Assembly: GCA_022703645.1 (NCBI GenBank)
Contig: JAKLDG010000001.1
Location: forward strand, 338,814-402,813
From: Patescibacteria group bacterium
GTDB taxonomy: Bacteria; Patescibacteriota; JACPGU01
Direction of reading: 5' to 3'
Length of the DNA stretch: 64,000 nucleotides
Part shown: piece by piece, positions 1 through 64,000 of the stretch
Layout of the letters: each line of letters begins with the position of its first letter
How positions within the stretch are numbered: position 1 is the stretch's first letter
Notes under the pieces: model-generated
Told to the model about the DNA's origin: nothing
What the model saw: only the letters and a program-made list of their open reading frames with translations
The model's database searches: none
Translations under genes and position numbers: made by a program

Positions 1-58
1 AAGGTAAAATTGAGTTATATTTAAAAATTTAGGGAGGGCGAGAATTAAAAATAACTAA

Positions 59-125
59 CAAAGGAATCTATACAATAAAATATATAGTAGGATTTCTTTG
101 TAAAGGAGAAATTTACGAAGTACTT
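59..125 (+). promoter_or_regulatory. Recurrent leader element, copy A (stem CAAAGGAATC/GATTTCTTTG, then AAGGAG-N6-ACGAAG)
   Basis: Same layout and similar core as the copies at 40624-40695 and 59263-59340. Lies 40-60 nt upstream of the next CDS. Confidence 0.4.
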
Positions 126-166
126 GTAGGGAAATCTTCTAACGAAGATTTTGCGAAAAGTACGTA

Positions 167-601
167 GTGAATTTAGACGCCATGAATGAATTAGCAAAAA
201 GTCTTATGCTACCACAACAGTATTTTATCGCGTTTAATGTACTCTTGATTATTGCGCTTGTAATAATCCTTTTATTAAAGGGTTTAGCTCTTTGGAGATC
301 AGCAAGAAAAGGGCAAGTCGTTTGGTTCTGGATATTACTATTTGTTAACACATTGGGAATTTTAGAAATAATTTATCTTTTAATCAGCAAAGAAAAAGTT
401 GAAACGATTGATAGTGTTGAAGAATTGGATCAATTAAGCAAGAAAACAAAGAATCAAGAAATCAAAGAAGAAAAGACGGAGAAGGAAGAGAAAAAGGATG
501 GGAAAGTAGTTGAAGAGCCAAAGAAAGAAGAGATAAAAGAGAGTATAATGATTGAGCACGAAACTATTGAAGCACCACAAGAAGAGATAAAAAGCGAATA
601 A
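167..601 (+). CDS. Small membrane protein with K/E-rich C-terminal tail (DUF5652-like from memory); start may be the ATG at 182
   Basis: Two hydrophobic helices (ALVIILLLKGLALW, WFWILLFVNTLGILEIIYLL) followed by a low-complexity EEKK tail. Followed by a hairpin terminator. Confidence 0.55.
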   Translation: MNLDAMNELAKSLMLPQQYFIAFNVLLIIALVIILLLKGLALWRSARKGQVVWFWILLFVNTLGILEIIYLLISKEKVETIDSVEELDQLSKKTKNQEIKEEKTEKEEKKDGKVVEEPKKEEIKESIMIEHETIEAPQEEIKSE

Positions 602-618
602 GATTTAAAAGAATATAG

Positions 619-652
619 AAAAAACTGCTTTCATAAAAAGCAGTTTTTTTAT
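619..652 (+). terminator. Rho-independent terminator
   Basis: AAACTGCTTT-cata-AAAGCAGTTT hairpin followed by a T run. Confidence 0.7.
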
Positions 653-669
653 TTTTTAAAAATGATACA

Positions 670-1221
670 ATGAAATCAAGAAAACAAAAAATCAATAAAA
701 CAACAAATCAAATGAGCATGCAAAAATTCTTTCCAAAAGGAAACCCAAAACCAATTTATGGTAAGATTGCAGATTATGTAAAACAAGAGAAAGAAGAAAG
801 AGGCCAAAAATTTCTTACGGTTTGTCCTAAATGTGGCGCTATCCGCGAGAAGAAAAGATGGTTTTGGGATTCTGAGATAAAAGAAAGTAAACGGGTAGAG
901 CATACCGAGGTACTATGCCCTGGTTGTGAAGCGATTGAAAATGAGTGGATTGAAGGTGAAATAACCCTAAAAAACAAGGTTTTACAAGTAGTCCCTTGGC
1001 AAATTGAGGAAATGATAAATGATATCGAGGAAAAAGAAAGGCATGTAGATACAAAGAATCGGGTTGTAAAAATTAGAAAATCCAAGACCTTTTGGAAAGT
1101 GTATACTGCGAGTGTTTTTTTGGCTGAGAGAATAGGAAAGGAACTTGATCATTCTTATAATGGCAAAACTCATTTTAAGTGGTCAAAAGGGGATAAATCC
1201 CTAAATGTTATCTGGGAATAG
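670..1221 (+). CDS. Zinc-ribbon protein, possibly NMD3-like (weak call)
   Basis: CPKC...CPGC pair. Only general resemblance to the NMD3 N-terminal region, from memory. Confidence 0.35.
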   Translation: MKSRKQKINKTTNQMSMQKFFPKGNPKPIYGKIADYVKQEKEERGQKFLTVCPKCGAIREKKRWFWDSEIKESKRVEHTEVLCPGCEAIENEWIEGEITLKNKVLQVVPWQIEEMINDIEEKERHVDTKNRVVKIRKSKTFWKVYTASVFLAERIGKELDHSYNGKTHFKWSKGDKSLNVIWE

Positions 1222-1288
1222 CGAAAACCAGCAATAAATAGAGGCTCAATATACTCAGCTTTGAGTCTTTTTTTTTATGAAAAAAGTA

Positions 1289-1317
1289 TTGACATATTAT
1301 AATATTTATGATAAAAT
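1289..1317 (+). promoter_or_regulatory. Sigma70-type promoter
   Basis: TTGACA, 17-nt spacer, TAAAAT, upstream of the 1373 CDS. Confidence 0.5.
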
Positions 1318-1372
1318 TAAAGTATAAAAATAAATACCCTAAATATATATTTTGGGGATAGGAGGAATAAAT

Positions 1373-2254
1373 ATGAAAAGAAGCAACATAACAAAAAAAG
1401 TCGTTATTTTACTGGTTGCGATATCGGTCCTTTTTACTGTTTTTGGTACTTTTCCAAGTTATGCTGGAGCCGCAACTATATTGCCAAGCGATACTTTCAC
1501 GGTCGGGATATTAAATAAAGGTACTTACGGGTACCTTGGCGGAATTTCAAAGAACAGTTCAAAGTCGCTTTCTGCGCGAGTTTATAACTTTTCAACGGGT
1601 AAGATAGCTGATGACAGAAACATTACTTATAAATGGACTGCGGTTGCTCAAGACGCGTCATACAATGGAAGATTAATTTTTAATTTTACAAACCCAAATT
1701 CTCGTAATACAACTTTAAAGATCGTTGATGCCAGCAATATTGGAACAAACGCCAAAATAATCGTAACCGTTAAAGCATATAATTCAGGTGGTTTAATTGG
1801 TTCAGATAGTGGATATTTTGGTGTTTCAAAATTTACGGATAGTTATGACAAAACCCCAAAAACAATTGCCGTTCAAGTAAACAACATTGCTTATGCAAAG
1901 AATATGGTTGTGAATGTAGGTTATAAAGGAGATATCTTGATTGACGCAAGAGTTTTGAATGGTAGCTATAAAGATATGAGTTCCAACTATGACTATAGAG
2001 TTGAGATAACTAATAACCCAAAAGGGCTTGATCTCGATCCAAGAGATACAAAAACTTATGATGCAAAATTCCGAGTATATTCCGCAAATGTTCAAGACGC
2101 GCCGCTGACACTAAAAATTTATGCAGTTAGCAAGGTTGATCCATATCTATCAAAAACCAGTTATGCGTATATAAAAGTAAATGTATCTGGAGATGCTGAT
2201 ACTAAAAGAAGCATACCAAGTAAAATCAGTAAATGGTTTAAGAAAGTATTCTAA
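1373..2254 (+). CDS. Secreted hypothetical protein
   Basis: ATG at 1373 is preceded by GGAGG. N-terminal signal-like sequence MKRSNITKKVVILLVAISVLFTVFGTFPSYAGA. The ORF track begins at an upstream TTG (1352). Confidence 0.6.
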   Translation: MKRSNITKKVVILLVAISVLFTVFGTFPSYAGAATILPSDTFTVGILNKGTYGYLGGISKNSSKSLSARVYNFSTGKIADDRNITYKWTAVAQDASYNGRLIFNFTNPNSRNTTLKIVDASNIGTNAKIIVTVKAYNSGGLIGSDSGYFGVSKFTDSYDKTPKTIAVQVNNIAYAKNMVVNVGYKGDILIDARVLNGSYKDMSSNYDYRVEITNNPKGLDLDPRDTKTYDAKFRVYSANVQDAPLTLKIYAVSKVDPYLSKTSYAYIKVNVSGDADTKRSIPSKISKWFKKVF

Positions 2255-2287
2255 GATCTAGAAAAACAAGTTATATTGAAATATAAC

Positions 2288-2320
2288 AAAAAGAGTTCTA
2301 TAAGAACTCTTTTTGTTTTG
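2288..2320 (+). terminator. Rho-independent terminator
   Basis: AAAGAGTTCT-ataa-GAACTCTTT hairpin plus T run. Confidence 0.7.
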
Positions 2321-2382
2321 TGTAGATTCTGTTATAATAAGAACAATTAAACAAGAAAGAAAAAAAACAATAAAACAAGGAT

Positions 2383-3129
2383 ATGAATGAATGTAATCCG
2401 GGTTTGGTTAGATTAAATAAATTTTTATCAAAGAATAGTTTGATTTCAAGGAGAACTGCTGATAAGCTGATAATACAAGGTAAAATTACGGTAAATGGTG
2501 AAAAGATTAAAGAGCTGGGAATAAAGATTAATCCTGAAAAGGACAGTGTTTTTATTGACGGAAAAAAGATTAAAATTCAAGACGATAAAGTTTATTATAT
2601 TCTCAATAAACCTGTTGGGTATATCACAACTATGAGCGACCCAAGAGGAAGAAAAAAGGTAGTTGATCTAGTGCCGAAATACCCAAAAGTATACCCCGTA
2701 GGACGTCTTGACTATGATTCCAGTGGTCTGCTGATTCTTACAAACGATGGCGACCTAACATATAGACTAACTCATCCAAAGTTTGAAAAAGAAAAGTCTT
2801 ATGAGGTTAAATGCAGAATTATGAATTATGAATCAGGGATTATGAACGATAAAATAATTGTGGGGAAATTTTTAAAGGGAATAAGATTGAAAGAAGGGGT
2901 TGCGAAAGCAGATAATGTAAAAGTTTTAAGCCAGAAAGGCGATATAATAACATTTAATATAACACTTCATCAAGGCTGGAATAGGCAAATTAGACGCATG
3001 TGCGCTACTGTAGGTTTGGACGTGATTTCACTGAAAAGAGTAAGGATTGGTAAATTACTATTAGGAAATATAAAAGAGGGAATGTGGCAAAAAATAAATC
3101 CAAAAGACACAAAAAAGTATTTCGAATAA
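2383..3129 (+). CDS. rluB: Pseudouridine synthase, RsuA/RluB family
   Basis: N-terminal S4-like region (RLNKFLSKNSLISRRTADKLI) and catalytic motif GRLDYDSSGLLILTNDG. Confidence 0.85.
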   Translation: MNECNPGLVRLNKFLSKNSLISRRTADKLIIQGKITVNGEKIKELGIKINPEKDSVFIDGKKIKIQDDKVYYILNKPVGYITTMSDPRGRKKVVDLVPKYPKVYPVGRLDYDSSGLLILTNDGDLTYRLTHPKFEKEKSYEVKCRIMNYESGIMNDKIIVGKFLKGIRLKEGVAKADNVKVLSQKGDIITFNITLHQGWNRQIRRMCATVGLDVISLKRVRIGKLLLGNIKEGMWQKINPKDTKKYFE

Positions 3130-4070
3130 GAAAAAGATATCTGCTACTATTAACATTATTAATAGTAGGTGGTTTTTGTATTTTTTCACGCGATAAAGCT
3201 TATTCCAGCGCTTCCGCCAAGATTTTTTATGGTGAAAGTTTTATGAAAGAAAACGGTTCCGAAACAAAACTATCGTCTGTCGATAGCGTCGAAATACCAT
3301 TTCAAAAAGAGGGCGCAAATGAACATGTTGCTATAAAAGCGCAAACTTATATTGCAGCTGATCGCGCGACTATGACGCCATTACTTGAAAAAGATGCTGG
3401 AAAAAAGGTCCAAATTGCCAGTATCACAAAATTGATGACCGCCGTTATCACGGTTGAAAACTCAAAACTGGATGATGTGGTTACGATTAACAGCACATTT
3501 AAAGACGCTCCGGATGGCAGAATGGGGCTTTACGTGACAGAAAAAATTACAGTTGAGAATATTCTCAATGGTTTGCTTATCTCTTCTTCAAATGATGCTG
3601 CTGAAGCTCTCGCATATTATATCGGGAAAGGTAATTATAAGTCTTTTATTCAAATGATGAATACAAAAGCGGCTGAAATTGGGATGAGTAATACGCGTTT
3701 TTCGAACGCTATGGGACTTGATAATGGCGAAAACTACTCAACTCCACAAGACCTGGTATATCTAGCAAATTATGCTTTAAAGAATGAATTTATTGCTAAA
3801 ACAGTTAAAACTCAAGAAAAGAGAGTAAAGAATATTGAAGGAACAAGCACTCATTACCTGAAAACTACCGACGAATTGCTCGCTGATAAAGACTTTGAAT
3901 TTTTGGGTTTGAAAACCGGTTCTACACCTGAAGCGGGGGAGTGCCTTCTATCTTTTGCGAAAACAAAAAACGGTCATGAAATCATAACCGTTGTGCTTGG
4001 TTCTATGGATAGGTTCGGTGAAACCAAAGAAATTGTAAAATGGGTAGATGCAAACATTACTTGGGAATAA
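3084..4070 (+). CDS. D-alanyl-D-alanine carboxypeptidase (PBP5/6 family serine peptidase)
   Basis: SxxK (SITK), SxN (SSN) and KTG (KTGS) motifs with an N-terminal membrane anchor. GTG start overlaps the rluB end. Confidence 0.8.
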   Translation: MAKNKSKRHKKVFRIRKRYLLLLTLLIVGGFCIFSRDKAYSSASAKIFYGESFMKENGSETKLSSVDSVEIPFQKEGANEHVAIKAQTYIAADRATMTPLLEKDAGKKVQIASITKLMTAVITVENSKLDDVVTINSTFKDAPDGRMGLYVTEKITVENILNGLLISSSNDAAEALAYYIGKGNYKSFIQMMNTKAAEIGMSNTRFSNAMGLDNGENYSTPQDLVYLANYALKNEFIAKTVKTQEKRVKNIEGTSTHYLKTTDELLADKDFEFLGLKTGSTPEAGECLLSFAKTKNGHEIITVVLGSMDRFGETKEIVKWVDANITWE

Positions 4071-4434
4071 GGTTTTTCCGCAAGTTTTTCAGTATTCCTT
4101 TTATTGTCGCGGGGAGTGTAGTTTTGGTACAAGTATAGTCACAGTATCCTAATTTAAGTAGTTCTCCCCCCTTCTTTTCAAAGGATGTGGGTATAATAAT
4201 TCTTACTTTAGGGTTTTTTTCGCGGATTTTTTCAACTAATTCTTTATAACGAAATCCGCGAATAGCGTCCTTTGAGGTGTACTTCAAAACGATAATGTCA
4301 TACTTAAATTCTTCCAAAACGCTTATATCCTTATTACTTCTTTTGAAAAAGATATCATGTTCCTTTAGTGAGATTGCATAGTGGGCTCGATAATAGTCCT
4401 CTCGTTCAACAATCAAAATCCCTTTCTTTCTCAT
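4057..4434 (-). CDS. Stand-alone receiver-like domain with degenerate phospho-acceptor site
   Basis: CheY-like alternating pattern. The expected acceptor Asp position reads DIIVLKY (Lys instead of Asp). Confidence 0.5.
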   Translation of the reverse strand: MRKKGILIVEREDYYRAHYAISLKEHDIFFKRSNKDISVLEEFKYDIIVLKYTSKDAIRGFRYKELVEKIREKNPKVRIIIPTSFEKKGGELLKLGYCDYTCTKTTLPATIKGILKNLRKNLIPK

Positions 4435-4526
4435 AGATATTATACCCCCCTTGTTTTTTTTAAATGAGCATCAAATAAAAAATAAAAAACCAGCATTTTG
4501 GTTTTATTTGTGTTATGTAATTTATA

Positions 4527-5219
4527 TTACAGGTTTTCTTGCCAAATGTCAAGAGCAATCCTTGCTGCCTCCTGTTCCGCAGCTTGTTTTGAAGACCCGG
4601 TTCCATCGGCAATCTTTTTATCTTCAAGATAAACACCCATTACAAAAACTTTTGCATGGTCTGGGCCCGATTCTTTTTCAACCTTATAGATTGGTGTAAT
4701 ACCTACTTTTTCCTGGGCTATTTCCTGAAACTTCGATTTTGGATCATAGTAAAGTTCCTTTGAAATAATCTCCGGTAAATAGGGAATTAAATACTTTTTA
4801 ATAAATTTACCCGCTGCCTCATACCCTTGATCAAGATATATTGCGCCAAGTACTGCCTCAAAGGTATTAGCAAGTATTAACTCTCTTGCTTTTCCAGTAG
4901 ACCTTGATTCTCCGCGCGATAGGAGTAGGTGGCTTTCATAACCAAGTTCCTTTGCTATTTTTGAAATCATAGTTCCTCTTACCAATGCCGCGCGCCAGTT
5001 TGTCAATTCTCCTTCAGGATTTGGGTAATTATTGTATAAATAGTCTGTAACAATTAATTCCATACATGCATCGCCAAGAAATTCAAGCCTTTCATTATGA
5101 TCAAGCTTGAAATCTTTATTTTCATTCAAATAGGATCTATGTACAAAAGCCTGCTGGAGTAAATCTTGATTCTTAAATTTTATACCTATTTTCTTTTCTA
5201 TTTCATTTAAATTGCTCAT
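4527..5219 (-). CDS. rnc: Ribonuclease III
   Basis: Signature ERLEFLGDA and a C-terminal dsRBD (SSKQAAEQEAARIAL). Confidence 0.95.
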   Translation of the reverse strand: MSNLNEIEKKIGIKFKNQDLLQQAFVHRSYLNENKDFKLDHNERLEFLGDACMELIVTDYLYNNYPNPEGELTNWRAALVRGTMISKIAKELGYESHLLLSRGESRSTGKARELILANTFEAVLGAIYLDQGYEAAGKFIKKYLIPYLPEIISKELYYDPKSKFQEIAQEKVGITPIYKVEKESGPDHAKVFVMGVYLEDKKIADGTGSSKQAAEQEAARIALDIWQENL

Positions 5220-5236
5220 TTGAAATTCGCTTTGCT

Positions 5237-5295
5237 GAAATTCTAAGAAATTGAGGAAATTCTAATATCTAATTTCTCCAATTTCTTTTAATTTC
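5237..5295. repeat. AT-rich hairpin element (25-nt arms, 9-nt loop)
   Basis: GAAATTCTAAGAAATTGAGGAAATT, loop ctaatatct, AATTTCTCCAATTTCTTTTAATTTC. The arms are near-complementary. Confidence 0.6.
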
Positions 5296-5306
5296 TATTA
5301 ATTTTA

Positions 5307-6152
5307 TTATTTTAGTCTGCCGATATCTTCTACTGCCTTTTTGAATAAATCTACTAAGTTTGGATAATCTAGGTGATTCAAAACCTCTCCTTCTTCCACC
5401 CATTTAATTTCTTTAATATGAGCTTCCGGATTAATTATAGTATTTACCTGAGTAGTTCGTATAAGATAGAAGTGCACGCTTTTTTTGATAACCTCTTCGC
5501 CGCTTTTATCAGTAAATTTAATTTCGCCAACTTCACCAAGAATTTCAGCCTCAGTTATACCTGTTTCTTCTTGAATTTCTCTTACAGCTGCTTCTTGCCA
5601 AGTTTCTCCTTCTTCAACTTTACCTTTTGGAAAAGTCCATTTATCATAAGGGTTTTTGACAATTATAAAAAAGTTTTTCCCATTTTCTACGCGGTATATT
5701 ATTCCACCAGCGCTAATTATCAAGTTTTCTTCTTCATACTTACTACTTGCGCGGTAAATTGTTCCCAATACACCATTAATGAACTTACCACTGTTTTCTC
5801 CGCCAAATTCCTTACCAAGCTCCACAGCCTCATTAATAACCGCTTTTGGAGGCACTTCTGCATCATAAATCAACTCATAAATACCAATTCGCAATATAGA
5901 GCGGTCAATAGTGGCAATCTGTTCAAGAGGCCATTCGGGAGCAGTCTTTTTGATTAAGTCATTGATCTCTGATATTTTTTCCACCGTTCCTTTTATAATC
6001 TTACGGCAAAATTCCTCATCAACCTTAAAACCGGAATTTTCAATATTCCGTTTTAAAATTTCAGCAATATCTCTTTCTTCATCAAAATCCCACTCGTAAA
6101 GAGATTGTAAAACAACCATTCTTGACTGATGTCTAATAGATAGGTGAGACAT
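5307..6152 (-). CDS. nusB: NusB antitermination factor fused to a C-terminal Nudix hydrolase domain
   Basis: N-terminal ~135 aa is NusB-like (RMVVLQSLYEWDF...AVINEAVELGKEFG). The C-terminal half carries a perfect Nudix box, GKVEEGETWQEAAVREIQEETGI. Confidence 0.85.
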   Translation of the reverse strand: MSHLSIRHQSRMVVLQSLYEWDFDEERDIAEILKRNIENSGFKVDEEFCRKIIKGTVEKISEINDLIKKTAPEWPLEQIATIDRSILRIGIYELIYDAEVPPKAVINEAVELGKEFGGENSGKFINGVLGTIYRASSKYEEENLIISAGGIIYRVENGKNFFIIVKNPYDKWTFPKGKVEEGETWQEAAVREIQEETGITEAEILGEVGEIKFTDKSGEEVIKKSVHFYLIRTTQVNTIINPEAHIKEIKWVEEGEVLNHLDYPNLVDLFKKAVEDIGRLK

Positions 6153-6160
6153 TTTATTAA

Positions 6161-6373
6161 TTATTTAGTTTTTGTTTTTACTTTACCGCTAGCAATACCG
6201 GGTTTCTTCATTTGTCTGCCATTATAAGTACCGCAAACTTTACACACTTGGTGTGATATTTTTGGTGACTTACATTTTGAACAAATAGAAACGCCTGCTA
6301 ATTTTACTTTGATATTCTGCCCTCTGCGACTCGCAGTACGGGACTTACTCATACGTTTTTTGGGTTCTGCCAT
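6161..6373 (-). CDS. rpmF: 50S ribosomal protein L32
   Basis: MAEPKKRMSKSRTASRR N-terminus and a CxxC...CxxC zinc-ribbon. Confidence 0.9.
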   Translation of the reverse strand: MAEPKKRMSKSRTASRRGQNIKVKLAGVSICSKCKSPKISHQVCKVCGTYNGRQMKKPGIASGKVKTKTK

Positions 6374-6511
6374 AGCGTCAGGATCGCGTTAAACATTTCC
6401 AGCGATCTTATTCTCCTTGATTAAATTAATATTCTGTTAACTAATACATTTTACAATAAAATAAAACTTAAGTAAACCCCTTAGAATCCATTTGTATTTT
6501 ACGCTTTTAGT

Positions 6512-6546
6512 AAAAAAACCGCCTTTTGGGGCGGTTGGGGTTTTTA
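6512..6546. terminator. Hairpin terminator (A run / T run on both sides)
   Basis: AAAAAAACCGCC-tttt-GGGGCGGTTGGGGTTTTT. Confidence 0.6.
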
Positions 6547-6578
6547 ATTCCAATTTTCTCAAAACTATTTTACGTTTT

Positions 6579-7145
6579 CTAAGCTCTTTTTGCAATATTC
6601 TTAGGGTTATTCATATCCCGACCCCACGTTGATGGATTTGATTCTATATAAGAATAAATTTCATCGTAAGATTTTTCATTGCGGATAATGTGTTCATAAT
6701 AGTTGCGTTGCCAGATACGATTTTCAAATGGTATTAATATATTTTGTTTAACCCCATCAATGCATTTTTTCGTTGTTAGTGATTTAAAACGTTGAATTAT
6801 TTGCGGCAATGACAGTTGTTTTTCTGTAGGGGCAAACCCCCGTGTTTGCCCGTTTTTAATTGGGCGGACACAGGGGTCCGCCCCTACGATACAGATAATC
6901 AAATGTATATGATTTGGCATAACAGAAAATATATCTACCTCGATATTTGAATAATACTTTGGGATTTCTTCTATCGTTTGGAAAATTATTATCCCAATAT
7001 CATTCAATCTCATCCCTCCATCAACAATTTCTCCGAACAAACACCCTCTATCTTGTGTACATATTGTAATAAAATAATCTCCGGGTTCGGAATAATCATA
7101 ACCTTTTATTCGTATTGACCTTCTGTTTTTGTTTTCTTTTTACAT
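6579..7145 (-). CDS. REP-associated tyrosine transposase (RAYT / IS200-like Y1 HUH), copy 1; codon 2 is TAA
   Basis: HUH motif MPNHIHLII and Tyr motif WQRNYYEHIIRNE. The N-terminus (RRSIRIKGYDYSEPGDYFITICT) is open upstream of the track start, but the reading is ATG TAA AAA where the paralog has ATG TCA AAA. Confidence 0.7.
6826..6887. repeat. GC-rich double-hairpin palindrome (GTAGGGGC...GCCCCTAC family) inside RAYT copy 1
   Basis: GTAGGGGCAAACCCCCGTGTTTGCCCGTTTTTAATTGGGCGGACACAGGGGTCCGCCCCTAC. Encodes the VGADPCVRPIKNGQTRGFAPT loop. Confidence 0.8.
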
Positions 7146-7160
7146 TAGAACAATTGAGAA

Positions 7161-15864: not shown

Positions 15865-16347
15865 ATGTATAAAAAAGAAAAAAAAGAGGTTGACAAAAAA
15901 TTACTTGCCGAAGATAGGGCTGGTGGTTTTAAATGTATTAACTGCGGACAGTGGGTAAACTTGGCCGACAGCATCGGCACGGCGCATCGCAACCACTGTC
16001 CATTTTGTTTTTGCTCCTGTCATGTTGACCGCGATAAAAGCGGGGATCGCAGATCTGATTGTTTTGGAAAAATGAAACCAATCGGATTAACTTTCAAAAA
16101 TGAAGGTTTTGATAAATATGGCAAAAAACGCCAAGGCGAGCTGATGTTTATTCATCAATGTACCAATTGCGGTAAAATATCAATTAACCGCATAGCGGGG
16201 GATGACGATGAGAAAGGGATTATGAGATTATTTGAAGAGTCGCAAAAAATAGATCCAAAGATTATTGGTGAAATAGAGAAGGAGGGGATTGTGGTTTTAC
16301 GCGAAAAAGATCGGCAAGCATTAATAAAACAATTGCCAAGTATATAA
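15865..16347 (+). CDS. RNHCP-domain zinc-binding protein
   Basis: Literal RNHCPFC motif plus additional Cys pairs (CINCG, CTNCG). The ORF track starts at an upstream TTG (15850). Confidence 0.6.
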   Translation: MYKKEKKEVDKKLLAEDRAGGFKCINCGQWVNLADSIGTAHRNHCPFCFCSCHVDRDKSGDRRSDCFGKMKPIGLTFKNEGFDKYGKKRQGELMFIHQCTNCGKISINRIAGDDDEKGIMRLFEESQKIDPKIIGEIEKEGIVVLREKDRQALIKQLPSI

Positions 16348-16379
16348 AAACCCTCGTAGTAATCCCACGAGGGTTTTTG
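16346..16379. terminator. Bidirectional hairpin terminator between convergent genes
   Basis: AAAAACCCTCGT-agtaatccc-ACGAGGGTTTTT. Confidence 0.7.
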
Positions 16380-16391
16380 AAACTTTATAGT

Positions 16392-17141
16392 TTAATTATT
16401 TAATCTGGTTCCTCCGACGACCCCATCAGAGTTAATTGTGGCTGAAGAAACTATTCTTGCAGTAGCGGTGTTAATAAGAAGGGCTGTGCTTGTTACATAT
16501 TTAGTTCCAACAATATAATCCCAGCCATCATTCTCATCGACTGTGTCGGTATTTCTGATGTAAACAATGCAATCATAATCTTTCTCTCTGACCGACTTTC
16601 GCGCGTAAGCGTAAGCTCTCGAAAAGGAATCGCTGTTGGAAGTTTTTGCTCTCTGATCCGCATTGGCCATAATCAAATAGATCTCATATTTTGAGTCAAA
16701 AACTACGGCATGATCTGCCCCTCTGATTTCAGCCTTGGTGGAAGCGGAAAAAGTTATAGCTCCGCTAGAGAGAAAAAATGGCGCCCTTCCCACAACATTA
16801 ACCCCGATTATTTTTGAATACTTGCCGGTGGTATAGTTGAGATAATAGACGCTAATTTGATCGTCCCAACTGGGAGACCCTGATTCGCGAAAGACGAAAA
16901 GCGCGTTTTTGCTCCCTGAAATCTTTAAGTCCGTTACTCCAAAACTACTCAGTCTTTCTTTTTCTGTTTCTTCAACAAATTGCGTATAAGGCTTGATAAA
17001 AGTTATTTGTTTCGCGCCATCGAACAGCTGCCAGAAACCGTTTCCGTCGCGTTTGCGTTCAAGCTTCGCTGATGAGCTGGTTGCGCAAGTGGTGATGAGC
17101 ACGATGACTGTAAGGACTGCAAATAACCATTTGCTTTTCAT
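16392..17141 (-). CDS. Secreted hypothetical protein
   Basis: Signal peptide MKSKWLFAVLTVIVLITTCATSSSA. No recognised family. Confidence 0.5.
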   Translation of the reverse strand: MKSKWLFAVLTVIVLITTCATSSSAKLERKRDGNGFWQLFDGAKQITFIKPYTQFVEETEKERLSSFGVTDLKISGSKNALFVFRESGSPSWDDQISVYYLNYTTGKYSKIIGVNVVGRAPFFLSSGAITFSASTKAEIRGADHAVVFDSKYEIYLIMANADQRAKTSNSDSFSRAYAYARKSVREKDYDCIVYIRNTDTVDENDGWDYIVGTKYVTSTALLINTATARIVSSATINSDGVVGGTRLNN

Positions 17142-17234
17142 TATTATTGTCTCCTTTTTTAAGATTGCACGGGCTTTCCCGAATACATAAATATTAGCAA
17201 AAAATGGCTATAAATGCAAGTAAATTATAAAATT

Positions 17235-17266
17235 AAAAGTGGCTTGACGTTTTGGCGTCAAGCCAC
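17235..17266 (-). terminator. Hairpin terminator
   Basis: GTGGCTTGACG-ttttgg-CGTCAAGCCAC. Confidence 0.6.
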
Positions 17267-17292
17267 CTAAGAACCGTGATAAAAAAATAAAT

Positions 17293-17826
17293 TTATTTTT
17301 CAAGATCATCAATCATTTTGTCGCATTCTTTTCTAATTAATTTGATACCATTATTGCCCTTAGTATTAAGGCAACGTGTGTCAACTTTGTAGGATGATTC
17401 GCAAATTGTAGCTGCACAACCAGAACCGAGTAAGTCGAAGGTCGGTTCTTCTTTGGAATTAAGGCAAAGGTCTATCTTTTTCATAAGCATATAAGCATTC
17501 TTGCAAGATGGCTCTACTCTGTACGCTATCGACACTGGCTTTTTTGCATTATTGCTCAAGTTTCTCAACATTTTAATGCTTTTATCTTGAGAATTCTTAA
17601 TCTGTTTTACCTTTCCGTTAATTTCTTTCGTAGTATTATATAATTCATCAATTTTCTGCGACTGTTCAGGCGTAAAACCTATGCCGAACATGCCCGTGCT
17701 AATGATATCATTACCATTATGCGTGATCCTGTTCATAATTTTACTATGCGCAATAAATGGTATCGCCGGAATCATCAAAATAAAAGCGATAATGACAATC
17801 AATGCTCCGATAGGAAACTTATTCAT
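17293..17826 (-). CDS. Membrane-anchored Cys-containing hypothetical protein
   Basis: ATG at 17826 preceded by GAGGTGA. TM helix FPIGALIVIIAFILMIPAIPFI. Confidence 0.5.
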   Translation of the reverse strand: MNKFPIGALIVIIAFILMIPAIPFIAHSKIMNRITHNGNDIISTGMFGIGFTPEQSQKIDELYNTTKEINGKVKQIKNSQDKSIKMLRNLSNNAKKPVSIAYRVEPSCKNAYMLMKKIDLCLNSKEEPTFDLLGSGCAATICESSYKVDTRCLNTKGNNGIKLIRKECDKMIDDLEK

Positions 17827-18087
17827 TTTCACCTCATTCACCTCTATGAGTAGAATTGTATCCTCCAACTGGAGGAGGCCAAACATTTATATAAGCGAAA
17901 AAATCTTCGCGTTGAACTGATTGTTAGGGTACAAATGTTACACTCGTAATATTATCATTTTTATTTAACATTGTCAAGCCTTTCGTATAATATTCTCGAT
18001 CATATTGCATTATTCACTTATAATCCGCTTTTTGCTTGCGAACCGAACAGAAATATGAGATGATAAAAAGAAAACAAAAATTATAAA

Positions 18088-18507
18088 ATGAAATTCCACA
18101 GAACAAAATTAAACAAATTAGTTGGTAGCACATACCCTGAAGTTTACAGAAATTCACAAACCTTTTATAAGAAAATAGTAAGTAAATCAAAACGAAGACC
18201 TTATATTCGCTCAATATATTTTAATAAGGAGAAAATATTTTTAGGAATATTCTGGCCGCATTTATTTCAAAAAGTCGGATGGGGAGATAGAGAAAGACGG
18301 CTAAAATTATTCCCATGCGCAATAGATCTAATGCAAAATACAAAATTCAATCCAGAATCGAAAGATAACCCAAATAAAAAGTCTGAAATTTTACATCGAT
18401 TTTATGGAATCACTCCGGATGATGAAAAATTTTGTGTACAAGTCAAGGAGGATAAGAAAACCGATGAAAAATTTTTTGTTTCGGTATTCCCATACGATGA
18501 CAAATAA
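18088..18507 (+). CDS. Hypothetical protein
   Basis: Intact ORF with no motif I can name confidently. Confidence 0.4.
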   Translation: MKFHRTKLNKLVGSTYPEVYRNSQTFYKKIVSKSKRRPYIRSIYFNKEKIFLGIFWPHLFQKVGWGDRERRLKLFPCAIDLMQNTKFNPESKDNPNKKSEILHRFYGITPDDEKFCVQVKEDKKTDEKFFVSVFPYDDK

Positions 18508-18613
18508 AAAAGAATCTCCGCCCAAAAGTGTAGTGTATAAACTACGGCTGAAATTCTCTTTATGCGATAAGTATATATCAAATCTCAATTTTTGTCAACA
18601 ACTTTTTGTCAAA

Positions 18614-18646
18614 TAAAAAAGCATCGGATTTCTCCGATGCTTTTTA
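18614..18646. terminator. Bidirectional hairpin terminator
   Basis: AAAAAGCATCGGA-tttc-TCCGATGCTTTTT. Confidence 0.7.
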
Positions 18647-18665
18647 AAATTTAAAAAAATTAAAT

Positions 18666-19355
18666 CTATTTCGTCGGGATCACGCCGACCATGAAACCTG
18701 TTTCCAACGAATCGCCCTTCCTTTTCTGGAAATACGGTCCGACGTTGAAAATAAATCCGTCGGTTACGATAGCCCCTGTCATGCGGATATCCGTCGTATG
18801 ATTCTTGCTCCGGGATACTTCCACCAACGGCAATTTTTTGCCGGCATAGGAGAATCCGATAATCGAATCGTTCGCGCTTTTTTTCACGTCCATCGTGGAA
18901 AAAACTGTGAGACTGGTCAGAGCTTTCGGCGAATATCTACCCGTCACTCTTACCGTACCGCCTTTTTGCAGCGGCATCAAAACGCCGATACCCGCGCCGT
19001 TCGCGTGGTAATCAACCGCGGTCGTGTGTGTAATCACGGTCGGACCGCCCGTCACCTGCAGAGACATCGTGTAAATCGTCGCGTCCACGCGGCTTCCGAG
19101 CTTCGCGCTCAAAGAGATGTGGTTGCCGGAAAGCATGTCGCGGAAAACGTACTGTTTCACACCGACGCATGCTTTACCATTGAGTACATTCAGGTTCCCG
19201 AAGACGATTTTGCTGCCTCCGTCAGGAATCGAGTAGTACTGCACCAGCGAGGGCATTACTCTGTAGAAAGCCGTGGCGTCCGCTTCGTTGTAGGCGAACG
19301 CTTTCGCTGAAACGAAGAGCAATCCGAACACAAACAACATAAACAGCTTTTTCAT
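18666..19355 (-). CDS. Secreted hypothetical protein, GC-rich gene
   Basis: ATG at 19355 lies 7 nt after AAGGAGA. Signal peptide MKKLFMLFVFGLLFVSAKAFA. A hand count at 18961-19020 gives 36/60 G+C. Confidence 0.55.
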   Translation of the reverse strand: MKKLFMLFVFGLLFVSAKAFAYNEADATAFYRVMPSLVQYYSIPDGGSKIVFGNLNVLNGKACVGVKQYVFRDMLSGNHISLSAKLGSRVDATIYTMSLQVTGGPTVITHTTAVDYHANGAGIGVLMPLQKGGTVRVTGRYSPKALTSLTVFSTMDVKKSANDSIIGFSYAGKKLPLVEVSRSKNHTTDIRMTGAIVTDGFIFNVGPYFQKRKGDSLETGFMVGVIPTK

Positions 19356-19513
19356 AACCAATCTCCTTTGAAAGGTATTTTGTTAAACAACTTTGTTTGT
19401 CCTTGTGGACACCATAATAATAGCACATTTTTGGCTCTATGTCCAGACTTTTCCTCTCTTGCGCGGATTGTTGAAATGTTGTATATTACAAAAACAATAA
19501 ATAATAAATTCAT

Positions 19514-19837
19514 ATGGGAAATACAGACGAACAAAAAGATAGTATTATGGATGATGAAAAATTCATTAATTTCATGGAATCAAGAGATGAAAAACTTGTA
19601 GATTTTTTAACTACTAAATTCGGCGCAATCGATGGTAGATTTGAGAAAATCGAAGGACGTCTCGATAGAATCGAAACAACTATGGTTACAAAATCCTTTC
19701 TTACTGATGTAATGGCAAATTTCAGAGTTGAAACAAACGAAAAAGTATATAAAACCGTAGAGATTTTGAAAGAGAAGAAAGTTTTTGATGATAAAGATAT
19801 AAAGAGGGTAAAAGAGGCGGGCGTTGCAGTAAAATAG
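19514..19837 (+). CDS. Hypothetical coiled-coil protein
   Basis: Heptad-like GRFEKIEGRLDRIETTM. No family recognised. Confidence 0.4.
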   Translation: MGNTDEQKDSIMDDEKFINFMESRDEKLVDFLTTKFGAIDGRFEKIEGRLDRIETTMVTKSFLTDVMANFRVETNEKVYKTVEILKEKKVFDDKDIKRVKEAGVAVK

Positions 19838-19859
19838 ATTTTTGGGATATTTTTATTAA

Positions 19860-19903
19860 AAAAACAACCGCGAAGGCTAAAGCCTTCGCGGCGTTGTGTT
19901 TCA
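19860..19903. terminator. Bidirectional hairpin terminator
   Basis: CGCGAAGGCT-aa-AGCCTTCGCG flanked by A and T runs. Confidence 0.7.
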
Positions 19904-19911
19904 AGAGAAAT

Positions 19912-20463
19912 TTAGGGTTGATTCTGCTCGGGGTGGTCCCAATCCTTTCCGTAGATTTCCGCATTGGGAATGTTTGCGAAATTCTGCCCCTTGGGATAGC
20001 GGCGCGCCGCCATGAACTGCGAAATAGTCATCTTTGTGTTTATCGGTGTGGCATTTGATGACTTTCTCCAACGGTCCATCTCCGAAAAGTACTGCATTTG
20101 GACGCCAGAGAATTCCTCACTGTCGCCGGATCGCCATTTGCAGGTTACTCTGCCGTCTGGGATGGTTTCGCAGTCGTACGCGAGACCAACGGCAGTGAAA
20201 AGATCGTCTTTTGACAGAGATACTGTGAAATGGTGACCGCTCTCGATATCCTCTGCGCTGAGCGTGCGGGTCTTGCAGTGTTTGTTAAGTCCTATCCATT
20301 CGGGATCTTTCAGCCCGCAGTCAGACCCGACCAGAGTGTAGTAGTAGCGGCCGGTCTTGGGTGAATCCGTGCGTTCCATGGACTTTTCCGTTCTAATGAG
20401 CATCAGGACAACTAAAATTAAAATACCCGTAGCAAGCATGGAAAATAGCACTATTCGTTTCAT
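19912..20463 (-). CDS. Membrane-anchored hypothetical protein, GC-rich gene
   Basis: ATG at 20463 preceded by GAGGTGA. TM helix IVLFSMLATGILILVVLMLI. Confidence 0.5.
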   Translation of the reverse strand: MKRIVLFSMLATGILILVVLMLIRTEKSMERTDSPKTGRYYYTLVGSDCGLKDPEWIGLNKHCKTRTLSAEDIESGHHFTVSLSKDDLFTAVGLAYDCETIPDGRVTCKWRSGDSEEFSGVQMQYFSEMDRWRKSSNATPINTKMTISQFMAARRYPKGQNFANIPNAEIYGKDWDHPEQNQP

Positions 20464-20610
20464 TTCTTTCACCTCGATTTTTCCCATTTTTGGGAGATTT
20501 GCCCGCATAAATGCGGGGGATATTGCAGATTGTTATGGTGCAAAATAATACATTTATAATTATATCATAGATAACGCGATGTGTCAAGTACTTTTGTAGG
20601 TGTTGGCAAT

Positions 20611-21183
20611 TATAAATTCATGGTATTTTTCCTTAAAATATTCTTAGGATTATTGCTGTCTCGTTCCCACATTTGCGGATTGGATTCTATGTAACTATAA
20701 ATTTCATCGTACGATTTTTCATTGCGAATGATGTGTTCGTAATAGCCGCGTTGAAAAATGGGGTTGCCTGTTTTGTCTAAGATAATATTTATCTTTTTCG
20801 TTGATTGATATTTAAAATACCCAATTATTTGTCCTAATGTTGGTTTTTTATCCCGTAGGGGCGGGGTCTCCCCGCCCTGAATTAAATTGTTTTTGTTACC
20901 TACAAATATCGTTTTTCTCTTCTAATATCCGCAATATAAAATGAATATGATTTGGCATTATCTGAAAAATATCTAATTTTGTATTTGGGAAATGATTCGG
21001 AATTTCGTACCAACATTTTTCTGCAACATTTCCAATCTTATTTAATTCCATTTTCCCATCCACAATTTCCCCAAACAAACATTCTCTGTCTTTTGTGCAG
21101 ATCGTAACAAAATAATCTCCAGGTTCGGAATAATCATATTCTTTAATCCGTATCGATTTTCTATTTCGTTCGATTTTTGACAT
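20611..21183 (-). pseudogene. RAYT / IS200-like Y1 transposase, copy 2, split by a 1-nt frameshift
   Basis: The N-terminal ORF (to MPNHIHFILRILEEKNDICR*) and the C-terminal part (…LGQIIGYFK…RGYYEHIIRNEKSYDEIYSYIESNP…) are in different frames. Removing one A from the GAGAAAAAC run joins them. Confidence 0.75.
20854..20876. repeat. GC-rich hairpin (GTAGGGGC family, single arm) inside RAYT copy 2
   Basis: GTAGGGGCGGGGTCTCCCCGCCC. Confidence 0.65.
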
Positions 21184-21218
21184 TTTTATTTTGATTATAG
21201 CATATTTTCATTTCCCTC

Positions 21219-21248
21219 TTGACAAACACTATGATTTTGTAGTAAAAT
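21219..21248 (+). promoter_or_regulatory. Sigma70-type promoter
   Basis: TTGACA, 18-nt spacer, TAAAAT, about 105 nt upstream of the 21353 CDS. Confidence 0.5.
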
Positions 21249-21315
21249 AATGGCTATGTAGGCTATTTTTCGTTTACATGCACGACCCTTAAAAACATAT
21301 TGAGTCAAATACTGT

Positions 21316-21345
21316 CCTCCTTGAGGGGACTATCAAACAAGGAGG
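21316..21345 (+). promoter_or_regulatory. SD-sequestering hairpin
   Basis: CCTCCTTG (21316-21323) is the exact complement of CAAGGAGG (21338-21345), which is the Shine-Dalgarno of the ATG at 21353. Confidence 0.5.
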
Positions 21346-21352
21346 CAACACA

Positions 21353-22270
21353 ATGTCTGAAAACGGAAGGAAGGAAAGATTCGAGGAACTGATGGAAATG
21401 TACGTTGATTACTCAAATGTAGAATGTTTCCCAGAAAGGATAAGGCGGGAGCTTTCATCTACGGAACCTTATGACGAGGATCTTATAAAGTTTTTTAAAC
21501 AAAACTCGCCTGTGGCTGGAGAGATCGCAACAAACCCTGCAAGCGATTTCATAACTCGAACTGTTTACGCTTCTACTCTGCCACAGATGCCGCCTCGTTA
21601 TTCAATTGACGACCTGCTTGTTTATAGCCCTGGCGGCCGCGCACTATTTAACCGGTTGCCAGCCGCAAGTAAAATACTCGCAAAATGGATAACCGAACAC
21701 GAATCGTGCGACATAGTAGACCTCGGAGGCGGTTCCGGTTCTTACGCATTTAAGACAATAGAAATATTGTCAAAAATGAAAGGGTTCAATTCGATCGTCA
21801 AAAGGATTTCATGGACAAGCGTAGATATTGACTCCGGCGCAATCGAACTCGGTAAGGCACGGTCTAAAGCTGATGGACTTACGGGACAAGTTTTTTTCGA
21901 GGAAGGAAATTTTATGTCAAAAAAGTTTCCCACTATCGACGCAGACCTCGTAGTATTAATCGGTGTTCTATGTGGTATGACACCGGAGGTTGCGGTAACA
22001 TGCCTCGAAAAAGTGAGACGCTTTATCGAAACGCGTAACGGCGAAATTTACGCTGCTACACTTCTGACTAGGAGTTTTGAAGAGGATCCGATATGCTTCA
22101 GAATCTTCGCGAAACTCGGCTGGCATCTCAAACCGAAAACCGAGGAAGAGGTCAGAAAGGTCTTTAATGATGCCGGATACGAAATTATCGACATCCACAG
22201 TGAGCGCGACACGGAGACAGAAAGAGTCCCCGGGCAGTACGCAATTGTCAGAGCGCGTTTAAAAGCTTAA
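21353..22270 (+). CDS. Class I SAM-dependent methyltransferase
   Basis: Motif I VDLGGGSGSY and post-I SVDID. GC above background. Confidence 0.65.
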   Translation: MSENGRKERFEELMEMYVDYSNVECFPERIRRELSSTEPYDEDLIKFFKQNSPVAGEIATNPASDFITRTVYASTLPQMPPRYSIDDLLVYSPGGRALFNRLPAASKILAKWITEHESCDIVDLGGGSGSYAFKTIEILSKMKGFNSIVKRISWTSVDIDSGAIELGKARSKADGLTGQVFFEEGNFMSKKFPTIDADLVVLIGVLCGMTPEVAVTCLEKVRRFIETRNGEIYAATLLTRSFEEDPICFRIFAKLGWHLKPKTEEEVRKVFNDAGYEIIDIHSERDTETERVPGQYAIVRARLKA

Positions 22271-22343
22271 TACTAAAAAAACATCTTTTATTACAATCCC
22301 AACTTTGTTATAATTCTATTATAACTTAGGAGGGATTGTTTTT

Positions 22344-24521
22344 ATGTATTTGTATTTTGCATTTACAGGATTATTTAATGCTATAGTTAGCACTTTATTA
22401 GGTATTTTTGTATTTTTCAATAATTCAAAAAACAATATTAATCGCTCGTTTGCTCTTTTCTGTTTATTTTTTACGATGTGGTCTGCCGCATATATATTTT
22501 GGCCATTATCGCAAAACGCTGAAGGTACACTTTTGTCTTTTAGATTACTGCATATTGGCGCTGCTTATGTTTCTGTTGCTTATTTACATTTTGTTTGTAA
22601 TTTCCTGGATGTATATAAGCAAAAAAAAGTAATAGTTATAATTGGATATATTTTAGCATCTATACTAGTTCCATTTATTTTCACTCCATATTTTATTGCT
22701 GATATGGTTCCAATATTCTCAATGCGCTTTTGGGCAGTTCCTGGGATATTGTACCATTTTTATCTTGTGCACTTTTTTGGATATTTTGCATATTCGTCTT
22801 ATTTGTTATTTAAAAGTTATAAAAAATTATTGGGAGTAAAAAAGGTCCAAATTCTATATATTTTAGTTGGTTTTGTTTTGGCTTTTTTCGGGGGATCAAC
22901 AAACTATTTTTTATGGTATAAAATTAATATACCTCCTTATCTCAATATTCTTGCTTGTTCATTTGTAGTATTTACTGCCTACGCGATTGTAAAGACGCGG
23001 TTTTTAGACATCAAATTCGTTCTTCGTTCCTCTTTTGTTTACATTTCATCTCTTATTACAATTATTATCCCTGCAGTATTAATTAAGTTTATTGTTGGTG
23101 GGGAATCAGTTTTTAAAGCAACTGGATGGATTGATCTAATCATTGTTATTTTTGCCATTGCTGTATTTCCAAAAGTTAAAGAATATTTTTACAAAATCGC
23201 GAATAAGTATTTTTTCTCATCACTCTATGATAGCGCCGAAGTGATTGCAGACCTGTCTGATAAACTGCGATCAACCCTTGATATAAATAAAATTGATGAC
23301 TATATTACGAATGCTTTAATCCAAGCATTTCATTGCAAAGCGATTGGAATTTTGAATTATTCCAGAAGAACCGGGGACTACAACCTTGTCCATAATAAAG
23401 GGTTTGCGTTCAAGGGAAGAAAGAGATTTCTCGGCGATAAGGGATTGCACAAAAAATATGTTATGAAAGATGAACCTTTCCTGACATCCGAAATTAGAGA
23501 TAATCGCAAATATAAAAAGACGGTTTCTGTATTGGAAAAATTTGACGTAGAAGTTTTAACGCCGTTAAACGTTAAAGATAAGACAATCGGCCTTATCGCA
23601 ATCGGAGCAAAAGAATCCGGTGATTCATATAATCAACAGGATATTGAGCTTTTGGGAATTGTCAGCGCGCAGTCGGCAATTGCTATTGAAAACGCTATTT
23701 TATATGAAAAAACACGCAGATTTACAAAAACTCTGCAAGTAAAGGTTGATAATGCAACGGCTCAAATTCGCCACAAGAATGAAGAATTGAAAAAACTCGA
23801 TAAGCTCAAAGACGAATTTATTTCCGTCGCCAGCCATCAGCTGCGAACTCCGCTGACCGCCACGCGCTGGGCGCTGGAATTTCTGATTAAAGATAATAAA
23901 GGAAAACTCAACCGCAAACAGCTTGAGAGCGTTCATGAGCTGGAAGACACAAATTCAAAACTTATAAAACTCGTCAATTCACTTCTGAATGTCTCCCGTA
24001 TTGACGAGGGACGCCTTTCTATCACGCCAGTACCAACTGACATAGTTGCCGTGATGAAAGAAATCATGCATGAATTTGAACCGATTGCGCGCCACAAGAA
24101 TTTGAAAGTTATCACACACTATGATAAATTGCCAAAAATCAAATTTGATCCTGTTGTTATTAATAAAGCGATACATAACTTCGTTTCAAACGCGATAAAA
24201 TATAATAAAGACGAAGGCCGTCTTTGGATAAATGTCGAGAAATATGATAAAGATAATCTGGTTATCAAGGTTCGCGACGAGGGAATCGGAATACCAAAAG
24301 CCGAGCAGGCAAATCTATTTGCGAAATTTTACAGAGCATCTAATGCTGCTACTTCAAATACCGAAGGAACCGGACTTGGACTTTATATTGCCAAAAGCGC
24401 CGTAGAAAGCTCCGGAGGAAAGGTTTGGTTCGAATCAAAAGAAAATGAAGGGACAACTTTCTTTGTGACATTACCACTGAAAGGCAGTAGGGCGAAGAGA
24501 GGAGAAAAGAGCCTGGTCTAA
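22344..24521 (+). CDS. Sensor histidine kinase (multi-TM N-terminal sensor, GAF-like, HisKA, HATPase_c)
   Basis: H-box SVASHQLRTPLT, N-box NAIKYN, DEGIGI and GTGLGLYIAKS. About 7 N-terminal TM helices. Confidence 0.9.
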   Translation: MYLYFAFTGLFNAIVSTLLGIFVFFNNSKNNINRSFALFCLFFTMWSAAYIFWPLSQNAEGTLLSFRLLHIGAAYVSVAYLHFVCNFLDVYKQKKVIVIIGYILASILVPFIFTPYFIADMVPIFSMRFWAVPGILYHFYLVHFFGYFAYSSYLLFKSYKKLLGVKKVQILYILVGFVLAFFGGSTNYFLWYKINIPPYLNILACSFVVFTAYAIVKTRFLDIKFVLRSSFVYISSLITIIIPAVLIKFIVGGESVFKATGWIDLIIVIFAIAVFPKVKEYFYKIANKYFFSSLYDSAEVIADLSDKLRSTLDINKIDDYITNALIQAFHCKAIGILNYSRRTGDYNLVHNKGFAFKGRKRFLGDKGLHKKYVMKDEPFLTSEIRDNRKYKKTVSVLEKFDVEVLTPLNVKDKTIGLIAIGAKESGDSYNQQDIELLGIVSAQSAIAIENAILYEKTRRFTKTLQVKVDNATAQIRHKNEELKKLDKLKDEFISVASHQLRTPLTATRWALEFLIKDNKGKLNRKQLESVHELEDTNSKLIKLVNSLLNVSRIDEGRLSITPVPTDIVAVMKEIMHEFEPIARHKNLKVITHYDKLPKIKFDPVVINKAIHNFVSNAIKYNKDEGRLWINVEKYDKDNLVIKVRDEGIGIPKAEQANLFAKFYRASNAATSNTEGTGLGLYIAKSAVESSGGKVWFESKENEGTTFFVTLPLKGSRAKRGEKSLV

Positions 24522-24524
24522 AGT

Positions 24525-24563
24525 AAATTAAAAATTAAAAATCAAAATGTAAAATGACAGATG
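24525..24563. repeat. Left inverted repeat of the four-helix-bundle-carrying hairpin element
   Basis: AAATTAAAAATTAAAAATCAAAATGTAAAATGACAGATG. The 23 nt ATCAAAATGTAAAATGACAGATG recur exactly, in reverse complement, at 26941-26963. Confidence 0.7.
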
Positions 24564-24919
24564 CAAATTTTAAAAATGAATTTAAGAAAAGATTGTACTC
24601 GTTCGTTTTACGATTAATTAAATATATAAATAGTCTCCCAAGATCACAATCAAACGATGTTATAGGAAAACAACTGTTAAGAAGTGGTACGAGTATATTG
24701 GCTAATTTTATAGAAGCTAATTCAGCCAGCAGTAAAAAAGATTTTACGAACTTTTTTAATCATAGCTTAAAATCTGCCAATGAATCAAAGGTTTGGTTAA
24801 CACTTTTCCGCGATACAAACCCTATAAACAATGAGAATGTTTTTTTGATAAAAGAACTTTGCGAGATTGCAAACATCTTAGCATCAAGTATATTAACTTT
24901 AAAAGGAAAAAAGAAATAA
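24554..24919 (+). CDS. Four-helix-bundle protein (23S rRNA intervening-sequence protein family)
   Basis: Family-typical LRSGTSILANFIEANSASSKKDFTNFFNHSLKSANESKVWL. Confidence 0.8.
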   Translation: MTDANFKNEFKKRLYSFVLRLIKYINSLPRSQSNDVIGKQLLRSGTSILANFIEANSASSKKDFTNFFNHSLKSANESKVWLTLFRDTNPINNENVFLIKELCEIANILASSILTLKGKKK

Positions 24920-24975
24920 TTTTACATTTATTATATGTCATTTTGATTTTTGACATTTACATTTTACATTACATA
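24920..24975. repeat. Right inverted repeat of the four-helix-bundle-carrying element
   Basis: TGTCATTTTGATTTTTGACATTTACATTTTACATT, complementary to the left arm. Confidence 0.7.
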
Positions 24976-25047
24976 TTTTAACCTTTAAATTATCGATAAA
25001 TTATGCTAATATTACTATAATTTACAAAAACTAAGCAAACCGACACT

Positions 25048-26397
25048 ATGATTAAAGTATATAATACACTTTCAAGGTCTAAAGAAGAATTCAAACCTAT
25101 CGAAGAAGGTGAAGTTGGCATCTATTCTTGTGGACCTACGGTTTACAACTTTGTTCACATTGGGAACTTAAGAGCATATATTTTTGCTGATATATTGCAC
25201 AGAACTTTCCTTTACAACGGATATAAGGTGAAACACATAATGAATATTACTGATGTTGATGATAAAACGATTCGTGATTCTCGATCCAATGGGTTGACAC
25301 TAAAAGATTTTACAGACAGATATACTACGAGTTTCTTTGAAGATTTAGAAAAATTAAATATTAATAAAGAAGAATATATCTTTCCACGCGCAACTGAAAA
25401 TATTGATGGTATGGTGAAACTAATCAAGAAGCTTTTGGATAAAGGGTTTGCTTATAAAGCAGAAGATGGATCAATATATTTTGCTATTTCGAAATTCAAA
25501 GACTATGGTAAACTGTCCGGTGTCGATTTTGAACGCGACACTAAATCGAGAATATCAAATGATGAATATGCAAAAGATGAGGCGCATGATTTTGCTCTTT
25601 GGAAGGCTTGGGACGAGAAAGATGGGGATGTTTTTTGGGAAACAGATATTGGTAAAGGTAGGCCCGGTTGGCACATAGAGTGTTCAGTAATGTCTGAGGA
25701 TAACCTTGGACAGCCCTTTGATATTCATACTGGTGGAATTGATCTTATATTCCCTCATCATGAGAATGAGATTGCGCAATCTGAAGCTGCTAATGAAAAA
25801 ACTTTTGTAAATTATTGGATGCACAATGAAATGTTAATGGTTGATGGACAAAAGATGAGCAAGTCACTAAAAAACGATTACCGACTGAATGATATTATTG
25901 AAAAAGGTTATGAACCCTTAGTTTTTCGCTATTTAATGCTTTTTACGGGATATAATCAGAAACTTAACTTTACCTGGGATGCTCTAGAAGCGGCAAAAAA
26001 TGGTCTGGGCAATCTAAAAAATAAGATTTTATTATTAGGAAATGATATAGGGGAGGTTAGCGCAAGTCTTGTTGATGATTTCAAAAATGAGATTAACGAT
26101 GATCTTAATACTCCGAAGGCTCTCGCAGTCCTACAGGAAGTCTTGAAATCAGATATTACAAATGCGGATAAGCTCGCAACGGTTCTTGATTTTGATAAAG
26201 TTTTAGGATTACGGCTCGATGAAGTAAAATCAGAAACCATCGATATTCCGGAGGATGTGATTAAATTTGCAGAAGATAGAAAAAATGCTAAACAGGAAAA
26301 AAACTTTGAGCTTGCAGATAGTCTTCGCGCAAAGATAAGCGAAGCCGGATATGAGGTAGAAGATACGAAAGATGGTTATAGGGTTGTGAGAAGATAG
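25048..26397 (+). CDS. cysS: Cysteinyl-tRNA synthetase
   Basis: CGPTVYNFVHIGNLR (HIGH) and KMSKS motifs. Confidence 0.95.
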   Translation: MIKVYNTLSRSKEEFKPIEEGEVGIYSCGPTVYNFVHIGNLRAYIFADILHRTFLYNGYKVKHIMNITDVDDKTIRDSRSNGLTLKDFTDRYTTSFFEDLEKLNINKEEYIFPRATENIDGMVKLIKKLLDKGFAYKAEDGSIYFAISKFKDYGKLSGVDFERDTKSRISNDEYAKDEAHDFALWKAWDEKDGDVFWETDIGKGRPGWHIECSVMSEDNLGQPFDIHTGGIDLIFPHHENEIAQSEAANEKTFVNYWMHNEMLMVDGQKMSKSLKNDYRLNDIIEKGYEPLVFRYLMLFTGYNQKLNFTWDALEAAKNGLGNLKNKILLLGNDIGEVSASLVDDFKNEINDDLNTPKALAVLQEVLKSDITNADKLATVLDFDKVLGLRLDEVKSETIDIPEDVIKFAEDRKNAKQEKNFELADSLRAKISEAGYEVEDTKDGYRVVRR

Positions 26398-26464
26398 ATA
26401 CATTTGTAATTTGTCATTCAAATCCATTATGCTATAATCAAGCTATTAGAAATAAACAAAAACT

Positions 26465-26857
26465 ATGCCAACAAAAACCATAAAGAAAAAAAAGAAAGTC
26501 GCCATACTTGAAGATGATAAAATGCTGAATAAATATCTTGCGGCGAGTTTTGCGAAAGAGGGGACTTATGATGTTTGCGCGGCGCTAAATGGGGAAGAGG
26601 GGATAGCGATGATAAAAAAAGAAATGCCTGATCTAGTGCTTTGTGATATCATAATGCCAAAGAAAAACGGTTTTGAGGTTCTTGAAGCGGCAAAAAAAGA
26701 CGCGAAAACGAAAAAAATAATTTTTATAATGTTATCAAATCTTTCCCAAGAATCTGACGTGAAACAAGCAAAAAAAATGGGGGCAAAAGATTTTTGGCTG
26801 AAAGTAGATTTCGATACGGAGGCGATAGTAAAAAAAGTTAAAGATATTTTAAAATAA
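26465..26857 (+). CDS. Single-domain response regulator (CheY-like)
   Basis: ILEDD, acceptor DLVLCDIIMP, MLSN. No output domain. Confidence 0.85.
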   Translation: MPTKTIKKKKKVAILEDDKMLNKYLAASFAKEGTYDVCAALNGEEGIAMIKKEMPDLVLCDIIMPKKNGFEVLEAAKKDAKTKKIIFIMLSNLSQESDVKQAKKMGAKDFWLKVDFDTEAIVKKVKDILK

Positions 26858-26873
26858 CTTTTTTAACTTAAAT

Positions 26874-26983
26874 AAAAAATTAAAAATCAAAGTGCAAAAA
26901 ATTGGGGTTCCTGCGGAATGATATCTAATTTTTAATTTTACATCTGTCATTTTACATTTTGATATTTACATTTTACATTGCAT
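26874..26983. repeat. Solo (cargo-less) copy of the TGTAAAATG hairpin element
   Basis: Left arm TTAAAAATCAAAGTGCAAAA, short loop, right arm CATCTGTCATTTTACATTTTGATATTTACATTTTACATTG. Confidence 0.7.
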
Positions 26984-27020
26984 GGGATAATTATTAAAAT
27001 AAAAACAAAACTTTTTAATC

Positions 27021-28724
27021 ATGTTAATTGACGAGAAAAAACTAAAATCTATTCTAATAGACGCTGGAATAGTTGACGAGGCTGCTTGGGAAGATGTGAT
27101 AAAAAACGCTCACAGATTGGAGGTCTCTCCTGAAGATATACTCCGTCAGAAAGACATTATTTCCGGTCATCTTTATTATGAAATATTGGCGAAAGGCTTG
27201 GGAGTAAAATACGTAAACTTGAAGCGCCTCGAGGTTGATGAAGGAGTTCTCGATATTTTCAATGGCGACACTGTTAATAAGTACGGCGCTATTCCATTCG
27301 AGATTTCAAAAGAAAAAGGCTTGGGCAGAGCAAAACTGAAGGTTGCTTTTACCAAACAATGGGACAAGCAGATCTTAAGAACTTTGCAAATTAAAGCAAA
27401 AAGAAAAATCGAGCCTTATTTGACAGACGATATCAGTTTCCGCTCAATATTTGTTTATTACAAAAAAGAAGTCGCCGAAAAACTGAAAGTTCTTATTGAT
27501 AAAAAATCTCACGATCATACACAGTGCGAGGACTGTTTTGATCTTCTTATGGAATACTGCTACTACACCAGACCTTCCGACATTCATGTCGAAGAATTTG
27601 CAAATAGCGGTGTGGTAAAATTCCGTATCGACGGTTTTCTCCATGATGAATTTGAAATGGCGCCGCAATTGATTCAAAAGCTGGTTGAGATAATCAAAAA
27701 ATCTTCTGAAACCACTACCGACGAAGACAATCAAACTGACGACGGAAGATTTAGCGTAGAGGTATTCGATGAAGAATTAGCTTTCCGTGTTTCAATAATA
27801 CCGACTTATTTTGGTGAAAAAGTTTGTCTCAGAGTTCTTGATGATTCCAAACAAAAATTATCTTTGCACGATCTGGGTTTCAACGACTCGGATATTGTGA
27901 TGCTGAAAAAAGAATTCGAAAAACCTTATGGACTAATATTAATCAATGGTCCAACCGGCAGCGGCAAATCTACGACACTTTATTCTGTTTTGAAATTTTT
28001 GAATATTGAAGGCACCAGTATTGCGACAATCGAGGATCCGGTGGAATATCCGATCAAGCATATTAATCAAAGCCAAGTGGATGAGGAAAATGGGTTTACC
28101 TTTTCGCGAGGGTTGAAAGAGCTTCTACGCCAAGATCCTGATATTGTGGTGATTGGCGAAATACGCGACAATGAGACTGCTAGCATCGCCGTAAACGCCG
28201 CTCTGACGGGTCATATAGTGCTATCAACTATTCATTCGAATACTGCCGTAGGGACGATTTCAAGACTGGAGAATATGGGAATTCCAAACTATCTTCTATC
28301 CCCAACGCTCGACTTGGCGATTTCGCAAAGATTGATAAAGAAAATGTGTATTTATTGCCGGGAAAGTTTCACACCGGAGAAAAAATACCTTGATAAATTG
28401 GATCGCGATGTTGGGGTTTACGCATCTCTCGCAAAACTGAAAAAAATGGGGCTGATTAGTTATAAAACCTACAAAGACATTATTTTATTCAAAAACCATG
28501 GCTGTCCAAGATGCGGGGGCAAAGGTTTTACCGGTAGAATCGGTGTATTTGAAATTTTGAATAGCAACAAAGACATTCAAGAAATGATTTTGACCGGTAA
28601 AAGTGAATCACAGATCGCAAAACATGCCGAAAGCCAAGGAATGCTGACGATGTTTGAAGATGGACTTTTGAAGGCTCTAAACGGCATGACAACGATTGAA
28701 GCAGTAATAGATGTGGTCAGGTAA
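27021..28724 (+). CDS. pilB: Type IV pilus / type II secretion assembly ATPase (GspE/PilB family)
   Basis: T2SSE_N-like N-terminus, Walker A GPTGSGKSTT, Walker B DPDIVVIGEIRD, tetra-Cys CIYC...CPRCGGKG. Confidence 0.9.
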   Translation: MLIDEKKLKSILIDAGIVDEAAWEDVIKNAHRLEVSPEDILRQKDIISGHLYYEILAKGLGVKYVNLKRLEVDEGVLDIFNGDTVNKYGAIPFEISKEKGLGRAKLKVAFTKQWDKQILRTLQIKAKRKIEPYLTDDISFRSIFVYYKKEVAEKLKVLIDKKSHDHTQCEDCFDLLMEYCYYTRPSDIHVEEFANSGVVKFRIDGFLHDEFEMAPQLIQKLVEIIKKSSETTTDEDNQTDDGRFSVEVFDEELAFRVSIIPTYFGEKVCLRVLDDSKQKLSLHDLGFNDSDIVMLKKEFEKPYGLILINGPTGSGKSTTLYSVLKFLNIEGTSIATIEDPVEYPIKHINQSQVDEENGFTFSRGLKELLRQDPDIVVIGEIRDNETASIAVNAALTGHIVLSTIHSNTAVGTISRLENMGIPNYLLSPTLDLAISQRLIKKMCIYCRESFTPEKKYLDKLDRDVGVYASLAKLKKMGLISYKTYKDIILFKNHGCPRCGGKGFTGRIGVFEILNSNKDIQEMILTGKSESQIAKHAESQGMLTMFEDGLLKALNGMTTIEAVIDVVR

Positions 28725-28763
28725 GGGTCCAATTTTTAATTTTATAATTTTTAATTTTTAAAA

Positions 28764-28889
28764 TTGTCTAAAAAAACACGTACCAAAACCAAAACTTCAA
28801 CCATAACTGGTGTTCAAATGGGGCTTCTCATTTCGACTATTTTTATTATAGTTGGACTTTTTTATGCTGTTTTTAGCTTTTTTCAATAA
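28764..28889 (+). CDS. Possible small membrane protein (41 aa from TTG, or 23 aa from the ATG at 28818)
   Basis: Open frame with basic N-terminus KKTRTKTKT and one TM, LLISTIFIIVGLFYAVFSFF. Below the ORF-track size cutoff. Confidence 0.25.
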   Translation: MSKKTRTKTKTSTITGVQMGLLISTIFIIVGLFYAVFSFFQ

Positions 28890-28897
28890 AATAACAG

Positions 28898-29383
28898 CTA
28901 ATTTAGAAATATTAGAGCTATATTAATCATGATCTCGTAAATAATAACTATCAGATAGGGGACTAAAAGCAGTTCTGCTATTTCTGATATTTTTGAAAAT
29001 TTATATATAGTTAACGCGATAAAAACCAATAAAAGAATTAGGATAATTAAGCTCGCTCCCAAGGATCCTGCGACAAATAGTGATAGCGCAACCATCATAT
29101 TCAGAACGAACTGAGCTATGAAATATGGCATTGCATGAGAAATCTCTTTTGATTTATGATTTTGAACTAAAACAAAAAACAGAGACAGTCCCATCATTAT
29201 GTATATCACAACCCAGATGGAACTCAACGCCCAAGCAGGAGGCATAAAAAATGGCGTATTAGTCTCAGCATACCAGGCGGCTCTATGCGGAATAGCAAAG
29301 ACCGCGCCAAAAAAGGCTGGTATTTGGCATATCAGCATGCTCGAGAGTAATTTTGTACCAATCATTAGCCGGCTATTTTCCAT
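28898..29383 (-). CDS. TspO/MBR-family membrane protein
   Basis: Five TM segments. WYAETNTPFFMPPAWALSSIWVVIY is typical of TspO. Confidence 0.65.
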   Translation of the reverse strand: MENSRLMIGTKLLSSMLICQIPAFFGAVFAIPHRAAWYAETNTPFFMPPAWALSSIWVVIYIMMGLSLFFVLVQNHKSKEISHAMPYFIAQFVLNMMVALSLFVAGSLGASLIILILLLVFIALTIYKFSKISEIAELLLVPYLIVIIYEIMINIALIFLN

Positions 29384-29422
29384 GTTCTGAAATATTACTG
29401 CTAATTAAACGAAAAGAAGACC

Positions 29423-29647
29423 TCATAAATCGAGGTCTTCTTCGTTGAATTTTAGTTGGAATGAACCTTCTTTTATAATTCTGCCACCGCCGTTTATGCC
29501 ACGAACTAATGTCGCATCATTTAGTTCGATATCGAATTGTTTGGGAGTCCAAGGATGATCTTCCCCAGTTAATTCAAGCGCAGCCTTCTTAATTGCTTCC
29601 CACCCAGGTTGAAATTCATCTTCTTTTTGGGTGTTAGTGTTTTTCAT
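29423..29647 (-). CDS. Hypothetical small protein
   Basis: Intact ORF with GGAGG upstream. No family recognised. Confidence 0.4.
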   Translation of the reverse strand: MKNTNTQKEDEFQPGWEAIKKAALELTGEDHPWTPKQFDIELNDATLVRGINGGGRIIKEGSFQLKFNEEDLDL

Positions 29648-29668
29648 AGGCGTTCCTCCTAATTTTTT

Positions 29669-30085
29669 TTAACTCTTTGTTACCGGTCCATTTTGCAACT
29701 CAAATGGTAAAAATTCCTGTCCAAAAGGATCATTGTTACCAACTGATCCATTCAACCTCATATCTTGATTAATAGGCTTTTGCTCTCCAATAGTTACAGC
29801 GCCGCTTTTGATAACCATAAAGGCTATTGCGGCAATAACCATCAGAAGCACTACAAAACTTGCGATATTCGCCAAGATATTTTTGAATTTCAGCATTGAT
29901 AATCCCAAAAAAACGATCAGAATTGGCCAGAGCTTCCACCATTGGATATCGATATTGAGACTTAGCAAACCGGTGTTTTGTCCTAAAAGTATTAAACCGA
30001 TACCAATAATTAGGATACCGATCAACCATCTATTTGGTGAAAACCCACGATCATGATTACAATTTTCGTTGCATTGATGAGTCAT
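29669..30085 (-). CDS. LiaI/LiaF-like (DUF5668-type) membrane protein
   Basis: WLIGILIIGIGLILLGQNTGLL and further TM helices. Adjacent to the PspC-domain gene. Confidence 0.5.
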   Translation of the reverse strand: MTHQCNENCNHDRGFSPNRWLIGILIIGIGLILLGQNTGLLSLNIDIQWWKLWPILIVFLGLSMLKFKNILANIASFVVLLMVIAAIAFMVIKSGAVTIGEQKPINQDMRLNGSVGNNDPFGQEFLPFELQNGPVTKS

Positions 30086-30089
30086 TTTT

Positions 30090-30548
30090 TTATTTTTTAA
30101 AAATAATTGCTACGCCTAATAAAATAATAATCAATGGAAGGAAGATATCCCAAATATTCCAATTAAGAAATTGCTGAAGGAGCAATCCCACACCAATAAA
30201 AATCAGTATAACTGCCACAATATTGCGAGTCTTGGAATAATCTATCTCGCGGTTTTGGGTTTTGATTTCTTTTGCTATATCATTCACTTTGTCTTTTACA
30301 TCCTGCCCAAAATCCTTCAGCTTTTCTTTGATTTCCGGTTCTTTCGCATCAACAGCATCTTCTTCCGGTACAAAAATCGCTAAAAGAATATAAATAATAA
30401 TTCCAACGCCACTAAATAATATTAATAAAACAAAAATGACACGAACCAAAGTTGAGTCCATGTCAAAAAATTCGGCTAATCCTCCGCAAACGCCTAAAAA
30501 AATTCGGTCTTTTTTACTGCGAAATAAAGTTTTCGATTCTTTTTTCAT
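30090..30548 (-). CDS. PspC-domain membrane protein
   Basis: LFRSKKDRIFLGVCGGLAEFFDMDSTLVRVIFVLL. Confidence 0.8.
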   Translation of the reverse strand: MKKESKTLFRSKKDRIFLGVCGGLAEFFDMDSTLVRVIFVLLILFSGVGIIIYILLAIFVPEEDAVDAKEPEIKEKLKDFGQDVKDKVNDIAKEIKTQNREIDYSKTRNIVAVILIFIGVGLLLQQFLNWNIWDIFLPLIIILLGVAIIFKK

Positions 30549-30573
30549 AGTTTTATTATTATATCATAAAAAC

Positions 30574-30682
30574 ATATCAAAATGCAAATATCAAAGTGTA
30601 AAATGACAAATTAAAATTAAAAATGTATAATATGCCAAAGGCATACCAAAATTTTACATTTTGATTTTTAAATTTTAAATTT
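30574..30682. repeat. Solo copy of the TGTAAAATG hairpin element with GC mini-hairpin core
   Basis: Left arm ...ATCAAAGTGTAAAATGACAAATTAAAATTAAAAATG, core TATGCC-AAA-GGCATACC, right arm AAAATTTTACATTTTGATTTTTAAATTTT. Confidence 0.7.
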
Positions 30683-30685
30683 ATC

Positions 30686-31450
30686 ATGAAGATTATTTCT
30701 TTCAATATTAACGGCATCAACTCGGCCATCAAATATGGTTTGCGGGATTTTATATCTCTAGAAAATGCCGATATCTACTTGTTCCAAGAAGTAAAAAATT
30801 CCTGGGATACTATTGATGACTCTTTGCGGAAAATTCCGGGTTACGAAACATATTTTTACCAAGCAGCAAAAAAAGGATATTCCGGACTTCTTGCATACGT
30901 GAAAACGAAGAACAAACCAATCGGATACAAGGAGGGTATAGGGTTTAGGGTTATAGACGAACAAGCGAGAGTGCAGACATTAGAATTCCAGGATTATTAT
31001 TTAGTTAATACCTATCTACCACATTCAGGAAGGGAACTTGAGAAACTTCCATTCAAACGTGAAGTAAACGAAAAATTCCTCGAATACTGTGAGTCTTTGA
31101 AAAAGAAAAAGCCACTTATAATTGCAGGGGATCTGAATGTTGCGCACAAAGATATTGATCTCGCCAATCCTCGCGCCAATATGGGAAACGCCGGATTTAC
31201 GACGGATGAGAGAGATTTTTTCGATAAATTCTTATCCCACGGATATATCGATACATTCCGCGAATTTGTAAAAGAAAATGGCCACTATACCTGGTGGAGC
31301 TGGCGGACAGGGGTACGCGAAAGAAATATCGGTTGGCGCATTGATTATTTTCTCGTCTCTGAAAATATTTCAAAACGAGTGAAAAAGAGTTGGATTCTGA
31401 AAGACATTCTCGGATCCGATCATTGCCCGATAGGATTAGAAATCCTGTAG
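30686..31450 (+). CDS. xth: Exodeoxyribonuclease III
   Basis: FNINGI, LFQEVK, GDLNVAH, SDHCPI. Confidence 0.9.
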   Translation: MKIISFNINGINSAIKYGLRDFISLENADIYLFQEVKNSWDTIDDSLRKIPGYETYFYQAAKKGYSGLLAYVKTKNKPIGYKEGIGFRVIDEQARVQTLEFQDYYLVNTYLPHSGRELEKLPFKREVNEKFLEYCESLKKKKPLIIAGDLNVAHKDIDLANPRANMGNAGFTTDERDFFDKFLSHGYIDTFREFVKENGHYTWWSWRTGVRERNIGWRIDYFLVSENISKRVKKSWILKDILGSDHCPIGLEIL

Positions 31451-31502
31451 GGGCGCAAAATTTTAAGCCCTTTTTTTGGGGCGTTATGTGTAGCATTCCT
31501 AC
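31447..31502. repeat. Degenerate GTAGGGGC-family element overlapping the xth stop codon
   Basis: GTAGGGGCGCAAAATTTTAAGCCCTTTTTTTGGGGCGTTATGTGTAGCATTCCTAC. The xth TAG stop lies inside GTAGGGG. Confidence 0.6.
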
Positions 31503-31626
31503 AAAACCGTTCTTTCTTTGGCTTTTATAACGTAAAATTAACCATGCGCTTTATATTGGACTTTTTTTAAATTTAGCATAGAATAGGAGATAAGAAAACA
31601 AAAAAGCAATAAATCAATAAATCAAA

Positions 31627-33006
31627 ATGTCTATGCCTAAAACGAATTTGAAATTTGTTTGTAATAATTGCGGGGCGGAGTTCCTTCGCTGGCAGGGGAA
31701 ATGCTCAGCATGTAATGAATGGGAAACCCTCGAAGAAATTAAAATTTCTTCTCGAGTTCAAAGTTCAAAGTTAAAAGTTCAAAGTGGCGGTGTTGCTGCG
31801 CAACTTATTTCTTTAGATAAAGTTGATAGTAAAAATTTTGAAAGAATCAAAACTAATATAAGTGAATTTGACCGCGTGCTTGGCGGGGGGATCGTACTCG
31901 GTTCGCTGGTTCTCTTAGGTGGAGATCCGGGGATAGGAAAGAGTACTTTGCTTCTCCAATCTCTCGTTGGAATTTCACAAAATAAAAGTCTGACGAAAAT
32001 TCTTTACGTCAGCGGCGAAGAATCAGCGCAACAAATAAAGCTTCGCGCGGAAAGACTGAAAATTAAAAATGAAAAGATATTTCTGCTTGCTGAAAGCGAT
32101 CTGGAATCAATCCTTGCAACTATTGAAATGGAAAAACCAAACCTGGTTATTATTGATTCTATTCAAACCGTATATTCCGATCAAATTGCTTCCGCGTCAG
32201 GCAGTATAGTACAGGTGAAAAACGCTACCGAGTCCCTGATGCGCGTTGCAAAAGCCACGAATGTGCCGATTTTTATTATCGGACATGTGACAAAAGATGG
32301 GGGGATAGCGGGTCCAAAAACGCTTGAGCATCTTGTTGATGTTGTTCTTTACCTCGAAGGAGACCGCTATCAATCTTTCCGAATCCTGCGCGGGATAAAA
32401 AATAGATTTGGCAAAACTTCCGAGGTTGGAATATTTGAAATGGAAGAAAATGGCATGACTGAAGTTGCAAATCCTTCAAAGGTTTTTCTCGAAGAACGTC
32501 TTGAAGGGGCGAGCGGTGTTGCAGTTAGTTCGATTATCGAGGGTAACCGTCCGTTTCTGGTTGAAATTCAAGCATTGTGTTCCAAGAGTTATTTTGGTTA
32601 TCCAAAAAGAACGTCTTCAGGAATCGATTTAAATAGATTGAATTTGTTAATTGCAATTATTGAAAAACGCGTGGGTGTGGATATGAGTCAATTTGATTGC
32701 TATCTCAATGTTGTTGGAGGCATCAGAATTCGTGAAAATTCAGTTGACTTGGCAGCTGCTTTATCGATAATTTCGGCGGCAAAAAACAAGCCAATAGACG
32801 ACCACACAGCCATTTTCGGAGAACTCGGGCTTTCGGGCGAAATTCGCTCTATTCCAAATCTGGAAAAAAGAATCGAGGAGGCAATCCGCATGGGGTTTGA
32901 CAAAATAGTCATTCCGAAGCAAAATAGTCAAAGCAAATTGAAGCCTGTGGGAAAAGTGAAATTTATTGAAGTAAGAACGCTAAAAGAGTCAATGGGAAGG
33001 GTATAG
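31627..33006 (+). CDS. radA: DNA repair protein RadA/Sms
   Basis: Zinc finger CNNCG...CSACNEW, Walker A GGDPGIGKST, KNRFG motif, Lon-like C-terminus. Confidence 0.95.
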   Translation: MSMPKTNLKFVCNNCGAEFLRWQGKCSACNEWETLEEIKISSRVQSSKLKVQSGGVAAQLISLDKVDSKNFERIKTNISEFDRVLGGGIVLGSLVLLGGDPGIGKSTLLLQSLVGISQNKSLTKILYVSGEESAQQIKLRAERLKIKNEKIFLLAESDLESILATIEMEKPNLVIIDSIQTVYSDQIASASGSIVQVKNATESLMRVAKATNVPIFIIGHVTKDGGIAGPKTLEHLVDVVLYLEGDRYQSFRILRGIKNRFGKTSEVGIFEMEENGMTEVANPSKVFLEERLEGASGVAVSSIIEGNRPFLVEIQALCSKSYFGYPKRTSSGIDLNRLNLLIAIIEKRVGVDMSQFDCYLNVVGGIRIRENSVDLAAALSIISAAKNKPIDDHTAIFGELGLSGEIRSIPNLEKRIEEAIRMGFDKIVIPKQNSQSKLKPVGKVKFIEVRTLKESMGRV

Positions 33007-33025
33007 GGGATAGGGTTTAGAAAAT

Positions 33026-33343
33026 ATGGACAAAATTAGTTTTCCAATAATAATTATTATTACAACGATAGTTTCCTATATATTTATTAGGAAATATTTT
33101 AAGATGAACCCAAAATACCTTACTTACGCTGTAATTGGAATTTTCTTCGGGCTCATCTTTGGCCTGACTGTCGGCTGGCCTGCTCCCGCAATACTTGGCG
33201 CTTATGGAATGGTGATAGCGCCATATATAATGGGGATTGTTTTGATGGGTTTTGTAGAATTTTTTATAATTGATGGTGGTGGAATATTAAAATATCTTAA
33301 AAAGAAAATAGCTTCAAATGATCACAATTCTTTAATAGTTTAA
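33026..33343 (+). CDS. Hypothetical membrane protein
   Basis: Three predicted TM helices. Confidence 0.45.
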   Translation: MDKISFPIIIIITTIVSYIFIRKYFKMNPKYLTYAVIGIFFGLIFGLTVGWPAPAILGAYGMVIAPYIMGIVLMGFVEFFIIDGGGILKYLKKKIASNDHNSLIV

Positions 33344-33361
33344 TAATAATAAATATAAAAA

Positions 33362-33838
33362 ATGAAAACAAAAACACATTATTGGGCGGTTCCTTTGGCT
33401 GTCATAGCCGTAGCAGTGCTGGGCTCACTGGCAACGAATGTTGGAATGAGCTGGTATTATTCACTAAATACTCCGGACTTAACGCCACCGGGAAGCTTTA
33501 TCGGCACAATGTGGACGATAATTTTTACGCTTTCCACTATCGCGCTGATTCTTTTTTATAACTCCAAAACGCTATCCAAAGACAAAAACAAAGCATTATA
33601 TTCGGATGCCTTTATTACCAATGCCGTTTTGAATGTATTATGGAGTGTGCTTTTCTTTGGTCTTAATTCACCATTCATGGGGCTGGTTTGTATCCTGTTA
33701 TTAGAAGCTTCAAATATTTGGATAGAGGTGATATTATGGAAAAAGAATAAAATTGCTTTCGCGCTTTGGTTGGTTTATACCGCATGGGTGTTAGTAGCGA
33801 CTTATTTCAATTTTATGATATGGATACTAAATAAATAA
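33362..33838 (+). CDS. TspO/MBR-family membrane protein (second paralog)
   Basis: [25 protein letters not shown] and [11 protein letters not shown]. Confidence 0.7.
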
Positions 33839-33857
33839 TACCATTAAATTTAACTGT

Positions 33858-34400
33858 ATGTCTAAAACTCTCGCAATCATTTTCGTGCTAATAATTGGCG
33901 CCGGAATTATCATCGGCTACTTAGCTCTGAATAGTAAAAAAGTTCCTGAAGTAAAAAAAGAAGCAGTAAACAATACTGTTGCTTTGAACCCTGTTGAAGA
34001 AGAGGAACCAACTGATGATACTACAGTAGAAGAAGAGACTGCAACGACTGATTCTGATACCGCAGCAGAAGCAACGGAATTAAAAATCGAGGTGTTGAAA
34101 CAAGGGACAGGGGATGAAGTTACAAAGGTTGGCGACGGTGTCAGCGTTAATTATACCGGCACACTGGTTGATGGAACAAAATTCGATTCTTCTTATGATC
34201 GTGGAACGCCATTCAAATTCGATCTTGGGGCTGGACAGGTAATAAAAGGCTGGGACCAAGGGTTGATCGGTATGAAAGTAGGGGAGATAAGAAAACTTAC
34301 AATACCGCCTTCACTTGGTTATGGTGCAACTGGAGCAGGAAGCAAAATCCCACCAAACGCCACTTTAATATTCGAAGTTGAATTGATGGAGATAATTTAG
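33858..34400 (+). CDS. Membrane-anchored FKBP-type peptidyl-prolyl isomerase
   Basis: [38 protein letters not shown] with an N-terminal TM. Confidence 0.9.
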
Positions 34401-34423
34401 GAAAGAATTATATAAATATACCG

Positions 34424-34458
34424 GAGAAAGTCAATATTTCTATTGACTTTCTTTTTAA
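34424..34458 (+). terminator. Rho-independent terminator
   Basis: GAGAAAGTCAATA-tttc-TATTGACTTTCTT plus T run. Confidence 0.7.
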
Positions 34459-34530
34459 TTTATGTTAGAATTATTCTATTCGCATATTGTGCGCGAACAT
34501 TAAATTTTATAGAAAAAGGAGAAATTGAAA

Positions 34531-35982
34531 ATGCCACTTTCTAAACTTAGAAAACACTTTGCGCAGTTTTGGCCGCATGAGGTGGTTATAGCGATTTTTC
34601 TGCTTGCGATTCTTATGGTTATCACTTTTCGTGACAAAGGATGCAATCAGTCTCCTCGGGAGCAAAAAGTGATTCTACCGCGGTATTTTACCTCGGACTA
34701 TCCGGTTAAGTTCAGCAAAGAGAATTTGATTGCCGGGGCTATCAAAACTTACGATCCGATTATTTTCAATGTAAAAAGAAATGGCGGGCCGCAGGCAATG
34801 ATGGAACGAATCGATCAATACGACTTGGCTATTAATGCTGCAGCCAACAAACACGGCGTCGATGCGCTGACGCTTAAAGGAATTATTTATCTTGAAAGCG
34901 GCGGGGATATTTACGCGCTTTCCGGGTCATCTTGCGCAGGAATTGCGCAGTTTTCTCCCTCCACGGCACGCGGATACGGACTGAAAGTGGCGGGAAACTG
35001 GTATCGATTTTACCTCCGGTTTAAAAAAAGCGGCGCAGATAAGGACGCCATCACGCTTTCACGCATCGATGAACGCTTTGATCCCATAAAAGCAATTGGT
35101 GCTCAAGCCGCGTACATAGCTTCCTTACAGCAAAAATATGGCGAGGTCGATTTCGCGGTTGCGGGATACCATATGGGTGGAAGCAATTTGAGTAATGTTA
35201 TCAGAGAATATCGAGCCGGTTGGCAATCACCCGAAAAAATTACTTGGGAAGATATCGTTTTTGACGCTTCTCCTTCAAAACACCCCAAGACCCATCGGCT
35301 GCTTTTCCATGAGTTGGAAGATTACTCGTGGTCCTACTATTTTCGCGTCCGCTCAGCTATGAAGGCTAGATCTCTTTGGAAAATGGACAAGGCTGTCTTT
35401 GCGCAAAAAGTAGAGCAGCTAAATAATCCAATTCGCAGAACTCAACTGGTAACTGAAACCATCTGGTATCCGGAAGAAAAAATGCCACAATATACAATGG
35501 CGCAGGTAGAGAGGTGGGCTCAGTCGGGACTTTTTGCAAAAATAGAACCCAGTGATTTTCTAAACATCCAGCTTAATAAAGTCAGCGCGCCATATCTGTC
35601 CCAGAATGCTGCCGGCGTGCTTTACCATCTTGCTGGTCAGATGAGGCAAGTAACCGGACACGGAATTACGGTAAATTCTGCTCTGCGCACATACGAAAAG
35701 CAGATACAGTTAGTTCGCCAGGGACTTTCTCCTTCGGTCTATTCATCGCATCTCTGGGGAGAAGGTATTGATATCGATCCTTACAATTCCGACAAGTTGA
35801 ACGATCAGTTGTCATGGTTTCTTGATCAGCTGAAATGGCGCGGCGATATCGTCTGGTATAGAGAAGGCAATCATTTTCACATTACTGTCGCGCCAAATGA
35901 GAAATTCGTTACCCTCGCTAGCAGAGCGATCTTGAACCTTCATGTAAAACAAGCGGAGGAATCTCGTTTCGCCAGCAAGTAA
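34531..35982 (+). CDS. Cell-wall hydrolase fusion: SLT-type lytic transglycosylase plus C-terminal M15/VanY-like peptidase
   Basis: SLT motif IIYLESGGD...GIAQF. C-terminal SSHLWGEGIDID...GNHFHITV (H/D/H metal-ligand pattern). GC above background. Confidence 0.65.
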   Translation: MPLSKLRKHFAQFWPHEVVIAIFLLAILMVITFRDKGCNQSPREQKVILPRYFTSDYPVKFSKENLIAGAIKTYDPIIFNVKRNGGPQAMMERIDQYDLAINAAANKHGVDALTLKGIIYLESGGDIYALSGSSCAGIAQFSPSTARGYGLKVAGNWYRFYLRFKKSGADKDAITLSRIDERFDPIKAIGAQAAYIASLQQKYGEVDFAVAGYHMGGSNLSNVIREYRAGWQSPEKITWEDIVFDASPSKHPKTHRLLFHELEDYSWSYYFRVRSAMKARSLWKMDKAVFAQKVEQLNNPIRRTQLVTETIWYPEEKMPQYTMAQVERWAQSGLFAKIEPSDFLNIQLNKVSAPYLSQNAAGVLYHLAGQMRQVTGHGITVNSALRTYEKQIQLVRQGLSPSVYSSHLWGEGIDIDPYNSDKLNDQLSWFLDQLKWRGDIVWYREGNHFHITVAPNEKFVTLASRAILNLHVKQAEESRFASK

Positions 35983-36002
35983 CCAATTCAAATTAACTCT
36001 TC

Positions 36003-36032
36003 AAGCCGTTCTGGTAAAGAACGGCTTTTTTG
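36003..36032 (+). terminator. Rho-independent terminator
   Basis: AGCCGTTCT-ggtaa-AGAACGGCT plus T run. It overlaps the track's TTG start at 36030, which favours the ATG at 36048 for mpg. Confidence 0.7.
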
Positions 36033-36047
36033 TTTATAATTATATCC

Positions 36048-36707
36048 ATGAAATTAAAAAGATCATTTTTTAATCGCGATACAAATATAGTTGCGCAAGA
36101 GCTTCTCGGCAAAAAAATTGTCCGGGTTCTGCCTGATGGCAGTAGAATTGAGGCTATTATAACCGAAACCGAAGCTTATCATGGATTTGATGATAAAGCC
36201 TCTCACGCAAGCCGCGGTAAAACTGAAAGGAATAAAGTGATGTTCGATAAGGCAGGGTTGGTTTATGTTTATTTAATCTATGGAATGCACTATTGTTTGA
36301 ACTTTACAACAATGGGAAAAGGGTTTCCAGCAGCAGTACTGATTCGAGCTGTTGCTCTCAAAATCCCAAATCATAAATCCCAATGTCCAAACAAATCTCA
36401 AACCCGAAATTCCAAGTTTAAAAATTTAGATTTTGAAAATTATTTAAAAATTACAAAATTAAAAATTAAAAACTTAACTCAAATAAACGGTCCTGGCAGA
36501 ACCTGTAAAGCGCTCCAAATTGATAAATCTCTTTATGGCGAAGATTTGGTTGCCAGTAATCATATTTGGATCGAACCTGTAGAAACACAGATTCGTGTGT
36601 CTAAAAAAATTATCTCATCAAAACGTATAGGAGTTGATTATGCGGGTGAATGTAAGAACTGGGAATGGAATTATAAAGTAGATGCGAAAGCGATAATATT
36701 GTGCTAA
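36048..36707 (+). CDS. mpg: DNA-3-methyladenine glycosylase (MPG/AAG family) with low-complexity insert
   Basis: FFNRDTNIVAQELLGK, ETEAYHG, GLVYVYLIYGMHYCLN, NGPGRTCKAL. Confidence 0.85.
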   Translation: MKLKRSFFNRDTNIVAQELLGKKIVRVLPDGSRIEAIITETEAYHGFDDKASHASRGKTERNKVMFDKAGLVYVYLIYGMHYCLNFTTMGKGFPAAVLIRAVALKIPNHKSQCPNKSQTRNSKFKNLDFENYLKITKLKIKNLTQINGPGRTCKALQIDKSLYGEDLVASNHIWIEPVETQIRVSKKIISSKRIGVDYAGECKNWEWNYKVDAKAIILC

Positions 36708-36739
36708 AATAAAATTATAAAAAGTAATATATTTCAAAT

Positions 36740-37165
36740 ATGAATAATGAACAAAATAATATGTCAAAACTGAATGTTTCGGAAATAAAAAAGAGGATGG
36801 CTTCAAGAGAAGGCTTTACTGAAGTTTCGGATAAGATCAAGAAATTTGGTGAGCTCGGGCTGAATATAAGAGAACATCATAGTATTTATAGTACGCCACC
36901 TGGCGATCTGATTCGTAGAATAAAATGCAAAGAAGACGAGGATAAGACTCTTGGGGAGCTAATGAGCGATGAGGAGATATTGGAACGTTTGGATTATTCG
37001 ATAAAATTTTATAATTATTTTAAAGATGATATAATTGATAACCTGCCTGATGATGTAGCTAAAGATACGGTAATGGGCGTCAGAGAAAATCTACCAAAAG
37101 ATATAGCCTACCTTCGCTCAATAGGGCGTCTTCCGGAAAAATACCGTGATTTTCTAAAAGAATAA
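36740..37165 (+). CDS. Hypothetical protein
   Basis: Intact ORF. No family recognised. Confidence 0.4.
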   Translation: MNNEQNNMSKLNVSEIKKRMASREGFTEVSDKIKKFGELGLNIREHHSIYSTPPGDLIRRIKCKEDEDKTLGELMSDEEILERLDYSIKFYNYFKDDIIDNLPDDVAKDTVMGVRENLPKDIAYLRSIGRLPEKYRDFLKE

Positions 37166-37193
37166 TATTGTTAATGTAAAAAAGGAGGGGATT

Positions 37194-37613
37194 TTGAAGA
37201 AACTTTGGAAGTGTCCGAAATGCAAAAGGGAGTTCAAAAACCAGAATCAATCACATTCTTGTGTTAAATTTCCTTTGGAAAAACATTTTAAAAATAAAGA
37301 ACTTGCCAAAGAACTATTTTTACACCTGAAAGATGAAATAGAAAAAAATATTGGCAAAGTAAAGATTGAATCTCCGCCTTGCTGCATTCACTTTGTTAGT
37401 AATTACACTTTTGGCGCGGTTTTTCCGATGAAAGATCGGATTAGAATTGATTTTAGAACTGATTTTGAAATCAAAAGTAAAAAAACATGGAAGATGGTAA
37501 AGATCTCAAAAAACCGCTATCTTTATTACCTAGATATTAAGGATAAAAAAGAAATTGACAAAGAACTTATTGGCTGGATCAAAAAAGCTTACTGGATGAA
37601 TAAAGATGAATAA
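37194..37613 (+). CDS. Hypothetical protein with N-terminal CxxC...HxC (DUF5655-like from memory)
   Basis: WKCPKCKREFKNQNQSHSC. GGAGGGG upstream of the TTG start. Confidence 0.4.
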   Translation: MKKLWKCPKCKREFKNQNQSHSCVKFPLEKHFKNKELAKELFLHLKDEIEKNIGKVKIESPPCCIHFVSNYTFGAVFPMKDRIRIDFRTDFEIKSKKTWKMVKISKNRYLYYLDIKDKKEIDKELIGWIKKAYWMNKDE

Positions 37614-37636
37614 AATCCGCAAAAGCGGATTTTATT
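37612..37636 (+). terminator. Rho-independent terminator
   Basis: AAATCCGC-aaaa-GCGGATTT plus T run. Confidence 0.7.
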
Positions 37637-37713
37637 GTCTCATTGAATATTTTTTTAATTTGACGGGATAAATGCTATAATGGATTTGATTTTAATATTA
37701 ATAAAATTTTTCT

Positions 37714-38025
37714 ATGAAAAAAATGAGCCTGTATCTGCAAGGTCTTATCAACGCGGTTTTGGCAGCGGCCTATGTCTCTCTTATAGCATTAATTATGTCT
37801 CATGGTGAGAACATTTTTGGCAAAGAGGATGGTTTTTTGGTGCCATTTATCATGCTACTTATTTTCGTTCTTTCCGCTGCTGTTATGGGAATTCTAGTCT
37901 TTGCTAAACCGATAATGTTATACATCGACGGACAGAAAAAAGATGCTGTCAAATTACTTGGTTATACTGTTGGATGGATTTCTGTAGTTATCATTATTAC
38001 TATCCTACTAAAAATTGCGATATAA
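37714..38025 (+). CDS. Hypothetical membrane protein
   Basis: Three TM helices. Confidence 0.45.
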   Translation: MKKMSLYLQGLINAVLAAAYVSLIALIMSHGENIFGKEDGFLVPFIMLLIFVLSAAVMGILVFAKPIMLYIDGQKKDAVKLLGYTVGWISVVIIITILLKIAI

Positions 38026-38126
38026 ATATGCGCTATTAATGTTTGCAGGGTGGTTCAATATGAAAATTTCAATAGAGTTGTATGATGCCTCTCGACAAGG
38101 TTTTCGACAAGTGATATTATGCGTTT

Positions 38127-38657
38127 ATGGAAAATAAATCAAATAAATTCGTAATTCTTTTCGCTGGCGCAGTAGGCAGTTCCAAAAGCCCGATTGCGAC
38201 TTATCTCAGTTTCAAACTTGATCTGCCGATTTTTATTCATGACGTCATCCGCACGGAAGTGAAGGAAGACTTGGGGAAAATGGACGTGAATGAATATGCA
38301 AAGCGCAGAGATGAGAGGCTGCGAGAGATTATTGCAAAAGGAGATTCTTTTATTTATGATGCGAGCGTGGATCGGTCTTGGGAGATGAGAAAAGCGCAGC
38401 TGTTGGCTGCCGGGTATAAATATTGCATTGTCAGTCTTGATCTTTCTATTTCATTTCTAGAACAATTATGTAAGATAAAAAACTATACCGAAACATTGAC
38501 AGTCATTGATAATTTTGTTTTGGAACACAATACTTTTTTGAATAGGTTTAAAGACGACGTCATAGTGCATATTACGGATGAAACTTTTCCCAGCCGTCTG
38601 AATATCGCTTATAACGCAGTGAAAAAATGGATTGACGAAAATAGTAAATTAATATAG
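38127..38657 (+). CDS. P-loop kinase-like protein
   Basis: Walker A-like FAGAVGSSKS. Confidence 0.45.
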   Translation: MENKSNKFVILFAGAVGSSKSPIATYLSFKLDLPIFIHDVIRTEVKEDLGKMDVNEYAKRRDERLREIIAKGDSFIYDASVDRSWEMRKAQLLAAGYKYCIVSLDLSISFLEQLCKIKNYTETLTVIDNFVLEHNTFLNRFKDDVIVHITDETFPSRLNIAYNAVKKWIDENSKLI

Positions 38658-38680
38658 TAATATTATTAACATAAAAACAA

Positions 38681-38890
38681 ATGGTAAAAAAAGACGAAAA
38701 ATGTGAATGCCGCTGTCATCATAAAAAGATGGGCGGTGGATGGAGTGTTTACAGTTTAGGATTTATAGGCGCAGCGGTTTATTACATTGGAACCGCGGCA
38801 ACTTTTTGGATTGGAGTTTTGGGATTTTTGAAAGCGGTTGTTTGGCCGGCACTTCTGGTTTATACATTGATGCAATATATTGGAATGTAG
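38681..38890 (+). CDS. Small membrane protein with N-terminal Cys/His cluster
   Basis: CECRCHH followed by two TM helices. Confidence 0.4.
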   Translation: MVKKDEKCECRCHHKKMGGGWSVYSLGFIGAAVYYIGTAATFWIGVLGFLKAVVWPALLVYTLMQYIGM

Positions 38891-38931
38891 AAGACTAATA
38901 TTATATTAGAAATATTAGTAAAAATAAAAAT

Positions 38932-39333
38932 ATGGCAAAAGGATTTAACGCAAACATCGAGAAGGATACTCTCGAGAACTCTAATTTTCGCAAAGTGCTT
39001 TATACGGCAAAGCATTCACAATTGGTTTTGATGGCTTTAAAACCAAGCGAAGACATCGGGATGGAAGTGCATCCTGATAATGATCAGTTTTTTCGTTTTG
39101 AAGCAGGCGTAGGCAAAGCAATTATTGATGGCAATGAATATGAATTGGCAAACGGATCTGTGATCATCGTTCCAGCCGGAGCGCAGCACAATATTATAAA
39201 TACTTCTGCAACCGATGAATTGAAATTGTACACTATTTACTCTCCAGCTCACCACAAAGATAGGGTGGTCAGAGCTACAAAAGCAGAAGCTGAGGCTGAC
39301 AGTCCTGAATTTGACGGGGCAACAACCGAGTAA
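38932..39333 (+). CDS. Cupin-domain protein
   Basis: GMEVHPDNDQFFRFEAG...VPAGAQHNIIN (cupin motifs 1 and 2). Confidence 0.75.
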   Translation: MAKGFNANIEKDTLENSNFRKVLYTAKHSQLVLMALKPSEDIGMEVHPDNDQFFRFEAGVGKAIIDGNEYELANGSVIIVPAGAQHNIINTSATDELKLYTIYSPAHHKDRVVRATKAEAEADSPEFDGATTE

Positions 39334-39346
39334 AAAAATCATGAAA

Positions 39347-39378
39347 AATAAAACCTCCGGAAATTTCGGAGGTTTTTC
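39347..39378. terminator. Bidirectional hairpin terminator between convergent genes
   Basis: AAACCTCCG-gaaattt-CGGAGGTTT flanked by A and T runs. Confidence 0.7.
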
Positions 39379-39396
39379 AATTTGTAAATTGAAGTT

Positions 39397-40464
39397 TTAA
39401 AGTAAATTGAGTACAGAATTGAGCGTTGATCCGATAACCAGCGACATATCAACATCTTTTATCAATCCGCCCGTACTTTTCTCGTATGAACGATAGATAG
39501 TATTGCCGCCGAAAATATGAGTGTACGGAGAATTATCAGTGATATTTCGGCGCCAGCCGGGCGAGAGTACCAAGTGTGTAACTGCGAGGTAGAGTTCCGC
39601 TACGCCCATTTCACGATACCAACGCCCGCGCATTGCTGCTGTTCCGCCGGTATCCAGCTCATCTTCCCGTGAAATTACGACGCTTCCGGAAACCAAATCC
39701 GGCTTCATTAATACTGATTCAACGCCATAATCCTGTTTGACTTTTTTAATTAATGACAGAATCTGTTCGTCAGCCTCTTTATCCATAGTGATTTTGCCTG
39801 TTTGGGATCGTGTCTTAAATTTCTTTAAGTCGAACAATATCGGCAAATTCAGCTCTTTCGCCAAGCTTGCCGCGCGCGGTATAGAACCTTTATCTGGAGC
39901 ATCAATAAATGTCGGGATCAATTCGCCCCGCAGCCGAGAAACCAGATCAAACATTGCCTTTGCGTAAGCTGGAGTCGGATCTACATTGAAAAAAACCAGA
40001 TCGATTTTTTCGGCATTTTTTCTGGTCTGATCCGAATGAACATCGCAAACTATTAGACGGTCAACCCCATTTGCTTTTAGCATCTCCATAAACCAGAGAT
40101 TGCGGTGAATCTCATGTGTTACTTCAGGATGGTCCTGTCTGCGGTAGGACATGAAAGGCATCACGACCGTGAGGCTCTCCGCTTTATATTGGCGCTTGAT
40201 AGCCCACATCAGTTGCAGCGCTTGGGTTACTAAAGGAGTGGTAGAACAGTTGACAAAAAGAACCGCGTGTCTGCCGCTAATTTTAGCCGGAGTGGCAATG
40301 CGGTCGTCCGGCTCGCCATCGCTCCAAAAACCAAAATTAATATTAGAAAGATTAAGGTCTTTTTCTCCGGGACGCGAATTATTGACATTGCGCAACACCA
40401 GATTTGCGAGGCGATTGACCCTGCCCGCGCCGCAAAAAACCACGATTTTTTCCGATCCAGCCAT
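39397..40464 (-). CDS. Divergent ribose-phosphate pyrophosphokinase-like protein
   Basis: MPFMSYRRQDH, CDVHS, and DELDTGGTA (PRPP-binding-loop-like). ATG at 40464 preceded by GGAGGG. GC above background. Confidence 0.55.
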   Translation of the reverse strand: MAGSEKIVVFCGAGRVNRLANLVLRNVNNSRPGEKDLNLSNINFGFWSDGEPDDRIATPAKISGRHAVLFVNCSTTPLVTQALQLMWAIKRQYKAESLTVVMPFMSYRRQDHPEVTHEIHRNLWFMEMLKANGVDRLIVCDVHSDQTRKNAEKIDLVFFNVDPTPAYAKAMFDLVSRLRGELIPTFIDAPDKGSIPRAASLAKELNLPILFDLKKFKTRSQTGKITMDKEADEQILSLIKKVKQDYGVESVLMKPDLVSGSVVISREDELDTGGTAAMRGRWYREMGVAELYLAVTHLVLSPGWRRNITDNSPYTHIFGGNTIYRSYEKSTGGLIKDVDMSLVIGSTLNSVLNLL

Positions 40465-40623
40465 TTTTATACCCTCCATTTTGATTTTTTAAAAAACACG
40501 CAGAATATTCAGATTTAATAATTAAATAATAGTACAAATAAGAGTTTTTTTCAATGCCTTTTGCATTTTATTATTTATGCTATAATGAAAAAATAGATGT
40601 ATTTCTTAAAATATTATTTAACC

Positions 40624-40695
40624 AAGAAAAAATTTATGCCAGATTATTTGGTATGATTTTTTCTTAAAAGGAGGATTTTCACGAAAGCTTACGGA
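40624..40695 (+). promoter_or_regulatory. Recurrent leader element, copy B
   Basis: AAGAAAAAATT...GATTTTTTCTT stem, then AAAAGGAGGATTTTCACGAAAGCT. Near-identical to copy C. Confidence 0.45.
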
Positions 40696-40723
40696 GAATA
40701 AAACTGAAATTTTTTTCTCAAAA

Positions 40724-41056
40724 GTGGGAGTGGAATTACGACGGGTGGAAGGTTTTATTAATTTTATTAAAGAGCAGGGGGTTGTCGGGTTAGCTGTTGG
40801 TTTTATTCTCGGCGGCGCAGTATCAAAAGTTGTTTCGGCTCTCGTAACAGATATTATTAATCCATTTATTGGGTTAGGGCTCGGTGCGGTAGGGGATATT
40901 AAATCCGCTTCTTTTTCCGTAGGTTCGGCTACGATTCTTTATGGAGATATGATTGGCGTGGTTATTGATTTTCTTGTAATCGCGCTCGTTGTGTATTTTG
41001 GAGTTAAGATATTTCGCTTTGACAAGCATGATAAAAAGCCGGTTAAGGCAAAGTAA
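40724..41056 (+). CDS. mscL: Large-conductance mechanosensitive channel
   Basis: FIKEQGVVGLAVGFILGGAVSKVVSALVTDIINPFIG. Start uncertain (GTG at 40724 or 40745). Confidence 0.85.
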   Translation: MGVELRRVEGFINFIKEQGVVGLAVGFILGGAVSKVVSALVTDIINPFIGLGLGAVGDIKSASFSVGSATILYGDMIGVVIDFLVIALVVYFGVKIFRFDKHDKKPVKAK

Positions 41057-41084
41057 TTTTGTGTTATACTTATTATATTAAACC

Positions 41085-42788
41085 ATGACTCAAGCTGATG
41101 CTCTCAAAATTTTGAAATCCGGAGCTAATGTTTTTATTACCGGAGAACCGGGATCTGGGAAGACTTACACGATTAACCAATATGTGGCATATCTGCGTTC
41201 TCACGGAATTGAACCGGCGATCACTGCTTCAACCGGAATTGCTGCTACGCATATTGGTGGGATGACAATTCATTCCTGGTCTGGTATTGGAATCAAAAAT
41301 CATCTAAGCAAATCGGATTTTCATAACATTATCACGAACGATTATATCGAGAAAAGAGTGGGGGAGGCCAAAGTCTTGATTATTGATGAGATATCCATGC
41401 TCCCTCCCGAAACTTTACAAATGGTAGACGCGATTTGTCGTGGGGTTAAGAAAAACCAAGCTCCATTTGGCGGTATGCAGGTGGTTCTGGTAGGAGATTT
41501 TTTTCAGCTTCCGCCTATCAAAAAAAATGAGTTTAGTGGATATTTACAGGATAACCTTTTTGACGAAGGAGCGCCCGCGCGCTTTGCATATGATTCACGC
41601 ACCTGGCGCGATATGGAATTTATCGCTTGCTATATTGATGAGCAGTACCGTCAGGATGATTTTGAACTTGTTAATCTTTTATCGAAAATCCGTTCCAATT
41701 CTTTTGGAGTTAATGAGTTAGCTCTTATTCAAAGACGACGGGTAGATGCGGTAAAGGCTCCTGATCATGCGCCAAAACTATTTTCGCATAATATCGATGT
41801 GGACACTGTTAATAATCAGATGTTAGAAAAAATTCGCGAGCCAAAACAGAGCTTTCCCATGATTACAAAAGGTCATGAAGCGCTGGTTGCCATAATGAAA
41901 AAAGGTTGTTTATCACCGGAAAATCTGGAATTAAAAATCGGCGCTGCCGTCATGTTTACCAGAAATAATCCGAAAGACGGATATGTAAATGGAACTTTGG
42001 GAGTAGTTGATTCATTCAACCATGATAATGGAATGCCGATTGTAAAATTGAGAAACGGACGTAAAATCGAAGTTTCTTACGCGGATTGGACGGTTGAGGA
42101 AGATGGTAAAGTGAAAGGACGCCTCACACAGATTCCTCTAAGGTTAGCTTGGGCGATAACGGTGCATAAAAGCCAGGGGATTTCGCTCGATGAAGCGGTT
42201 ATTGATCTTTCGAGCGTATTTGAATTCGGCCAAGGGTATGTGGCATTATCACGTGTGCGCAGATTACGCGGAATCTACATTCTAGGATGGAATGATAAAT
42301 CCTTTCAAGTTGACCCTGAAGTACTGAAAAAAGATCAAGAGTTTCGACGCGACTCAAAAGAAGCCGAAGCTTTTTTCTCGCGTTTTTCCGAGCAAGAGTT
42401 AGTAAAAACACAGAATGATTTCATTATATTTTGTGGCGGTGCAATAAATACCGAAGACGTCATTCCAAAGAAAAAAGGTAAAAAAACGCATACGATTAAC
42501 GAAACATTGAAGCTTTGGAAGGAAGGGAAGGGGATTACCCAAATTGCCGAAATCCGCGCCTTGAGTGAAAATACTGTTTTTTCACATATTGAAAGATTGG
42601 TTGAGAAAGGAAAAGTGGAACGCAAGGAACTAATGCGTCTTGCAAGCACAGACCTGAAACGCGCGCTGCCAAAAATTGAAAAGGCTTTTAAAGATTTAAA
42701 AACTAGAAAGCTAACTCCGGTTTTTGAGTATTTTAAGGGCAGACATTCTTATGACGATTTGAGATTAGCACGAATGATAAATAGTTAA
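41085..42788 (+). CDS. PIF1-family helicase with C-terminal HTH region
   Basis: Walker A GEPGSGKTY, LIIDEISML, LVGDFFQLPPI, ITVHKSQG. Confidence 0.8.
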   Translation: MTQADALKILKSGANVFITGEPGSGKTYTINQYVAYLRSHGIEPAITASTGIAATHIGGMTIHSWSGIGIKNHLSKSDFHNIITNDYIEKRVGEAKVLIIDEISMLPPETLQMVDAICRGVKKNQAPFGGMQVVLVGDFFQLPPIKKNEFSGYLQDNLFDEGAPARFAYDSRTWRDMEFIACYIDEQYRQDDFELVNLLSKIRSNSFGVNELALIQRRRVDAVKAPDHAPKLFSHNIDVDTVNNQMLEKIREPKQSFPMITKGHEALVAIMKKGCLSPENLELKIGAAVMFTRNNPKDGYVNGTLGVVDSFNHDNGMPIVKLRNGRKIEVSYADWTVEEDGKVKGRLTQIPLRLAWAITVHKSQGISLDEAVIDLSSVFEFGQGYVALSRVRRLRGIYILGWNDKSFQVDPEVLKKDQEFRRDSKEAEAFFSRFSEQELVKTQNDFIIFCGGAINTEDVIPKKKGKKTHTINETLKLWKEGKGITQIAEIRALSENTVFSHIERLVEKGKVERKELMRLASTDLKRALPKIEKAFKDLKTRKLTPVFEYFKGRHSYDDLRLARMINS

Positions 42789-42919
42789 TATTTTATCGAA
42801 CTGAAAAAAACAAAAAATAAGATATAAAGTACCTTGTTTATATTTCAATTTATAGTATATTTTAATAGACCGATATTTAACTGTGGATATCTTTATTTTC
42901 GTATAGATAAAAAGCCCTC

Positions 42920-45001
42920 ATGATAATAAAAAAGAAAGTAAAAAATGAATTTTTCTTCGGATTTATTTCTGTTGCTGTTCTTGTTCTTTTTTTGGGAATG
43001 CTTTCCATGTTTGCCGCCAGTAATGTCGATACCACGGTTAATATAATTTCAGCTGCTCCGGCAATTACTTTTTTTACTGCGACGCCAACATCTGTGAATT
43101 CGGGGGATTCATCGCTATTAACATGGAATTCTACTAATACAACATCTTGCAATAGTAGTGATTTTGCAACAGGCGGCGCGATTAGCAACTTGATCGGTGT
43201 TCCAACTGGCGCGTTAACCACTGCAACTACCTTTACTATTACTTGTTCTGGTCCTGGAGGTCCTGACGCAACTAGTAGCGTTACGGTAACAATCTCCGCG
43301 GGTGGCGGACCATCTTATACTTCTACCCCCCCAACTCCAACTGTTCCAAAAATTACTTCTTTTATTGCGACGCCAGCTCTAGTTGATTCTGGCGGATCAT
43401 CCGTGCTTTCGTGGACTTCGCAGGATGCCACTTCTTGTAGCAGTCCTGATTTTTCAGTTGGATCAAGCTCAAATACAAACGGTTCTATTACATTAAATAA
43501 TATTACTTCAAATAAAATATTTAATCTAATTTGCACTGACGGAATCAGCTCAGACATGGCTAGCGTGGAGGTAAAGATTAATGTGGTTCCAATATTAATC
43601 GCAAATAAGACTTTGGTTGCCCCAGGTGATAGCATTTCTTTGAGCTGGACTGCGGCCGGGGCTGCAGTATGTACCGCTTCGGGAGTTGCTGGTTGGTCCG
43701 GTAGCAAATTTGTTCCAAGCGGAGCGCAAGATGTGGTTTTACCAAGTTCCCCGGGTATTTATGTTTATACACTAACTTGCGATGAAAGTTCAACTTTTGT
43801 AACGATAAACGTTGGATTGCCGCCGGTTTTTATCAGTTTTAATTCAAATAAAACTACTACTGCTCCCAGTGATACCGCATCACTCGCTTGGGATGTAACC
43901 GGAGCTGACACCTGCGAGGCTTCCGGAGCATCTGATTGGAGCGGAAACAAATCTTTATCTGGTACAAGTAGTATAACTTTACCAGACACTATTGGGTTTT
44001 TCTCATATAAATTAAGCTGTTCAAATGTATTTGGCTCTATCAGCCGTACGATCAATATCAATGTTTCAACTGCTGAAAAACCTCCAATTGAAGAACAACC
44101 TCCAATGCCAATTACTAACCCAATAGAAGTTACTAAACCAACTGAAGAAACATTTGGCGGCGCAGGCGGCGGTATTGAAGTAACGATGACAACCGAAAAT
44201 CCTCAGATAGAAATTGGGGCATTGGGAACAACCAAAATATCCTGGACTTCCAAAGGAGCTGATAGCTGCAGCGCTTCGGGTGTTGACGGCTGGGCAGGAA
44301 ACAAGCCAGTTAATGGAAGTGAAACTGTTACAGTTCCGGCTGAAACCGGAATCTATACTTATGTATTGACTTGTGAAAATCAAAAAGGACAAAAAACAGT
44401 TGCTTATGCTAAGATTACCGTAACCGAACCAAATAAAATTGAGGGTTTTTTCAACATCATAGAATCAGAAATCATTCCGGAAGCAGCGGTAACGTCTGGT
44501 GAAGTTTTGCAATATGTTCCAACCCCATCTGAAATAATAGACAAGCTAGGCCTGACGGAAGCTTTTTTGATTTCTGGTCCGCCAAAAACATTTGCGCAGA
44601 ATGTTTTATCCACTATCATTGCCGCTTTGTTGTTGTTGATGGTCCTTTACTTATCGATTTTATACTATAAAAATTCCAAAAACTGGGGTTATATCTTTGA
44701 TGCAGATTCAGGTCGCGCCATATCGGACGCAAAAATTGAAATCCGCAAAGCGTCCAATGGCGAGATACTCCAAACGACTTTATCCGACCATAAAGGAAAG
44801 TTCAGATTTATTTTAAAGAATCTTAAAGATGGGGATTATATTGTTGCGGTTGAAAAAAGAGGGTATCTTTTTCCATCCAAAGTTTTTGGAAGAAAGACTA
44901 CAATACCAAAATTAGTCTATCTCGGAAGAAAAACTAAATTGATTATTAAAAAAGGATTTAAGATGAAAATTCCTATCGACCCAATATCAAAACAAATATG
45001 A
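42920..45001 (+). CDS. Surface protein: five Ig-like Cys-containing repeats, one TM, C-terminal carboxypeptidase-regulatory-like domain
   Basis: Five repeats of the pattern SLxW...C.ASG...GWSG.K...G...YxLxC. TM LSTIIAALLLLMVLYLSILYY, then GYIFDADSGRAISDAKIEIR...HKGKFRF. Confidence 0.7.
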   Translation: MIIKKKVKNEFFFGFISVAVLVLFLGMLSMFAASNVDTTVNIISAAPAITFFTATPTSVNSGDSSLLTWNSTNTTSCNSSDFATGGAISNLIGVPTGALTTATTFTITCSGPGGPDATSSVTVTISAGGGPSYTSTPPTPTVPKITSFIATPALVDSGGSSVLSWTSQDATSCSSPDFSVGSSSNTNGSITLNNITSNKIFNLICTDGISSDMASVEVKINVVPILIANKTLVAPGDSISLSWTAAGAAVCTASGVAGWSGSKFVPSGAQDVVLPSSPGIYVYTLTCDESSTFVTINVGLPPVFISFNSNKTTTAPSDTASLAWDVTGADTCEASGASDWSGNKSLSGTSSITLPDTIGFFSYKLSCSNVFGSISRTININVSTAEKPPIEEQPPMPITNPIEVTKPTEETFGGAGGGIEVTMTTENPQIEIGALGTTKISWTSKGADSCSASGVDGWAGNKPVNGSETVTVPAETGIYTYVLTCENQKGQKTVAYAKITVTEPNKIEGFFNIIESEIIPEAAVTSGEVLQYVPTPSEIIDKLGLTEAFLISGPPKTFAQNVLSTIIAALLLLMVLYLSILYYKNSKNWGYIFDADSGRAISDAKIEIRKASNGEILQTTLSDHKGKFRFILKNLKDGDYIVAVEKRGYLFPSKVFGRKTTIPKLVYLGRKTKLIIKKGFKMKIPIDPISKQI

Positions 45002-46476
45002 AAAAAACAACGTTTAAAAAAATAGCCTACTTATTTTTGTCCACATTGATTTTTTGCGCTCTGATGACGCCTTTTAGCAGCTATGCGGCTGATTTGGCCA
45101 AAAAAAGCGGCAACAATTTTGGTATTACAAGAATTTCTATCGCGGATACTGATTATCCTTTAACTATTTCTATTTCTTCGGATAAAAATATAGTATTTAA
45201 TAATGGTTTAGACATAGCAAATTTAAAAGTTAGAATCGCAAATAGTAAAAAACAAGGCATTTCTGGAATTAATATTAAATTCAGTTCAGGCGGTAGGGAT
45301 ATAATTAATCCACCGGAAAATACCACAGACAATAATGGCATTGCATATTTCAAAGTCAGTTCTACCCAAGAGCATATCTCCAATTTTCAATTTAGCCTTA
45401 GAGACCCTACCAGCGGTGAGATTTATTCAAGTAATGTGGTAGCAATAAAGTTTTTGAGCCAAAGCCGCTTTAGTATGACCGTTAACTCTATCGCGGATTT
45501 CAAAAATAATACCGCCACAAAAGAGGCTGCTGCTTATGTTGTCGCTCCTGCGGCTACAGCTGTAATCGCCGTAAGCGCCTTTTCTCCAATTATTAATTTA
45601 TTAAGTTCTATTTTCCCATATTTGAATTACCTATTTAACGTAATATTACAGTTTTTTGGTATCAGAAGAAAACAAAAACCTTGGGGAATACTTTATGACA
45701 GCATGACAAAAGAGCCGATTGATCTTGGCACTGTCAGATTATTTGACGCAAAAACAAAAAATATCGTTCAAACCGCAACAACCGATAAGTCCGGAAGGTT
45801 TGGTTTTCCACCTTTATCAGGCAAATACTATTTAACAGCTGCTAAATACCAGTTTGGGTTTCCTTCAAAATTACTAAAAGGAGCGGTAGTTGACGGTAAA
45901 TATCACGGTTTATATTTCGGAGATAAGTTTAATTTAAAAAAGAATCAAAAACTTACTATTTCTGTACCAATTGACTTAGCAACCGCGGTAACTGCTCGGT
46001 TAAGATTGATAGACAGACTAAAAGCATTTTCAGAAAAGATATCGCGTCCTTTTTTGGTGGTAAGTCTGATGGTCACGTTGGTTATGCTTTGGATAAATAC
46101 AACCCTATATAATGAAATATTGATCATACTATATATATTGATGATTCTTACTATGAGGCGCATTCGCACATCAGCCATTATTCCATGGGGTATTATTTAT
46201 GATTCAAAGACTAAAAAACCGCTCAAGAGTATGCCGATTAAAGTATTTGATAAAAAATACAATAAATTGTTGGAAACGCGCGTCAGCGATGAAGCTGGCA
46301 GATTTACTTTCATATTACCGAAAGGGGAGTATTATTTCAAAATTGCTGATTTTCATTATCAGATAGATTTAAAAGCAAAAGAGTTAGGCGGCAATAAAAA
46401 CTATCATGGCGAGATTTTCAAGGTAGAAGAGAATGAGGTTTTAAGGTTTAATATTCCATTAAAAAGTTTAAAATAG
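44998..46476 (+). CDS. Membrane protein: signal peptide, Ig-like domain, TM blocks alternating with two carboxypeptidase-regulatory-like domains
   Basis: ATGA start/stop overlap with the upstream gene. WGILYDSMTKEPIDLGTVRLFD...KSGRFGF and WGIIYDSKTKKPLKSMPIKVFD...EAGRFTF each follow a TM segment. Confidence 0.7.
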   Translation: MKKTTFKKIAYLFLSTLIFCALMTPFSSYAADLAKKSGNNFGITRISIADTDYPLTISISSDKNIVFNNGLDIANLKVRIANSKKQGISGINIKFSSGGRDIINPPENTTDNNGIAYFKVSSTQEHISNFQFSLRDPTSGEIYSSNVVAIKFLSQSRFSMTVNSIADFKNNTATKEAAAYVVAPAATAVIAVSAFSPIINLLSSIFPYLNYLFNVILQFFGIRRKQKPWGILYDSMTKEPIDLGTVRLFDAKTKNIVQTATTDKSGRFGFPPLSGKYYLTAAKYQFGFPSKLLKGAVVDGKYHGLYFGDKFNLKKNQKLTISVPIDLATAVTARLRLIDRLKAFSEKISRPFLVVSLMVTLVMLWINTTLYNEILIILYILMILTMRRIRTSAIIPWGIIYDSKTKKPLKSMPIKVFDKKYNKLLETRVSDEAGRFTFILPKGEYYFKIADFHYQIDLKAKELGGNKNYHGEIFKVEENEVLRFNIPLKSLK

Positions 46477-46500
46477 CATGAGCAATAAAAACAAAAAAAT

Positions 46501-49500
46501 ATGATTGTGGTAAAGAAAAAGAAAATACCTTTAAGACCGTTTTTAATCCTCTTAGTGTTAATAGCTGGGTTTACTTTGAGTTTGGGTTTAAAACCAAATG
46601 AAAAAATAAAAGCGGCTTATTCTAATCCTTGCAAGACAGCTGGCACGTATGCTGGTTATGTAGTTGACGCGAATCTTAATGTTATTATTCCGGCTTACAA
46701 TAATGCTGTGTTTGGTGACACTTTCTATGATAGTACCAGCAAAGAAATTCATTGTAAAAGCATAACGATAGAAACGGGAGCGACTTTAGATATATCGCCA
46801 AAAACTACCGGTGCAAGTAAAACAGGCGGCACAAATTATAGAAGATTGGTTCTTGATGGTGATTTGAATATCGCAAGCGGTGGAACGCTAAATCTATATG
46901 GCGGCAATATATATAATACCGGCGGACTCAATGGCACTGGGATAACAAATGATGGAAAAGGATATGGTATGAATGTTATGGTTGGTGGAAATGTTTTGGT
47001 TGAATCCGGCGGATGGATATCAGCTGATGGCAAAGGGTATGAACATAGTAAGGGGCCGGGAGCAGGTGTGGCTGAACCCGGTTCACAAGGCGCTGCATAT
47101 GGTGGGGCTGGTCCGGATGGAACCAATTGTTATGGGAAATATTACGGTTCGGTTTCTGACCCGATAGAACTCGGCAGCGGCAGTAGTTTGGGAGTAGGAG
47201 GCGGAGTAGTTGATATAACTGCCGCGGGAACAATATTAATTCGCGGCGTAGGCAAAATTACGGCAAACAGCATTGGAGAGGGATCGGGCGGTTCAGTAAG
47301 ACTCAGCGCCAATACTATTAGTAGTACAATTGACGGCGTAAATATACCTTCTATTACAGCAAATGGCGGTAGTGGGTCTTATTACAGTGGCGGCGGCAGA
47401 ATCGCGCTTTTTTATAATTCATCAAATTTTGGCGGTGATATCAAAGCTATTGCTAACGCCTATGGAGGAGCTGGCACTGTATTCAAGAAAAAAAATATCG
47501 AGGCTTATGGTGATTTAATTATTACAAATAATTATCAGGATCATACCGATAACCCTCCGGACTATACTCCATATGCATATACAAAAATTGGCAAAACAAA
47601 AATCGATTCTGGCACATATAAGAATATCACAGTTAATAAAAGAGCAAACGCTATTATTGAATCTAGTAATATAGTAAACATCAATGGTGGTACTTTTGAA
47701 GTAAATAATTCCAAACTTGAAAATAAAGGCACTTTAGCTTCACAGACTTCCGCAGAAAAATTTCTGGCGAAAAATACCGCTCGGATACTTAATAGCGGTA
47801 CAGGGTTATTTAGCCTGTCCGCGAACTCAAACGCTATATTTGACGGCATAGACACTTATTTTGAGAACCAAAATAATATTATCCAAAATTTCGCCAATTT
47901 AACTATCTCTAACGGGGCTGTCATGAGCCATGCCGTCAATGATGCTACCGGTGTGACAAATTGTCTTAGGAATTCAATTGATAATCCAGTTGGCGGCGCG
48001 ATCCCTCCTTGCGAATATAAGGATTGGGGTGATGGCTATGGGAAACATTGGAATCAAAAATATACCTTAAGGATAAATGCCACAAGTGTTAATATTGATA
48101 ACAAAAGTTCGATAGATGTTTCACAAAAGGGATTTCAAACATTACCTGGAACATCAGGTTTTGGGCCGGGAGGGTCAAGTACGGCTTACTCAATCGGTGG
48201 TTACGCGGGAGGTTCTTATGGTGGCAGAGGTGGTAACGATAATACTGGGGGAGTAAGCGCAGATATTTATGGCGACTCGGATGGAGACCTGAATAATCCA
48301 AATGATCTGGGAAGCAGCGGTGATACCGGCTATACTGCCGGAGGATTAGTAAGAATAACAGTTTTGGGCGATATTGTTAATAATGGCTCTATATTATCAA
48401 ATTCAGGTACGGTTTCAAATGGTTTTGCCGGTGGGTCAGGAGGAGGCATAAGATTGGATGCAGACCGGATTCTCGGAGCTGGAAAAATTTCTGCCAACGG
48501 CATGCCCGGAACGATAGATCTTGCGAAAGGCGGCGGAGGAGGCGGAAGGATCGCGATCACATACAAAACCACAAAAGATTTTTATGGTCCAATTACCGCT
48601 TATGGAGGGTCTACTGATGGGGGACCCGGTACGATACTTTTTGCAAACAATAGCTCGGGAGCCTTAATTGATAAAGAACTTGTTATTTCTAATTCAGTTT
48701 TAAACGACAATCCAACCAAAATAGGAGGCGGTACGTATAAAAATATTACCGTAAAGAATACCTCGCCAACTCTTACTGACCTGACTTTAGCCGCAATCGT
48801 TTCTGGACAATCCGTTGTCATGCAAGATGGTGGGAATTTTGAAGTTAACCAAACTAATTTAACTAATAGCGGAACTATTTCTTTATTAGCCGGAACGTCA
48901 AATTTAGTTATAAAGGGAAAATCAAATTTTATTAATATCGGACCTACCGCCTCTCCTGGCATTAACGCGAATAGTACTTCTAAAGTTATTTTGGACAATG
49001 CCAATTTTGAAAATAAGAATAATATTGAACAGAATTTTGGCAATCTTTATATCCAGAATGGAGCAATATTAACGCATACTCAAAATGATTACTTAACGGT
49101 AAATTGCGTGAATACTTCCTGTACCAACCAAGACCTGGGTGATGGCAATGGAATGCATTACAATCAGGCTTATACATTAAGAATACATGCAAACAATGCT
49201 TTAATTGATAAATTTAGCGCTATTAATGTTGATGGCAAGGGCTATGACATGGGTAGAGGACCGGGTAATAATGGGTCTGCTAATTCTGCCGGAAGTTATG
49301 GCGGAGCTGCGTCAAGCGGCGACAGTACCTATGGTTTAGCGGATAACCCTAATGATTTGGGCAGTGGAGGTTATTCCGGTAGTTATGGTGATAATACCGG
49401 CGGCGGTTTAGTAAGAGTTAGGGCAGACGGTAATATAACAGTTGATGGCTTTATTTCTTCGGATACAACATCTGCCGGATCTTTTGACGGCGCTTCAGGA

Positions 49501-52500
49501 GGCGGTATAAAATTAATAGCAAATAGTATTCTTGGCTCCGGTTCTATTTCCGCTAGTTCTAATTTGACAAGCGGGAATATTGGCGGAGGTGGCAGAATAT
49601 CTCTCATAGCTACGCAAAAAAATTACAGCGGCACCGTCTCTGTGAATAGAGGTGGAACTGGAGCGAATTACGGTACTATTTATGATTCTCTGGCTATCCC
49701 TACGACTTATGGTCCGAGCGCAACACCATTAACTTATAATACAAAATTAAGTAATAATACTCCATATATAAAAGCCGATAGTTCAGCAACAACGATAGGT
49801 GTTGATGAAGGCAATGCAGTTAGCACTGGATATACTCCAGATTCTGATACCTCACTTCTTTTGAAAATGGATAACTGGGGAGATGGTCTTATTTATGATT
49901 CTTCCGCAAAATCAATACCTGTTATTAAATATGGCACAACTTCCTTCTCTGATACTGTTTTGAAAACTGGAACGCATTCACTATTATTTAATGGTTCCAC
50001 AGGTCGTTTAATACCTGATGGTACTTTTACATCAAATTTCCAGTATGGCACCGGAGCTTTTACTATTGATACTTGGATTTATCCAAAATCTGTTACGACA
50101 CTTCAAACAATTTATTCTCAAAAAAATAGCGCGACACCAACAACTAATGCATCATCATTACAAATTACTACTACCGGTCAGCTAAAATATACTGAAAATG
50201 GAGTTTCTATTATTTCTCCTGTCAGTACTATAAAACTAGGCAGTGATGTCGGATGGCAACATGTTGCTTTAGTTAGAGATAATTTAGGGGTTGAAAGATT
50301 ATTTTATAATGGTTCCGTAGTAGGAACACAGTCGTCTACATACTCCAAATTCAGCGATGTCGGTATCGGATGTTTATACCAGTCTACTAATACATTATTT
50401 TATAATGGCTATATGGATGAGTTCCGTATCAGTAAAGGAGTGGCGCGCTGGACCTCTGATTTTATTCCATTATCTGATGATGGCAACTGGGAAAAATTAA
50501 ATTTGAGAGCAACAAGGACTAACCCTAGCTCCGATACTAAGCTTTTGCTTCATCTCGATGGAACAAATGGATCAACTACCTATACTGACAGTTCTCCTTC
50601 AAACCATACAATATTGCGTTACAACACACCAACAATTTCCACTAACACTAGTAAATTTGGCGGCGCGTCAGGCGCTTTCCCGAGAGTAACCTCTCCATAC
50701 TTTGATTATATTTATGCTAATGATAATGTTAATGATTGGACTTTTGGCGCGGGTGATTTTACGATAGATTTTTGGGCTAACTTTTCAGATAATGTCAGGC
50801 AAGGTGTTCTTGCCATCGGCTCCGGCGCTTATGCTCCAATTGCTTTTGAAGTAGTAAGCAACAATCTTAACGTCTACATGACTAGTAATGGTAGCAGTTG
50901 GGATATCGCTAGCGGTCAACCAGTTGGCCAAACATTTGGTCCGGTAACACCAGGCGTTTGGGTACATTATGCGCTAACAAGGAATGGAAATACTTTTTAT
51001 CTTTTTGTTAATGGTACTACTGTAAACTCTTTTATGTCATCATTAAGTTTATGGAATAATAGCGGCGCTTTATATATAGGGCAATATTTTGGGTCTGTTA
51101 CAGCCTTTAAGGGCTATCTGGATGAATTTAGAATTATAAAGGGAAGAGCGGCTTGGAGTAATAATTTTACTCCTTCTACAACTCCCTATGAAATTTATGA
51201 TGACCCGTCTTTCAATGGAACGGTAGATATTGGCATAATAGATAATCTTGCAGGTGAATATGTTTTTTCCGGCTGCAACGGAGCGAACTGTACTTTTTCA
51301 GATTCAAAAGTTACAGCGAGATTCATAAATGGTATTGCTAATTTAGCAGTAAAAGTAAAAGACAAAAGAGATGGGCAGATAAAGCATCACGGTTTTTCAG
51401 GGCTAAAAATTAACTCCGTTTCAAATGTATCTTATATAAATAATAATCAAATAACCGGAGCTATCGAAATTCAAGATAGAACCCCAGAAAGATCAATACC
51501 ATCAGGTCCTGCCCCCGCAGGAAGTATTACTAAAGGAACTGCTGGCGCTACTATTTTTCCAATGGGAGCCGGTTTTAGTATTATAAATAATTCCAAAGGA
51601 ACCAGTCAGAGCCAACAAGATTTGGGTGGTAATTTAGTGGTTCGAGGTCCATTAGCATCCGCGCCATATCGTCTTTACCTTGATAAAAACATAATGTATA
51701 AAAGAGGTGATTATTTGAATAGCGACGGAACTATTAGCAGCGTGGCAACAGATTATCAAGTGGTTTGTGTTAATACAGCGGACTATACCCAAACAAAAAT
51801 AAGATGTAATGATGATCTGAGCACCAGCGCTATTCCATCAGGATTGCGAAATTATGGTATATATACATTTAATAAAACTTATAATTTCTATACCCAGAAC
51901 GAAACCTCTAATTATTCAGCGCCTTCAATATCTCAAGTTCTTATACCAGCTAGCAACCCAACTGTGCCTGTTATTTCTCCTTTAACAATAACTCCGACTA
52001 ACGGAAAATTAAATCTCAGCTGGAATAATCCAATTGATAATATCGGGCAAACAAAAACTTTGATCGTTAGAGGTATCGATAGTATTCCTACTTTCGTTCC
52101 AAGTGATGGGACGGATTATAATACCTGGTCAAATACTACTGTAACCGGAGAAGAGATGATCTATGACAGCACTAATGTCGGGGCGGGAAGTGAAGTAAAA
52201 AACTTTGACGATGCCAATGTATTTTTTGGAACCAGATACTGCTATACAATCTATGCTCAATATATTGGTTATATTTATTCGGTAGGGACTTCTGCTTGCA
52301 GCACTCTAACATCAATTATTGATCCGCCAGTCAACCCAACTATCACGATTCAAGGAATGATGATAAATATCGGATGGACAGCGCCACCTTCCGGCAATCC
52401 TGATAATTACCTGATTGTTAGAAAAAAAGGCACAACAGAACCAAACTGGAATCCAACCGGGGAAACTGCTGACTATAATATTGGTGATACGGTTGGCGAT

Positions 52501-55500
52501 GGTGTTGTTGTCTGTAAAGGATTTTCATGCACTGATCAAAATGTAAATGTAAATACTTTGCCAACCCAGTATTATTATAAAATTTATGCTCAGTATGGAA
52601 CCGCGGCTCCCTTCAGTTATTCTGTCGGTTCAACGGCAGTAAGCGGAAATCCTAACCCGGAAAACCCCCAAAAGTTTGATAATACCAATGAAGCAACACC
52701 AAGTGTAACACTGGACAATCTATCAGGACCTTACACGCCTCTTAATACATTTAAGATTGCAAATTATCTTGTCTGGAAAGCAACAACTCCGGCTGATTGC
52801 TCAGGGGCTTGGACGCCAACCAATGGAGCTGACTATTCAGGAGTGCAAGGAACTGGAAATATCATTTACAAAAACCCAGCAGCGCCAATATCATATATTG
52901 ATACTGCAGTTACAAATGGCGTTGGTTATTGTTACAAAATCTTTGTCCAATATAATGGTGAAACAATCAATACTACTGATCTAATGTATTCTTCTGGATT
53001 AAGTCTTTGGACTCAACCGCCAAATCATAATCCAACAATTAGCGTAAATAGCATCACCCAAACGATCGGCACGGATAATGTGGTAATTAACTTTAATGTA
53101 AATGATATTGATCCATCTGATAATGGCAAGCTTTCTGTTGGCTTTGCTGTTACAAATCCGGTTTCAGGATGCAGTATTAGCACTTTAACCGGACCAATAA
53201 CTAACCTCGGTGTCGGAGCTCATAGCGTTACTTGGACCGCCACTACCACTAATGGAACCGCGGGGGATTGTCCAGGCGTAGAAATGTTAGCCGGTTCTGC
53301 TCAACTGACAGCCACTGTTTCCGATTTTATCGGAGCCACCGGTACCGCTAGTCCAACTTTCTCTCTTGACACCAAAGCTCCCATTGCAAGTTCCAGCCTT
53401 ATTTTGTCCTCCAAAAACAGCAACTCCATTACTGTCGCTACCGGAGCTACCGGGGCTACTGATGGAAACATAAAAACTACCGCTGCCTATAAAGTCTATT
53501 ACAAGCAAGGATCAACGGTAGACGAAGTAAGCGGTACGCAAATACTACCAAATATTAATAGTTATGTTGCGGGACAGATATTTACTGCTTCCTCGCTAAT
53601 AACTAACCAGCAATATTCATTTAATATCTGGGCTTATGATAACTATGGACATAAAACTGCTGCTACGGTATTAAATGTCAGCACAAAAGGAAAATCTGTT
53701 ACAGGATTTACAGCTATAGTTCAAGGTATGAGAGTCCATCTGAGTTGGGACGCAATGCTGCCGGCGCCAGATAAGCATCTGGTTATTCGTAAGAAAGGAA
53801 CATCCGCGTCTACTTGGACGCCAACAGATGGTATTGGAATATATGCTGCTGGCAACACGGTAGATGCAGATACGATAGTAGTTTACCATGGCACAGGCGT
53901 CACTCTGGATGATGATGCAGTTGATGGAGCAGCCTATACCTATACTATCTTTGCCAACTATTCTGGAAATCTATATTCAGAGGGGGTTTCAGCTCCATCG
54001 ATAACACCGAATGCTCTGAACGCGTCGTTATCTGCTCCTGCCTATATACCAAATGGATCAAATTATGATATCGCACTCAACTGGGTAGCCCCCACACCAA
54101 GTTACAGTTTACAAAAATATGTAGTAGTTAGAGAAGTTGGGTCTCCTACTTGTTTAATCGAATGGACGCCAACCAAGGATAATAACTATAATGCATTAGA
54201 TCCAACCGGCTTTACTAATGAAGAAATTATCTATTCCGGAACCGGAACCACTACTACTGATAATATGGGAGGAACGGGAGTTTCTTCTGGTACAAATGTT
54301 TGCTATAAGATCTTTACTCAATATCTGGGAGATGATTTAGCGGTTCCAACAAACTTAGTTTATTCCGCTGGAATTGCCGCTACCTATGTACCGCCAAATC
54401 TGCCTCCAGAGATAGAGATTGGTTCAGTCACAGCGCTACAAACTACCGGAACTGAAAATATTGTTATAGCTTACCGTGTTAGAGATTCCGACTCAACCAA
54501 TTTGAATATTACATTTAGCATGATTGATCCGGGAGGCTCCACTTGCCAAATGAATTTAACTGATAATTTGGCGGGGATTGATGGCACTTACTATACTCAT
54601 ACCGCTACTTGGAATGCAGGGCTGGCAGGAGAGTGCCCGGGATTTGAAGTAACAAATGCTGTTATCCAAGTAACTGCCAGCGATAGTCTTAATTCTGTTT
54701 CGCAAAACTCCGCTCCATTTCTGCTTGATACTCTATCCCCAAGGCTTCCAACTCCAACTGTTTCTAACTTTAATTTAACTAATTTTTCATCAACAGGAGA
54801 TAAGATATTCTTCAATCTAGGATCTAATTCAACAACTGATACTAATGCGCTTAACTACAAGATATACTATGCTTCTGGGGGAAGTGTTGATGAAACAGGA
54901 ATACTCATAACAGGAGCTCCTATAGCATTTACTCCTGGAGCTGCATATTCGGTAACCGGATTAACACCGGGACAAAACTATACATTTAATATTTGGGCTT
55001 ATGATAAATATGGGCATAAAACTTCTGCGACTTCCGTAACATATTCAACTATTGTGCCTGCTCCGGCAAGCTTCTCTGTAACTCCGCATGGAATGAGATT
55101 ATCACTTACTTGGACGGCTCCTGTCGGTGGAACCCCAGACTATTATCTGATAGTTAGAAAAGCTAATTCAGATCCAATAATAGCTCCCGCTAATGGTTCT
55201 ACATACAACCTGGGGGATATTTTGAGCGGGGGAATGGTAGTCTACAATTCAACCGGGACAAGCCTTGACGATGATAATATTGATGACGGTCCTTACTATT
55301 ACCGAATTTATGCGCATTATTCAAATGGCAATTTCTCACCAGCCTTGGCTGGCAATGCGATTGCAGTGGCGGAAGGACCAAATACATTCAGCGCAACCTC
55401 AAGCCCAGCGCCAGTAGTCACATACATAGACACTCCACCAACAAATAATTTCAGTTTCGAGAACTATCTTATTTGGAAGAAAGAACAACCTAGCTGTACT

Positions 55501-57534
55501 ACTGATGGCAATCTGGTAGACGGTACGGTATATAATTATCTTGATTCAGTAGATGGGGGAACGATTATTTATAAATCAAACATTGATCCTAATGGTATGT
55601 CTGATATCTCAACTACAATAACTGGCCATACTTACTGCTACAAGATGTTCGTAGAGTATAATGGAGAAACTACTAATACTATCTATTCTAATGAAATGTA
55701 CTTTCAAATCACTCCTCCAAATAATCCTCCGACTCTTTCCGCTCTTTCTGTTGTTCAAACAATAGGTAGTGACGATGTTGTAATCGGATTTACTATTAAT
55801 GATCCGGATGGAATTGACGCTGGCAATCTCTCAGTCGCTTTATCAATTGTTAACCCTCCAGAAGGATGCAGTATCGGTACAATATCTGGTTCTTTGACTG
55901 GTTTATCAAATGGTAGTTATTCGGTTACTTGGACTGATGCCGATACTACTTGCCCTGGGCTTGAATTATCTAATGCTGGTTTAGAGTTTATTGCTCACGA
56001 CCTGATAGATTATTCATCTGCGCAGATAAGCAGTTTTTTACTCGACACTAAAGCGCCTACACTAATAGAGGGGCTAACATATGACCCACCAACCGCAGAT
56101 ACTATTGTAGTACGCCTAAGCACCAATACATTCTTCTTAAATCCTTTGAGTGTTGATCAAAATCTAAAAGGAGGAGGAAATAGCTTTAAGATTTACTACA
56201 AACAAGACAGTACCGTTTCAGAATCCGATACACAATTAGCTGCCTTTGATAATTATATCTTAGGGCAAGACTATACGGCCACACCATTAGGATCTAATTC
56301 ACAATATTCATTTAATATCTGGGCTTATGATAACTATGGACATAAGACAGCATATACTGATCCAGTCAAGCCAACTACCAGCGGTCTCAACGGACCACCA
56401 GTAGTACAATATGTTGCTCAACCAGTCCAAGCTGCTGGTACTGGTAATATCAATTTCAGTTTTGAAGTAAAAGATCCAGACTCGGATGGTTTAACTATCA
56501 CATTCTCACTAATTAATAATCCAGTCGGTTGCAGTATCTCTGGCGTTACTGGGTTTACCAATCCTGTATCCTCCACCAGTACTTTTGCAACAATTATCTC
56601 CAGCTGGAATGCGAAATTAACTTGTGATGGAGCGGATCAGTCTGACCTCAAGATCAGAATTAGCGCGGATGATGGAAACGGACATACAGCAACTATTGAT
56701 TCAGATCCATTTACTATCGATACGAAAAATCCTGTCTCTCCAGGAAACCTATCATTCCCAGCAGGAACTACTTTTGCGAATCAGGTTAGTGTAAAGACAA
56801 ATACTATTTCCGGTAGCGATACTAATGCCGATGATTGGCATGTATATAGGGTTGATGGAAATACTTTCCCAACGGATCCATTCTCTCCTGCTCTAACTCC
56901 AATTAAATTATATGATCCTTATATACCAGATGACGTATTTATTGATTCGGGGTTAACGCCAGATTCTGATTATACTTATAATATCTGCCTGCATGATACT
57001 TTTATGAACTTTACCTGCGCAACATCGCAAACTATTCATACACCAGCTTCAATATTAAGCTTTAATATTCTTGGTATTGCCAGTGGAATATCGGTTGGAG
57101 TTGAAACAACTAATATCACTACTACTTCTACAACAATTCCTTTTGGCAGTACTACAGTAGGGGATACAAAGGTTGGAGCGCTTGATCTACAAGGCACAAC
57201 AAATCTGGTTAATGGATATACTATTGATATCAGACAAGACCAAGATTTAACATCAGGAGGCAACACTATTCCTGCCCTTACCTCTACTAACGCTAGTCCG
57301 CAAGTATGGCCACCAACTCCAATTAGTTCTTTCTTTGGATATTCATCAATCAATCTTTCCAGATTTTCAAATGGCGTTAATTGGGCAGGATTAACTTTGT
57401 CTGACCTACCGATAGTAACACAGATAAACGGGACTCATGATGATGATGTTTTATTCAAATTATCCACCAAGAGTCCTCAACCAGCAGGAACTTATCAAAA
57501 CACCATTACTTTCTCAATAATGGCGAATCCGTAG
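46501..57534 (+). CDS. Giant (3677 aa) secreted/surface protein: three Gly-rich beta-helix-like blocks, two LamG-like domains, FN3-like repeats, four Cys-pair/Asp-rich modules, distinct C-terminal domain
   Basis: Single uninterrupted ORF with an N-terminal TM/signal. LamG-type motifs GTGAFTIDTWIYPKS...YMDEFRISKGVARW and GAGDFTIDFWANFSD...YLDEFRIIKGRAAW. The repeated motif FNIWAYD(N/K)YGHKT occurs three times. Confidence 0.85.
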   Translation: MIVVKKKKIPLRPFLILLVLIAGFTLSLGLKPNEKIKAAYSNPCKTAGTYAGYVVDANLNVIIPAYNNAVFGDTFYDSTSKEIHCKSITIETGATLDISPKTTGASKTGGTNYRRLVLDGDLNIASGGTLNLYGGNIYNTGGLNGTGITNDGKGYGMNVMVGGNVLVESGGWISADGKGYEHSKGPGAGVAEPGSQGAAYGGAGPDGTNCYGKYYGSVSDPIELGSGSSLGVGGGVVDITAAGTILIRGVGKITANSIGEGSGGSVRLSANTISSTIDGVNIPSITANGGSGSYYSGGGRIALFYNSSNFGGDIKAIANAYGGAGTVFKKKNIEAYGDLIITNNYQDHTDNPPDYTPYAYTKIGKTKIDSGTYKNITVNKRANAIIESSNIVNINGGTFEVNNSKLENKGTLASQTSAEKFLAKNTARILNSGTGLFSLSANSNAIFDGIDTYFENQNNIIQNFANLTISNGAVMSHAVNDATGVTNCLRNSIDNPVGGAIPPCEYKDWGDGYGKHWNQKYTLRINATSVNIDNKSSIDVSQKGFQTLPGTSGFGPGGSSTAYSIGGYAGGSYGGRGGNDNTGGVSADIYGDSDGDLNNPNDLGSSGDTGYTAGGLVRITVLGDIVNNGSILSNSGTVSNGFAGGSGGGIRLDADRILGAGKISANGMPGTIDLAKGGGGGGRIAITYKTTKDFYGPITAYGGSTDGGPGTILFANNSSGALIDKELVISNSVLNDNPTKIGGGTYKNITVKNTSPTLTDLTLAAIVSGQSVVMQDGGNFEVNQTNLTNSGTISLLAGTSNLVIKGKSNFINIGPTASPGINANSTSKVILDNANFENKNNIEQNFGNLYIQNGAILTHTQNDYLTVNCVNTSCTNQDLGDGNGMHYNQAYTLRIHANNALIDKFSAINVDGKGYDMGRGPGNNGSANSAGSYGGAASSGDSTYGLADNPNDLGSGGYSGSYGDNTGGGLVRVRADGNITVDGFISSDTTSAGSFDGASGGGIKLIANSILGSGSISASSNLTSGNIGGGGRISLIATQKNYSGTVSVNRGGTGANYGTIYDSLAIPTTYGPSATPLTYNTKLSNNTPYIKADSSATTIGVDEGNAVSTGYTPDSDTSLLLKMDNWGDGLIYDSSAKSIPVIKYGTTSFSDTVLKTGTHSLLFNGSTGRLIPDGTFTSNFQYGTGAFTIDTWIYPKSVTTLQTIYSQKNSATPTTNASSLQITTTGQLKYTENGVSIISPVSTIKLGSDVGWQHVALVRDNLGVERLFYNGSVVGTQSSTYSKFSDVGIGCLYQSTNTLFYNGYMDEFRISKGVARWTSDFIPLSDDGNWEKLNLRATRTNPSSDTKLLLHLDGTNGSTTYTDSSPSNHTILRYNTPTISTNTSKFGGASGAFPRVTSPYFDYIYANDNVNDWTFGAGDFTIDFWANFSDNVRQGVLAIGSGAYAPIAFEVVSNNLNVYMTSNGSSWDIASGQPVGQTFGPVTPGVWVHYALTRNGNTFYLFVNGTTVNSFMSSLSLWNNSGALYIGQYFGSVTAFKGYLDEFRIIKGRAAWSNNFTPSTTPYEIYDDPSFNGTVDIGIIDNLAGEYVFSGCNGANCTFSDSKVTARFINGIANLAVKVKDKRDGQIKHHGFSGLKINSVSNVSYINNNQITGAIEIQDRTPERSIPSGPAPAGSITKGTAGATIFPMGAGFSIINNSKGTSQSQQDLGGNLVVRGPLASAPYRLYLDKNIMYKRGDYLNSDGTISSVATDYQVVCVNTADYTQTKIRCNDDLSTSAIPSGLRNYGIYTFNKTYNFYTQNETSNYSAPSISQVLIPASNPTVPVISPLTITPTNGKLNLSWNNPIDNIGQTKTLIVRGIDSIPTFVPSDGTDYNTWSNTTVTGEEMIYDSTNVGAGSEVKNFDDANVFFGTRYCYTIYAQYIGYIYSVGTSACSTLTSIIDPPVNPTITIQGMMINIGWTAPPSGNPDNYLIVRKKGTTEPNWNPTGETADYNIGDTVGDGVVVCKGFSCTDQNVNVNTLPTQYYYKIYAQYGTAAPFSYSVGSTAVSGNPNPENPQKFDNTNEATPSVTLDNLSGPYTPLNTFKIANYLVWKATTPADCSGAWTPTNGADYSGVQGTGNIIYKNPAAPISYIDTAVTNGVGYCYKIFVQYNGETINTTDLMYSSGLSLWTQPPNHNPTISVNSITQTIGTDNVVINFNVNDIDPSDNGKLSVGFAVTNPVSGCSISTLTGPITNLGVGAHSVTWTATTTNGTAGDCPGVEMLAGSAQLTATVSDFIGATGTASPTFSLDTKAPIASSSLILSSKNSNSITVATGATGATDGNIKTTAAYKVYYKQGSTVDEVSGTQILPNINSYVAGQIFTASSLITNQQYSFNIWAYDNYGHKTAATVLNVSTKGKSVTGFTAIVQGMRVHLSWDAMLPAPDKHLVIRKKGTSASTWTPTDGIGIYAAGNTVDADTIVVYHGTGVTLDDDAVDGAAYTYTIFANYSGNLYSEGVSAPSITPNALNASLSAPAYIPNGSNYDIALNWVAPTPSYSLQKYVVVREVGSPTCLIEWTPTKDNNYNALDPTGFTNEEIIYSGTGTTTTDNMGGTGVSSGTNVCYKIFTQYLGDDLAVPTNLVYSAGIAATYVPPNLPPEIEIGSVTALQTTGTENIVIAYRVRDSDSTNLNITFSMIDPGGSTCQMNLTDNLAGIDGTYYTHTATWNAGLAGECPGFEVTNAVIQVTASDSLNSVSQNSAPFLLDTLSPRLPTPTVSNFNLTNFSSTGDKIFFNLGSNSTTDTNALNYKIYYASGGSVDETGILITGAPIAFTPGAAYSVTGLTPGQNYTFNIWAYDKYGHKTSATSVTYSTIVPAPASFSVTPHGMRLSLTWTAPVGGTPDYYLIVRKANSDPIIAPANGSTYNLGDILSGGMVVYNSTGTSLDDDNIDDGPYYYRIYAHYSNGNFSPALAGNAIAVAEGPNTFSATSSPAPVVTYIDTPPTNNFSFENYLIWKKEQPSCTTDGNLVDGTVYNYLDSVDGGTIIYKSNIDPNGMSDISTTITGHTYCYKMFVEYNGETTNTIYSNEMYFQITPPNNPPTLSALSVVQTIGSDDVVIGFTINDPDGIDAGNLSVALSIVNPPEGCSIGTISGSLTGLSNGSYSVTWTDADTTCPGLELSNAGLEFIAHDLIDYSSAQISSFLLDTKAPTLIEGLTYDPPTADTIVVRLSTNTFFLNPLSVDQNLKGGGNSFKIYYKQDSTVSESDTQLAAFDNYILGQDYTATPLGSNSQYSFNIWAYDNYGHKTAYTDPVKPTTSGLNGPPVVQYVAQPVQAAGTGNINFSFEVKDPDSDGLTITFSLINNPVGCSISGVTGFTNPVSSTSTFATIISSWNAKLTCDGADQSDLKIRISADDGNGHTATIDSDPFTIDTKNPVSPGNLSFPAGTTFANQVSVKTNTISGSDTNADDWHVYRVDGNTFPTDPFSPALTPIKLYDPYIPDDVFIDSGLTPDSDYTYNICLHDTFMNFTCATSQTIHTPASILSFNILGIASGISVGVETTNITTTSTTIPFGSTTVGDTKVGALDLQGTTNLVNGYTIDIRQDQDLTSGGNTIPALTSTNASPQVWPPTPISSFFGYSSINLSRFSNGVNWAGLTLSDLPIVTQINGTHDDDVLFKLSTKSPQPAGTYQNTITFSIMANP

Positions 57535-57575
57535 AAACAATTAATCAAGAAAACAAAAAAAACAACAAATCAAAT

Positions 57576-58289
57576 ATGCTAAAAAAAATATCTACAACCC
57601 TTCTCATTACTGCTTCCATATTAATATTCTCCAACCAAGCCTTGGCGCAAGAAACTACTAACACTATCAGCTCTTCTGTTTCTCCAGCGTTAATTAGTCT
57701 CAAATTAGATAAAGGAGAAACTAAAAGCTCTTCTTATGAGTATGTCAATGGTACTGATGATAATCTTATAATTACTATTAGCACTAGAGCCTTTGCTCCT
57801 AGTAATGGGGAACATGGAACCCCGCTATTTATAGACAAAGATGGAAAAAAGGTTACTTCACCCTTAACCAGTTGGATTAAATTAAATGAGAGTAGTATGA
57901 GTGTTAAGAAAGGGGAGAAAGCAACTGTAAACTTTCAGATTAATGTTCCTTCTGATGCAAAAGAAGGCAAATACTTTGCAGCTATATTTAATACAGAAAC
58001 TGATGGGGGGTCAGATAGCGGTTCATTAGTAAAGAAAGAGTTGGGAGTTACTCTGGTTGTTGAAGTTCTCGCCCCCAAACCAATACCAGGCACTACTACA
58101 ACCACATGGCAGAAAGACAATCTTCTTTCCTATATTATTTTTGGTGCTGCGTTATTGGCATTACTATTATTAATTGCTGCGATATTTAAGAGGAAAAAGA
58201 AAACTCCAAAATTCTTCCCGGAAGAGGAAAGGAAAGAGTTAGTAAAGAAAGTAAAACGAAAAGTAAAAATCACCAAAAATAAAAAATAG
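57576..58289 (+). CDS. Secreted beta-sandwich-like protein with C-terminal TM and Lys-rich tail (DUF916-like, inference)
   Basis: Signal peptide, LTSWIKLNESSMSVKKGEKATVNFQINVPSDAKEGKYFAAIF, TM LLSYIIFGAALLALLLLIAAIF, then KRKKK. Confidence 0.55.
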   Translation: MLKKISTTLLITASILIFSNQALAQETTNTISSSVSPALISLKLDKGETKSSSYEYVNGTDDNLIITISTRAFAPSNGEHGTPLFIDKDGKKVTSPLTSWIKLNESSMSVKKGEKATVNFQINVPSDAKEGKYFAAIFNTETDGGSDSGSLVKKELGVTLVVEVLAPKPIPGTTTTTWQKDNLLSYIIFGAALLALLLLIAAIFKRKKKTPKFFPEEERKELVKKVKRKVKITKNKK

Positions 58290-58321
58290 CTCTAATTCGC
58301 TCTAAATGATATAATATAGCA

Positions 58322-59179
58322 ATGAGCAATCAAGACGATGTCCGCATAAATATTTTAGGAATTCCTATCGATCGGGTAGGTTATATTGATGTTTTAGATA
58401 AGATTGAATACTATATAAAAAAAGGCGGGTATCACTATATCGCAACGGTTAATCCAGAGTTTATTATGCACGCGGCGCAAGATAGCGAGTTTAAAAAAGC
58501 ACTACAAAATTCGAACTTAAATACAGCTGATGGCGTCGGAATCGTATGGGCAAGTAAATATCTTGCGAAAACTCAAAAATCAAATCTCAAATCTCAAAAT
58601 TTAAGCATCACTTCGCGATTTATTTATAAAATCAAAAAGATATTCTGGTTGAAAATTTCTTTGTTCTCAATTTTATTTAACCGTCGTTGGCTCTATTCTG
58701 AAATTCCGGAGCGTGTTACCGGAGCAGACCTGATCTGGAAAATAGCAAAAAAAGCGCAAGATGAAGGCTGGAAAATTTTCCTACTTGGAGCAGGGGAGGG
58801 AGTCGCGGGAAACGTTGCGGGAAAATTGAAATCAAAATTCCCGAAAATTAATATTGTCGGTACTTATTCAGGCCGCCCGGAAGAAGAGGGGATTGCTGAT
58901 AGAGTTGCCGGATATGAACCGGATATTTTGTTTGTTGCTTTTGGCTCTCCTCGACAGGAAAAATTCATTTATAACAATTTGGATAAGCTCAATGCAAAAG
59001 TTGTTATTGGAGTCGGTGGAACATTTGATTTTATTGCTGGGCTAGCAAGAAGAGCGCCAAGATTTATGAGGAGATTCGGAATTGAATGGTTATGGAGACT
59101 TGTCTGCCAACCATTTCGAATCGGCAGAATTATCAACGCTTTTCCAAAATTTGTCTGGAAAGTTTGGAGGGGTAAATAA
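58322..59179 (+). CDS. WecB/TagA/CpsF-family glycosyltransferase with ~40-aa insert
   Basis: VNPEFIM, NTADGVGIVWA, ERVTGADL, FLLGAGEGVA, LFVAFGSPRQE, RAPRFMRRFGIEWLWRL. Confidence 0.8.
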   Translation: MSNQDDVRINILGIPIDRVGYIDVLDKIEYYIKKGGYHYIATVNPEFIMHAAQDSEFKKALQNSNLNTADGVGIVWASKYLAKTQKSNLKSQNLSITSRFIYKIKKIFWLKISLFSILFNRRWLYSEIPERVTGADLIWKIAKKAQDEGWKIFLLGAGEGVAGNVAGKLKSKFPKINIVGTYSGRPEEEGIADRVAGYEPDILFVAFGSPRQEKFIYNNLDKLNAKVVIGVGGTFDFIAGLARRAPRFMRRFGIEWLWRLVCQPFRIGRIINAFPKFVWKVWRGK

Positions 59180-59220
59180 TTTGACAAGTAAATTTGGATG
59201 TTGTAAAATAGAAATATAAT

Positions 59221-59245
59221 AGAGTAGAAATACTCTGTTTTTTTG
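59221..59245 (+). terminator. Rho-independent terminator of the 42.9-59.2 kb operon
   Basis: AGAGTA-gaaa-TACTCT followed by a T7 run. Confidence 0.6.
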
Positions 59246-59262
59246 TTTTTAAAATTAATACG

Positions 59263-59340
59263 AAGAAAAAATCTATACCAATAATTAATATACTATAATA
59301 GGATTTTTTCTTAAGAGGAGGAATTTTACGAAAGCTGGAG
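59263..59340 (+). promoter_or_regulatory. Recurrent leader element, copy C
   Basis: AAGAAAAAATC (59263-59273) pairs with GATTTTTTCTT (59302-59312), then AAGAGGAGGAATTTTACGAAAGCT. The loop contains TATAAT. Confidence 0.45.
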
Positions 59341-59393
59341 CAAACAAAATTTTTTAAATTTTGGATGCGAAAGTGAGAGTAAAATTGTGACGA

Positions 59394-60602
59394 ATGAACG
59401 AAGAATTTATTTCCGCTCTCGAACAAATCGCTGAAGAGAAAAAAATTAGCAAAGAATCTATTCTGGAGGCTACTGAATCAGCCCTAGCGGCAGCATACCG
59501 TAAAGATTATGCAAAGCCGTCCCAGACAATCAGATGTAAAATCGACCCCGTAAAAGGTACTACAGAATTCTGGTTGGAGAAGAAGATTGTCGAAGAAGTT
59601 GCCGACGAAAACGCAGAAATATTGCTTGCTGACGCGCTAAAAGAAGACAAAGATGCGGTTATCGATGGTGTTATCAAATACCCGCTGCCAACCAAAGAAG
59701 ATTTTGGCAGAATAGCAGCGCAGACTGCAAAGCAGGTTATTATCCAGAAGCTTAAGGAGGTTGAGCGCGAAGTTGTATTTGATGAATACAAAACACTTGA
59801 AGGCAAACTTTTAAATGGAGTTGTCCAACAGATTGAAGGCGGAAATATTATTGTTGATTTGGGAAGAGCAAATGGCGTTATGTTTCCATCAGAACAAATC
59901 ACCGGTGAAAATTACCGGGTGGGACAAAGAATAAAAGTACTACTTCTACGAGTTGAACAAACAAACAAGGGTCCGCAAATTATGGTTAGCCGCGCGGCTG
60001 ATGATGTTATTAAATATTTATTTATGATTGAAGTTCCAGAAATTGAAGCTGGGTCAGTCGCTATAATGGGAATCGCAAGAGAAGCGGGGGTAAGAACAAA
60101 AATGTCAGTGCGAGCGCTTCAGGAAGGTGTTGACCCAGTTGGATCTTGCGTTGGACAACGTGGCACACGCGTACAAGCAGTTCTTGGTGAAATTGGCAAC
60201 GAAAAAATAGACATTGTGCTCTGGAATGAAGAACCGGAAACATATATTGCAAATGCATTATCTCCGGCCAAAATAGATAGTGTTAAATTAAATAAGAGAG
60301 CAAAAGAAGCTTTAGTTATTGTAAACCCAGACCAATTATCTTTAGCAATCGGTAAAAACGGACAAAACGTTCGCCTTGCCGCTAGATTAACTGATTGGAA
60401 AATAGATGTTATTGAAGTTGGTTCTGAGGCGGCAAAAAGTTTTAAAGAAGATAAAGATGAAGAACAAGAAAAGAAGAAAGTAAAAAAAGAAGAAAGTAAA
60501 AAGAAAAAGAAAAATATAAAGGAGGGAAAAGAGAAAGAACCGGAGAAAAATAAGAAAGAGAAAAAGTCTGCAACAAAGAAAAAAGAAACTGAGAAAAAAT
60601 AA
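59394..60602 (+). CDS. nusA: Transcription termination/antitermination factor NusA with Lys/Glu-rich tail
   Basis: S1 domain GVVQQIEGGNIIVDLG. KH domains VGSCVGQRGTRVQAV and AIGKNGQNVRLAARLT. Confidence 0.95.
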   Translation: MNEEFISALEQIAEEKKISKESILEATESALAAAYRKDYAKPSQTIRCKIDPVKGTTEFWLEKKIVEEVADENAEILLADALKEDKDAVIDGVIKYPLPTKEDFGRIAAQTAKQVIIQKLKEVEREVVFDEYKTLEGKLLNGVVQQIEGGNIIVDLGRANGVMFPSEQITGENYRVGQRIKVLLLRVEQTNKGPQIMVSRAADDVIKYLFMIEVPEIEAGSVAIMGIAREAGVRTKMSVRALQEGVDPVGSCVGQRGTRVQAVLGEIGNEKIDIVLWNEEPETYIANALSPAKIDSVKLNKRAKEALVIVNPDQLSLAIGKNGQNVRLAARLTDWKIDVIEVGSEAAKSFKEDKDEEQEKKKVKKEESKKKKKNIKEGKEKEPEKNKKEKKSATKKKETEKK

Positions 60603-60629
60603 AACACTATAAAAGGAGGTTACCTTTTA

Positions 60630-60851
60630 ATGGCGTATTTTAACATCGCGCTATTTTTGAAAGCATTTGTACCTGCGTGTGTGATTGCCAGTGCTTATGA
60701 TTTTTTATTTATATGGATATATAGAAAAAAGGAAAAAGATGTAAAATATCTGAGGTCATACATCTATGTAATCCTAATCTTCGCAGCGGTTTTTCTTGTT
60801 AGTTATTGGGTTAATTCCGACATAACGGTTTTTACGGATAGTTTAAAATAA
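60630..60851 (+). CDS. Small membrane protein
   Basis: GGAGG 9 nt upstream. Two TM helices. Confidence 0.5.
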   Translation: MAYFNIALFLKAFVPACVIASAYDFLFIWIYRKKEKDVKYLRSYIYVILIFAAVFLVSYWVNSDITVFTDSLK

Positions 60852-60872
60852 ACCGAAAAATTAGAATAGGAG

Positions 60873-61091
60873 GTGGTTGCTATCGATATCAATCTATATC
60901 TTATATTTATTTTTATTGCCGCCTTTCCCGCCTCATATATCGGATTATTAATTAAGAATTATATAGATTATAAAGAAAAAAGAGGGTGGCAGTGGAAGGC
61001 AGCACACCTTCTAATTGATCTTACTGTCTGGGCGCTATTTTTCTTGATTATTCAATTTATTGCAATCCATATTTTTAAATTAAAAGTCTGA
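60873..61091 (+). CDS. Small membrane protein
   Basis: Two TM helices. GTG start has poor SD spacing, so the start is uncertain. Confidence 0.4.
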   Translation: MVAIDINLYLIFIFIAAFPASYIGLLIKNYIDYKEKRGWQWKAAHLLIDLTVWALFFLIIQFIAIHIFKLKV

Positions 61092-61112
61092 GATTCAAAG
61101 ATATAATTTCCT

Positions 61113-61140
61113 TAGCCGCTTTAAAGCGGCTTTTTATTTT
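61113..61140 (+). terminator. Rho-independent terminator
   Basis: AGCCGCTT-ta-AAGCGGCT plus T run. Confidence 0.7.
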
Positions 61141-61151
61141 TCAATGAAATA

Positions 61152-61180
61152 TTGACAAATATTTTGCGTATTTATATAAT
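61152..61180 (+). promoter_or_regulatory. Consensus sigma70 promoter of clpC
   Basis: TTGACA, 17-nt spacer, TATAAT. Confidence 0.7.
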
Positions 61181-61184
61181 AGAG

Positions 61185-61211
61185 TTAGCACTCAACAGGA
61201 CAGAGTGCTAA
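61185..61211 (+). promoter_or_regulatory. CIRCE operator (HrcA binding site)
   Basis: TTAGCACTC-aacaggaca-GAGTGCTAA is an exact match to the CIRCE consensus TTAGCACTC-N9-GAGTGCTAA. It begins 5 nt after the -10 hexamer. Confidence 0.85.
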
Positions 61212-61220
61212 AGCACTCTA

Positions 61221-64000: not shown

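Follow-up and report, generated by a model that had tools for sequence, protein, structure and literature searches.

The TnpA_REP transposase of Escherichia coli requires a GTAG tetranucleotide together with a hairpin and cuts single-stranded DNA between C and T, including within the CC/TAC of the inverted partner (the slash marks the cut); the strand transfer that it carries out can build tandem copies (PMC3333891). In the structure 4ER8, Y115 has been named the catalytic tyrosine (PMC3479197), and residues W94, Q95, E100, H101 and R104 are the readers of the GTAG guide (Quentin 2018, BMC Genomics 19:475, section "Recognition of REP guide sequence"). Quentin, Siguier, Chandler and Fichant (2018, BMC Genomics 19:475, PMC6006769) also described, in a survey of finished genomes, REP sequences inserted within the tnpA_REP gene itself as a unique feature of their subclass 2.4. 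[quoted passage not shown] In a separate classification, Group 4 of the RAYTs is described as rare in Proteobacteria except Haemophilus and common in Cyanobacteria, Chlorobia and Caldilineae (Bertels, Gallie, Rainey 2017, PMC5581495); a term search of that paper found no mention of nested REPs. Finally, a further paper places intragenic palindromes notably in the genes of RNA- and DNA-handling enzymes (Di Nocera 2013, PMC3733652; Ogata 2000 as cited there).

Here, we analyze a RAYT gene in a window of 64,000 nucleotides (the whole stretch of DNA that was analyzed) from a Patescibacteria (CPR) genome of ca. 0.87 Mb (867 kb), with a GC content of 37 to 38% and at least four such genes. The best explanation of our findings, and one that we regard as likely, is that this gene belongs to the RAYT/TnpA_REP lineage and carries its cognate REP/REPIN in frame inside itself.

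Results

A RAYT-type transposase gene with a REPIN in its reading frame

The features of the gene (copy 1) and its immediate surroundings are as follows.

6517-6536, unstranded: terminator-like bidirectional hairpin just downstream of copy 1; not a GTAG REP
6579-7145, minus strand: gene for a RAYT/TnpA_REP-type Y1 (HUH) transposase, copy 1; 188 codons plus stop, with a nonsense codon 2 as its sole lesion
6648-6650, minus strand: predicted catalytic tyrosine Y166 in YSYIESNP, aligned to Y115 of 4ER8
6675-6713, minus strand: guide-recognition motif WQRNYYEHIIRNE; by HMM alignment to 4ER8, the counterpart of W94/Q95/E100/H101/R104 of E. coli TnpA_REP
6826-6887, unstranded: nested REPIN of 62 nt; two inverted GTAG-headed REP hairpins with a 10-nt spacer, read in frame as VGADPCVRPIKNGQTRGFAPT
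6826-6851, plus strand: REP arm 1, GTAGGGGCAAACCCCCGTGTTTGCCC; GTTTTT follows on the plus strand (terminator-like, antisense to the gene)
6862-6887, minus strand: REP arm 2, GTAGGGGCGGACCCCTGTGTCCGCCC; on the sense strand of the gene, encoding VGADPCVRP
6903-6911, minus strand: HUH motif H79-I80-H81, closing the beta strand before the nested unit
7140-7142, minus strand: TAA stop at codon 2 of copy 1 (ATG at 7143-7145); TCA in the paralogue, Gln or Ser in close homologues

Read from 7145 to 6579, copy 1 begins ATG TAA AAA GAA… and then stays open for 186 codons (KENKNRRSIRIKGYDYSEPGDYFITICT…MPNHIHLII…WQRNYYEHIIRNE…YSYIESNP…); the translation of 6579 to 7145 is thus M, a stop, KENKNRRSIRIKGYDYS…MPNHIHLII…WQRNYYEHIIRNE… and the final stop. 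The protein matches the Pfam family Y1_Tnp (PF01797) with 28 bits (cutoff, 23; E value, 2.6e-6), and a homologue search returned 7976 homologues, many of which carry the name RayT. An AF2 model made from 34 input sequences (pLDDT, 85; pTM, 0.80) found its top Foldseek matches in the TnpA proteins of ISDra2, IS608 and IS200 and in TnpA_REP (4ER8); 30 chains were retrieved at E values of 2e-7 to 8e-5, every one of them an IS200/IS605 TnpA or a TnpA_REP. By Pfam, fold and homologues, copy 1 is the gene of a RAYT-type Y1 transposase, and the original prediction, which had recognized a RAYT-type ORF with the HUH motif MPNHIHLII, was correct in this respect. It had also taken WQRNYYEH for the Tyr motif, and this assignment has to be revised. 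In the HMM alignment with 4ER8, Y166 and N170 of copy 1 fall on Y115 and N119 (the catalytic tyrosine and a metal ligand), and W145, Q146, E151, H152 and R155 (WQRNYYEHIIR) fall, in this order, on the five E. coli guide readers named above. WQRNYYEH is therefore the guide-recognition motif, and the predicted catalytic Y166 lies 17 residues downstream of it. H79 and H81, like Y166 and N170, are invariant in our alignment (A2).

The 62-nt palindromic unit lies right after the HUH motif of an AT-rich gene, exactly where it had first been noticed, and has a GC content of 61%, versus 31% for the remainder of the gene. Each of its 26-nt REPs is laid out as GTAG, GGGCxxAC, a 6-nt loop and GTxxGCCC. 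Compared as inverted copies, the two arms are identical at 21 of 26 positions, and four of the five differences are compensatory (AA..TT versus GG..CC). Folded as single-stranded DNA, the unit is stable on both strands (-21.5 and -23.9 kcal/mol; z scores of -5.2 and -5.7). The pattern GTAGGGGC-N(35-60)-GCCCCTAC has two matches in the window and none in 100 shuffles; GTAGGGGC by itself occurs four times in the window. In the AF2 model, the residues encoded by the unit (87 to 107) make up the loop between the HUH strand (E77-84) and a helix (H111-131), and no other long loop of the model has such low confidence. So modeled, the unit would sit in a permissive surface loop that leads from the HUH strand to helix alpha-C.

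The nested REP across the family

VG[ATVP] is present in the loop of 94 of the 98 close homologues that have both landmarks, and nearly all of about 100 show a VGA…APT loop. In length, the loop ranges from 17 to 111 aa among the 98, and exact direct repeats of at least 5 aa are found within it in 22 of them, versus 2 of 98 for the rest of the protein. The loop is hypervariable in length, often with tandem partial-REP duplications.

At the DNA level, 80 genome loci were taken from Chloroflexota, Bacteroidota, Deltaproteobacteria, Cyanobacteria, Pasteurellaceae, Legionella, Patescibacteria and others, of which the 69 with an open HUH-to-WQRNYY interval formed the base of the hairpin count. In 55 of the 69, this interval contains one or more GT[AG]G-headed hairpins, and the density of such hairpins is 5.8 per kb within it versus 0.30 per kb in the flanks. 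According to the original prediction, homologues that encode the loop without any palindromic DNA would have spoken against a nested REP; we looked for this, and what we found was a loop encoded by palindromic hairpins in those 55 loci, over many phyla.

The first unit after HUH, chosen by the position of its head only, almost always begins with GTAGGGGC, and its stem varies by genome. A joint alignment of all first units was given up (MAFFT left them ungapped and mixed three hairpin lengths); they were split by foot register, and the 26-nt class was tested. In this class (25 distinct units), 92% of cells pair, versus 29 to 58% in slid controls; double-sided changes occur in five of the eight pairs (24 cells), and the covariation score was reached by 0 of 500 shuffles, a test of which only the five inner pairs are the unbiased part because the three foot pairs had served for length sorting. 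Copies of a gene's own internal unit (at most 2 mismatches in 24 nt) are found in its flanks at 21 of 63 loci, versus 2.5% of cross-locus pairs. The nested sequence is an element at the level of DNA whose hairpin is preserved, across phyla, by compensatory changes, and these comparisons show it to be of the same kind as the local REPs.

These observations bear on the possibility that the loop is conserved as a peptide, with a protein-level role for VGA…GQxxGxAPT and the palindromic DNA as a codon by-product. V87, G88, A89 and P106 are indeed nearly invariant in the protein alignment, and both feet keep a constant reading frame; however, the invariant residues are precisely those that come from the GTAGGGGC and GCCCCTAC feet, whereas the inner stems change nonsynonymously (VGADPCVRP, VGAGPRACP, VGATLAVA, VGAKNFSP) with pairing kept. 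The low pLDDT of the loop and its great range of lengths are also hard to square with a conserved peptide, as is the recurrence of the same units in extragenic DNA and also, with other frames and orientations, within unrelated genes. Together, the family-wide loop, the covariation and the own-flank copies argue against a purely peptide-level explanation, which we consider very unlikely.

A recent accident, in which a REP of the genome inserted into the genome's own RAYT gene and was tolerated as a lineage-specific oddity, is harder still to credit. REPs do enter coding regions here (rlmD and mnmA, described below), and the homologue P0081 has a REP-coded segment at a second site of the gene. 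Against this, nearly all homologues, from many phyla, share both the position and the frame of the unit, all four paralogues of the genome have one, and the arrangement is a described hallmark of subclass 2.4. The original prediction had seen here a RAYT and REP pairing that was exceptional in having the REP inside the gene; the pairing stands, but the internal position is a published hallmark of the whole family and no exception.

Other units in the window and in the genome

Three further places in the window had been thought to hold the same type of unit. Listed with the second RAYT gene, they are as follows.

14563-14617, unstranded: dispersed REPIN of 55 nt, well formed; in frame within an rlmD/rumA-like methyltransferase gene (13604-14923, minus strand)
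20620-21183, minus strand: RAYT copy 2, of another sub-lineage (loop …GGETPPLR…, helix YFKYQSTK), with a frameshift and an in-frame stop
20855-20903, unstranded: nested unit of copy 2; one good arm, GTAGGGGCGGGGTCTCCCCGCCC, the other AT-rich and ending in CCTAC
31447-31502, unstranded: degenerate unit at the 3' end of an xth-like gene, with the TAG of its GTAG head serving as the stop codon of that gene

Only the first of the three is a dispersed unit in good order: the second, predicted at 20854, turned out to be the nested unit of copy 2 itself, at the homologous position, and the third, at 31447, has degenerated, its predicted fold being no more stable than that of shuffles (z = -0.55). The expectation that the unit pattern would recur elsewhere in the genome was nonetheless borne out, and further GTAGGGGC units lie at L001:5533, L001:10298 and L005:10277 in the ca. 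105 kb of the 867-kb genome that were read.

Two further RAYT paralogues, P0120 and P0047, were taken with 10-kb flanks from the same or a nearly identical genome (different sample). A unit is nested in both of them, so that all four paralogues of the genome have one; that of P0047 is a single 29-nt "double foot" hairpin, GTAGGGGCGGGTTTGAAACCCGCCCCTAC, and the GTAG-GGGC…GCCC feet are present in all units. Both 24-nt arms of the REPIN at 14563 are identical to those of the unit nested in P0120, and only the spacer differs. No flanking GT[AG]G-headed hairpins were found beside copy 1, P0120 or P0047; the sole REP in physical linkage with each of these three RAYT genes is its nested unit. Immediately upstream of P0047 are a phage-type integrase gene and a HaeIII-like restriction-modification pair (L005:6926-9981), and this region may be a mobile island. 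In the same or a nearly identical genome, mnmA (tRNA 2-thiouridylase; L001 gene 4417-5706, plus strand) contains an in-frame REPIN of 58 nt (L001:5533-5590), which falls in a region ca. 32 aa longer than in the solved MnmA structures.

It might be argued that the hairpins serve mainly to regulate the gene itself, as a structure in RNA or DNA (an antisense terminator, say, or a site of autoregulatory binding that holds expression down), rather than as a mobilized substrate. Arm 1 with its GTTTTT scores as terminator-like on the plus strand, the units at 14563 and 31447 likewise have a T-run after the first hairpin on that strand, and an enzyme that binds the single-stranded DNA of its own gene could limit itself. 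On the other hand, the T-run lies in the variable spacer and is missing from the units of most homologues, no Rfam family matches anywhere in the window, and regulation would leave the identical units elsewhere and the tandem amplifications unexplained. A regulatory role would in any case be compatible with a mobilized substrate; as the main function of the hairpins, we think it improbable.

The rlmD site and dispersed copies

At the site that is filled in the rlmD gene of the window, the closest orthologues differ: P0125 is empty, P0124 has a single REP (GTAGGGGCGATTCATGAATCGCCC) and P0126, from another CPR genome, has a REPIN of the copy 1 type; the rlmD gene of P0126 also bears, at a different site, a REPIN nearly identical to the unit at 14563. 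This loop of the rlmD/rumA-like gene (14563-14617; L090, L091:6307, L092:607, L092:1198) is a REP hot spot. From the empty and differently filled orthologues, REP units are gained and lost in coding loops, and the same REPIN types are shared among related CPR genomes. The alignment of rlmD orthologues also contains REP-like peptides (VGAHCHAPT, VGNSHGCS and CRGLIHQ) at further sites. PDB homologues were tried as a source of exact insertion boundaries in rlmD, but the alignment of the linker was ambiguous and close orthologues were more useful. We claim no target sequence for this site because the empty one (CTG GGG TCG CTA G) could be a decayed remnant.

No dispersed copies of copy 1's own arms were found in the ca. 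105 kb of this or a closely related genome. A search of metagenome contigs with GTAGGGGCRRACCCCYGTGTYYGCCC, which represents the arm class of copy 1, matched at least 120 contigs, and the arm class is therefore widespread; the source genome is not among the 80 named contigs of the matches listed. Among the matches listed, none of at least 140 copies of the GTAGGGGCRRACCCCYGTGTYYGCCC class lies in a recognizable RAYT gene (positive controls worked), and dispersed copies of this arm class thus far outnumber nested ones among these matches. A CT dinucleotide 5' of GTAG was considered as a signature of target or cleavage and rejected; extragenic copies are pyrimidine biased at this position (TT, 27%), with no preference for CT.

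Damage to the two copies in the window

The stop at codon 2 of copy 1 (ATG TAA AAA) is real: ATG TAA is also present in a contig from another JGI sample, which is 100% identical over 4462 nt, and the NCBI MAG carries a truncated call of 153 aa for copy 1. Recoding of TAA was ruled out because TAA is the dominant stop of the long ORFs in the window (21 of 33). Reinitiation at an ATA codon after the AGAAGG stretch was considered and not adopted. The longest ORF left has a TTG start at 7040 and lacks the first beta strand, which makes it most likely that copy 1 is inactive; the loss was probably recent, given that a single nonsense change is all that is visible. The original prediction had described copy 1 as probably inactivated or in need of reinitiation, with a paralog that reads TCA. 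Both the stop and the TCA are as it said, but that paralog does not serve as an intact reference, being itself frameshifted.

Copy 2 loses its reading frame, and has an in-frame stop, in the stretch from the HUH strand to the nested unit; its loop type recurs in loci L056 and L080. The two copies are 76 to 82% identical at both ends (6594-6710 and 6994-7146 versus 20637-20753 and 21032-21184), and their central parts (the loop and the helix alpha-C region, with a length difference of 15 codons) are of different sub-lineages. A mosaic origin, or recombination between paralogues, is suggested by this pattern. The RAYT/REP system is decaying in the window, with a nonsense codon in copy 1, a frameshift in copy 2 and two of four units without one or both hairpins; both present copies would be dead.

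Other features of the window

Two NUDIX fusions lie within 5 kb of each other. The leucyl-tRNA synthetase (7161-10070, minus strand) has an internal NUDIX domain, and the NusB protein (5307-6152, minus strand) has one at its C terminus (Pfam; the translations show the NUDIX box). Intergenic repeats rich in A/T, AAATTAAAAATTAAAAATCAAAATGTAAAATG and its complement, occur in direct and inverted orientation at ca. 24525, 24918, 26870, 26930, 28730, 30570-30680 and 36450, with arms of up to 69 nt. CCAATA-rich inverted repeats at 10104-10182 and 61221-61298, 51 kb apart, have arms of 48 nt with 81% and of 28 nt with 86% complementarity. A single ORF (46501-57534, plus strand) encodes 3677 aa, which is very large for a genome of ca. 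0.87 Mb.

Discussion

How a REPIN nested in its own transposase gene might be used is best considered in the light of the E. coli enzyme, whose chemistry fits both the GTAG…CTAC architecture of the units and the tandem partial-REP repeats of the loops. By analogy, the enzyme would bind GTAG plus hairpin on single-stranded DNA and cleave between C and T, including within the CC/TAC of the inverted partner, so that a GTAG…CTAC doublet would supply both a recognition site and a cleavage site. The nested unit would then act as a cis substrate; during replication, it would be copied into other sites or exchanged with them, and because it rides inside the gene, enzyme and substrate would be inherited and transferred jointly. 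Precise excision of the 62-nt unit would frameshift the gene, and a simple cut-out model is therefore costly for the donor strand.

One further possibility, which we raise tentatively and would not ourselves expect to hold, is that the nested REPIN is no tolerated insertion but the seed copy of a self-contained 0.55-kb "inside-out IS", the CPR progeny of which survive mainly in frame in a few permissive loops of housekeeping enzymes. As the only cis substrate would lie inside the ORF, any transfer of the gene would carry a founder REPIN along. Such an account would draw on CPR genomes being gene dense, with almost no intergenic space, and would treat the rlmD site, with its three REP types, as one hot spot. 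If it is true that the nested copy founds each REPIN population, this would explain the matching of REPINs and RAYTs through horizontal transfer.

Turning to known systems, the dispersed copies resemble the intragenic REPs of Di Nocera (2013, PMC3733652) and the Rickettsia palindromic elements in that they are short in-frame palindromes in housekeeping genes (here, rlmD and mnmA). The likeness extends to the dispersed copies and not to the transposase gene, and the Rickettsia elements are longer (100 to 150 bp) and have no known RAYT. With the IS200/IS605 elements (IS608, ISDra2), the window gene shares the transposase fold and the reliance on subterminal hairpins of single-stranded DNA with a tetranucleotide guide. 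In those elements, however, the hairpins flank the gene and the whole gene moves, whereas here the hairpin pair is nested; at most a unit of 30 to 60 nt would therefore move, and the gene would stay.

E. coli TnpA_REP (4ER8; Ton-Hoang 2012, PMC3333891; Messing 2012, PMC3479197) is similar to the window protein in its Y1 HUH fold, in the catalytic Tyr and the Asn on helix alpha-D and in the W-Q…E-H…R residues, and the REPs of both have a 5' GTAG, occur as inverted pairs and include CC/TAC in the inverted partner. The two proteins are ca. 22% identical, and their hairpins are unrelated in sequence. BIMEs flank the E. coli gene, inside which there is no REP, and the C-terminal extension of the E. 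coli protein (E161) closes the active site, whereas the window protein has no such extension. As regards RAYT groups, the loci studied here include Histophilus, Actinobacillus, cyanobacteria and many Chloroflexota, which fits the host range of Group 4; judged by host range only, this lineage is probably Group 4 of Bertels 2017.

The closest counterpart is subclass 2.4. Its members and the window gene have the HuH/Y1 core without a C-terminal extension domain and a variable in-frame REP insertion between beta-3 (HuH) and alpha-C; both have units with GT[AG]G heads, among them "double foot" ones that end in C[TC]AC, and both are patchily distributed over many phyla, Cyanobacteria and Bacteroidetes included. 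The units of this genome are of the REP type given for the subclass (three G-C foot pairs, or "double foot" GT[AG]G…C[TC]AC). The differences are that the host in the window is one of the Patescibacteria (CPR), that three RAYT genes of this genome have no flanking REPs and that both window copies are damaged. The REPtron arrangement (a gene flanked by REPs) is thus absent from copy 1, P0120 and P0047, but many homologues elsewhere have it. Every sequence feature given for subclass 2.4 (Quentin 2018) is present, flanking REPs being the one RAYT feature missing; from these features and from homologues in Cyanobacteria and Bacteroidota, we infer that the window gene belongs to subclass 2.4.

A transposase gene with its own target repeat inside the ORF has been a published hallmark of one RAYT subclass since 2018, and the window gene therefore opens no new category. 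To what is known of that subclass it adds a clean example from a minimal CPR genome, in which the gene has no linked REP other than the nested one; direct evidence, from the identical arms of the P0120 unit and of that at 14563, that a single element can occur both nested and dispersed in frame; and quantitative support, from covariation and from own-flank versus cross-locus matching, for maintenance of the loop at the DNA level across phyla.

Follow-up and report, generated by a model that had tools for sequence, protein, structure and literature searches.

The locus raises the question of why a small gene, which codes for a four-helix-bundle (4HB) protein and has a histidine kinase gene and cysS as its neighbours, is framed by inverted repeats, and why the same repeats recur close by without any gene between them. 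The initial annotation of the window (the whole stretch of DNA that was analysed, 64 kb long) had described the gene as cargo of a long hairpin element, similar to the intervening sequences (IVSs) of 23S rRNA that carry an open reading frame (ORF) in their loop, and had suggested a mobile or RNA-processed module. The features of the locus are listed in Table 1. The histidine kinase gene, the 4HB gene and cysS are all encoded on one strand.

The family assignment of the 121-aa product is clear: it is matched by PF05635 (23S_rRNA_IVP; E 2.8e-18, 66.5 bits, cut-off 33.8) and by TIGR02436 (‘four helix bundle protein’; E 2e-22, 79.4 bits, cut-off 24). By sequence similarity, the nearest solved structure is PDB 2RLD (E 2.5e-15); 2GSC, which was reached via a profile, is also related. 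The family motif has been given as GxxRxxxSxxxNxxE (PMC3936711). The protein from the window reads GKQLLRSGTSILANFIE, of which RxxxSxxxNxxE fits this motif, while the G is found five residues before the R, not three. When the ORF is compared with its relatives, dN is 0.08-0.27 and dS is saturated. Judged from such sequence comparisons, the ORF is a real gene under strong purifying selection. Membership in a diversity-generating retroelement was considered and rejected, because a reverse transcriptase is not found in the vicinity (according to the gene table, none of the genes within +-10 kb of the 4HB gene has a reverse-transcriptase domain) and because the Avd-specific NCBIfam equivalog model scores only 17.7 bits (cut-off 80). 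Matches to rRNA or other Rfam families were found neither in the 64-kb window nor in the hairpin loops, in agreement with the earlier statement that the stem-loop-with-ORF design is independent of rRNA at this site.

Table 1. Coordinates of the gene-bearing element, its neighbours and the gene-less hairpins in the window.
Feature	Position	Strand	Remarks
Histidine kinase gene	22344..24521	+	upstream neighbour; stop codon abuts left arm
Left arm of gene-bearing element	24519..24575	+	A-rich 7-nt units (…AAATTAAAAATCAAAATGTAAAATGACAGATGCAAATTT…); begins at histidine kinase stop codon; inverted repeat, arm HMM
4HB protein gene, 121 aa	24554..24919	+	PF05635 / TIGR02436 (S23p/Avd-like); sits in palindrome loop
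Right arm of gene-bearing element	24920..24972	+	T-rich inverted 7-nt units; directly after 4HB stop codon
cysS	25048..26397	+	downstream neighbour; begins 75 nt past right arm
Gene-less hairpin	26869..26986	.	between response-regulator gene and pilB; left arm ~26872-26898, right arm 26928-26980
Gene-less hairpin	30576..30688	.	between divergent pspC and exonuclease III genes; left arm 30577-30624, right arm 30651-30688

The gene is indeed bracketed by inverted repeats, and its start codon is located in the left one, as the initial annotation had stated: the two arms (24523-24575 and 24920-24972) are 53 nt each and 72% complementary, with the ATG at 24554 inside. When 24519-24978 is folded as RNA, the minimum-free-energy structure has the two arms paired with each other around the ORF. 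It had been overlooked that the arms are arrays of 7-nt units, which is a general signature of 4HB loci (see below). Many matches to promoter-like hexamers (TTGACA/TTTACA and TGTAAAAT) are also seen in the arms, but the 4HB start codon overlaps them.

The reported recurrence of the 23-mer ATCAAAATGTAAAATGACAGATG as an exact reverse complement at 26941-26963 was confirmed, and the two nearby gene-less elements with the same arms are real. The first of these (26869-26986) has a short G+C-containing centre between its arms. The other (30576-30688) has the opposite orientation and a small central stem-loop (30628-30648). They have 47 nt in common at 91% identity, in opposite orientation, and share 23-28 nt at 96% identity with the arms of the gene-bearing element. 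Independent evidence comes from an HMM that was trained on 243 arms from other genomes, with the window excluded. Over the 64 kb, exactly six matches were obtained, and these are three convergent pairs (E-values 8.5e-10, 1.2e-9, 3.2e-8, 4.8e-5, 7e-4 and 0.07). The left arm of the gene-bearing element was matched with E 3.6e-10, and with E 3.2e-8 by the window-excluded model, and its right arm (24971-24922, minus strand) with E 4.8e-5. All three elements are found within 6.2 kb, and none in the other 58 kb. The 19-mer core of the arms occurs three times in the window, with 0.13 occurrences expected. This count and the six HMM matches rule out chance similarity of AT-rich sequences, so that the resemblance of the solo hairpins to the gene-bearing element stands up to statistical scoring. 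Folded alone, the hairpin at 26869-26986 gains little over shuffled sequence (z -0.4 and -1.6); z values of -2.9 and -2.2 were obtained for the hairpin at 30576-30688. An independent assembly (a Logan contig) terminates inside the former.

The gene-bearing form is not peculiar to the window. DNA was read at seven independent loci with close homologues of the gene: the window, L054 (Terrybacteria), L205, L206, L218, L221 and L224 (Yanofskybacteria). All seven (71-89% identity) have the same arms, each in a different gene context. PrgI/TraC/VirB4 genes are the neighbours in L205 and a DUF4012 gene in L206, and the L221 copy is located between lexA and uvrA. In each case, one A-rich arm runs across the start codon and one T-rich arm begins at the stop codon, and the adjoining stop or start codons are often only a few bases from the arm ends. 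The design noticed in the window thus recurs at 7/7 of these loci, as it does at most other 4HB genes tested. The best 120 homologues are 70-89% identical and mostly have 123 aa; their N-termini (M[EQ]ND.xKFKNEFKKRLY) correspond to in-frame translations of arm units. Identity is 78% in the non-coding right arm and 77% in the left arm, compared to 38% at 4-fold-type third codon positions, so the arm sequence itself is constrained. Gene-less hairpins cluster near gene-bearing copies elsewhere, too, with six elements within 8 kb in L054, three in L218 and two in L224.

To survey the gene-less form, the 19-mer ATCAAARTGTAAAATGACA was scanned over one genome per species. It was found in at least 119 genome stretches, mostly from Patescibacteria, and some of the carrier genomes have several copies. 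Other carriers are MAGs labelled as Omnitrophota, Planctomycetota, Nitrospirota, Thermodesulfovibrionia, Chloroflexi, WOR-3, Gammaproteobacteria and Pacearchaeota, and such MAG labels have to be treated with caution. Viral contigs yielded no copy of the 19-mer. Among the matches listed, 129 of 131 sites are away from any 4HB gene, which rules out that the 19-mer is just the conserved 5' end of 4HB genes. It belongs to an imperfect palindrome with arms of ~53 nt each (AAATKNAAAATKYAAAWATCAAAATGTAAAATGACAATGYAAAATTTAAAAAT). An arm is composed of seven or eight 7-nt units and has a sharp outer boundary; the units in Patescibacteria are degenerate (AAAAT followed by two variable bases). With their period-7 column profile, periodic mismatches and spacer-filling position, the elements have the properties of bacterial intergenic heptamer arrays, except that the units are degenerate and not exact. 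Among the matches listed, there are 78 arm pairs, with a central TGACA-to-TGTCA distance of mostly 17-70 nt and a tail reaching 670 nt. The only ORF found inside the arms, in all elements inspected, is the 4HB gene. The AT-rich arms are present even in hosts with up to 60% G+C, and copies within one genome are 72% alike, compared to 64% between genomes (0/2000 permutations). Another 80 Patescibacteria loci (813 kb in total) gave two weak arm matches and no 4HB gene, which rules out that such arms are a general feature of Patescibacteria spacers.

The genomic context of the gene-less elements is also informative. Among the matches listed, 41 of 48 are located between co-directional ORFs, and two of 48 between convergent genes. 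They fill the spacer, with gaps of ~-15 to +20 nt to the adjoining stop and start codons. The sole call of a terminator scan was the central stem at 30628-30648; the gene-bearing element and the hairpin at 26869-26986 were not called. The scan and the genomic context rule out a function as an intrinsic (bidirectional) terminator.

It is less straightforward to decide if the stem as such is selected for. Among the matches listed, at least one strand of each of the 56 short gene-less elements gives a better fold than its dinucleotide shuffles (mean z ~-4). In a set of 41 gene-less elements, which were oriented by their flanking genes, stem pairing is ~70% Watson-Crick, and an excess of G-U pairs on the sense strand was not detected (96 G-U vs 121 A-C, p = 0.10). 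The arms of one Patescibacteria element are no more alike than the arms of different elements, a comparison that is biased because the elements were chosen through the 19-mer. Given this level of pairing, the lack of a G-U excess and the lack of covariation between the arms of an element, selection for pairing is not demonstrable in the Patescibacteria family. The stem mismatches are strictly periodic. They almost never affect the AAAA(T) blocks but involve the intervening 2-3 bases in 60-90% of the elements, and therefore the stem would consist of short A-U helices with regular internal loops between them.

The analysis was extended to 4HB loci in other lineages. For each 4HB gene, the best inverted repeat between its start and stop regions was scored against dinucleotide shuffles. 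Flanking inverted arrays were found at ~20 of 23 loci, nearly all with period 7, and the unit differs by lineage; a clear array was not found at three of the 23 (in Treponema, Pseudanabaena and Anabaena cylindrica). Perfect arms of 33-35 nt, built from TAATTCG, occur at 4HB genes from Nostoc and Dolichospermum. Other units are GATTAGT (Bernardetia), AATCCCC/AATCGTA (Planktothrix), ATTTTAG (Gloeocapsa), TTCAAAA (Aulosira), and AATCTAA and GATGAnn (Chlorohelix). Among plasmid-borne 4HB genes of cultured bacteria, strong inverted arrays (z above 5) were found at 11/14, and this set includes the further heptamers CAATTCG, GAGGTCG and AGATTGC. On a 50-kb Planktothrix plasmid with 41 genes, the 4HB gene alone has a high score (58, z 13.6), and all others score at most 26. 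A distant 4HB paralog from Yanofskybacteria (L021, 31% identical) is flanked by a different, perfect 30-nt inverted repeat, while the close homologue from the same genome (L224) has arms of the AAAATGT type, so that each paralog comes with its own arm family. At 22 of 24 loci, the 4HB gene is co-oriented with the downstream gene.

A further case is from Xanthomonadales. GGGAATC was reported to be strongly enriched in Xanthomonas, with 186 sites and 70-75 convergent pairs, and was not linked to a gene (Rehm et al., PMC4692102). Using the partial sequence of XCC0516 (PDB 2GSC) from a profile search, and then its homologues, we obtained the corresponding Xanthomonas loci. The XCC0516-type 4HB gene is located between accB and accC and is flanked by inverted GGGAATN arrays. 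The prediction of an array-flanked 4HB gene is thus borne out with the very heptamer that had already been reported as enriched. The upstream array (GGGAATC GGGAGTG GAGAATC GGGAATC) begins 6 nt past the accB stop codon, and the downstream array (CATTCCC CATTCTC GACTCCC TATTCCC) finishes at the accC ATG. Xanthomonas, Lysobacter and Rhodanobacter have the 4HB gene at this same position. Because the position is kept across Xanthomonadales, this copy must be old and stable and is not recently mobile. The arms are GGGAATC/GATTCCC in Xanthomonas and Lysobacter but GGGATTC/GAATCCC in Rhodanobacter. Both arms have changed together, so the arms covary at an orthologous locus and their complementarity is kept.

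The likeness to rRNA IVSs proved to be closer than the initial annotation had supposed. S23p-bearing IVSs in 23S rRNA are reportedly known from Coxiella burnetii and Leptospira (Afseth 1995; Ralph and McClelland 1993). In a Saccharibacteria genome (L011), 465 nt are inserted into a hairpin loop of the 23S rRNA gene (model positions 2619-2626). This insertion contains two heptamer hairpins, one of which has the 19-mer and is gene-less. ORFs of the 23S_rRNA_IVP type occur in 16S and 23S insertions of CPR bacteria (PMC11270868). In the Coxiella IVS, terminal inverted repeats form a stem whose loop harbours the S23p ORF, and RNase III cuts the whole structure out. GACAGAT is repeated in tandem two or three times beside the S23p start codon, and the ORF is thought to be untranslated and decaying (Warrier 2016, PMC4990558). 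The window element shares with IVSs the stem of terminal inverted repeats around the ORF. It is not located in an rRNA helix but in the spacer between the histidine kinase gene and cysS.

As far as can be read from sequence, a conserved module has emerged, which consists of a 4HB ORF within inverted, lineage-specific 7-nt arrays and is placed in sense direction in operons or rRNA insertions. Gene-less and gene-bearing copies co-occur in the same genomes, and the arms are constrained in their sequence. We consider it probable, if by no means certain, that the feature in the window is an operon-embedded stem-loop module, which would be the gene-bearing member of a family of heptamer-arm palindromes, analogous to S23p IVSs, and that the 4HB pentamer may read the repeats. 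Wedged between genes of one transcription direction, the element would be part of a polycistronic RNA. On this transcript, its two arms would pair into a long stem, so that the 4HB ORF is looped out. By analogy with the S23p-bearing IVSs of 23S rRNA, the stem may be cut by RNase III. The 4HB protein, which forms a pentameric ring in solved relatives, would bind to the periodic stem, both in the element that encodes it and in the gene-less copies. This would amount to a ‘repeat plus reader’ module whose heptamer differs between lineages. That pentamers would match heptamer arrays is an analogy and not a result. Several observations weigh against this reading: the modest pairing of the stems and their lack of a G-U excess, the arms that are no more alike within an element than between elements, the poor fold of the hairpin at 26869-26986, the three 4HB loci with no clear array, and the decaying ORF of the Coxiella IVS.

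This reading has to be weighed against accounts that act at the level of DNA. In one of these, the gene-less hairpins are MITE-like non-autonomous copies and the 4HB copy is the parent, the protein being needed for mobility, while the arms serve as terminal inverted repeats that carry binding sites at sub-terminal positions. For IVSs, this old idea is said to go back to Ralph and McClelland. We regard this account as unlikely, although several observations would be well explained by it. The terminal inverted repeats, the many copies per genome, the patchy spread across phyla and the AT-rich arms in hosts of up to 60% G+C are what a mobile element would leave, as is the finding of just two weak arm matches in 813 kb of related genomes. 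A transposase or recombinase was, however, not found, and the sole ORF codes for a helical bundle of 121 aa; the 19-mer is absent from viral contigs. The outer boundaries are sharp, yet no conserved target-site duplication is visible there. Close homologues occur in unrelated contexts, but the copy between accB and accC has kept its position across Xanthomonadales. Similarity is slightly higher among copies from one genome than between genomes (72% vs 64%), both arms of the Patescibacteria family fit one consensus without covariation, and the elements coincide with assembly breaks. Between copies, synonymous sites have reached saturation, and therefore the spread cannot be recent. Among the contigs of the species (11 and 8), which were found through the identical 4HB and response-regulator proteins, there is no element-free strain; all carry the elements, and no polymorphism was seen. 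A metagenome scan with CysS for an empty histidine kinase-cysS junction returned 80 loci (best 79% identity), none of them syntenic. With no target-site duplication, no element-free strain, saturated dS and a fixed accB-accC copy, the attribute ‘mobile’ is not borne out.

In another account, the 4HB protein is a transcription regulator which acts on double-stranded heptamer arrays, controls its own gene and has the gene-less hairpins as regulon sites near promoters. It would fit with arms that are constrained in sequence rather than in pairing, with arrays that abut start codons, and with the enrichment of promoter-like hexamers (TTGACA/TTTACA, TGTAAAAT) in the region (43 vs 25.5 expected). 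The Nostoc study also inferred a heptamer-binding protein near promoters (bioRxiv 10.1101/2022.06.06.494920). Among the matches listed, however, 41/48 elements are found between co-directional, tightly spaced genes and not at divergent promoters, the -10-like motifs in the arms face inward, towards the loop, and Avd, a homologue of solved structure, binds to RNA. At accB-accC, the arms change together and keep their complementarity. We thus consider an operator system to be quite improbable. It would take still more to explain the association as incidental, with heptamer arrays resulting from polymerase slippage, hairpins being ordinary terminators or spacers, and the 4HB gene merely located there. 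Heptamers are the commonest long simple repeats in bacteria, and an origin by slippage has been proposed (cited in PMC4679880, PMC4692102); the loop of the hairpin at 30576-30688 does resemble a small terminator. But the association is specific (one of 41 plasmid genes, ~20/23 4HB loci), the arrays are always inverted across the gene, two paralogs in one genome have different arms, and conservation is far higher in the arms than at synonymous sites. Only 2/48 gene-less copies among the matches listed are located between convergent genes, and neither the gene-bearing element nor the hairpin at 26869-26986 was called as a terminator. A chance association is thus very hard to believe.

Returning to the operon-embedded stem-loop module, it is tempting to extend this reading to other lineages, and we do so tentatively, with rather more doubt than confidence. 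4HB (PF05635/S23p) pentamers could be the missing partners of the heptamer arrays scattered over many bacterial genomes (STRR, GGGAATC, GGGGATT, TTCAAAA, and the Patescibacteria hairpins of the AAAATGT type). Each lineage would read its own unit, one per protomer, on the stems that inverted arrays form; one such stem would contain the gene, the gene-less arrays would be targets in trans, and S23p IVSs would be a special case.

The S23p stem-loop within IVSs and the heptamer repeat families are both already known. The S23p/4HB family is very large, and we know of no role for it other than in diversity-generating retroelements. Intergenic heptamer repeats have been on record since 1990, to our knowledge without a mechanism or function. 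If the protein reads the repeats, these two old puzzles (the role of 4HB proteins and the function of heptamers) may be one. The origin of ORF-bearing rRNA IVSs would then be explained, and self-looping-out would explain why insertion into an essential operon or an rRNA is harmless. The proposal would be testable in cultivable organisms, e.g., at accB-XCC0516-accC from Xanthomonas, the protein of which has a crystal structure, or in Nostoc. Practically, the arms matter as a cause of assembly breaks in Patescibacteria genomes. A literature search, with most subscription journals outside its scope, returned no paper that joins S23p/4HB genes to heptamer repeats, and within the same scope the operon-embedded gene-bearing and gene-less forms were undescribed, although an earlier description is possible.

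A comparison with known systems helps to place the module. Correia/nemis elements from Neisseria and ERIC/IRU elements from enterobacteria are MITE-like palindromes that act at the RNA level; they have ~100-130 bp, occur in many copies, are co-transcribed, and have longer variants with internal insertions. The hairpin family resembles them in being composed of imperfect palindromes with many copies between genes. It differs by its internal 7-nt periodicity and by the conserved non-transposase ORF in the loop of some copies, and we found no TA-type target duplication and no related transposase.

Avd from diversity-generating retroelements is a homologous four-helix-bundle pentamer. Its five protomers grip an RNA stem-loop via flipped-out bases, and base pairing occurs between the 3' codons of avd and RNA further downstream (bioRxiv 10.1101/2023.10.23.563531). 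Avd is the sole structural precedent for a 4HB pentamer that would read a periodic stem. Unlike avd, the gene in the window has neither a reverse transcriptase nor template/variable repeats nearby.

The heptamer families used for comparison are the cyanobacterial STRR, GGGAATC from Xanthomonas and GGGGATT from Nostoc (PMC4692102), TAACTGA from Beggiatoaceae (PMC4679880), and TTTTGAA from Nostoc (bioRxiv 10.1101/2022.06.06.494920), the study of the latter having inferred an unnamed protein that binds heptamer repeats near promoters. Shared features are the period of 7, the intergenic location often ending at start codons, convergent pairs that could form stem-loops, and a patchy phylogeny. In Patescibacteria, the units are degenerate and are not exact repeats. 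Three of those heptamers also make up the arrays beside 4HB genes, and 4HB/S23p genes are not mentioned in the three publications on these families.

The closest relatives are the S23p IVSs. They share with the window element the protein family, an ORF that is located in the loop of a stem and is in sense direction in the host transcript, the existence of ORF-less relatives, and tandem heptamers at the start codon (GACAGAT in Coxiella, AAAATGACAGATG in the window). The host is different, being an mRNA operon spacer on a presumed transcript rather than an rRNA helix. In the window family, each arm is a long array that has 7-8 units and mismatches at regular intervals, and gene-less copies are numerous. 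Finally, the Coxiella ORF is decaying, whereas the ORF in the window is under strong purifying selection.

The Yanofskybacteria assembly JACPNL01 codes for two distant paralogs of the four-helix-bundle (4HB) protein, at 3961-4326 of locus L021 and at 2501-2872 of locus L224, which share about 30% identity. A separate repeat family frames each of them, AATTATTCTAATTGACCTAATTATTCTAAT in L021 versus AAAATGT-type arms in L224. The arms thus track the lineage of the 4HB protein and not the genome.

In the window, all three elements are found inside 6.2 kb (24519-30688), and the other 58 kb has none. Gene-less hairpins likewise cluster locally around the gene-bearing copy in three of the compared loci (L054, L218 and L224). 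A Chloroflexi contig with a G+C content of 60% (L024) contains, at ~4420-4560, a lone AT-rich arm of the heptamer-hairpin family. No partner arm could be detected in this contig, and the arm looks like a foreign fragment. In L206, the ORF directly upstream of the 4HB element (~1600-1690) has the end ...KAFTDLKVWQEGVQIIEN, which is similar to the N-terminus usually seen in other 4HB proteins. This ORF may be a piece of another 4HB gene that was split by the element.

The heptamer-hairpin repeats seem to break short-read assemblies. An independently assembled Logan contig (L217) ends, at its position 6510, inside the gene-less hairpin 26869-26986 of the window, and many of the 4HB homologs are carried on contigs of ~1 kb.

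Some heptamer hairpins hold a second, small palindromic element, which is nested within the loop (see the table). In the five loci listed, its closing stem of 9 bp is conserved (TGGGAATT...AATTCCCA), the interior of ~70-120 nt is variable, and there are a few compensatory pairs. The nested palindrome has no match in Rfam.

Coordinates of the rRNA insertion, plasmid arrays and nested palindromes (local to each locus)
Feature	Locus	Coordinates	Location
465-nt insertion in Saccharibacteria 23S rRNA gene	L011	567-1031	hairpin loop, model positions 2619-2626
Heptamer arrays, Planktothrix plasmid	L231	3467-3582, 9774-9942, 10315-10565	
Nested palindrome	L077	3957-4076	heptamer-hairpin loop
Nested palindrome	L110	5340-5503	heptamer-hairpin loop
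Nested palindrome	L091	7606-7780	heptamer-hairpin loop
Nested palindrome	L039	1586-1763	heptamer-hairpin loop
Nested palindrome	L056	4662-4800	heptamer-hairpin loop

The insertion in the Saccharibacteria 23S rRNA gene contains two heptamer hairpins (575-660 and 828-935), and its fold is very stable (z -9). An Rfam search of the insertion gave no group I intron call.

On the Planktothrix plasmid, each side of the 4HB gene has two heptamer blocks in opposite orientations (GATTTAC/GATTGGG and AATCGTA), and a gene-less array of 16 units is located 6 kb from the arrays of this gene. On cyanobacterial and Chlorohelix plasmids, 4HB genes are often found within defence-like operons (L227, L228, L230, L237, L240, L242 and L243), the contexts being a helicase with a DNA methylase, DUF1156 with Swt1-HEPN, or adjoining cas1/cas2. 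These plasmid genes recall the 23S_rRNA_IVP genes that were reported earlier in cas loci (PMC3936711).

What the first reader, a model, noticed from the sequence alone, without database searches (positions are those of the whole stretch)
36357..36485. Hairpin-element-like low-complexity DNA is translated in frame inside the mpg glycosylase
Between the conserved GFPAAVLIRAV and NGPGRTCKAL blocks, the gene contains ~125 nt of AAATCCCAAAT/AAATCTCAAA... followed by TTTAGATTTTGAAAATT...AAAATTAAAAATTAAAAAC. This is translated as LKIPNHKSQCPNKSQTRNSKFKNLDFENYLKITKLKIKNL. The sequence style (tandem ~7-nt units, then roughly complementary units) is that of the intergenic hairpin elements. Homologous MPG proteins, as I recall them, have only a short linker here.
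Basis: partly seen in the sequence, partly recalled or inferred. Interest (0 to 1): 0.5.

Follow-up and report, generated by a model that had tools for sequence, protein, structure and literature searches.

The report
Hairpin-repeat DNA translated inside a DNA-repair gene
A small-genome (Patescibacteria) bacterium carries, in frame inside its 3-methyladenine DNA glycosylase gene, about 125 bases of the same 7-base-repeat and hairpin DNA that litters its intergenic regions. It is read as a floppy lysine-rich surface loop, a new bacterial example of selfish or slippage-prone DNA becoming part of a working protein.

Summary
Window 36357-36485 lies in frame in an intact mpg/AAG gene (36048-36707; Pfam E 5e-55; catalytic residues conserved) and encodes LKIPNHKSQ...KIKNLTQI.

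The insert has two modules:
- **Module A (36360-36413)** is an A/C-rich ~7-nt array, inherited vertically in several relatives.
- **Module B (36414-36475)** is an AT-only imperfect hairpin. Its 26-mer ATTTAAAAATTACAAAATTAAAAATT recurs in intergenic DNA: one mismatch at 28731-28756, exact in two related genomes. The best non-mpg match scores 72.5 bits, against a maximum of 44 for shuffles.

Window and L082 read the same 22-nt core in different frames, so the DNA is conserved, not the peptide.

Period-7 arrays are uniquely over-represented (12 regions; none at periods 4-6 or 9-12) and mostly intergenic.

The site is a β-turn of 6-10 aa in minimal homologs and a partly disordered 34-aa loop in human AAG. 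In relatives it holds 6-57 aa, including complete two-arm repeat hairpins and perfect 28-42-nt palindromes.

The window's own hairpin is weak (z -2.1), and module A has no complementary arm.

Closest known kinds: Rickettsia palindromic elements, intragenic REPs, heptameric repeats of Nostoc and Xanthomonas.

The parts
36048..36707 (+). mpg gene (3-methyladenine/alkyladenine DNA glycosylase, 219 aa) that hosts the insert
   Evidence: Intact ORF. Pfam PF02245 E 5.1e-55, 186 bits. Human AAG chains match at E 5e-28. The AF2 model matches 1EWN at E 8e-17. E42, Y44, H53, Y75, Y78, N85 and R100 correspond to human E125, Y127, H136, Y159, Y162, N169 and R182, and are invariant in the alignment.
36357..36485 (+). 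The flagged in-frame low-complexity insert, L104-I146 (43 aa; 9 K, 1 R, 1 D, 1 E, 6 N)
   Evidence: GC is 0.24 against 0.35 for the gene. pLDDT is below 50 for aa 109-122 and about 52 for aa 129-142.
36360..36413 (+). Module A: degenerate A/C-rich ~7-nt array (AAATCCC, AAATCAT, AAATCCC, AATGTCC, AAACAAATCTC, AAACCCG, AAATTCC), encoding KIPNHKSQCPNKSQTRNS
   Evidence: Orthologous at the same site in L085 (80% over 59 nt ungapped, E 3e-11), L081 (75%) and L086 (73%). There is no significant copy outside mpg: 37.9 bits, reached by 1 of 200 shuffles. The model shows disordered coil here.
36414..36475 (+). Module B: AT-only imperfect hairpin (arms 36414-36441 and 36448-36475, 75% complementary, 6-nt spacer), encoding KFKNLDFENYLKITKLKIKNL
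   Evidence: z -2.1. It matches intergenic hairpin arms at L087 3204-3262 (88% over 59 nt), L083 1299-1357 and 1360-1417 (85% and 84%), and window 28719-28765 (83% over 36 nt). No shuffle of 200 reached the observed score. It is orthologous in the mpg of L082 (77% over 69 nt) and L170 (27 of 27 nt).
36442..36467 (+). 26-mer core of the dispersed element, ATTTAAAAATTACAAAATTAAAAATT
   Evidence: Exact here. One mismatch at 28731-28756(-). Exact at L083 1307-1332(-) and L087 3212-3237(-). Chance expectation is 0.00. Its 22-nt core is read in phase 2 in the window and L170 (LKITKLKIK) but in phase 0 in L082 (KNYKIKNF).
28731..28756 (-). Intergenic copy of the same element arm, directly after the stop codon of a T2SSE/PilB-like ATPase gene (27021..28724)
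36579..36602 (+). Second in-frame hairpin site in the same gene: decayed GTAG-tagged palindrome GTAGAAACACAG-ATT-CGTGTGTCT, encoding VETQIRVS
   Evidence: Nine orthologs of identical length keep the pairing with different arm sequences. 83% of cells are paired against 65% in shuffles (0 of 500), and 6 of 8 pairs have changes on both sides. The hairpin is absent in L082, L084, L086, L001 and L089.

Best explanation
The segment is genuine coding DNA of repeat-element origin. It is a composite of two modules:
- Module A is a degenerate A/C-rich heptanucleotide tandem array.
- Module B is a copy of an AT-rich hairpin element from a dispersed family otherwise found in intergenic DNA of this Patescibacteria clade.

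Both modules sit in the turn of a surface β-hairpin of MPG, between the strand that carries active-site L98 and R100 and the strand that leads into the NGPG motif.

The proposed mechanism is inferred, not shown. This lineage has a strong genome-wide tendency to create or propagate 7-nt tandem arrays and inverted copies of them, through polymerase slippage in 7-nt steps, template switching, or an unidentified mobilising activity. Copies that land in genes survive only under three conditions: the protein tolerates an insert at that point, the total length stays a multiple of 3, and the A-rich strand is the sense strand. That strand gives stop-free K/N/Q/S/I/P peptides. The MPG β-turn is such a permissive site.

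The result is translated as a 43-aa, net +8, largely disordered loop. The loop is most likely not needed for catalysis and has turned over rapidly among relatives.
For: **The host enzyme looks functional.** The ORF is intact, the Pfam match is strong, all catalytic residues are conserved, and the fold is AAG-like.

**Module B is the same DNA as intergenic hairpins.**
- It is 84-88% identical over 58-59 nt to both arms of intergenic hairpins in L083 and L087, and 83% over 36 nt to window 28719-28765.
- The score is 72.5 bits against shuffle mean 34.3, sd 3.2, max 44.1.
- The 26-mer is exact or has one mismatch, where chance expects 0.00.

**Conservation is at the DNA level.** The same 22-nt core is read in different frames in the window and L170 than in L082. 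The sequence downstream of it differs by one 7-nt unit.

**Period 7 is a property of the genome.**
- There are 12 period-7 regions in the window and none at periods 4-6 or 9-12. Eight of the 12 are intergenic although 88% of the window is coding.
- There are 27 period-7 regions in 110 kb of relatives' DNA, against none at periods 4-6.
- Intergenic heptamer-arm hairpins fold well (z -2.9 to -5.0 for three of them). They form dispersed families that are 80-88% identical across loci and genomes.

**The site is permissive and turns over fast.**
- Among the top 120 homologs the linker is 6-57 aa, median 18.5.
- P0022 has a 10-aa linker and groups inside the insert-bearing clade in a neighbour-joining tree.
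- L169 and L171 carry complete two-arm tandem-unit hairpins in frame (RNA fold energies -28.9 and -14.9 kcal/mol).
- L087, L110, L160, L002, L019 and L083 carry perfect 12-21-bp stems there. That is 1.0 per kb, against 0.024 per kb in other internal coding DNA.

**Structure.**
- Insert residues 109-122 have pLDDT below 50.
- The insert aligns with human AAG residues about 183-215. Residues 203-207 of that stretch have no electron density even in a DNA complex (PMC3075667).
Against: - The window's own hairpin is weak (z -2.1), and module A has no complementary arm.
- Module A has no detectable copy outside mpg, so it may have grown in place rather than been inserted.
- The aligned parts of the insert are 63-80% identical between lineages, above third-codon-position identity (0.44-0.54). 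This could mean some constraint. Low complexity and gapped alignment also inflate these figures.
- No target-site duplication, terminal inverted repeats or transposase was found. Only 64 kb of the roughly 867-kb genome was visible.
- Translation and dispensability are inferred. No proteomic or biochemical data were available.
Confidence: 0.68

Rival explanations
1. Pure in-place expansion. The loop grew by replication slippage and AT-biased drift of an ancestral linker, as low-complexity inserts do in AT-rich genomes. No element was ever inserted, and the resemblance to intergenic hairpins is convergence under the same mutational bias.
For: - Module A has no copy outside mpg.
- Heptamer arrays at the orthologous radA linker use a different unit in each genome: AGTTCAA, AAATTCC, AAATCTC, AAGCTCA, GGAAAGT. 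This fits local generation better than one mobile sequence.
- A polymerase-slippage explanation for heptamer excess has been proposed (PMC4692102).
Against: Module B shares an exact 26-mer, and 84-88% identity over 58-59 nt, with intergenic elements at non-orthologous places in other genomes. This is far beyond composition-matched shuffles. Convergence on that much identical sequence is implausible.
Confidence: 0.15
2. A functional peptide. The lysine-rich loop (net +8) is an adaptive replacement for the basic helix-loop of canonical AAG (human 187-215). It aids non-specific DNA binding or lesion search and is kept by selection.
For: - The insert has 9 K and 1 R against 2 acidic residues.
- The human equivalent is also basic and flexible (PMC3075667).
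- Aligned insert DNA is more conserved than third codon positions.
- KITKLKIKN is shared by the window and P0018.
Against: - The same DNA is read in another frame in L082, giving KNYKIKNF.
- Close relatives have unrelated content here (VGARRAVPL in P0017) or no insert (P0022).
- pLDDT is below 50.
- Lysine and asparagine richness follows automatically from A-rich DNA.
Confidence: 0.1
3. A cis-acting nucleic-acid function. The hairpin itself, in the mRNA or in the DNA, is what is selected, for example as an RNase site, a translational pause between the two halves of the fold, or a DNA structure. The peptide is a by-product.
For: - Perfect hairpins recur at exactly this site in at least six other lineages.
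- At the second site in the same gene the pairing is kept through changes on both sides.
Against: - The window's hairpin is imperfect and barely better than shuffles.
- L081 and L085 carry inserts with no hairpin at all (z +1.0 and +0.3).
- There is no promoter-like or terminator-like site in the insert and no Rfam match.
- Arms of a palindrome can stay matched without selection, through templated correction or replacement from other copies.
Confidence: 0.06
4. An artefact or a dead gene: an assembly chimera, a pseudogene, or a segment that is not translated (intron, intein or ribosomal bypass).
For: None found.
Against: - The identical protein is held by several sources, on a contig of 867 kb.
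- Orthologous inserts occur in independent metagenome assemblies.
- The ORF is continuous, both flanks stay in frame, and the catalytic residues are intact.
- At 43 aa with no intein blocks, the segment is too short to be an intein (inference).
Confidence: 0.01

Closest known systems
Rickettsia palindromic elements (RPEs)
   Same: These are ~100-150-bp hairpin-forming repeats that also occur between genes. They are found inserted in frame in unrelated housekeeping genes, adding 30-50 aa at positions compatible with the fold (PMC10969869; Ogata et al. 2000, from memory). The window's insert matches them in size (129 nt, 43 aa), in being in frame and in surface location.
   Different: - The host is a different phylum.
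- The window's insert is built from 7-nt tandem units and is AT-only in its hairpin part.
- It is a composite of two modules.
- The host site shows rapid turnover, with unrelated hairpins in sister lineages.
- No similarity to RPE consensus sequences was tested.
Intragenic GTAG-tagged REPs (Di Nocera, De Gregorio & Rocco 2013, PMC3733652)
   Same: These are short palindromes, normally extragenic, that are found inside genes and translated. That paper notes that many lie in replication and repair genes. The second site in this mpg (36579-36602) and the site-1 palindrome of L087 have the GTAG tag followed by a 9-14-bp stem.
   Different: The flagged insert itself has no GTAG tag and is not a compact GC-containing palindrome. 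No REP-associated tyrosine transposase (RAYT) was looked for. REPs had not, to my knowledge, been described in Patescibacteria.
Over-represented heptameric simple-sequence repeats (Nostoc GGGGAYT and the STRR repeats, Xanthomonas GGGAATC)
   Same: Tandem 7-nt units are specifically over-represented relative to other unit sizes. They are mostly intergenic, sometimes occur as inverted pairs able to form stem-loops, and vary in length and sequence between close relatives (PMC4692102). The window shows the same period-7 excess. Module A's unit AAATCCC resembles the complement of GGGGATT.
   Different: In the window the units are A/T-rich rather than G-rich, so no G-quadruplex is expected. The host is a Patescibacteria bacterium. 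Several arrays here are translated inside genes (mpg, radA, wecG-like).
Low-complexity Asn/Lys-rich inserts in proteins of AT-rich genomes such as Plasmodium falciparum (from memory)
   Same: Hydrophilic, disordered, fast-evolving inserts sit in surface loops of conserved enzymes, driven by slippage and base composition.
   Different: Here part of the insert is demonstrably the same sequence as an extragenic hairpin element, and the repeat unit is 7 nt, not a codon multiple.

Membership tests
MPG/AAG glycosylase (Pfam PF02245), the host gene | Significant match to the family profile | tested here: met
   E 5.1e-55, 186 bits against a cut-off of 27. Residues 6-210 match profile positions 1-176, about 29 residues more than the profile.
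MPG/AAG glycosylase (Pfam PF02245), the host gene | Catalytic and intercalating residues (human E125, Y127, H136, Y159, Y162, N169, R182) | tested here: met
   E42, Y44, H53, Y75, Y78, N85 and R100 are invariant in the 38-sequence alignment and aligned to the human residues.
MPG/AAG glycosylase (Pfam PF02245), the host gene | AAG fold | tested here: met
   AF2 mean pLDDT 78.5. Foldseek finds 1EWN_A at E 8.2e-17, TM 0.69/0.75.
GTAG-tagged REP | Compact 20-40-bp palindrome with an unpaired GTAG at one end | tested here: not met
   For the flagged insert: no GTAGRR...YYCTAC anywhere in the window, and the hairpin is a 62-nt AT-only structure with 75% pairing. For the separate site 36579-36602 the GTAG tag and a decayed stem are present.
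GTAG-tagged REP | Many copies in the genome, and an associated RAYT transposase | not tested
   Only 64 kb of the genome was available and no search for a RAYT was made. Related GTAG palindromes occur in other genes of relatives (L084 2094-2121, L087 17648-17667). A decayed one is at window 63442-63465.
Rickettsia palindromic elements | Membership of one of the RPE sequence families | not tested
   No RPE consensus was compared. The host is a Patescibacteria bacterium, so membership is not claimed.
Rickettsia palindromic elements | In-frame insertion of a hairpin repeat that also exists between genes, at a position tolerated by the fold | tested here: met
   In frame. Extragenic copies exist. 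The site is a surface β-turn with low pLDDT and insert-free relatives exist. This shows that it works like an RPE, not that it is one.
Heptameric simple-sequence repeats / heptamer-arm hairpins | Tandem 7-nt units, with period 7 specifically over-represented | tested here: met
   12 period-7 regions in the window against none at periods 4-6 and 9-12. 27 against none in relatives. TRF reports period 7 at 36444-36477.
Heptameric simple-sequence repeats / heptamer-arm hairpins | A second arm made of the complementary units | tested here: inconclusive
   Module B has two arms at 75% complementarity, z -2.1. Module A has none. Full two-arm versions occur at the same site in L169 and L171.
MITE (miniature inverted-repeat transposable element) | Terminal inverted repeats flanked by a target-site duplication | tested here: inconclusive
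   CTCAAA occurs at both edges (36355-36360 and 36478-36483, read), but it is part of the repeat unit itself. No clear ends could be defined.

The most novel reading that the evidence does not exclude
Patescibacteria may have an undescribed process or mobile system that keeps generating hairpins: 7-nt-unit hairpins, perfect 28-42-nt palindromes and GTAG palindromes. These hairpins repeatedly occupy the same β-turn of MPG and a second loop of the same enzyme. They would be kept base-paired by selection for a cis-acting role in the mpg mRNA or DNA, so the protein loop would be a by-product of a nucleic-acid element embedded in a repair gene.
Probability: 0.1. Interest if true: 0.7.

Novelty: new variant of a known kind. 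Interest (0 to 1): 0.45.

Why it matters
The finding gives a clean case, traceable at sequence level, of extragenic repeat DNA becoming part of a conserved enzyme in a minimal-genome bacterium. The same 22-nt stretch is read in two frames in orthologs, and sister lineages carry other hairpins or nothing at the same turn.

This extends the RPE and intragenic-REP phenomenon to Patescibacteria and to a different kind of element, hairpins whose arms are 7-nt tandem arrays.

There are practical consequences. Peptides such as KSQ.PNKSQ, KITKLKIKN or VGARHALP in metagenomic proteins are translated repeats, not motifs. The MPG turn is a ready-made permissive site. The period-7 excess points to a lineage-specific mutational process worth characterising.

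Tried and rejected
- **Rfam:** a scan of the whole window at gathering thresholds found nothing.
- **GTAG palindromes:** a GTAGRR...YYCTAC search in the window gave 0 matches, so the flagged insert is not a GTAG REP.
- **Promoter and terminator scan, 35900-36800:** nothing inside the insert. The ordinary terminator of the upstream gene is a GC-containing stem at 36003-36027, unlike the heptamer hairpins.
- **Copies of module A:** no significant second copy in the window or outside mpg in relatives.
- **Collection scans:** Close relatives had to be fetched one at a time, and DNA for P0009 was not retrievable.
- **Viral contigs:** the 26-mer is absent.
- **Periodicity scan:** the first attempt used a threshold that was too strict and found nothing at any period. 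It was redone.
- **Phase variation:** heptamer slippage switching mpg on and off was considered. The arrays in mpg are too degenerate for efficient slippage, and every relative is in frame.
- **LeuRS heptamer hit (9343-9373):** it lies in a conserved part of the enzyme and may be chance, so I do not count it as an insert.
- **Is MPG uniquely targeted?** Per gene, about 5.6% of MPG genes carry a perfect stem of at least 12 bp, against roughly 2% of other genes in the same loci. The 41-fold enrichment per kb mostly reflects that all the MPG hairpins fall in one permissive turn.
- **Assembly artefact, pseudogene, intein, intron or bypass:** rejected, as set out under the rival explanations.

Full report
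**1. The observation**

The ORF list gives one long + strand ORF, 36030..36707. The likely start is the ATG at 36048, giving 219 aa. L104-I146 is encoded by 36357-36485 and reads LKIPNHKSQCPNKSQTRNSKFKNLDFENYLKITKLKIKNLTQI, between PAAVLIRAVA and NGPGRTCKAL.

The protein is a confident MPG/AAG glycosylase:
- Pfam PF02245 matches at E 5.1e-55.
- Human AAG chains match at E about 5e-28.
- The AlphaFold model (mean pLDDT 78.5) matches 1EWN at E 8e-17.
- The residues equivalent to human E125, Y127, H136, Y159, Y162, N169 and R182 are invariant in a 38-sequence alignment.

An identical protein is on record as a 'Patescibacteria group bacterium' MPG on an 867-kb contig. The nearest named relative is a 'candidate division CPR3' protein.

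**2. Is it more than chance?**

Period 7 is a specific property of this DNA.
- With a 24-nt sliding window and at least 19 matches, the 64-kb window has 12 period-7 regions. It has none at periods 4, 5, 6 or 9-12, and 3 at period 8.
- Eight of the 12 are intergenic although 88% of the window is coding. One is 36442-36474.
- In 110 kb from ten related contigs the counts are 27 for period 7 and none for periods 4-6.

- The best inverted repeat is internal to the 3' half: 36414-36441 against 36448-36475, 75% complementary.
- The DNA fold has z = -2.1, with 9 of 200 shuffles as good.
- The A/C-rich 5' array has no G-rich partner.

**3. Anatomy: two modules**

Module A (36360-36413) is a degenerate AAATCCC-type array. 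(AAATCCC)3 translates to KSQIPNP. It is inherited vertically, at the same place in the mpg of three relatives: L085 (80% over 59 nt ungapped, E 3e-11), L081 (75%) and L086 (73%). I found no copy outside mpg. The best other match scored 37.9 bits, which 1 of 200 shuffles reached.

Module B (36414-36475) is different. Outside mpg it matches:
- both arms of an intergenic hairpin in L083 (1299-1357 and 1360-1417, 85% and 84%);
- one arm in L087 (3204-3262, 88% over 59 nt);
- window 28719-28765 (83% over 36 nt), directly after the stop codon of a PilB-like ATPase gene.

The best score was 72.5 bits, against mean 34.3, sd 3.2 and max 44.1 for 200 dinucleotide shuffles. The 26-mer ATTTAAAAATTAYAAAATTAAAAATT is exact at 36442-36467, has one mismatch at 28731-28756, and is exact in L083 and L087. 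Chance expects 0.00.

Module B is also present in the mpg of L082 (77% over 69 nt) and L170 (27 of 27 nt). Its 22-nt core is read in phase 2 in the window and L170 (LKITKLKIK) but in phase 0 in L082 (KNYKIKNF). So what is conserved is DNA, not peptide.

**4. The intergenic elements**

The window has clear hairpins whose arms are tandem ~7-nt units followed by the complementary units.
- Examples are 10109-10196, 10495-10607, 15726-15843 and 30599-30682.
- Three of them fold with z = -2.9 to -5.0.
- They form dispersed families. Elements 10105, 15725 and 61220 are 80-82% identical over 65-76 nt. Element 10490 is 88% identical to L083 6051-6109 and 73% to L082 907-1024.
- They differ from the ordinary GC-stem plus T-tract terminators of this genome. 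Some lie between divergent genes.

**5. The host site**

Counted from the R of LIR to GPG, linker lengths are:

| Source | Linker length |
|---|---|
| Window | 47 aa |
| Bacteroidales and Nitrospira-type MPGs | 6-10 aa |
| Many bacteria (with an EPxEGxxxMxxxR motif) | 24-33 aa |
| Human AAG | 34 aa |
| Top 120 homologs, which the few named ones suggest are mostly CPR (median 18.5) | 6-57 aa |

The model puts the insert between strand 95-105 and strand 143-147. Residues 109-122 have pLDDT below 50, and there is a low-confidence helix at 129-142. The equivalent human stretch is residues 183-215. Residues 203-207 of it lack electron density even in a DNA complex (PMC3075667). So the site is the turn of a surface β-hairpin.

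**6. Relatives**

Close relatives (55-67% protein identity, with conserved radA...mpg synteny) have very different content at this turn:
- shared module A: L085, L081, L086;
- shared module B: L082, L170;
- a perfect 28-nt palindrome, GTAGGGGCACGGCG|CGCCGTGCCCCTAC: L087;
- a 15-bp perfect stem after AAAATCC units: L083;
- two GC-rich hairpins: L084;
- complete two-arm tandem-unit hairpins, in L169 (CATTGNCT units followed by AGCAATGG units, -28.9 kcal/mol) and L171 (AATATTG units followed by AATATTC units, -14.9 kcal/mol);
- almost nothing: L088 (P0022), 10 aa.

In a neighbour-joining tree built from the non-insert columns, P0022 and P0017 group inside the insert-bearing clade. That tree has no support values.

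More distant homologs also carry perfect stems of 16-21 bp here: L002 and L019, which are named CPR lineages, and L110 and L160, metagenome contigs of unknown affiliation.

Across 108 sequences (107 fetched loci plus the window itself), perfect stems of at least 12 bp occur at 1.0 per kb in this linker. The rate is 0.024 per kb in other internal coding DNA and 0.25 per kb elsewhere. Per gene the excess is modest, about 5.6% against about 2%. MPG is not uniquely targeted. Rather, everything that survives in MPG lies in this one turn.

**7. Explanation**

I conclude that the insert is repeat-element DNA of the same kind as the intergenic hairpins, tolerated in frame in a permissive turn. The frame change and the one-unit offset downstream of the conserved core point to 7-nt indels inside the insert, compensated to keep the overall frame.

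Only the A-rich strand gives stop-free hydrophilic peptides. This explains why in-gene arrays are single-armed and A/C-rich.

Whether the elements are mobilised by an enzyme or arise by slippage and template switching is not shown. Different units at the orthologous radA linker argue for local generation of arrays. The dispersed, near-identical copies of module B argue for copying.

The rivals are in-place growth only, a functional basic loop, a cis-acting hairpin, and an artefact. Each is weighed in its own section of this report.

**8. Comparison with known kinds**

It works like the Rickettsia palindromic elements (PMC10969869) and like the intragenic REPs of Di Nocera et al., who noted that many sit in replication and repair genes (PMC3733652). 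Its building blocks resemble the over-represented heptameric repeats of Nostoc and Xanthomonas, which also occur as inverted pairs (PMC4692102).

It is not a GTAG REP, and membership of the RPE families was not tested. I rate it a new variant of a known kind, of moderate interest.

**9. Limits**

Only 64 kb of the genome was visible, and no expression or biochemical data were available. Blast statistics on AT-rich low-complexity DNA are unreliable, so I relied on shuffles. The tree has no support values. The covariation count at site 2 rests on nine related sequences.

Noticed in passing
window 36579-36602 (mpg, PVETQIRVSKK): There is a second in-frame hairpin site in the same gene, a GTAG-tagged REP-like palindrome. 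It is decayed in the window but near-perfect in L085, L087, L088, L169, L170 and L171, with different arm sequences. 83% of cells are paired against 65% in shuffles, and 6 of 8 pairs changed on both sides. It is absent in L082, L084, L086, L001 and L089. It maps to human AAG residues about 246-254, where the side chains of L249 and E253 are poorly ordered (PMC3075667).
   Followed up: partly
window 31752-31788 (radA linker after the zinc ribbon): (AGTTCAA)x4 is translated as SRVQSSKLKVQS. The orthologous linker in relatives carries heptamer arrays with different units: AAATTCC in L081, AAATCTC in L082, AAGCTCA in L083, GGAAAGT in L001. So the 7-nt array is conserved at the site but its sequence is not.
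   Followed up: partly
window 58566-58604 (WecG/TagA-family glycosyltransferase, 58322..59179): An (AAATCTC)-type heptamer array is translated as KTQKSNLKSQNL, upstream of the Pfam domain. Similar arrays lie in the orthologs at L082 13003-13048 and L083 6342-6385.
   Followed up: partly
window 10109-10196, 10495-10607, 15726-15843, 26870-26979, 30599-30682, 61225-61290: These are intergenic hairpins whose arms are tandem ~7-nt units followed by the complementary units. Some have a small GC-containing hairpin at the centre. They form dispersed families shared with related genomes. Some lie between divergent genes, so they are not simply terminators.
   Followed up: partly
window 63442-63465 (ClpC/ClpB-like gene 61363..63876); L087 17648-17667; L084 2094-2121: GTAG-type 28-nt palindromes are translated in frame in other genes of the clade. 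L087 ClpC-like reads VGARHALP. L084 tRNA-U5-methyltransferase-like reads CRDKACLVPT, 4 aa longer than L082 at that point. A decayed copy, GTAGAGATACAAAATCTTGCGTCT, sits at the orthologous place in the window. Different reading frames are used.
   Followed up: partly
window 7164-10070 (-), about 8550-8850 for the domain: The leucyl-tRNA synthetase (969 aa) carries an inserted NUDIX hydrolase domain (aa 407-506, E 3.6e-12) between the editing domain and the second half of the catalytic core. The ortholog in L087 has it too.
   Followed up: partly
L082 19953-19978 and L087 18636-18661: A perfect 26-nt AT-only palindrome, TTTAAATTTAAAA|TTTTAAATTTAAA, is conserved inside the orthologous metallo-β-lactamase-fold gene of two relatives.
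   Followed up: no
window 46501-57534 (+): A single ORF of 3677 aa, a giant protein for a genome of roughly 0.87 Mb. It was not examined.
   Followed up: no

Follow-up and report, generated by a model that had tools for sequence, protein, structure and literature searches.

How a cell with a tiny genome might display a protein of 3677 residues at its surface, and keep hold of it, is the question raised by a locus on an 867,473-bp contig of a Patescibacteria-group MAG. The whole stretch analysed, hereafter the window, spans 64 kb and contains five consecutive plus-strand open reading frames: g1 (42920-45001, 693 aa), g2 (44998-46476, 492 aa), g3 (46501-57534, 3677 aa), g4 (57576-58289, 237 aa) and g5 (58322-59179, 285 aa). 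The first two share an ATGA overlap at 44998-45001, read directly in the sequence, and the coordinates give spacers of 24, 41 and 32 nt between g2 and g3, g3 and g4, and g4 and g5, respectively. This layout, from which a previous sequence-only reading had deduced a five-gene operon, is borne out by the ORF coordinates and the sequence. We consider it rather probable that g1 to g4 form a surface cassette, independent of g5, whose g3 product is a fibrillar adhesin made of a single polypeptide and docks on the g4 product by β-strand complementation.

Gene order in related loci indicates that the conserved unit consists of the four genes g1 to g4 (42920-58289), without g5. In relatives, a DUF5652 gene precedes the cassette and an NMD3-like gene follows it, the order being DUF5652-g1-g2-g4-g3 in locus L030, DUF5652-g1-g2-g3 in L034, and (g2)-g3-g4-NMD3-like-RluA-PBP5-RNase III in L004, L028 and L029. 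In the window, the DUF5652 (167-601) and NMD3-like (670-1221) genes are adjacent, their junction (601-670) being an 'empty site' at the position held by the cassette in relatives, and RluA, PBP5 and RNase III genes follow the NMD3-like gene as they do in L004, L028 and L029. The cassette has therefore been relocated, and g1 to g4 are transposable as a block. Its left boundary was set by synteny, g1 coming directly after DUF5652 in L030 and L034, and its flanks in the window are a PIF1-like helicase gene on one side and WecG-NusA on the other. The 131-nt A+T-rich spacer 5' of g1 (42789-42919, plus strand), presumed to be the promoter region of the cassette and the left edge of the relocated block, contains a TATAGT hexamer as its sole -10-like element and no TGnTATAAT. 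The five-gene operon is thus kept in part: comparison with related genomes shows synteny and preserved linkage for g1 to g4, while g5 lies outside the conserved set and adjoins the cassette in this genome alone. The broader proposal, that the locus serves the cell surface specifically and centres on a giant modular protein accompanied by membrane partners, is supported, with synteny in related genomes.

The g5 product does belong, as initially labelled, to the WecG/TagA/CpsF glycosyltransferases (Glyco_tran_WecG, PF03808: E 4.6e-55, 186.4 bits for a cut-off of 27.4; TIGR00696: 138.8 bits for a cut-off of 69). It does not reach the equivalog cut-off of TarA, EpsA or WecG, and its nearest NCBIfam models are TarA/EpsA. 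Enzymes of the WecG/TagA family transfer sugars to undecaprenyl-diphosphate-linked wall-polymer precursors and are not known to act on proteins, which argues against a dedicated glycosylation helper. The idea of a five-gene operon in which this enzyme would glycosylate or otherwise serve the giant protein draws on the g4-g5 gap, which, being only 32 nt long and devoid of a terminator, makes read-through possible, on the position of the sole terminator-like hairpin, after g5, and on the extra density at PamA Ser356, which suggests that the pilins of the Pam pilus can be modified (bioRxiv 10.64898/2026.03.03.709456). The hairpin with its T-run (59218-59250, plus strand), at which transcription of g5, and of the cassette in case of read-through, would stop, confirms the terminator placed earlier at 59221-59245: in positions 59218-59239, a GAAA loop caps a 9-bp stem, with U7GU5 directly after it (dG -9 kcal/mol, z -2.8), a fold equalled by only 1 of 200 shuffles. 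It had been missed by the consensus terminator scan because its stem is A+T-rich; that scan found no terminator-like site in any cassette spacer, and terminator-like sites are not enriched across the region (15 found, 14.5 expected from shuffles). Against a joint function, g5 is missing downstream of the relatives' cassettes whose downstream side is visible (L004, L028 and L029, where the NMD3-like gene is found), and cassette genes lie near none of nine WecG relatives (L019-L027). Besides, the g4-g5 spacer holds a perfect extended -10 element, TGATATAAT (58307-58315, plus strand), 6 nt before the g5 ATG, a geometry that fits a leaderless transcript. The TGnTATAAT motif occurs at 10 sites in the window for 5.0 expected, and nine of these are intergenic although intergenic DNA makes up 9.8% of the window (binomial P 7e-9), a distribution that marks it as a bona fide promoter signal in this genome. 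The five-gene version is very unlikely, synteny having largely refuted it, and g5 would be an independently promoted wall-polymer glycosyltransferase that the cassette met by chance at its new insertion site, a positional neighbour outside the cassette.

Regarding g3 itself, its product has the architecture of a giant secreted modular protein, predicted to be a fibrillar adhesin, with homologues of 1330 aa in L004, at least 969 aa in L028, 2463 aa in L030 and at least 3314 aa in L034. The N-terminal, presumably distal end carries two tandem Gly-rich repeats of ~370 aa (aa ~100-1060; 46798-49680), detected by self-comparison (300-495/683-876 and 504-712/874-1060, 35-41% identity); this region has no Pfam match at E 0.5, and its sequence pattern is possibly that of a β-helix-like fold. 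Two Laminin_G_3 (concanavalin-like lectin) domains come next (aa ~1100-1560; 49798-51180), matched by PF13385 in two stretches (E 9.9e-26) and also visible as an internal repeat in the self-comparison. They precede a stalk of diverged Fn3/Ig/cadherin-like super-repeats (aa ~1760-3510; 51778-57030), made of about 3.5 units of ~450 aa with 28-42% identity in the self-comparison, in which Pfam detects fn3 (E 4e-8) and, weakly, Cadherin_4, and which shows no tandem repeats at the DNA level. The long repetitive β-domain stalk with distal lectin-like and Gly-rich modules is shared with the fibrillar adhesins of monoderm and diderm bacteria, whereas the anchoring proposed for g3, by a pilin-type domain and a DUF916 partner, is different. 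Such a device is not known from other fibrillar adhesins, which are anchored via LPXTG/sortase, T1SS retention modules or autotransporter barrels.

The anchoring end is the C-terminal tail of g3 (aa 3516-3677; 57046-57531), for which the AF2 model of the last 162 residues is a β-sandwich with a pLDDT of 95.4. The top 50 Foldseek matches of this model in the PDB are mostly the TasA fibre and chaperone-usher pilins, and donor-strand-exchange pilins thus appear as the nearest solved folds. At the sequence level, g3 falls into a tail family (profile A6, local E 1.8e-42) related to the pilins of the Pam pilus, a CPR pilus described in Ca. Mycosynbacter amalyticus (Troman et al., bioRxiv 10.64898/2026.03.03.709456) and represented in NCBIfam by NF058581 (CPR_Pam_pilin_C) and NF058579 (PamT). 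NF058581 matches 60 of 73 tail-family members (best 5.5e-12) and the PamT model 12 of the 73, while PamT has no match in g1 to g5 and the match of g3 to NF058581 is weak (E 2.4e-5, 24.4 bits for a curated cut-off of 55, over model positions 2-58 of 148 alone). Since it is the family that matches NF058581 while g3 scores below the curated cut-off, the homology between the g3 tail and the Pam pilin C-terminal domain (CTD) is supported transitively, below the score of curated membership. In addition, a conserved strand of consensus P.L.F.V in the A5/A6 alignments, ILSFNILG in g3 (model strand E4-10), sits immediately N-terminal to the CTD, where Pam pilins have their donated linker; by analogy with them, the g3 strand could also be donated (bioRxiv 10.64898/2026.03.03.709456).

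Loci bearing this tail domain regularly possess a DUF916-like gene. It is immediately adjacent to all eight distinct large tail-bearing proteins examined (window, L004, L028, L030, L008, L009, L031 and L033) and is also present in 6/6 loci selected by the tail domain alone. In the window this partner is g4, whose product begins with a signal peptide, continues with a single Ig-like domain of the DUF916/WxLIP type and ends with a C-terminal TM helix (aa 181-207) followed by a Lys/Arg-rich stretch; the gene adjoins the g3 homologue in L004 (again with a 41-nt gap), L028 and L030. Its match to PF06030 (DUF916/WxLIP_PGBD) lies just under the 27.3-bit cut-off (E 2e-5, 25.1 bits), but the profile built on g4 gathers 1412 relatives, of which 35 of 73 sampled match PF06030, and hhalign aligns g4 with Firmicute WxLIP at 97.9% (E 5e-13) and two-domain CPR forms with WxLIP at 98.7% over 261 columns. 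The top PDB sequence match is EfmWxLIP1 (E 0.006 with profile A4, 1.4e-7 with profile A2). The label of DUF916-like, TM-anchored protein given to g4 in the first place therefore holds, and these data identify g4 as a probable one-domain, membrane-anchored WxLIP/DUF916 homologue, without the second domain (DUF3324) that related CPR proteins have. Of the searches that had been suggested, remote homology, run on g4, returned WxLIP/DUF916, and structure, run on the g3 tail, returned pilin-type folds; the former statement that no accessory gene has an assigned role is outdated by this homology of g4, and by the place of the g3 tail in a Pam-pilin CTD family described in 2026.

The WxL/Csc cell-surface clusters of Lactobacillales and Listeria, reportedly described by Siezen in 2006, offer a first model for such a pair. 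Like the cassette, they combine a large modular protein, carrying adhesive domains at the distal end and a docking domain at the C-terminus, with an adjacent TM-anchored DUF916 protein of which g4 is a sequence homologue, and their docking is predicted to rely on a strand of the DUF916 protein completing the sandwich of its partner, as proposed for WxLIP and WxL (PMC10599100). A true WxL/Csc complex, in which g3 would be a peptidoglycan-bound 'large WxL' protein, would also suit the cluster logic, where one domain stands alone in a small protein and recurs at the C-terminus of a large one, beside a DUF916 protein anchored by a TM segment, and the resemblance of the last g3-tail strand (AGTYQNTITFSI..P) to the second WxL motif region. 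However, the g3 tail as a WxL domain gives 0 Pfam matches at E 10, PF13731 is found in 0/73 family members, the family matching the Pam pilin model instead, and the tail contains no Trp-x-Leu motif; when 12 candidate WxL-region sequences, of which the four checked match PF13731, were taken from Firmicute WxL loci, hhalign against them reached 5.7% over 31 columns. Moreover, WxLIP comprises DUF916 (PGBD), DUF3324 (HBD) and a TM helix, whereas g4 has the DUF916-type part and the helix without DUF3324; the cassette has no LPXTG protein and, by tail-domain HMM search, one tail-bearing protein and no small paralogue; and the phylum is different, more than 91% of WxL being reported from Firmicutes (Hassan & Williamson, PMC9772566, PMC10599100). 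A genuine WxL complex is hence extremely unlikely, and the cassette is best read as a variant of the Pam pilus and WxL logic.

The other two members of the cassette are membrane proteins. g1 encodes an N-terminal signal/anchor, five repeats of ~83 aa, each with two Cys 32-36 residues apart, a TM segment (aa 557-585) and a C-terminal CarboxypepD_reg domain (Pfam, E 1.2e-7), which the predicted topology places in the cytoplasm. The repeats do exist, but their 'Ig-repeat' label finds no profile support, residues 40-550 having no Pfam match even at E 0.5. The g2 product starts with a signal peptide and a Big_1 ectodomain; besides TM segments, it has two CarboxypepD_reg/SpaA-like modules, each preceded by a basic stretch and a PWG motif, in agreement with the two carboxypeptidase-regulatory-like domains formerly assigned to it. 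L030 (E 1.4e-77) and L034 (E 8e-143) have full-length g1 homologues at the corresponding place, and g2 homologues occur in L004 (E 1.8e-64), L030 (E 3e-134), L034 (E 3e-164) and L008. Among 12 metagenome loci (11 distinct) chosen through g2 alone and with enough upstream sequence, a DUF916-like gene lies just upstream of the g2 family in 11, and a small Pam-CTD protein is also upstream in 8 (7 distinct) of these; the twelfth is L034, in which the giant is present and the sequence ends before any g4 position. The g1/g2 family thus appears to accompany pilin and DUF916 modules regularly.

These associations raise the question of whether g3 could be the tip adhesin, or a side-arm-bearing pilin, of a polymeric Pam-type pilus, with the major pilins elsewhere in the genome and g4 as a transient chaperone. 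Both systems are found in CPR bacteria and involve Sec signal peptides, a C-terminal truncated-Ig-type pilin domain after a conserved strand, and a partner of Ig fold, encoded alongside, that has its TM helix at the C-terminus; neither requires an outer-membrane usher. Pam pilins assemble by donor-strand exchange into an extracellular helical filament, and complementation of these pilins by the TM-anchored chaperones is predicted (bioRxiv 10.64898/2026.03.03.709456). The relationship of the g3 tail to the Pam pilin CTD family is in line with a polymeric pilus, and the linker-like strand kept before it would allow polymerisation as well. Besides, L008, L009, L011, L031 and L033 resemble complete pam operons: large tail-bearing proteins occur there together with two DUF916-like genes and several small paralogues of pilin type, gene sets that match PamA/B/E/T and PamC/D; two-domain DUF916-like forms are present in related loci, and small Pam-type pilins could lie outside the window in the 867-kb genome. 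However, g3 is the sole match when window ORFs of at least 60 aa are searched with tail-domain HMMs, and neither the 64-kb window nor the cassettes of L004, L028, L030 and L034 contain a small tail-domain protein, whereas the Pam operon has the two-domain pilins PamA/B/E and the tip pilin PamT. Compared by description, the chaperones PamC/PamD are PapD/FimC-like, with two domains and a C-terminal TM helix, while in the g4 subfamily the second domain, which shapes the binding cleft of the PapD type, has been lost; since PapD-like chaperones and WxLIP both have a second domain, g4 may act like neither. Pam pilins measure 25-55 kDa, whereas the g3 domain lies at the end of a multi-domain protein of 3677 aa. 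The cassette further includes two conserved membrane proteins with CarboxypepD_reg modules, it was relocated as a self-contained block of four genes, and its flanks (PIF1-like helicase; WecG-NusA) do not show the ATP synthase neighbourhood of Pam. In the text of the Pam preprint, a co-localised 'tail fibre-like protein' is mentioned, but no component of the adhesin, DUF916, WxL or carboxypeptidase-like kind (bioRxiv 10.64898/2026.03.03.709456). A polymeric pilus therefore seems rather unlikely.

With the single-polypeptide adhesin retained as the preferred reading, g3 would be exported by Sec and reach well beyond the cell wall, exposing at its distal end the Gly-rich repeats and the two LamG lectin-like domains, borne by the long Fn3/Ig-like stalk and ending in the ~160-residue pilin-type β-sandwich of the CPR Pam-pilin CTD family. 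g4, proposed as membrane anchor or chaperone for this tail, would be fixed in the cytoplasmic membrane through its C-terminal helix and, as predicted for WxLIP-WxL and for Pam chaperone-pilin pairs, would insert a β-strand into it (donor-strand complementation), so that the adhesin would be tethered non-covalently and its tail probably held on the membrane by its neighbour. g1 and g2, with extracellular Ig-like parts and, by topology, transthyretin-like CarboxypepD_reg modules on the cytoplasmic side, probably form the membrane platform of the assembly. In fold class, the g3 tail resembles donor-strand-exchange fibres (Fim/Pap, Csu/CupE archaic pili, TasA, archaeal bundling pili, CryoSeek TLP-1), and FimH, PapG and CsuE are likewise two-part adhesins, with a receptor-binding part and a C-terminal pilin domain. 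The likeness to chaperone-usher pili concerns the subunit fold only, these having an outer-membrane usher and a soluble periplasmic PapD-like chaperone where the cassette has a membrane-anchored partner; profile searches detect no usher-like protein among g1 to g5, and Patescibacteria are generally regarded as lacking an outer membrane. On this reading, g3 would substitute, in one polypeptide, for the polymeric shaft and tip of a pilus, and attachment to a host is a reasonable guess.

Finally, we tentatively suggest, as a possible though doubtful extension, that the Firmicute DUF916/WxLIP proteins and the CPR Pam 'chaperones' are one ancient family of donor-strand partners. If true, this family would be a monoderm counterpart of the chaperone-usher pathway, and the cassette would stand apart within it by having, in place of the polymeric shaft, a giant adhesin of one polypeptide, locked permanently onto a one-domain DUF916 anchor, with g1/g2-type proteins and their cytoplasmic transthyretin-like modules as an assembly or anchoring platform, the functional analogue of an usher or a tether.

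An ORF re-check of the locus, which lies on the 867-kb contig of a Patescibacteria-group metagenome-assembled genome, recovers the five plus-strand open reading frames of the sequence-only reading, hereafter g1 (42920-45001), g2 (44998-46476), g3 (46501-57534, encoding a giant protein of 3677 residues), g4 (57576-58289) and g5 (58322-59179), among which g2 to g4 are labelled 'hypothetical' in the public record, where the locus is marked by proteins HRY60377-HRY60381. As read in the sequence, an ATGA at 44998-45001 is common to the g1 stop and the g2 start, and the g2-g3, g3-g4 and g4-g5 spacers measure 24, 41 and 32 nt, respectively. No terminator-like site is present in the spacers between g1 and g5, and an Rfam scan of positions 42000-61500 returned no match. 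The terminator reported after g5 is present as a hairpin (59218-59239) followed by a T-run (-9 kcal/mol, z -2.8); it is A+T-rich and was overlooked by a consensus terminator scan. Besides, a near-consensus TTGACA-17-TAAAAT promoter-like site, located directly after the g5 stop (59181-59250), is aimed into this hairpin; it could drive a very short transcript, be part of an attenuator ahead of nusA, or have arisen by chance.

These five genes had been read as one operon in which g5 would serve as a glycosylation helper. Synteny indicates that the unit consists of g1 to g4 (42920-58289): this set is kept together in relatives, whereas the five-gene set including g5 is not. In five related contigs, the cassette occupies the site between a DUF5652 gene and an NMD3-like gene, the order being DUF5652, g1 (E 1e-77), g2 (E 3e-134), g4 and a 2463-aa g3 homologue in L030, DUF5652, g1, g2 and a g3 homologue of at least 3314 aa in L034, and (g2), g3 homologue, g4, NMD3-like, RluA, PBP5 and RNase III in L004, L028 and L029. 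In the window, the DUF5652 gene (167-601) adjoins the NMD3-like Zn-ribbon gene (670-1221), with RluA, PBP5 and RNase III coming next, and the site between them is empty (601-670). Since the two flanking genes are adjacent and followed by the same downstream genes, the four-gene block has left that site. Its present position, at a distance of 42 kb, is flanked by a PIF1-like helicase on one side and WecG-NusA on the other, with break points exactly before g1 and after g4. A search for junction repeats, covering the borders of the cassette and the empty site, detected just A/T-rich low-complexity matches. The empty-site region also contains a TGATACAAT box (663-671) and, at about 619-650, a hairpin with a T-run. 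As the NMD3-like ORF exceeds its 171-aa homologues by 12 codons, its true start is probably downstream of 670.

The assignment of g5 as a TagA/WecG-type glycosyltransferase is borne out by a strong WecG match in Pfam. Nevertheless, g5 is absent from the old cassette site and from all related cassettes with visible downstream flanks, and no cassette gene was seen near the nine WecG relatives examined. Its 32-nt upstream spacer holds TGATATAAT, 6 nt ahead of the g5 ATG. The extended -10 motif TGnTATAAT occurs at ten sites in the window, nine of them intergenic for an intergenic share of 9.8% (P 7e-9), with boxes at 2330, 20559(-), 21194(-), 22306, 26430, 30558(-), 37673, 40578 and 58307, and the boxes checked lie upstream of co-oriented genes. 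This enrichment, together with the position of the motif in the g4-g5 spacer, indicates that g5 very probably has its own promoter, whose geometry would fit a leaderless transcript, with read-through from g4 possible. Leaderless mRNAs in this organism are suggested by three boxes located just 6-10 nt before a start codon, those of the genes starting at 21183, 30548 and 58322. The core intuition of the sequence-only reading is correct, while its operon boundary and its supposed glycosylation helper are wrong.

The giant g3 protein starts with a signal peptide, followed by about 1000 residues (within 46798-49680) containing two Gly-rich repeats of about 370 aa without Pfam match at E 0.5, two LamG (Laminin_G_3) domains recognized by Pfam, a stalk of about 1750 residues made of diverged Fn3/Ig/cadherin-like super-repeats (28-42% identity; fn3 in Pfam), and a C-terminal tail of 162 residues. 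The repeats were delineated by blastp self-comparison with the query segment masked in the subject; no tandem repeats were found in g3 at the DNA level, and residues ~1560-1900 gave no Pfam match at E 0.5. The Gly-rich repeats, like the two-Cys repeats of g1, represent uncharacterised domain types, located where the adhesin is presumed to act.

Between g3 and its shorter relatives, conservation is highest in the tail. A profile search with it retrieved 109 proteins, nearly all of them secreted CPR proteins of 150-290 aa, and a precomputed Pfam annotation exists for one only. Our own Pfam scan of 73 members of this tail family found no family in more than four of them, and WxL in none. The NCBIfam model NF058581 'CPR_Pam_pilin_C' (release 20) matches 60 of the 73, and the PamT model 12; g3 itself is matched weakly, with a score below the curated cut-off of the Pam pilin model. 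AlphaFold2 gave a pLDDT of 30 with a 3-sequence alignment and a confident model of the tail with the 73-sequence family alignment. The nearest solved folds to this model (Foldseek, PDB) include the CryoSeek TLP-1b fibril, CsuA/B and CupE, an archaeal bundling pilin, the Fim, Pap and Cfa pilins, and TasA. The sequence pattern had suggested a WxL identity, which was rejected by Pfam and by hhalign. For the latter, 12 candidate WxL-region sequences were drawn from plasmids of Enterococcus, Lactococcus and Lactiplantibacillus, and four of them were checked against PF13731; the PDB copy searched contained no WxL structure.

The small protein g4 had been described as DUF916-like, and PF06030 does match it, although below threshold (25.1 bits versus 27.3). 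Its profile retrieves 1412 relatives, of which 35 of 73 sampled carry PF06030, and it aligns by hhalign at 97.9% with six Firmicute WxLIP proteins taken from plasmid records; for its two-domain CPR relatives, this value reaches 98.7% across both WxLIP domains. EfmWxLIP1 is the sole meaningful PDB sequence match of the g4 profiles. The second domain has been lost in g4 and its closest relatives, in which the signal peptide and TM helix are retained along with a basic tail. A DUF916-like gene directly adjoins each large tail-bearing protein examined (8 distinct loci), and was found in all six loci selected through the tail domain alone. A profile search of the genome contigs with the g4 alignment returned no relatives. 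The g4 family possesses a conserved N-terminal strand, SVSPAxIxL, with an alternating pattern as in the pilin linker P.L.F.V, which may serve as a lead for docking.

In the proposed mechanism, g3 would be exported by Sec, and g4 would capture its tail at the membrane by beta-strand complementation. The remainder of the chain would reach outward as a fibre whose far end, the site of any host contact, would carry the lectin-like and Gly-rich modules, and g1 and g2 would form a membrane platform. The g3-g4 docking is proposed purely by analogy with the WxLIP-WxL and Pam chaperone-pilin pairs, for which AlphaFold predicts strand insertion (PMC10599100 and bioRxiv 10.64898/2026.03.03.709456, respectively). 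The main rival, in which g3 would be a subunit of a polymeric pilus with pilins encoded elsewhere in the genome and g4 a transient chaperone, draws support from the linker-like strand retained in g3, but we regard it as less likely than capture of the g3 tail by g4.

Regarding g1, its 'Ig repeats' exist as five units of about 83 aa with paired cysteines (43037-44569), while their Ig identity is not backed by any profile, this ectodomain giving no Pfam match at E 0.5. The two carboxypeptidase-regulatory-like domains of g2 correspond in Pfam to two CarboxypepD_reg/SpaA-type modules, accompanied by Big_1. In both proteins, each CarboxypepD_reg domain (g1 aa 590-690; g2 aa 230-320 and 400-490) forms a module with the TM segment and the basic stretch, ending in PWG or NWG, that precede it. 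Apart from its signal peptide and ectodomain, g1 has just one further TM helix, so that its CarboxypepD_reg domain must be cytoplasmic; the same logic, combined with the positive-inside rule, puts the two g2 modules in the cytoplasm as well. Such a placement is unusual for the transthyretin-like CarboxypepD_reg fold, which is normally extracellular.

A metagenome contig search with the g2 sequence alone gave no loci, and a 3-sequence g2 alignment gave 15, selected purely through the g2 family. Among the 12 with sufficient upstream sequence, 11 (11 distinct) have a two-domain DUF916-like gene directly upstream of the g2-like protein, and 8 (7 distinct) also a small tail-domain protein upstream; L034, the twelfth locus and the nearest relative of the window cassette, ends inside the giant, before any g4 position. 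This recurrence makes the g2 family a regular third component of the system, and it may be the 'tail fibre-like protein' of the neighbourhood network in the Pam preprint. The g2-like proteins of these loci comprise about 720-1234 aa (mostly 1040-1234), with a variable ectodomain carrying PT-HINT (pretoxin-HINT), DUF4215 Cys-rich repeats or Fn3. Loci L036-L047 include minimal three-gene clusters of, in this order, a small tail-domain protein, a two-domain DUF916 protein and a g2-like protein of ~1040-1234 aa (e.g. L044 5780-11203), whose variable ectodomain also comes with a purple-acid-phosphatase N domain.

In the Pam pili described for Ca. Mycosynbacter amalyticus (bioRxiv 10.64898/2026.03.03.709456), the pilins possess a linker strand, which is donated, in addition to an N-terminal and a truncated Ig-like C-terminal domain; the system also has a tip pilin, a membrane tether and PapD-like chaperones bearing a TM helix at the C-terminus. 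The locus resembles the Pam pilus and the WxL cluster in its proposed working and is a full member of neither: unlike the former, it has no small pilins and no two-domain chaperone, and, with regard to the latter, none of the tests run identifies its tail as a WxL domain. Neither DUF916 nor WxL is mentioned in the preprint, and no paper combining Patescibacteria with DUF916 was found in the searchable literature, relative to which the use of a Pam-type tail in a giant fibrillar adhesin, the one-domain partner g4, the conserved CarboxypepD_reg membrane proteins g1/g2 and the link, drawn from sequence comparison, between CPR partners and WxLIP are new. In a related locus, L009 1691-6820 (same protein in L010) encodes 1709 aa with a Peptidase_M23 domain (peptidoglycan endopeptidase), LamG and the Pam-type tail, a DUF916-like gene coming next. 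This protein resembles a wall-degrading enzyme carried by the anchoring scaffold, an arrangement that would be in keeping with predation or episymbiosis. In L031, a Pam-like cluster is followed after ~5 kb by a sortase gene (14582-15484); the window cassette showed neither a sortase nor an LPXTG motif.

The attachment of ultra-small CPR/Patescibacteria cells to their hosts is a central question of the field and, to our knowledge, type IV pili alone had been implicated in it before 2026. The present locus suggests a second format of the Pam-type donor-strand surface system, in which each giant fibrillar adhesin, between 1300 and over 3600 residues long, has a DUF916-type membrane partner of its own; in some relatives, the same scaffold also bears a peptidoglycan hydrolase domain. 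The g1/g2 family adds a third conserved component, neither named nor discussed in the published Pam model, and the four cassette genes, about 1.8% of the 867-kb genome, are now open to annotation. The g3 tail and the g4 ectodomain offer a concrete testable pair. Finally, sequence comparison connects the CPR system with the WxLIP proteins known from lactobacilli, enterococci and Listeria and, since WxLIP docking is itself just predicted, findings in either group would inform the other.

What the first reader, a model, noticed from the sequence alone, without database searches (positions are those of the whole stretch)
46501..57534. Architecture of the 3677-aa protein: three Gly-rich beta-helix-like blocks, twin LamG domains, then four reiterated multi-domain modules
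There are three blocks (about 46740-47520, 47880-48660 and 49050-49690). Blocks two and three share the full layout ...YTLRI.A..V.ID..S.I.V..KGY..GPG...YGG.G...P.DLGS.G...GGLVR...G.I......GGSGGGI.L.A..I.G.G.ISA.G...GGGGRIA; block one matches only from the ADGKGY segment onward. They are followed by two LamG-like lectin domains (about 49850-50460 and 50530-51165). Four modules follow. Modules one to three each combine FN3-like units ending in Y.IFA.Y or FNIWAYD(N/K)YGHKT with a module of the form PPN..P.......Q.G.....I.F...D.D....L...F....P..C.I...G...........W.A....CPG.E.......A.D........S..F.LDT.(A/S)P (53015-53385, 54391-54745, 55715-56060); in module four (56385-56735) this pattern is degenerate, starting GPP, with C.G for CPG and ending IDTKNP. 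Lectin domains plus beta-helices in a CPR-style genome fit a glycan-binding adhesin. The Cys-pair/Asp-rich module is not a domain I can name.
Basis: partly seen in the sequence, partly recalled or inferred. Interest (0 to 1): 0.55.

Follow-up and report, generated by a model that had tools for sequence, protein, structure and literature searches.

The report
Giant surface fibre protein of Patescibacteria

Summary

The gene stays next to a small DUF916-like membrane protein in three genomes, even where the other neighbours differ.

Best reading: a secreted, disulfide-stabilised fibrillar adhesin-like protein. Adhesion itself is inferred. It is a new member of a known kind, of modest interest.

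The parts
46501..57534 (+). Whole gene, 3677 aa; NCBI HRY60379.1, hypothetical protein
46501..46599 (+). N-terminal basic stretch plus the only strongly hydrophobic segment (aa 8-33): a signal peptide or a signal anchor
   Evidence: hydropathy scan; sequence
46618..47535 (+). Beta-helix unit 1 (aa ~40-345), a degenerate copy; Gly-rich core aa ~140-345
47536..48675 (+). Beta-helix unit 2 (aa 346-725). Core aa 490-745 was modelled as a right-handed beta-helix
48676..49725 (+). Beta-helix unit 3 (aa 726-1075)
49849..50460 (+). LamG domain 1 (Laminin_G_3)
50530..51165 (+). LamG domain 2 (Laminin_G_3; best Pfam stretch aa 1403-1546)
51166..51915 (+). Unassigned region, aa 1556-1805. No family match. 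Conserved in the ortholog at 42% identity
51916..53001 (+). Module 1: three Y.I(F/Y)A.Y-type beta-rich units. FN3-like by pattern only
53002..53394 (+). Unnamed Ig-like module, copy 1 (aa 2168-2298); this copy was modelled
53395..53688 (+). FNIWAYD-type FN3 unit, copy 1
53689..54375 (+). Module 2: two Y.IFA.Y-type units
54376..54753 (+). Unnamed Ig-like module, copy 2
54754..55050 (+). FNIWAYD-type FN3 unit, copy 2 (Pfam fn3 24.0 bits, aa 2780-2841)
55051..55698 (+). Module 3: two Y.I(Y/F)A.Y-type units
55699..56070 (+). Unnamed Ig-like module, copy 3
56071..56367 (+). FNIWAYD-type FN3 unit, copy 3
56368..56745 (+). Unnamed Ig-like module, copy 4 (degenerate)
56746..57060 (+). FN3 unit, copy 4 (YNICLHD variant)
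57061..57531 (+). Distinct C-terminal domain (aa ~3521-3677) ending YQNTITFSIMANP. 47-53% identical in two orthologs. No family match
57576..58289 (+). Neighbour gene, 237 aa: signal peptide, one DUF916/WxLIP_PGBD-like Ig domain, a TM helix (aa 181-207) and a basic tail. It stays adjacent in all three orthologous loci
42920..46476 (+). Two upstream co-directional membrane proteins (693 and 492 aa) with Ig-like repeats/Big_1 and CarboxypepD_reg domains. There is a 24-nt gap to the giant gene. The 492-aa one also lies upstream of the ortholog in L002

Best explanation
The gene encodes a secreted, extracellular, disulfide-stabilised fibrous protein of a Patescibacteria cell. Its build matches a fibrillar adhesin.

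An N-terminal signal sequence exports it. Three right-handed beta-helix units and two LamG (concanavalin-A-like) domains form the likely ligand-contacting part. A stalk of about 2000 residues follows, made of four reiterated sets of small beta-sandwich domains (Y.IFA.Y-type units, the unnamed Ig-like module, and FN3) that give length. A separate C-terminal domain ends the chain. It probably works together with the conserved neighbouring DUF916-like membrane protein, possibly to hold the fibre at the envelope.

The unnamed module is a stalk or extender domain. It is a divergent member of an Ig-like repeat family found in giant proteins, several of which come from CPR bacteria. Here the usual Asp-box hairpin has been replaced by a segment that carries a probable disulfide.

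Shown: the gene, its repeats, the folds, the family sizes, the taxonomy and the synteny. Inferred: extracellular location, disulfides, adhesion, which end is anchored, and partnership with the neighbour.
For: - One intact 11-kb ORF in a genome of about 38% G+C, conserved colinearly at 40-55% identity in two other metagenomes.
- Patescibacteria origin.
- A single N-terminal hydrophobic segment and no other strong one.
- 32 Cys, all in 16 close pairs inside domains.
- In the 29-sequence alignment the invariant residues of that block are almost all Gly, plus Tyr, Ser, Pro and Arg. There is no invariant acidic pair, so an enzyme is unlikely.
- Laminin_G_3 twice, 91 bits.
- The module's relatives occur as arrays of up to 30 matched stretches in proteins of 1000-6500 aa.
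- The giant gene and the DUF916-like gene remain adjacent in L002 and L010. In L010 the downstream genes are completely different.
- Published work on a patescibacterial epibiont lists proteins over 1500 aa with FN3, concanavalin A and adhesin repeats as candidate host-recognition proteins (PMC13059738).
Against: - No binding, localisation or expression data exist.
- Laminin_G_3 and beta-helix folds also occur in enzymes and in purely structural proteins.
- No recognised anchor is present: no LPXTG, no C-terminal TM helix, no WxL or S-layer-homology match.
- The Y.IFA.Y units, the region aa 1556-1805 and the C-terminal domain have no fold assignment.
- The module model has low confidence exactly around the second Cys (residues 84-94, pLDDT below 50), so the disulfide is unconfirmed.
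- The three syntenic genomes are fairly close relatives, so part of the synteny could be inherited rather than selected.
Confidence: 0.6

Rival explanations
1. It is a structural envelope component, such as an S-layer-like or spacer fibre that shapes or protects the cell surface, with no specific ligand.
For: The sequence is mostly repeated beta-sandwich and beta-helix domains with few conserved polar residues. No known adhesive-domain family other than LamG was found. It sits in a co-directional cluster with other envelope proteins and a WecG/TagA glycosyltransferase.
Against: Its architecture differs from known S-layer proteins, and no SLH or S-layer family match was found. The orthologs are quite divergent (40-55% identity) and the family varies widely in repeat number, which fits interaction proteins better than a lattice.
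Confidence: 0.2
2. It is a surface-displayed depolymerase. The beta-helices would cleave a host or environmental polysaccharide, as phage tailspikes and pectate lyases do, and the LamG domains would act as carbohydrate-binding modules.
Against: The top structural matches are non-enzymatic adhesin helices. No invariant Asp, Glu or Lys typical of lyases or hydrolases appears in the 29-sequence alignment. No glycoside hydrolase or lyase family match was found.
Confidence: 0.07
3. It is a contact-dependent toxin-delivery protein of the CdiA, Rhs or WapA type, with the C-terminal domain as the payload.
For: Its beta-helix resembles TpsA exoproteins structurally. The same Gly-rich domain occurs in front of RHS repeats in other proteins (Pfam PF05593). 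It has a distinct C-terminal domain.
Against: There are no RHS, PT-VENN or toxin family matches. The C-terminal domain is conserved at 47-53% between orthologs rather than polymorphic. The downstream gene is a membrane-anchored Ig-domain protein with a signal peptide, not a small cytoplasmic immunity protein.
Confidence: 0.05

Closest known systems
Fibrillar adhesins of bacteria: a stalk of tandem Ig/FN3-like domains plus adhesive domains, as in the RTX adhesins LapA/MpIBP and SiiE (concept recalled from the literature, not tested here)
   Different: No RTX repeats and no type-1 secretion signal. No LPXTG or other known anchor. The stalk is a reiterated four-domain set rather than a single repeat type. 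None of the stalk domains reaches a Pfam cut-off.
TpsA-type beta-helical exoprotein adhesins (EtpA, HMW1, FHA, HxuA)
   Different: No TPS-domain or haemagglutinin-repeat sequence match. The Gly-rich unit has a long glycine-rich excursion (about 60 residues without regular strands in the model). I am not aware of an outer membrane in Patescibacteria that could hold a TpsB partner (own knowledge, not tested).
[quoted passage not shown]
   Same: A large surface protein with a distinct C-terminal domain is followed by a gene for a signal peptide, a DUF916-like Ig domain and a TM helix. WxLIP_PGBD scores 25.1 bits here and 27.2 bits in the L010 ortholog, against a cut-off of 27.3. The pair is conserved in three genomes.
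   Different: No WxL domain is detectable: Pfam finds none and hhalign gives probability 2%. There is no DUF3324 domain and no second WxL protein. By the published definition (one WxLIP plus two WxL proteins) this locus is not a WxL cluster.
Large surface proteins of Patescibacteria epibionts (PMC13059738)
   Same: Same phylum and same kind of protein: over 1500 aa, signal peptide or TM segment, FN3 and concanavalin-A-like domains, proposed host recognition.
   Different: That paper lists domain types only. The beta-helix unit, the Ig-like module family and the DUF916-like partner described here are not mentioned in the passages read.

Membership tests
Laminin_G_3 (PF13385, concanavalin A-like lectin/glucanase superfamily) | Profile score above the Pfam gathering cut-off (27.6 bits) | tested here: met
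   91.1 bits, E 9.9e-26, two stretches. The two copies also match each other, E 7e-9.
Fibronectin type III (PF00041) | Profile score above the cut-off (25 bits) | tested here: inconclusive
   24.0 bits for the FNIWAYD-type unit at aa 2780-2841. The ortholog fragment P0005 scores 39.9 bits. The Y.IFA.Y-type units give no hit even at E<=10 and are not related to the FNIWAYD type by hhalign.
Bacterial cadherin-like / Big families (Cadherin_4 PF17803, Cadherin_5 PF17892, Big_9 PF17963) for the unnamed module | Profile score above the gathering cut-off | tested here: not met
   Best scores are Cadherin_4 at 18.9 bits against 25.1 (one copy) and Big_9 at 13.6 against 23.6. Among 45 family members, at most 5 hit any one of these, all below threshold.
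Immunoglobulin-like beta-sandwich fold (for the unnamed module) | Two-sheet sandwich of 7-9 strands that superposes on known Ig/FN3/PKD domains | tested here: met
BNR/Asp-box | The S-x-D-x-G-x-T-W hairpin motif | tested here: not met
   Absent from all four copies here and from the closest relatives P0005, P0009 and P0011. Present in 122 of 275 copies in the wider family. Weak BNR and Reelin_subrepeat-B hits occur in six members each.
TpsA / filamentous-haemagglutinin exoproteins | Right-handed beta-helix fold | tested here: met
TpsA / filamentous-haemagglutinin exoproteins | TPS secretion domain or haemagglutinin repeats by sequence, and a TpsB transporter partner | tested here: not met
   No such Pfam or NCBIfam match in the protein. 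None appears among the flanking genes scanned.
WxL cluster (PMC10599100) | C-terminal WxL domain on the large protein | tested here: not met
   No Pfam WxL hit at E<=10 for this protein or for the L002 ortholog. hhalign against six actinobacterial WxL-like proteins gives probability 2%, covering only the last strand. The comparison set was small and itself only weakly WxL (19.7 bits).
WxL cluster (PMC10599100) | A WxLIP partner with DUF916 (PGBD), DUF3324 (HBD) and a TM helix, plus two WxL proteins nearby | tested here: not met
   DUF916-like domain at 25.1 and 27.2 bits against a cut-off of 27.3. tblastn also hits annotated DUF916 proteins (E 0.008-0.04). A TM helix is present. No DUF3324 domain and no WxL proteins were found.
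Diversity-generating retroelement target | A template/variable repeat pair near a reverse transcriptase | tested here: not met
   No such repeat pair in the 64-kb window. The one LamG-region repeat (43 nt, 72% identity) falls inside an unrelated small ORF.
Sortase-anchored or TM-anchored surface protein | LPXTG-type motif or a C-terminal TM helix | tested here: not met
   The protein ends ...YQNTITFSIMANP. No strong C-terminal hydrophobic segment.

The most novel reading that the evidence does not exclude
The giant protein and the downstream DUF916-like membrane protein form a conserved two-part surface system in Patescibacteria, working like the WxL/WxLIP clusters of Gram-positive bacteria. 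The membrane-anchored Ig domain would capture the new C-terminal domain (ending Y.NTITFS..ANP) and hold a fibre of 3677 residues at the envelope. That would define a previously unrecognised anchoring module in these bacteria. It would also define two new domain families: the Gly-rich beta-helix unit and the Asp-box Ig-like repeat.
Probability: 0.25. Interest if true: 0.5.

Novelty: new member of a known kind. Interest (0 to 1): 0.3.

Why it matters
Patescibacteria are thought to live attached to other cells, and how they attach is largely unknown. A domain map of one of their largest surface proteins gives concrete pieces to express and test. These include a beta-helix/LamG head, a defined stalk repeat family, a conserved C-terminal domain and a conserved membrane partner.

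The two unannotated domain families could be added to domain libraries. The Ig-like repeat has 375 cluster representatives at 50% identity. The Gly-rich beta-helix has at least 149 detected homologs; the named ones include Deltaproteobacteria, Verrucomicrobiota, Lentisphaerae and Patescibacteria. Adding them would also correct misnamings such as 'exo-alpha-sialidase' for an Uhrbacteria repeat protein.

None of this overturns current views. It fills in detail.

Tried and rejected
- The search for homologous proteins with the module alignment and with the C-terminal domain gave nothing. The tool appears to list only proteins up to about 1260 aa, so these negatives say little. The exhaustive HMM search replaced the first one.
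- PDB sequence searches found nothing meaningful for the module, the beta-helix (only spurious tau PGGG matches), the C-terminal domain and the neighbour gene.
- The WxL idea for the C-terminal domain was tested by Pfam, by tblastn against plasmids and by hhalign against actinobacterial WxL-like proteins fetched from plasmids. It was not supported.
With the whole protein it returned only one distant archaeal LamG match.
- DGR-type hypervariation was rejected: no template/variable repeat pair.
- The afdb50 fold library was not available.
- The promoter and terminator scan gave counts near the shuffle expectation. It showed no + strand terminator-like site in the intergenic gaps of the five-gene run, and a strong promoter-like site before nusA.
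- hhalign among the three stalk unit types found no relationship.

Full report
**1. The gene is real and comes from a Patescibacteria genome.**
Window 46501-57534 (+) is a single ATG-initiated ORF of 3677 codons. The exact protein is on record on contigs of 207 kb and up to 867 kb. NCBI holds it as HRY60379.1, 'MAG TPA: hypothetical protein P5096_03290 [Patescibacteria group bacterium]'. Its neighbours CysRS, ClpB, NusA and GspE carry the same organism name. The window has 33-44% G+C, and no tRNA or Rfam family was found in it.

**2. The repeat architecture is as described and far beyond chance.**
I ran BLAST of 120-aa chunks against the rest of the protein.
- aa 301-712 matches aa 684-1064 at 33-48% identity, E down to 7e-20.
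- Block one matches block three only at aa 153-212 vs 889-945 (E 3e-5).
- LamG1 matches LamG2 (E 7e-9).
- The C-terminal half repeats with a period of about 450 aa (for example aa 2119-2220 vs 3020-3119, 50% identity, E 4e-25).
- Module four matches modules two and three (E 5e-11, 1.5e-8).

A three-way alignment shows that the N-terminal 1075 residues are three homologous units. Each unit is a spacer (G.Y.NITV...GG.FEVN...) followed by the Gly-rich core. Unit one is the most degenerate.

At the DNA level the module copies are only 62-73% identical (family D2), so the duplications are old.

**3. The Gly-rich blocks are beta-helices of an unannotated, widespread family.**
- No Pfam, NCBIfam or PDB sequence match was found.
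- A search with aa 341-1064 found 149 homologs. All are unnamed over this region. The named sources include Deltaproteobacteria, Verrucomicrobiota, Lentisphaerae and Patescibacteria. Homologs often hold two or three tandem copies, and the domain co-occurs with RHS, G8, LamG and Ig-like domains.
- With a 29-sequence alignment, AlphaFold2 modelled aa 490-745 at pLDDT 78.9 and pTM 0.82.
- The invariant positions are almost all glycine, plus one Tyr, one Ser, one Pro and one Arg. This argues for a structural or binding role rather than catalysis.

**4. The LamG pair is solid.**
Pfam Laminin_G_3 scores 91.1 bits (E 1e-25) over two stretches.

**5. The unnamed module is an Ig-like domain of a real but unannotated family.**
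- The four copies (A1) share 27-45% identity.
- Pfam gives only sub-threshold hints: Cadherin_4 at 18.9 bits, GldM_3rd at 18.1 bits, CARDB at 14.8 bits and Big_9 at 13.6 bits. NCBIfam (whole protein) and PDB sequence searches find nothing.
- AlphaFold2 gives an eight-strand all-beta model, pLDDT 75.
- An exhaustive HMMER search of 1.84 billion cluster representatives found 375 proteins at E<=1e-3, 69 at E<=1e-10 and 16 at E<=1e-30. Nearly all are long, and one has up to 30 matched stretches.
- From 275 full-length copies the family consensus is N..P.V....Q..G...V.I.Y.L.D ... W.A..D ... vRirA.D ... S..F.lDT..P.
- 122 of the 275 copies carry a strict Asp-box (S.D.G.[TS][WF]). The copies here, and those in three close relatives, have lost it.
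- The two Cys occur together in only 8 of 275 copies: four here and four in P0005, P0009 and P0011.
- Scanning 45 members against Pfam produced no significant family. The commonest weak hits were Reelin_subrepeat-B and BNR (the Asp-box itself), then Big_9 and Cadherin_4/5.
It is a variant Ig-like extender, not a new fold.
- The conserved Asp residues and the ..D(T/N)..P junction resemble cadherin-type inter-domain calcium sites. That is my recollection of cadherin motifs, not a test. The tools give no coordinates, so the geometry could not be checked.

**6. The other stalk units.**
- The FNIWAYD-type unit is FN3: 24.0 bits here, and 39.9 bits in the ortholog fragment P0005.
- The Y.IFA.Y-type units match each other. 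They match no Pfam family and are unrelated to the other two unit types by hhalign. 'FN3-like' is unverified for them.
- Region aa 1556-1805 has no match.

**7. Ends of the protein and cysteines.**
- The only strongly hydrophobic segment is aa 8-33, after a KKKK stretch. It is a signal peptide or a signal anchor.
- There is no LPXTG motif and no C-terminal TM helix.
- The 32 cysteines form 16 close pairs inside domains, as expected for an exported, disulfide-bonded protein. This is an inference.
- The last ~155 residues are a separate domain ending YQNTITFSIMANP. It has no family or PDB match.

**8. Genomic context and orthologs.**
- The gene sits in a tight co-directional run: 693-aa protein, 492-aa protein (4-nt overlap with the previous gene), the giant gene (24-nt gap), the 237-aa protein (41-nt gap), and a WecG/TagA-family glycosyltransferase (32-nt gap). 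A 214-nt gap with a promoter-like site then precedes nusA.
- The two upstream proteins are membrane proteins with Ig-like repeats/Big_1 and CarboxypepD_reg domains.
- The 237-aa protein has a signal peptide, one Ig-like domain, a TM helix and a basic tail. It hits WxLIP_PGBD (DUF916) at 25.1 bits, and its L010 ortholog at 27.2 bits, against a cut-off of 27.3. By tblastn it also hits annotated DUF916 proteins of Arthrobacter plasmids.
- Two orthologous loci were found. L002 (ENA, broken by frameshifts) keeps the order 492-aa homolog, giant gene, 237-aa homolog. L010 (JGI, 430-kb contig) keeps the giant gene (42% identity to its end) followed by the 237-aa homolog (51% identity). Its next genes are NMD3-like, RluA-like and a D-Ala-D-Ala carboxypeptidase, not WecG or NusA.
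- The giant/DUF916-like pair therefore survives a rearrangement, which suggests a functional link.

**9. Comparison with the WxL system.**
[quoted passage not shown] Their partner is a DUF916-DUF3324-TM protein that is proposed to hold WxL on the wall (PMC10599100).
- The layout here is analogous, but membership fails. No WxL match was found. hhalign against actinobacterial WxL-like proteins gives probability 2%. There is no DUF3324 domain and no second WxL protein.
- I keep this as the most novel reading not excluded, not as the main claim.

**10. Verdict.**
- The interpretation 'surface adhesin' is reasonable and agrees with what is already proposed for large Patescibacteria surface proteins (PMC13059738), but it is untested.
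- The module is truly unnamed, yet structurally ordinary.
- This is a new member of a known kind, with modest added value: two domain families worth defining, and a conserved partner gene worth testing.

Noticed in passing
window 7161-10070 (-): The 969-aa leucyl-tRNA synthetase carries a NUDIX-domain hit (PF00293, aa 406-505, E 3.6e-12) between the editing domain and the rest of the catalytic core. This looks like an unusual insertion.
   Followed up: no
window 6594-7146 and 20637-21184: A segment of about 550 nt is duplicated 14,038 nt apart at 72-82% identity (families D3, D4, D8). The first copy overlaps a 153-aa ORF on the minus strand.
   Followed up: no
window 688-727, 57550-57589; also 2326-2378, 31573-31625: An A-rich leader motif (...AACAACAAATCAAAT) recurs directly in front of start codons, including that of the 237-aa gene (families D1, D7). 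It may be a shared translation or transcription signal.
   Followed up: no
window 42920-45001 and 44998-46476 (+): Two membrane proteins combine extracellular Ig-like repeats (a Cys-containing repeat unit of roughly 90 aa by eye; Big_1) with CarboxypepD_reg domains placed after TM segments. Their CarboxypepD_reg regions match each other (E 2e-5 to 2e-4). The 492-aa one is also upstream of the ortholog in L002.
   Followed up: partly
window 57576-58289 (+); L002 11488-11990; L010 5521-6186: A single-domain DUF916/WxLIP_PGBD-like membrane protein stays directly downstream of the giant gene in three genomes, although the genes beyond it differ.
   Followed up: partly
window 58322-59179 (+): A WecG/TagA/CpsF-family glycosyltransferase (186 bits) lies 32 nt after the 237-aa gene. 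It is not adjacent in L010.
   Followed up: partly
protein P0004 (NCBI MBI2475072.1, Candidatus Uhrbacteria): This 2595-aa protein with 13 copies of the Ig-like repeat is named 'exo-alpha-sialidase'. The likely reason is the Asp-box motif inside the repeats, so it is probably a misannotation.
   Followed up: partly
L004 5173-6825; also L005, L006 (Arthrobacter and Curtobacterium plasmids); L007, L008 (Streptomyces plasmids): In L004-L006 a small, weakly WxL-like secreted protein (19.7 bits in L004) sits directly upstream of a gene that is annotated DUF916 in L004 and L006 and 'hypothetical' in L005. L007 and L008 show the same layout with a ~340-aa hypothetical protein downstream. Most of the small proteins are annotated 'hypothetical'.
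   Followed up: partly
tool behaviour: the search for homologous proteins returned only proteins up to about 1260 aa and did not return the query's own 3677-aa protein. Its negative results for domains of giant proteins should not be trusted.
   Followed up: yes
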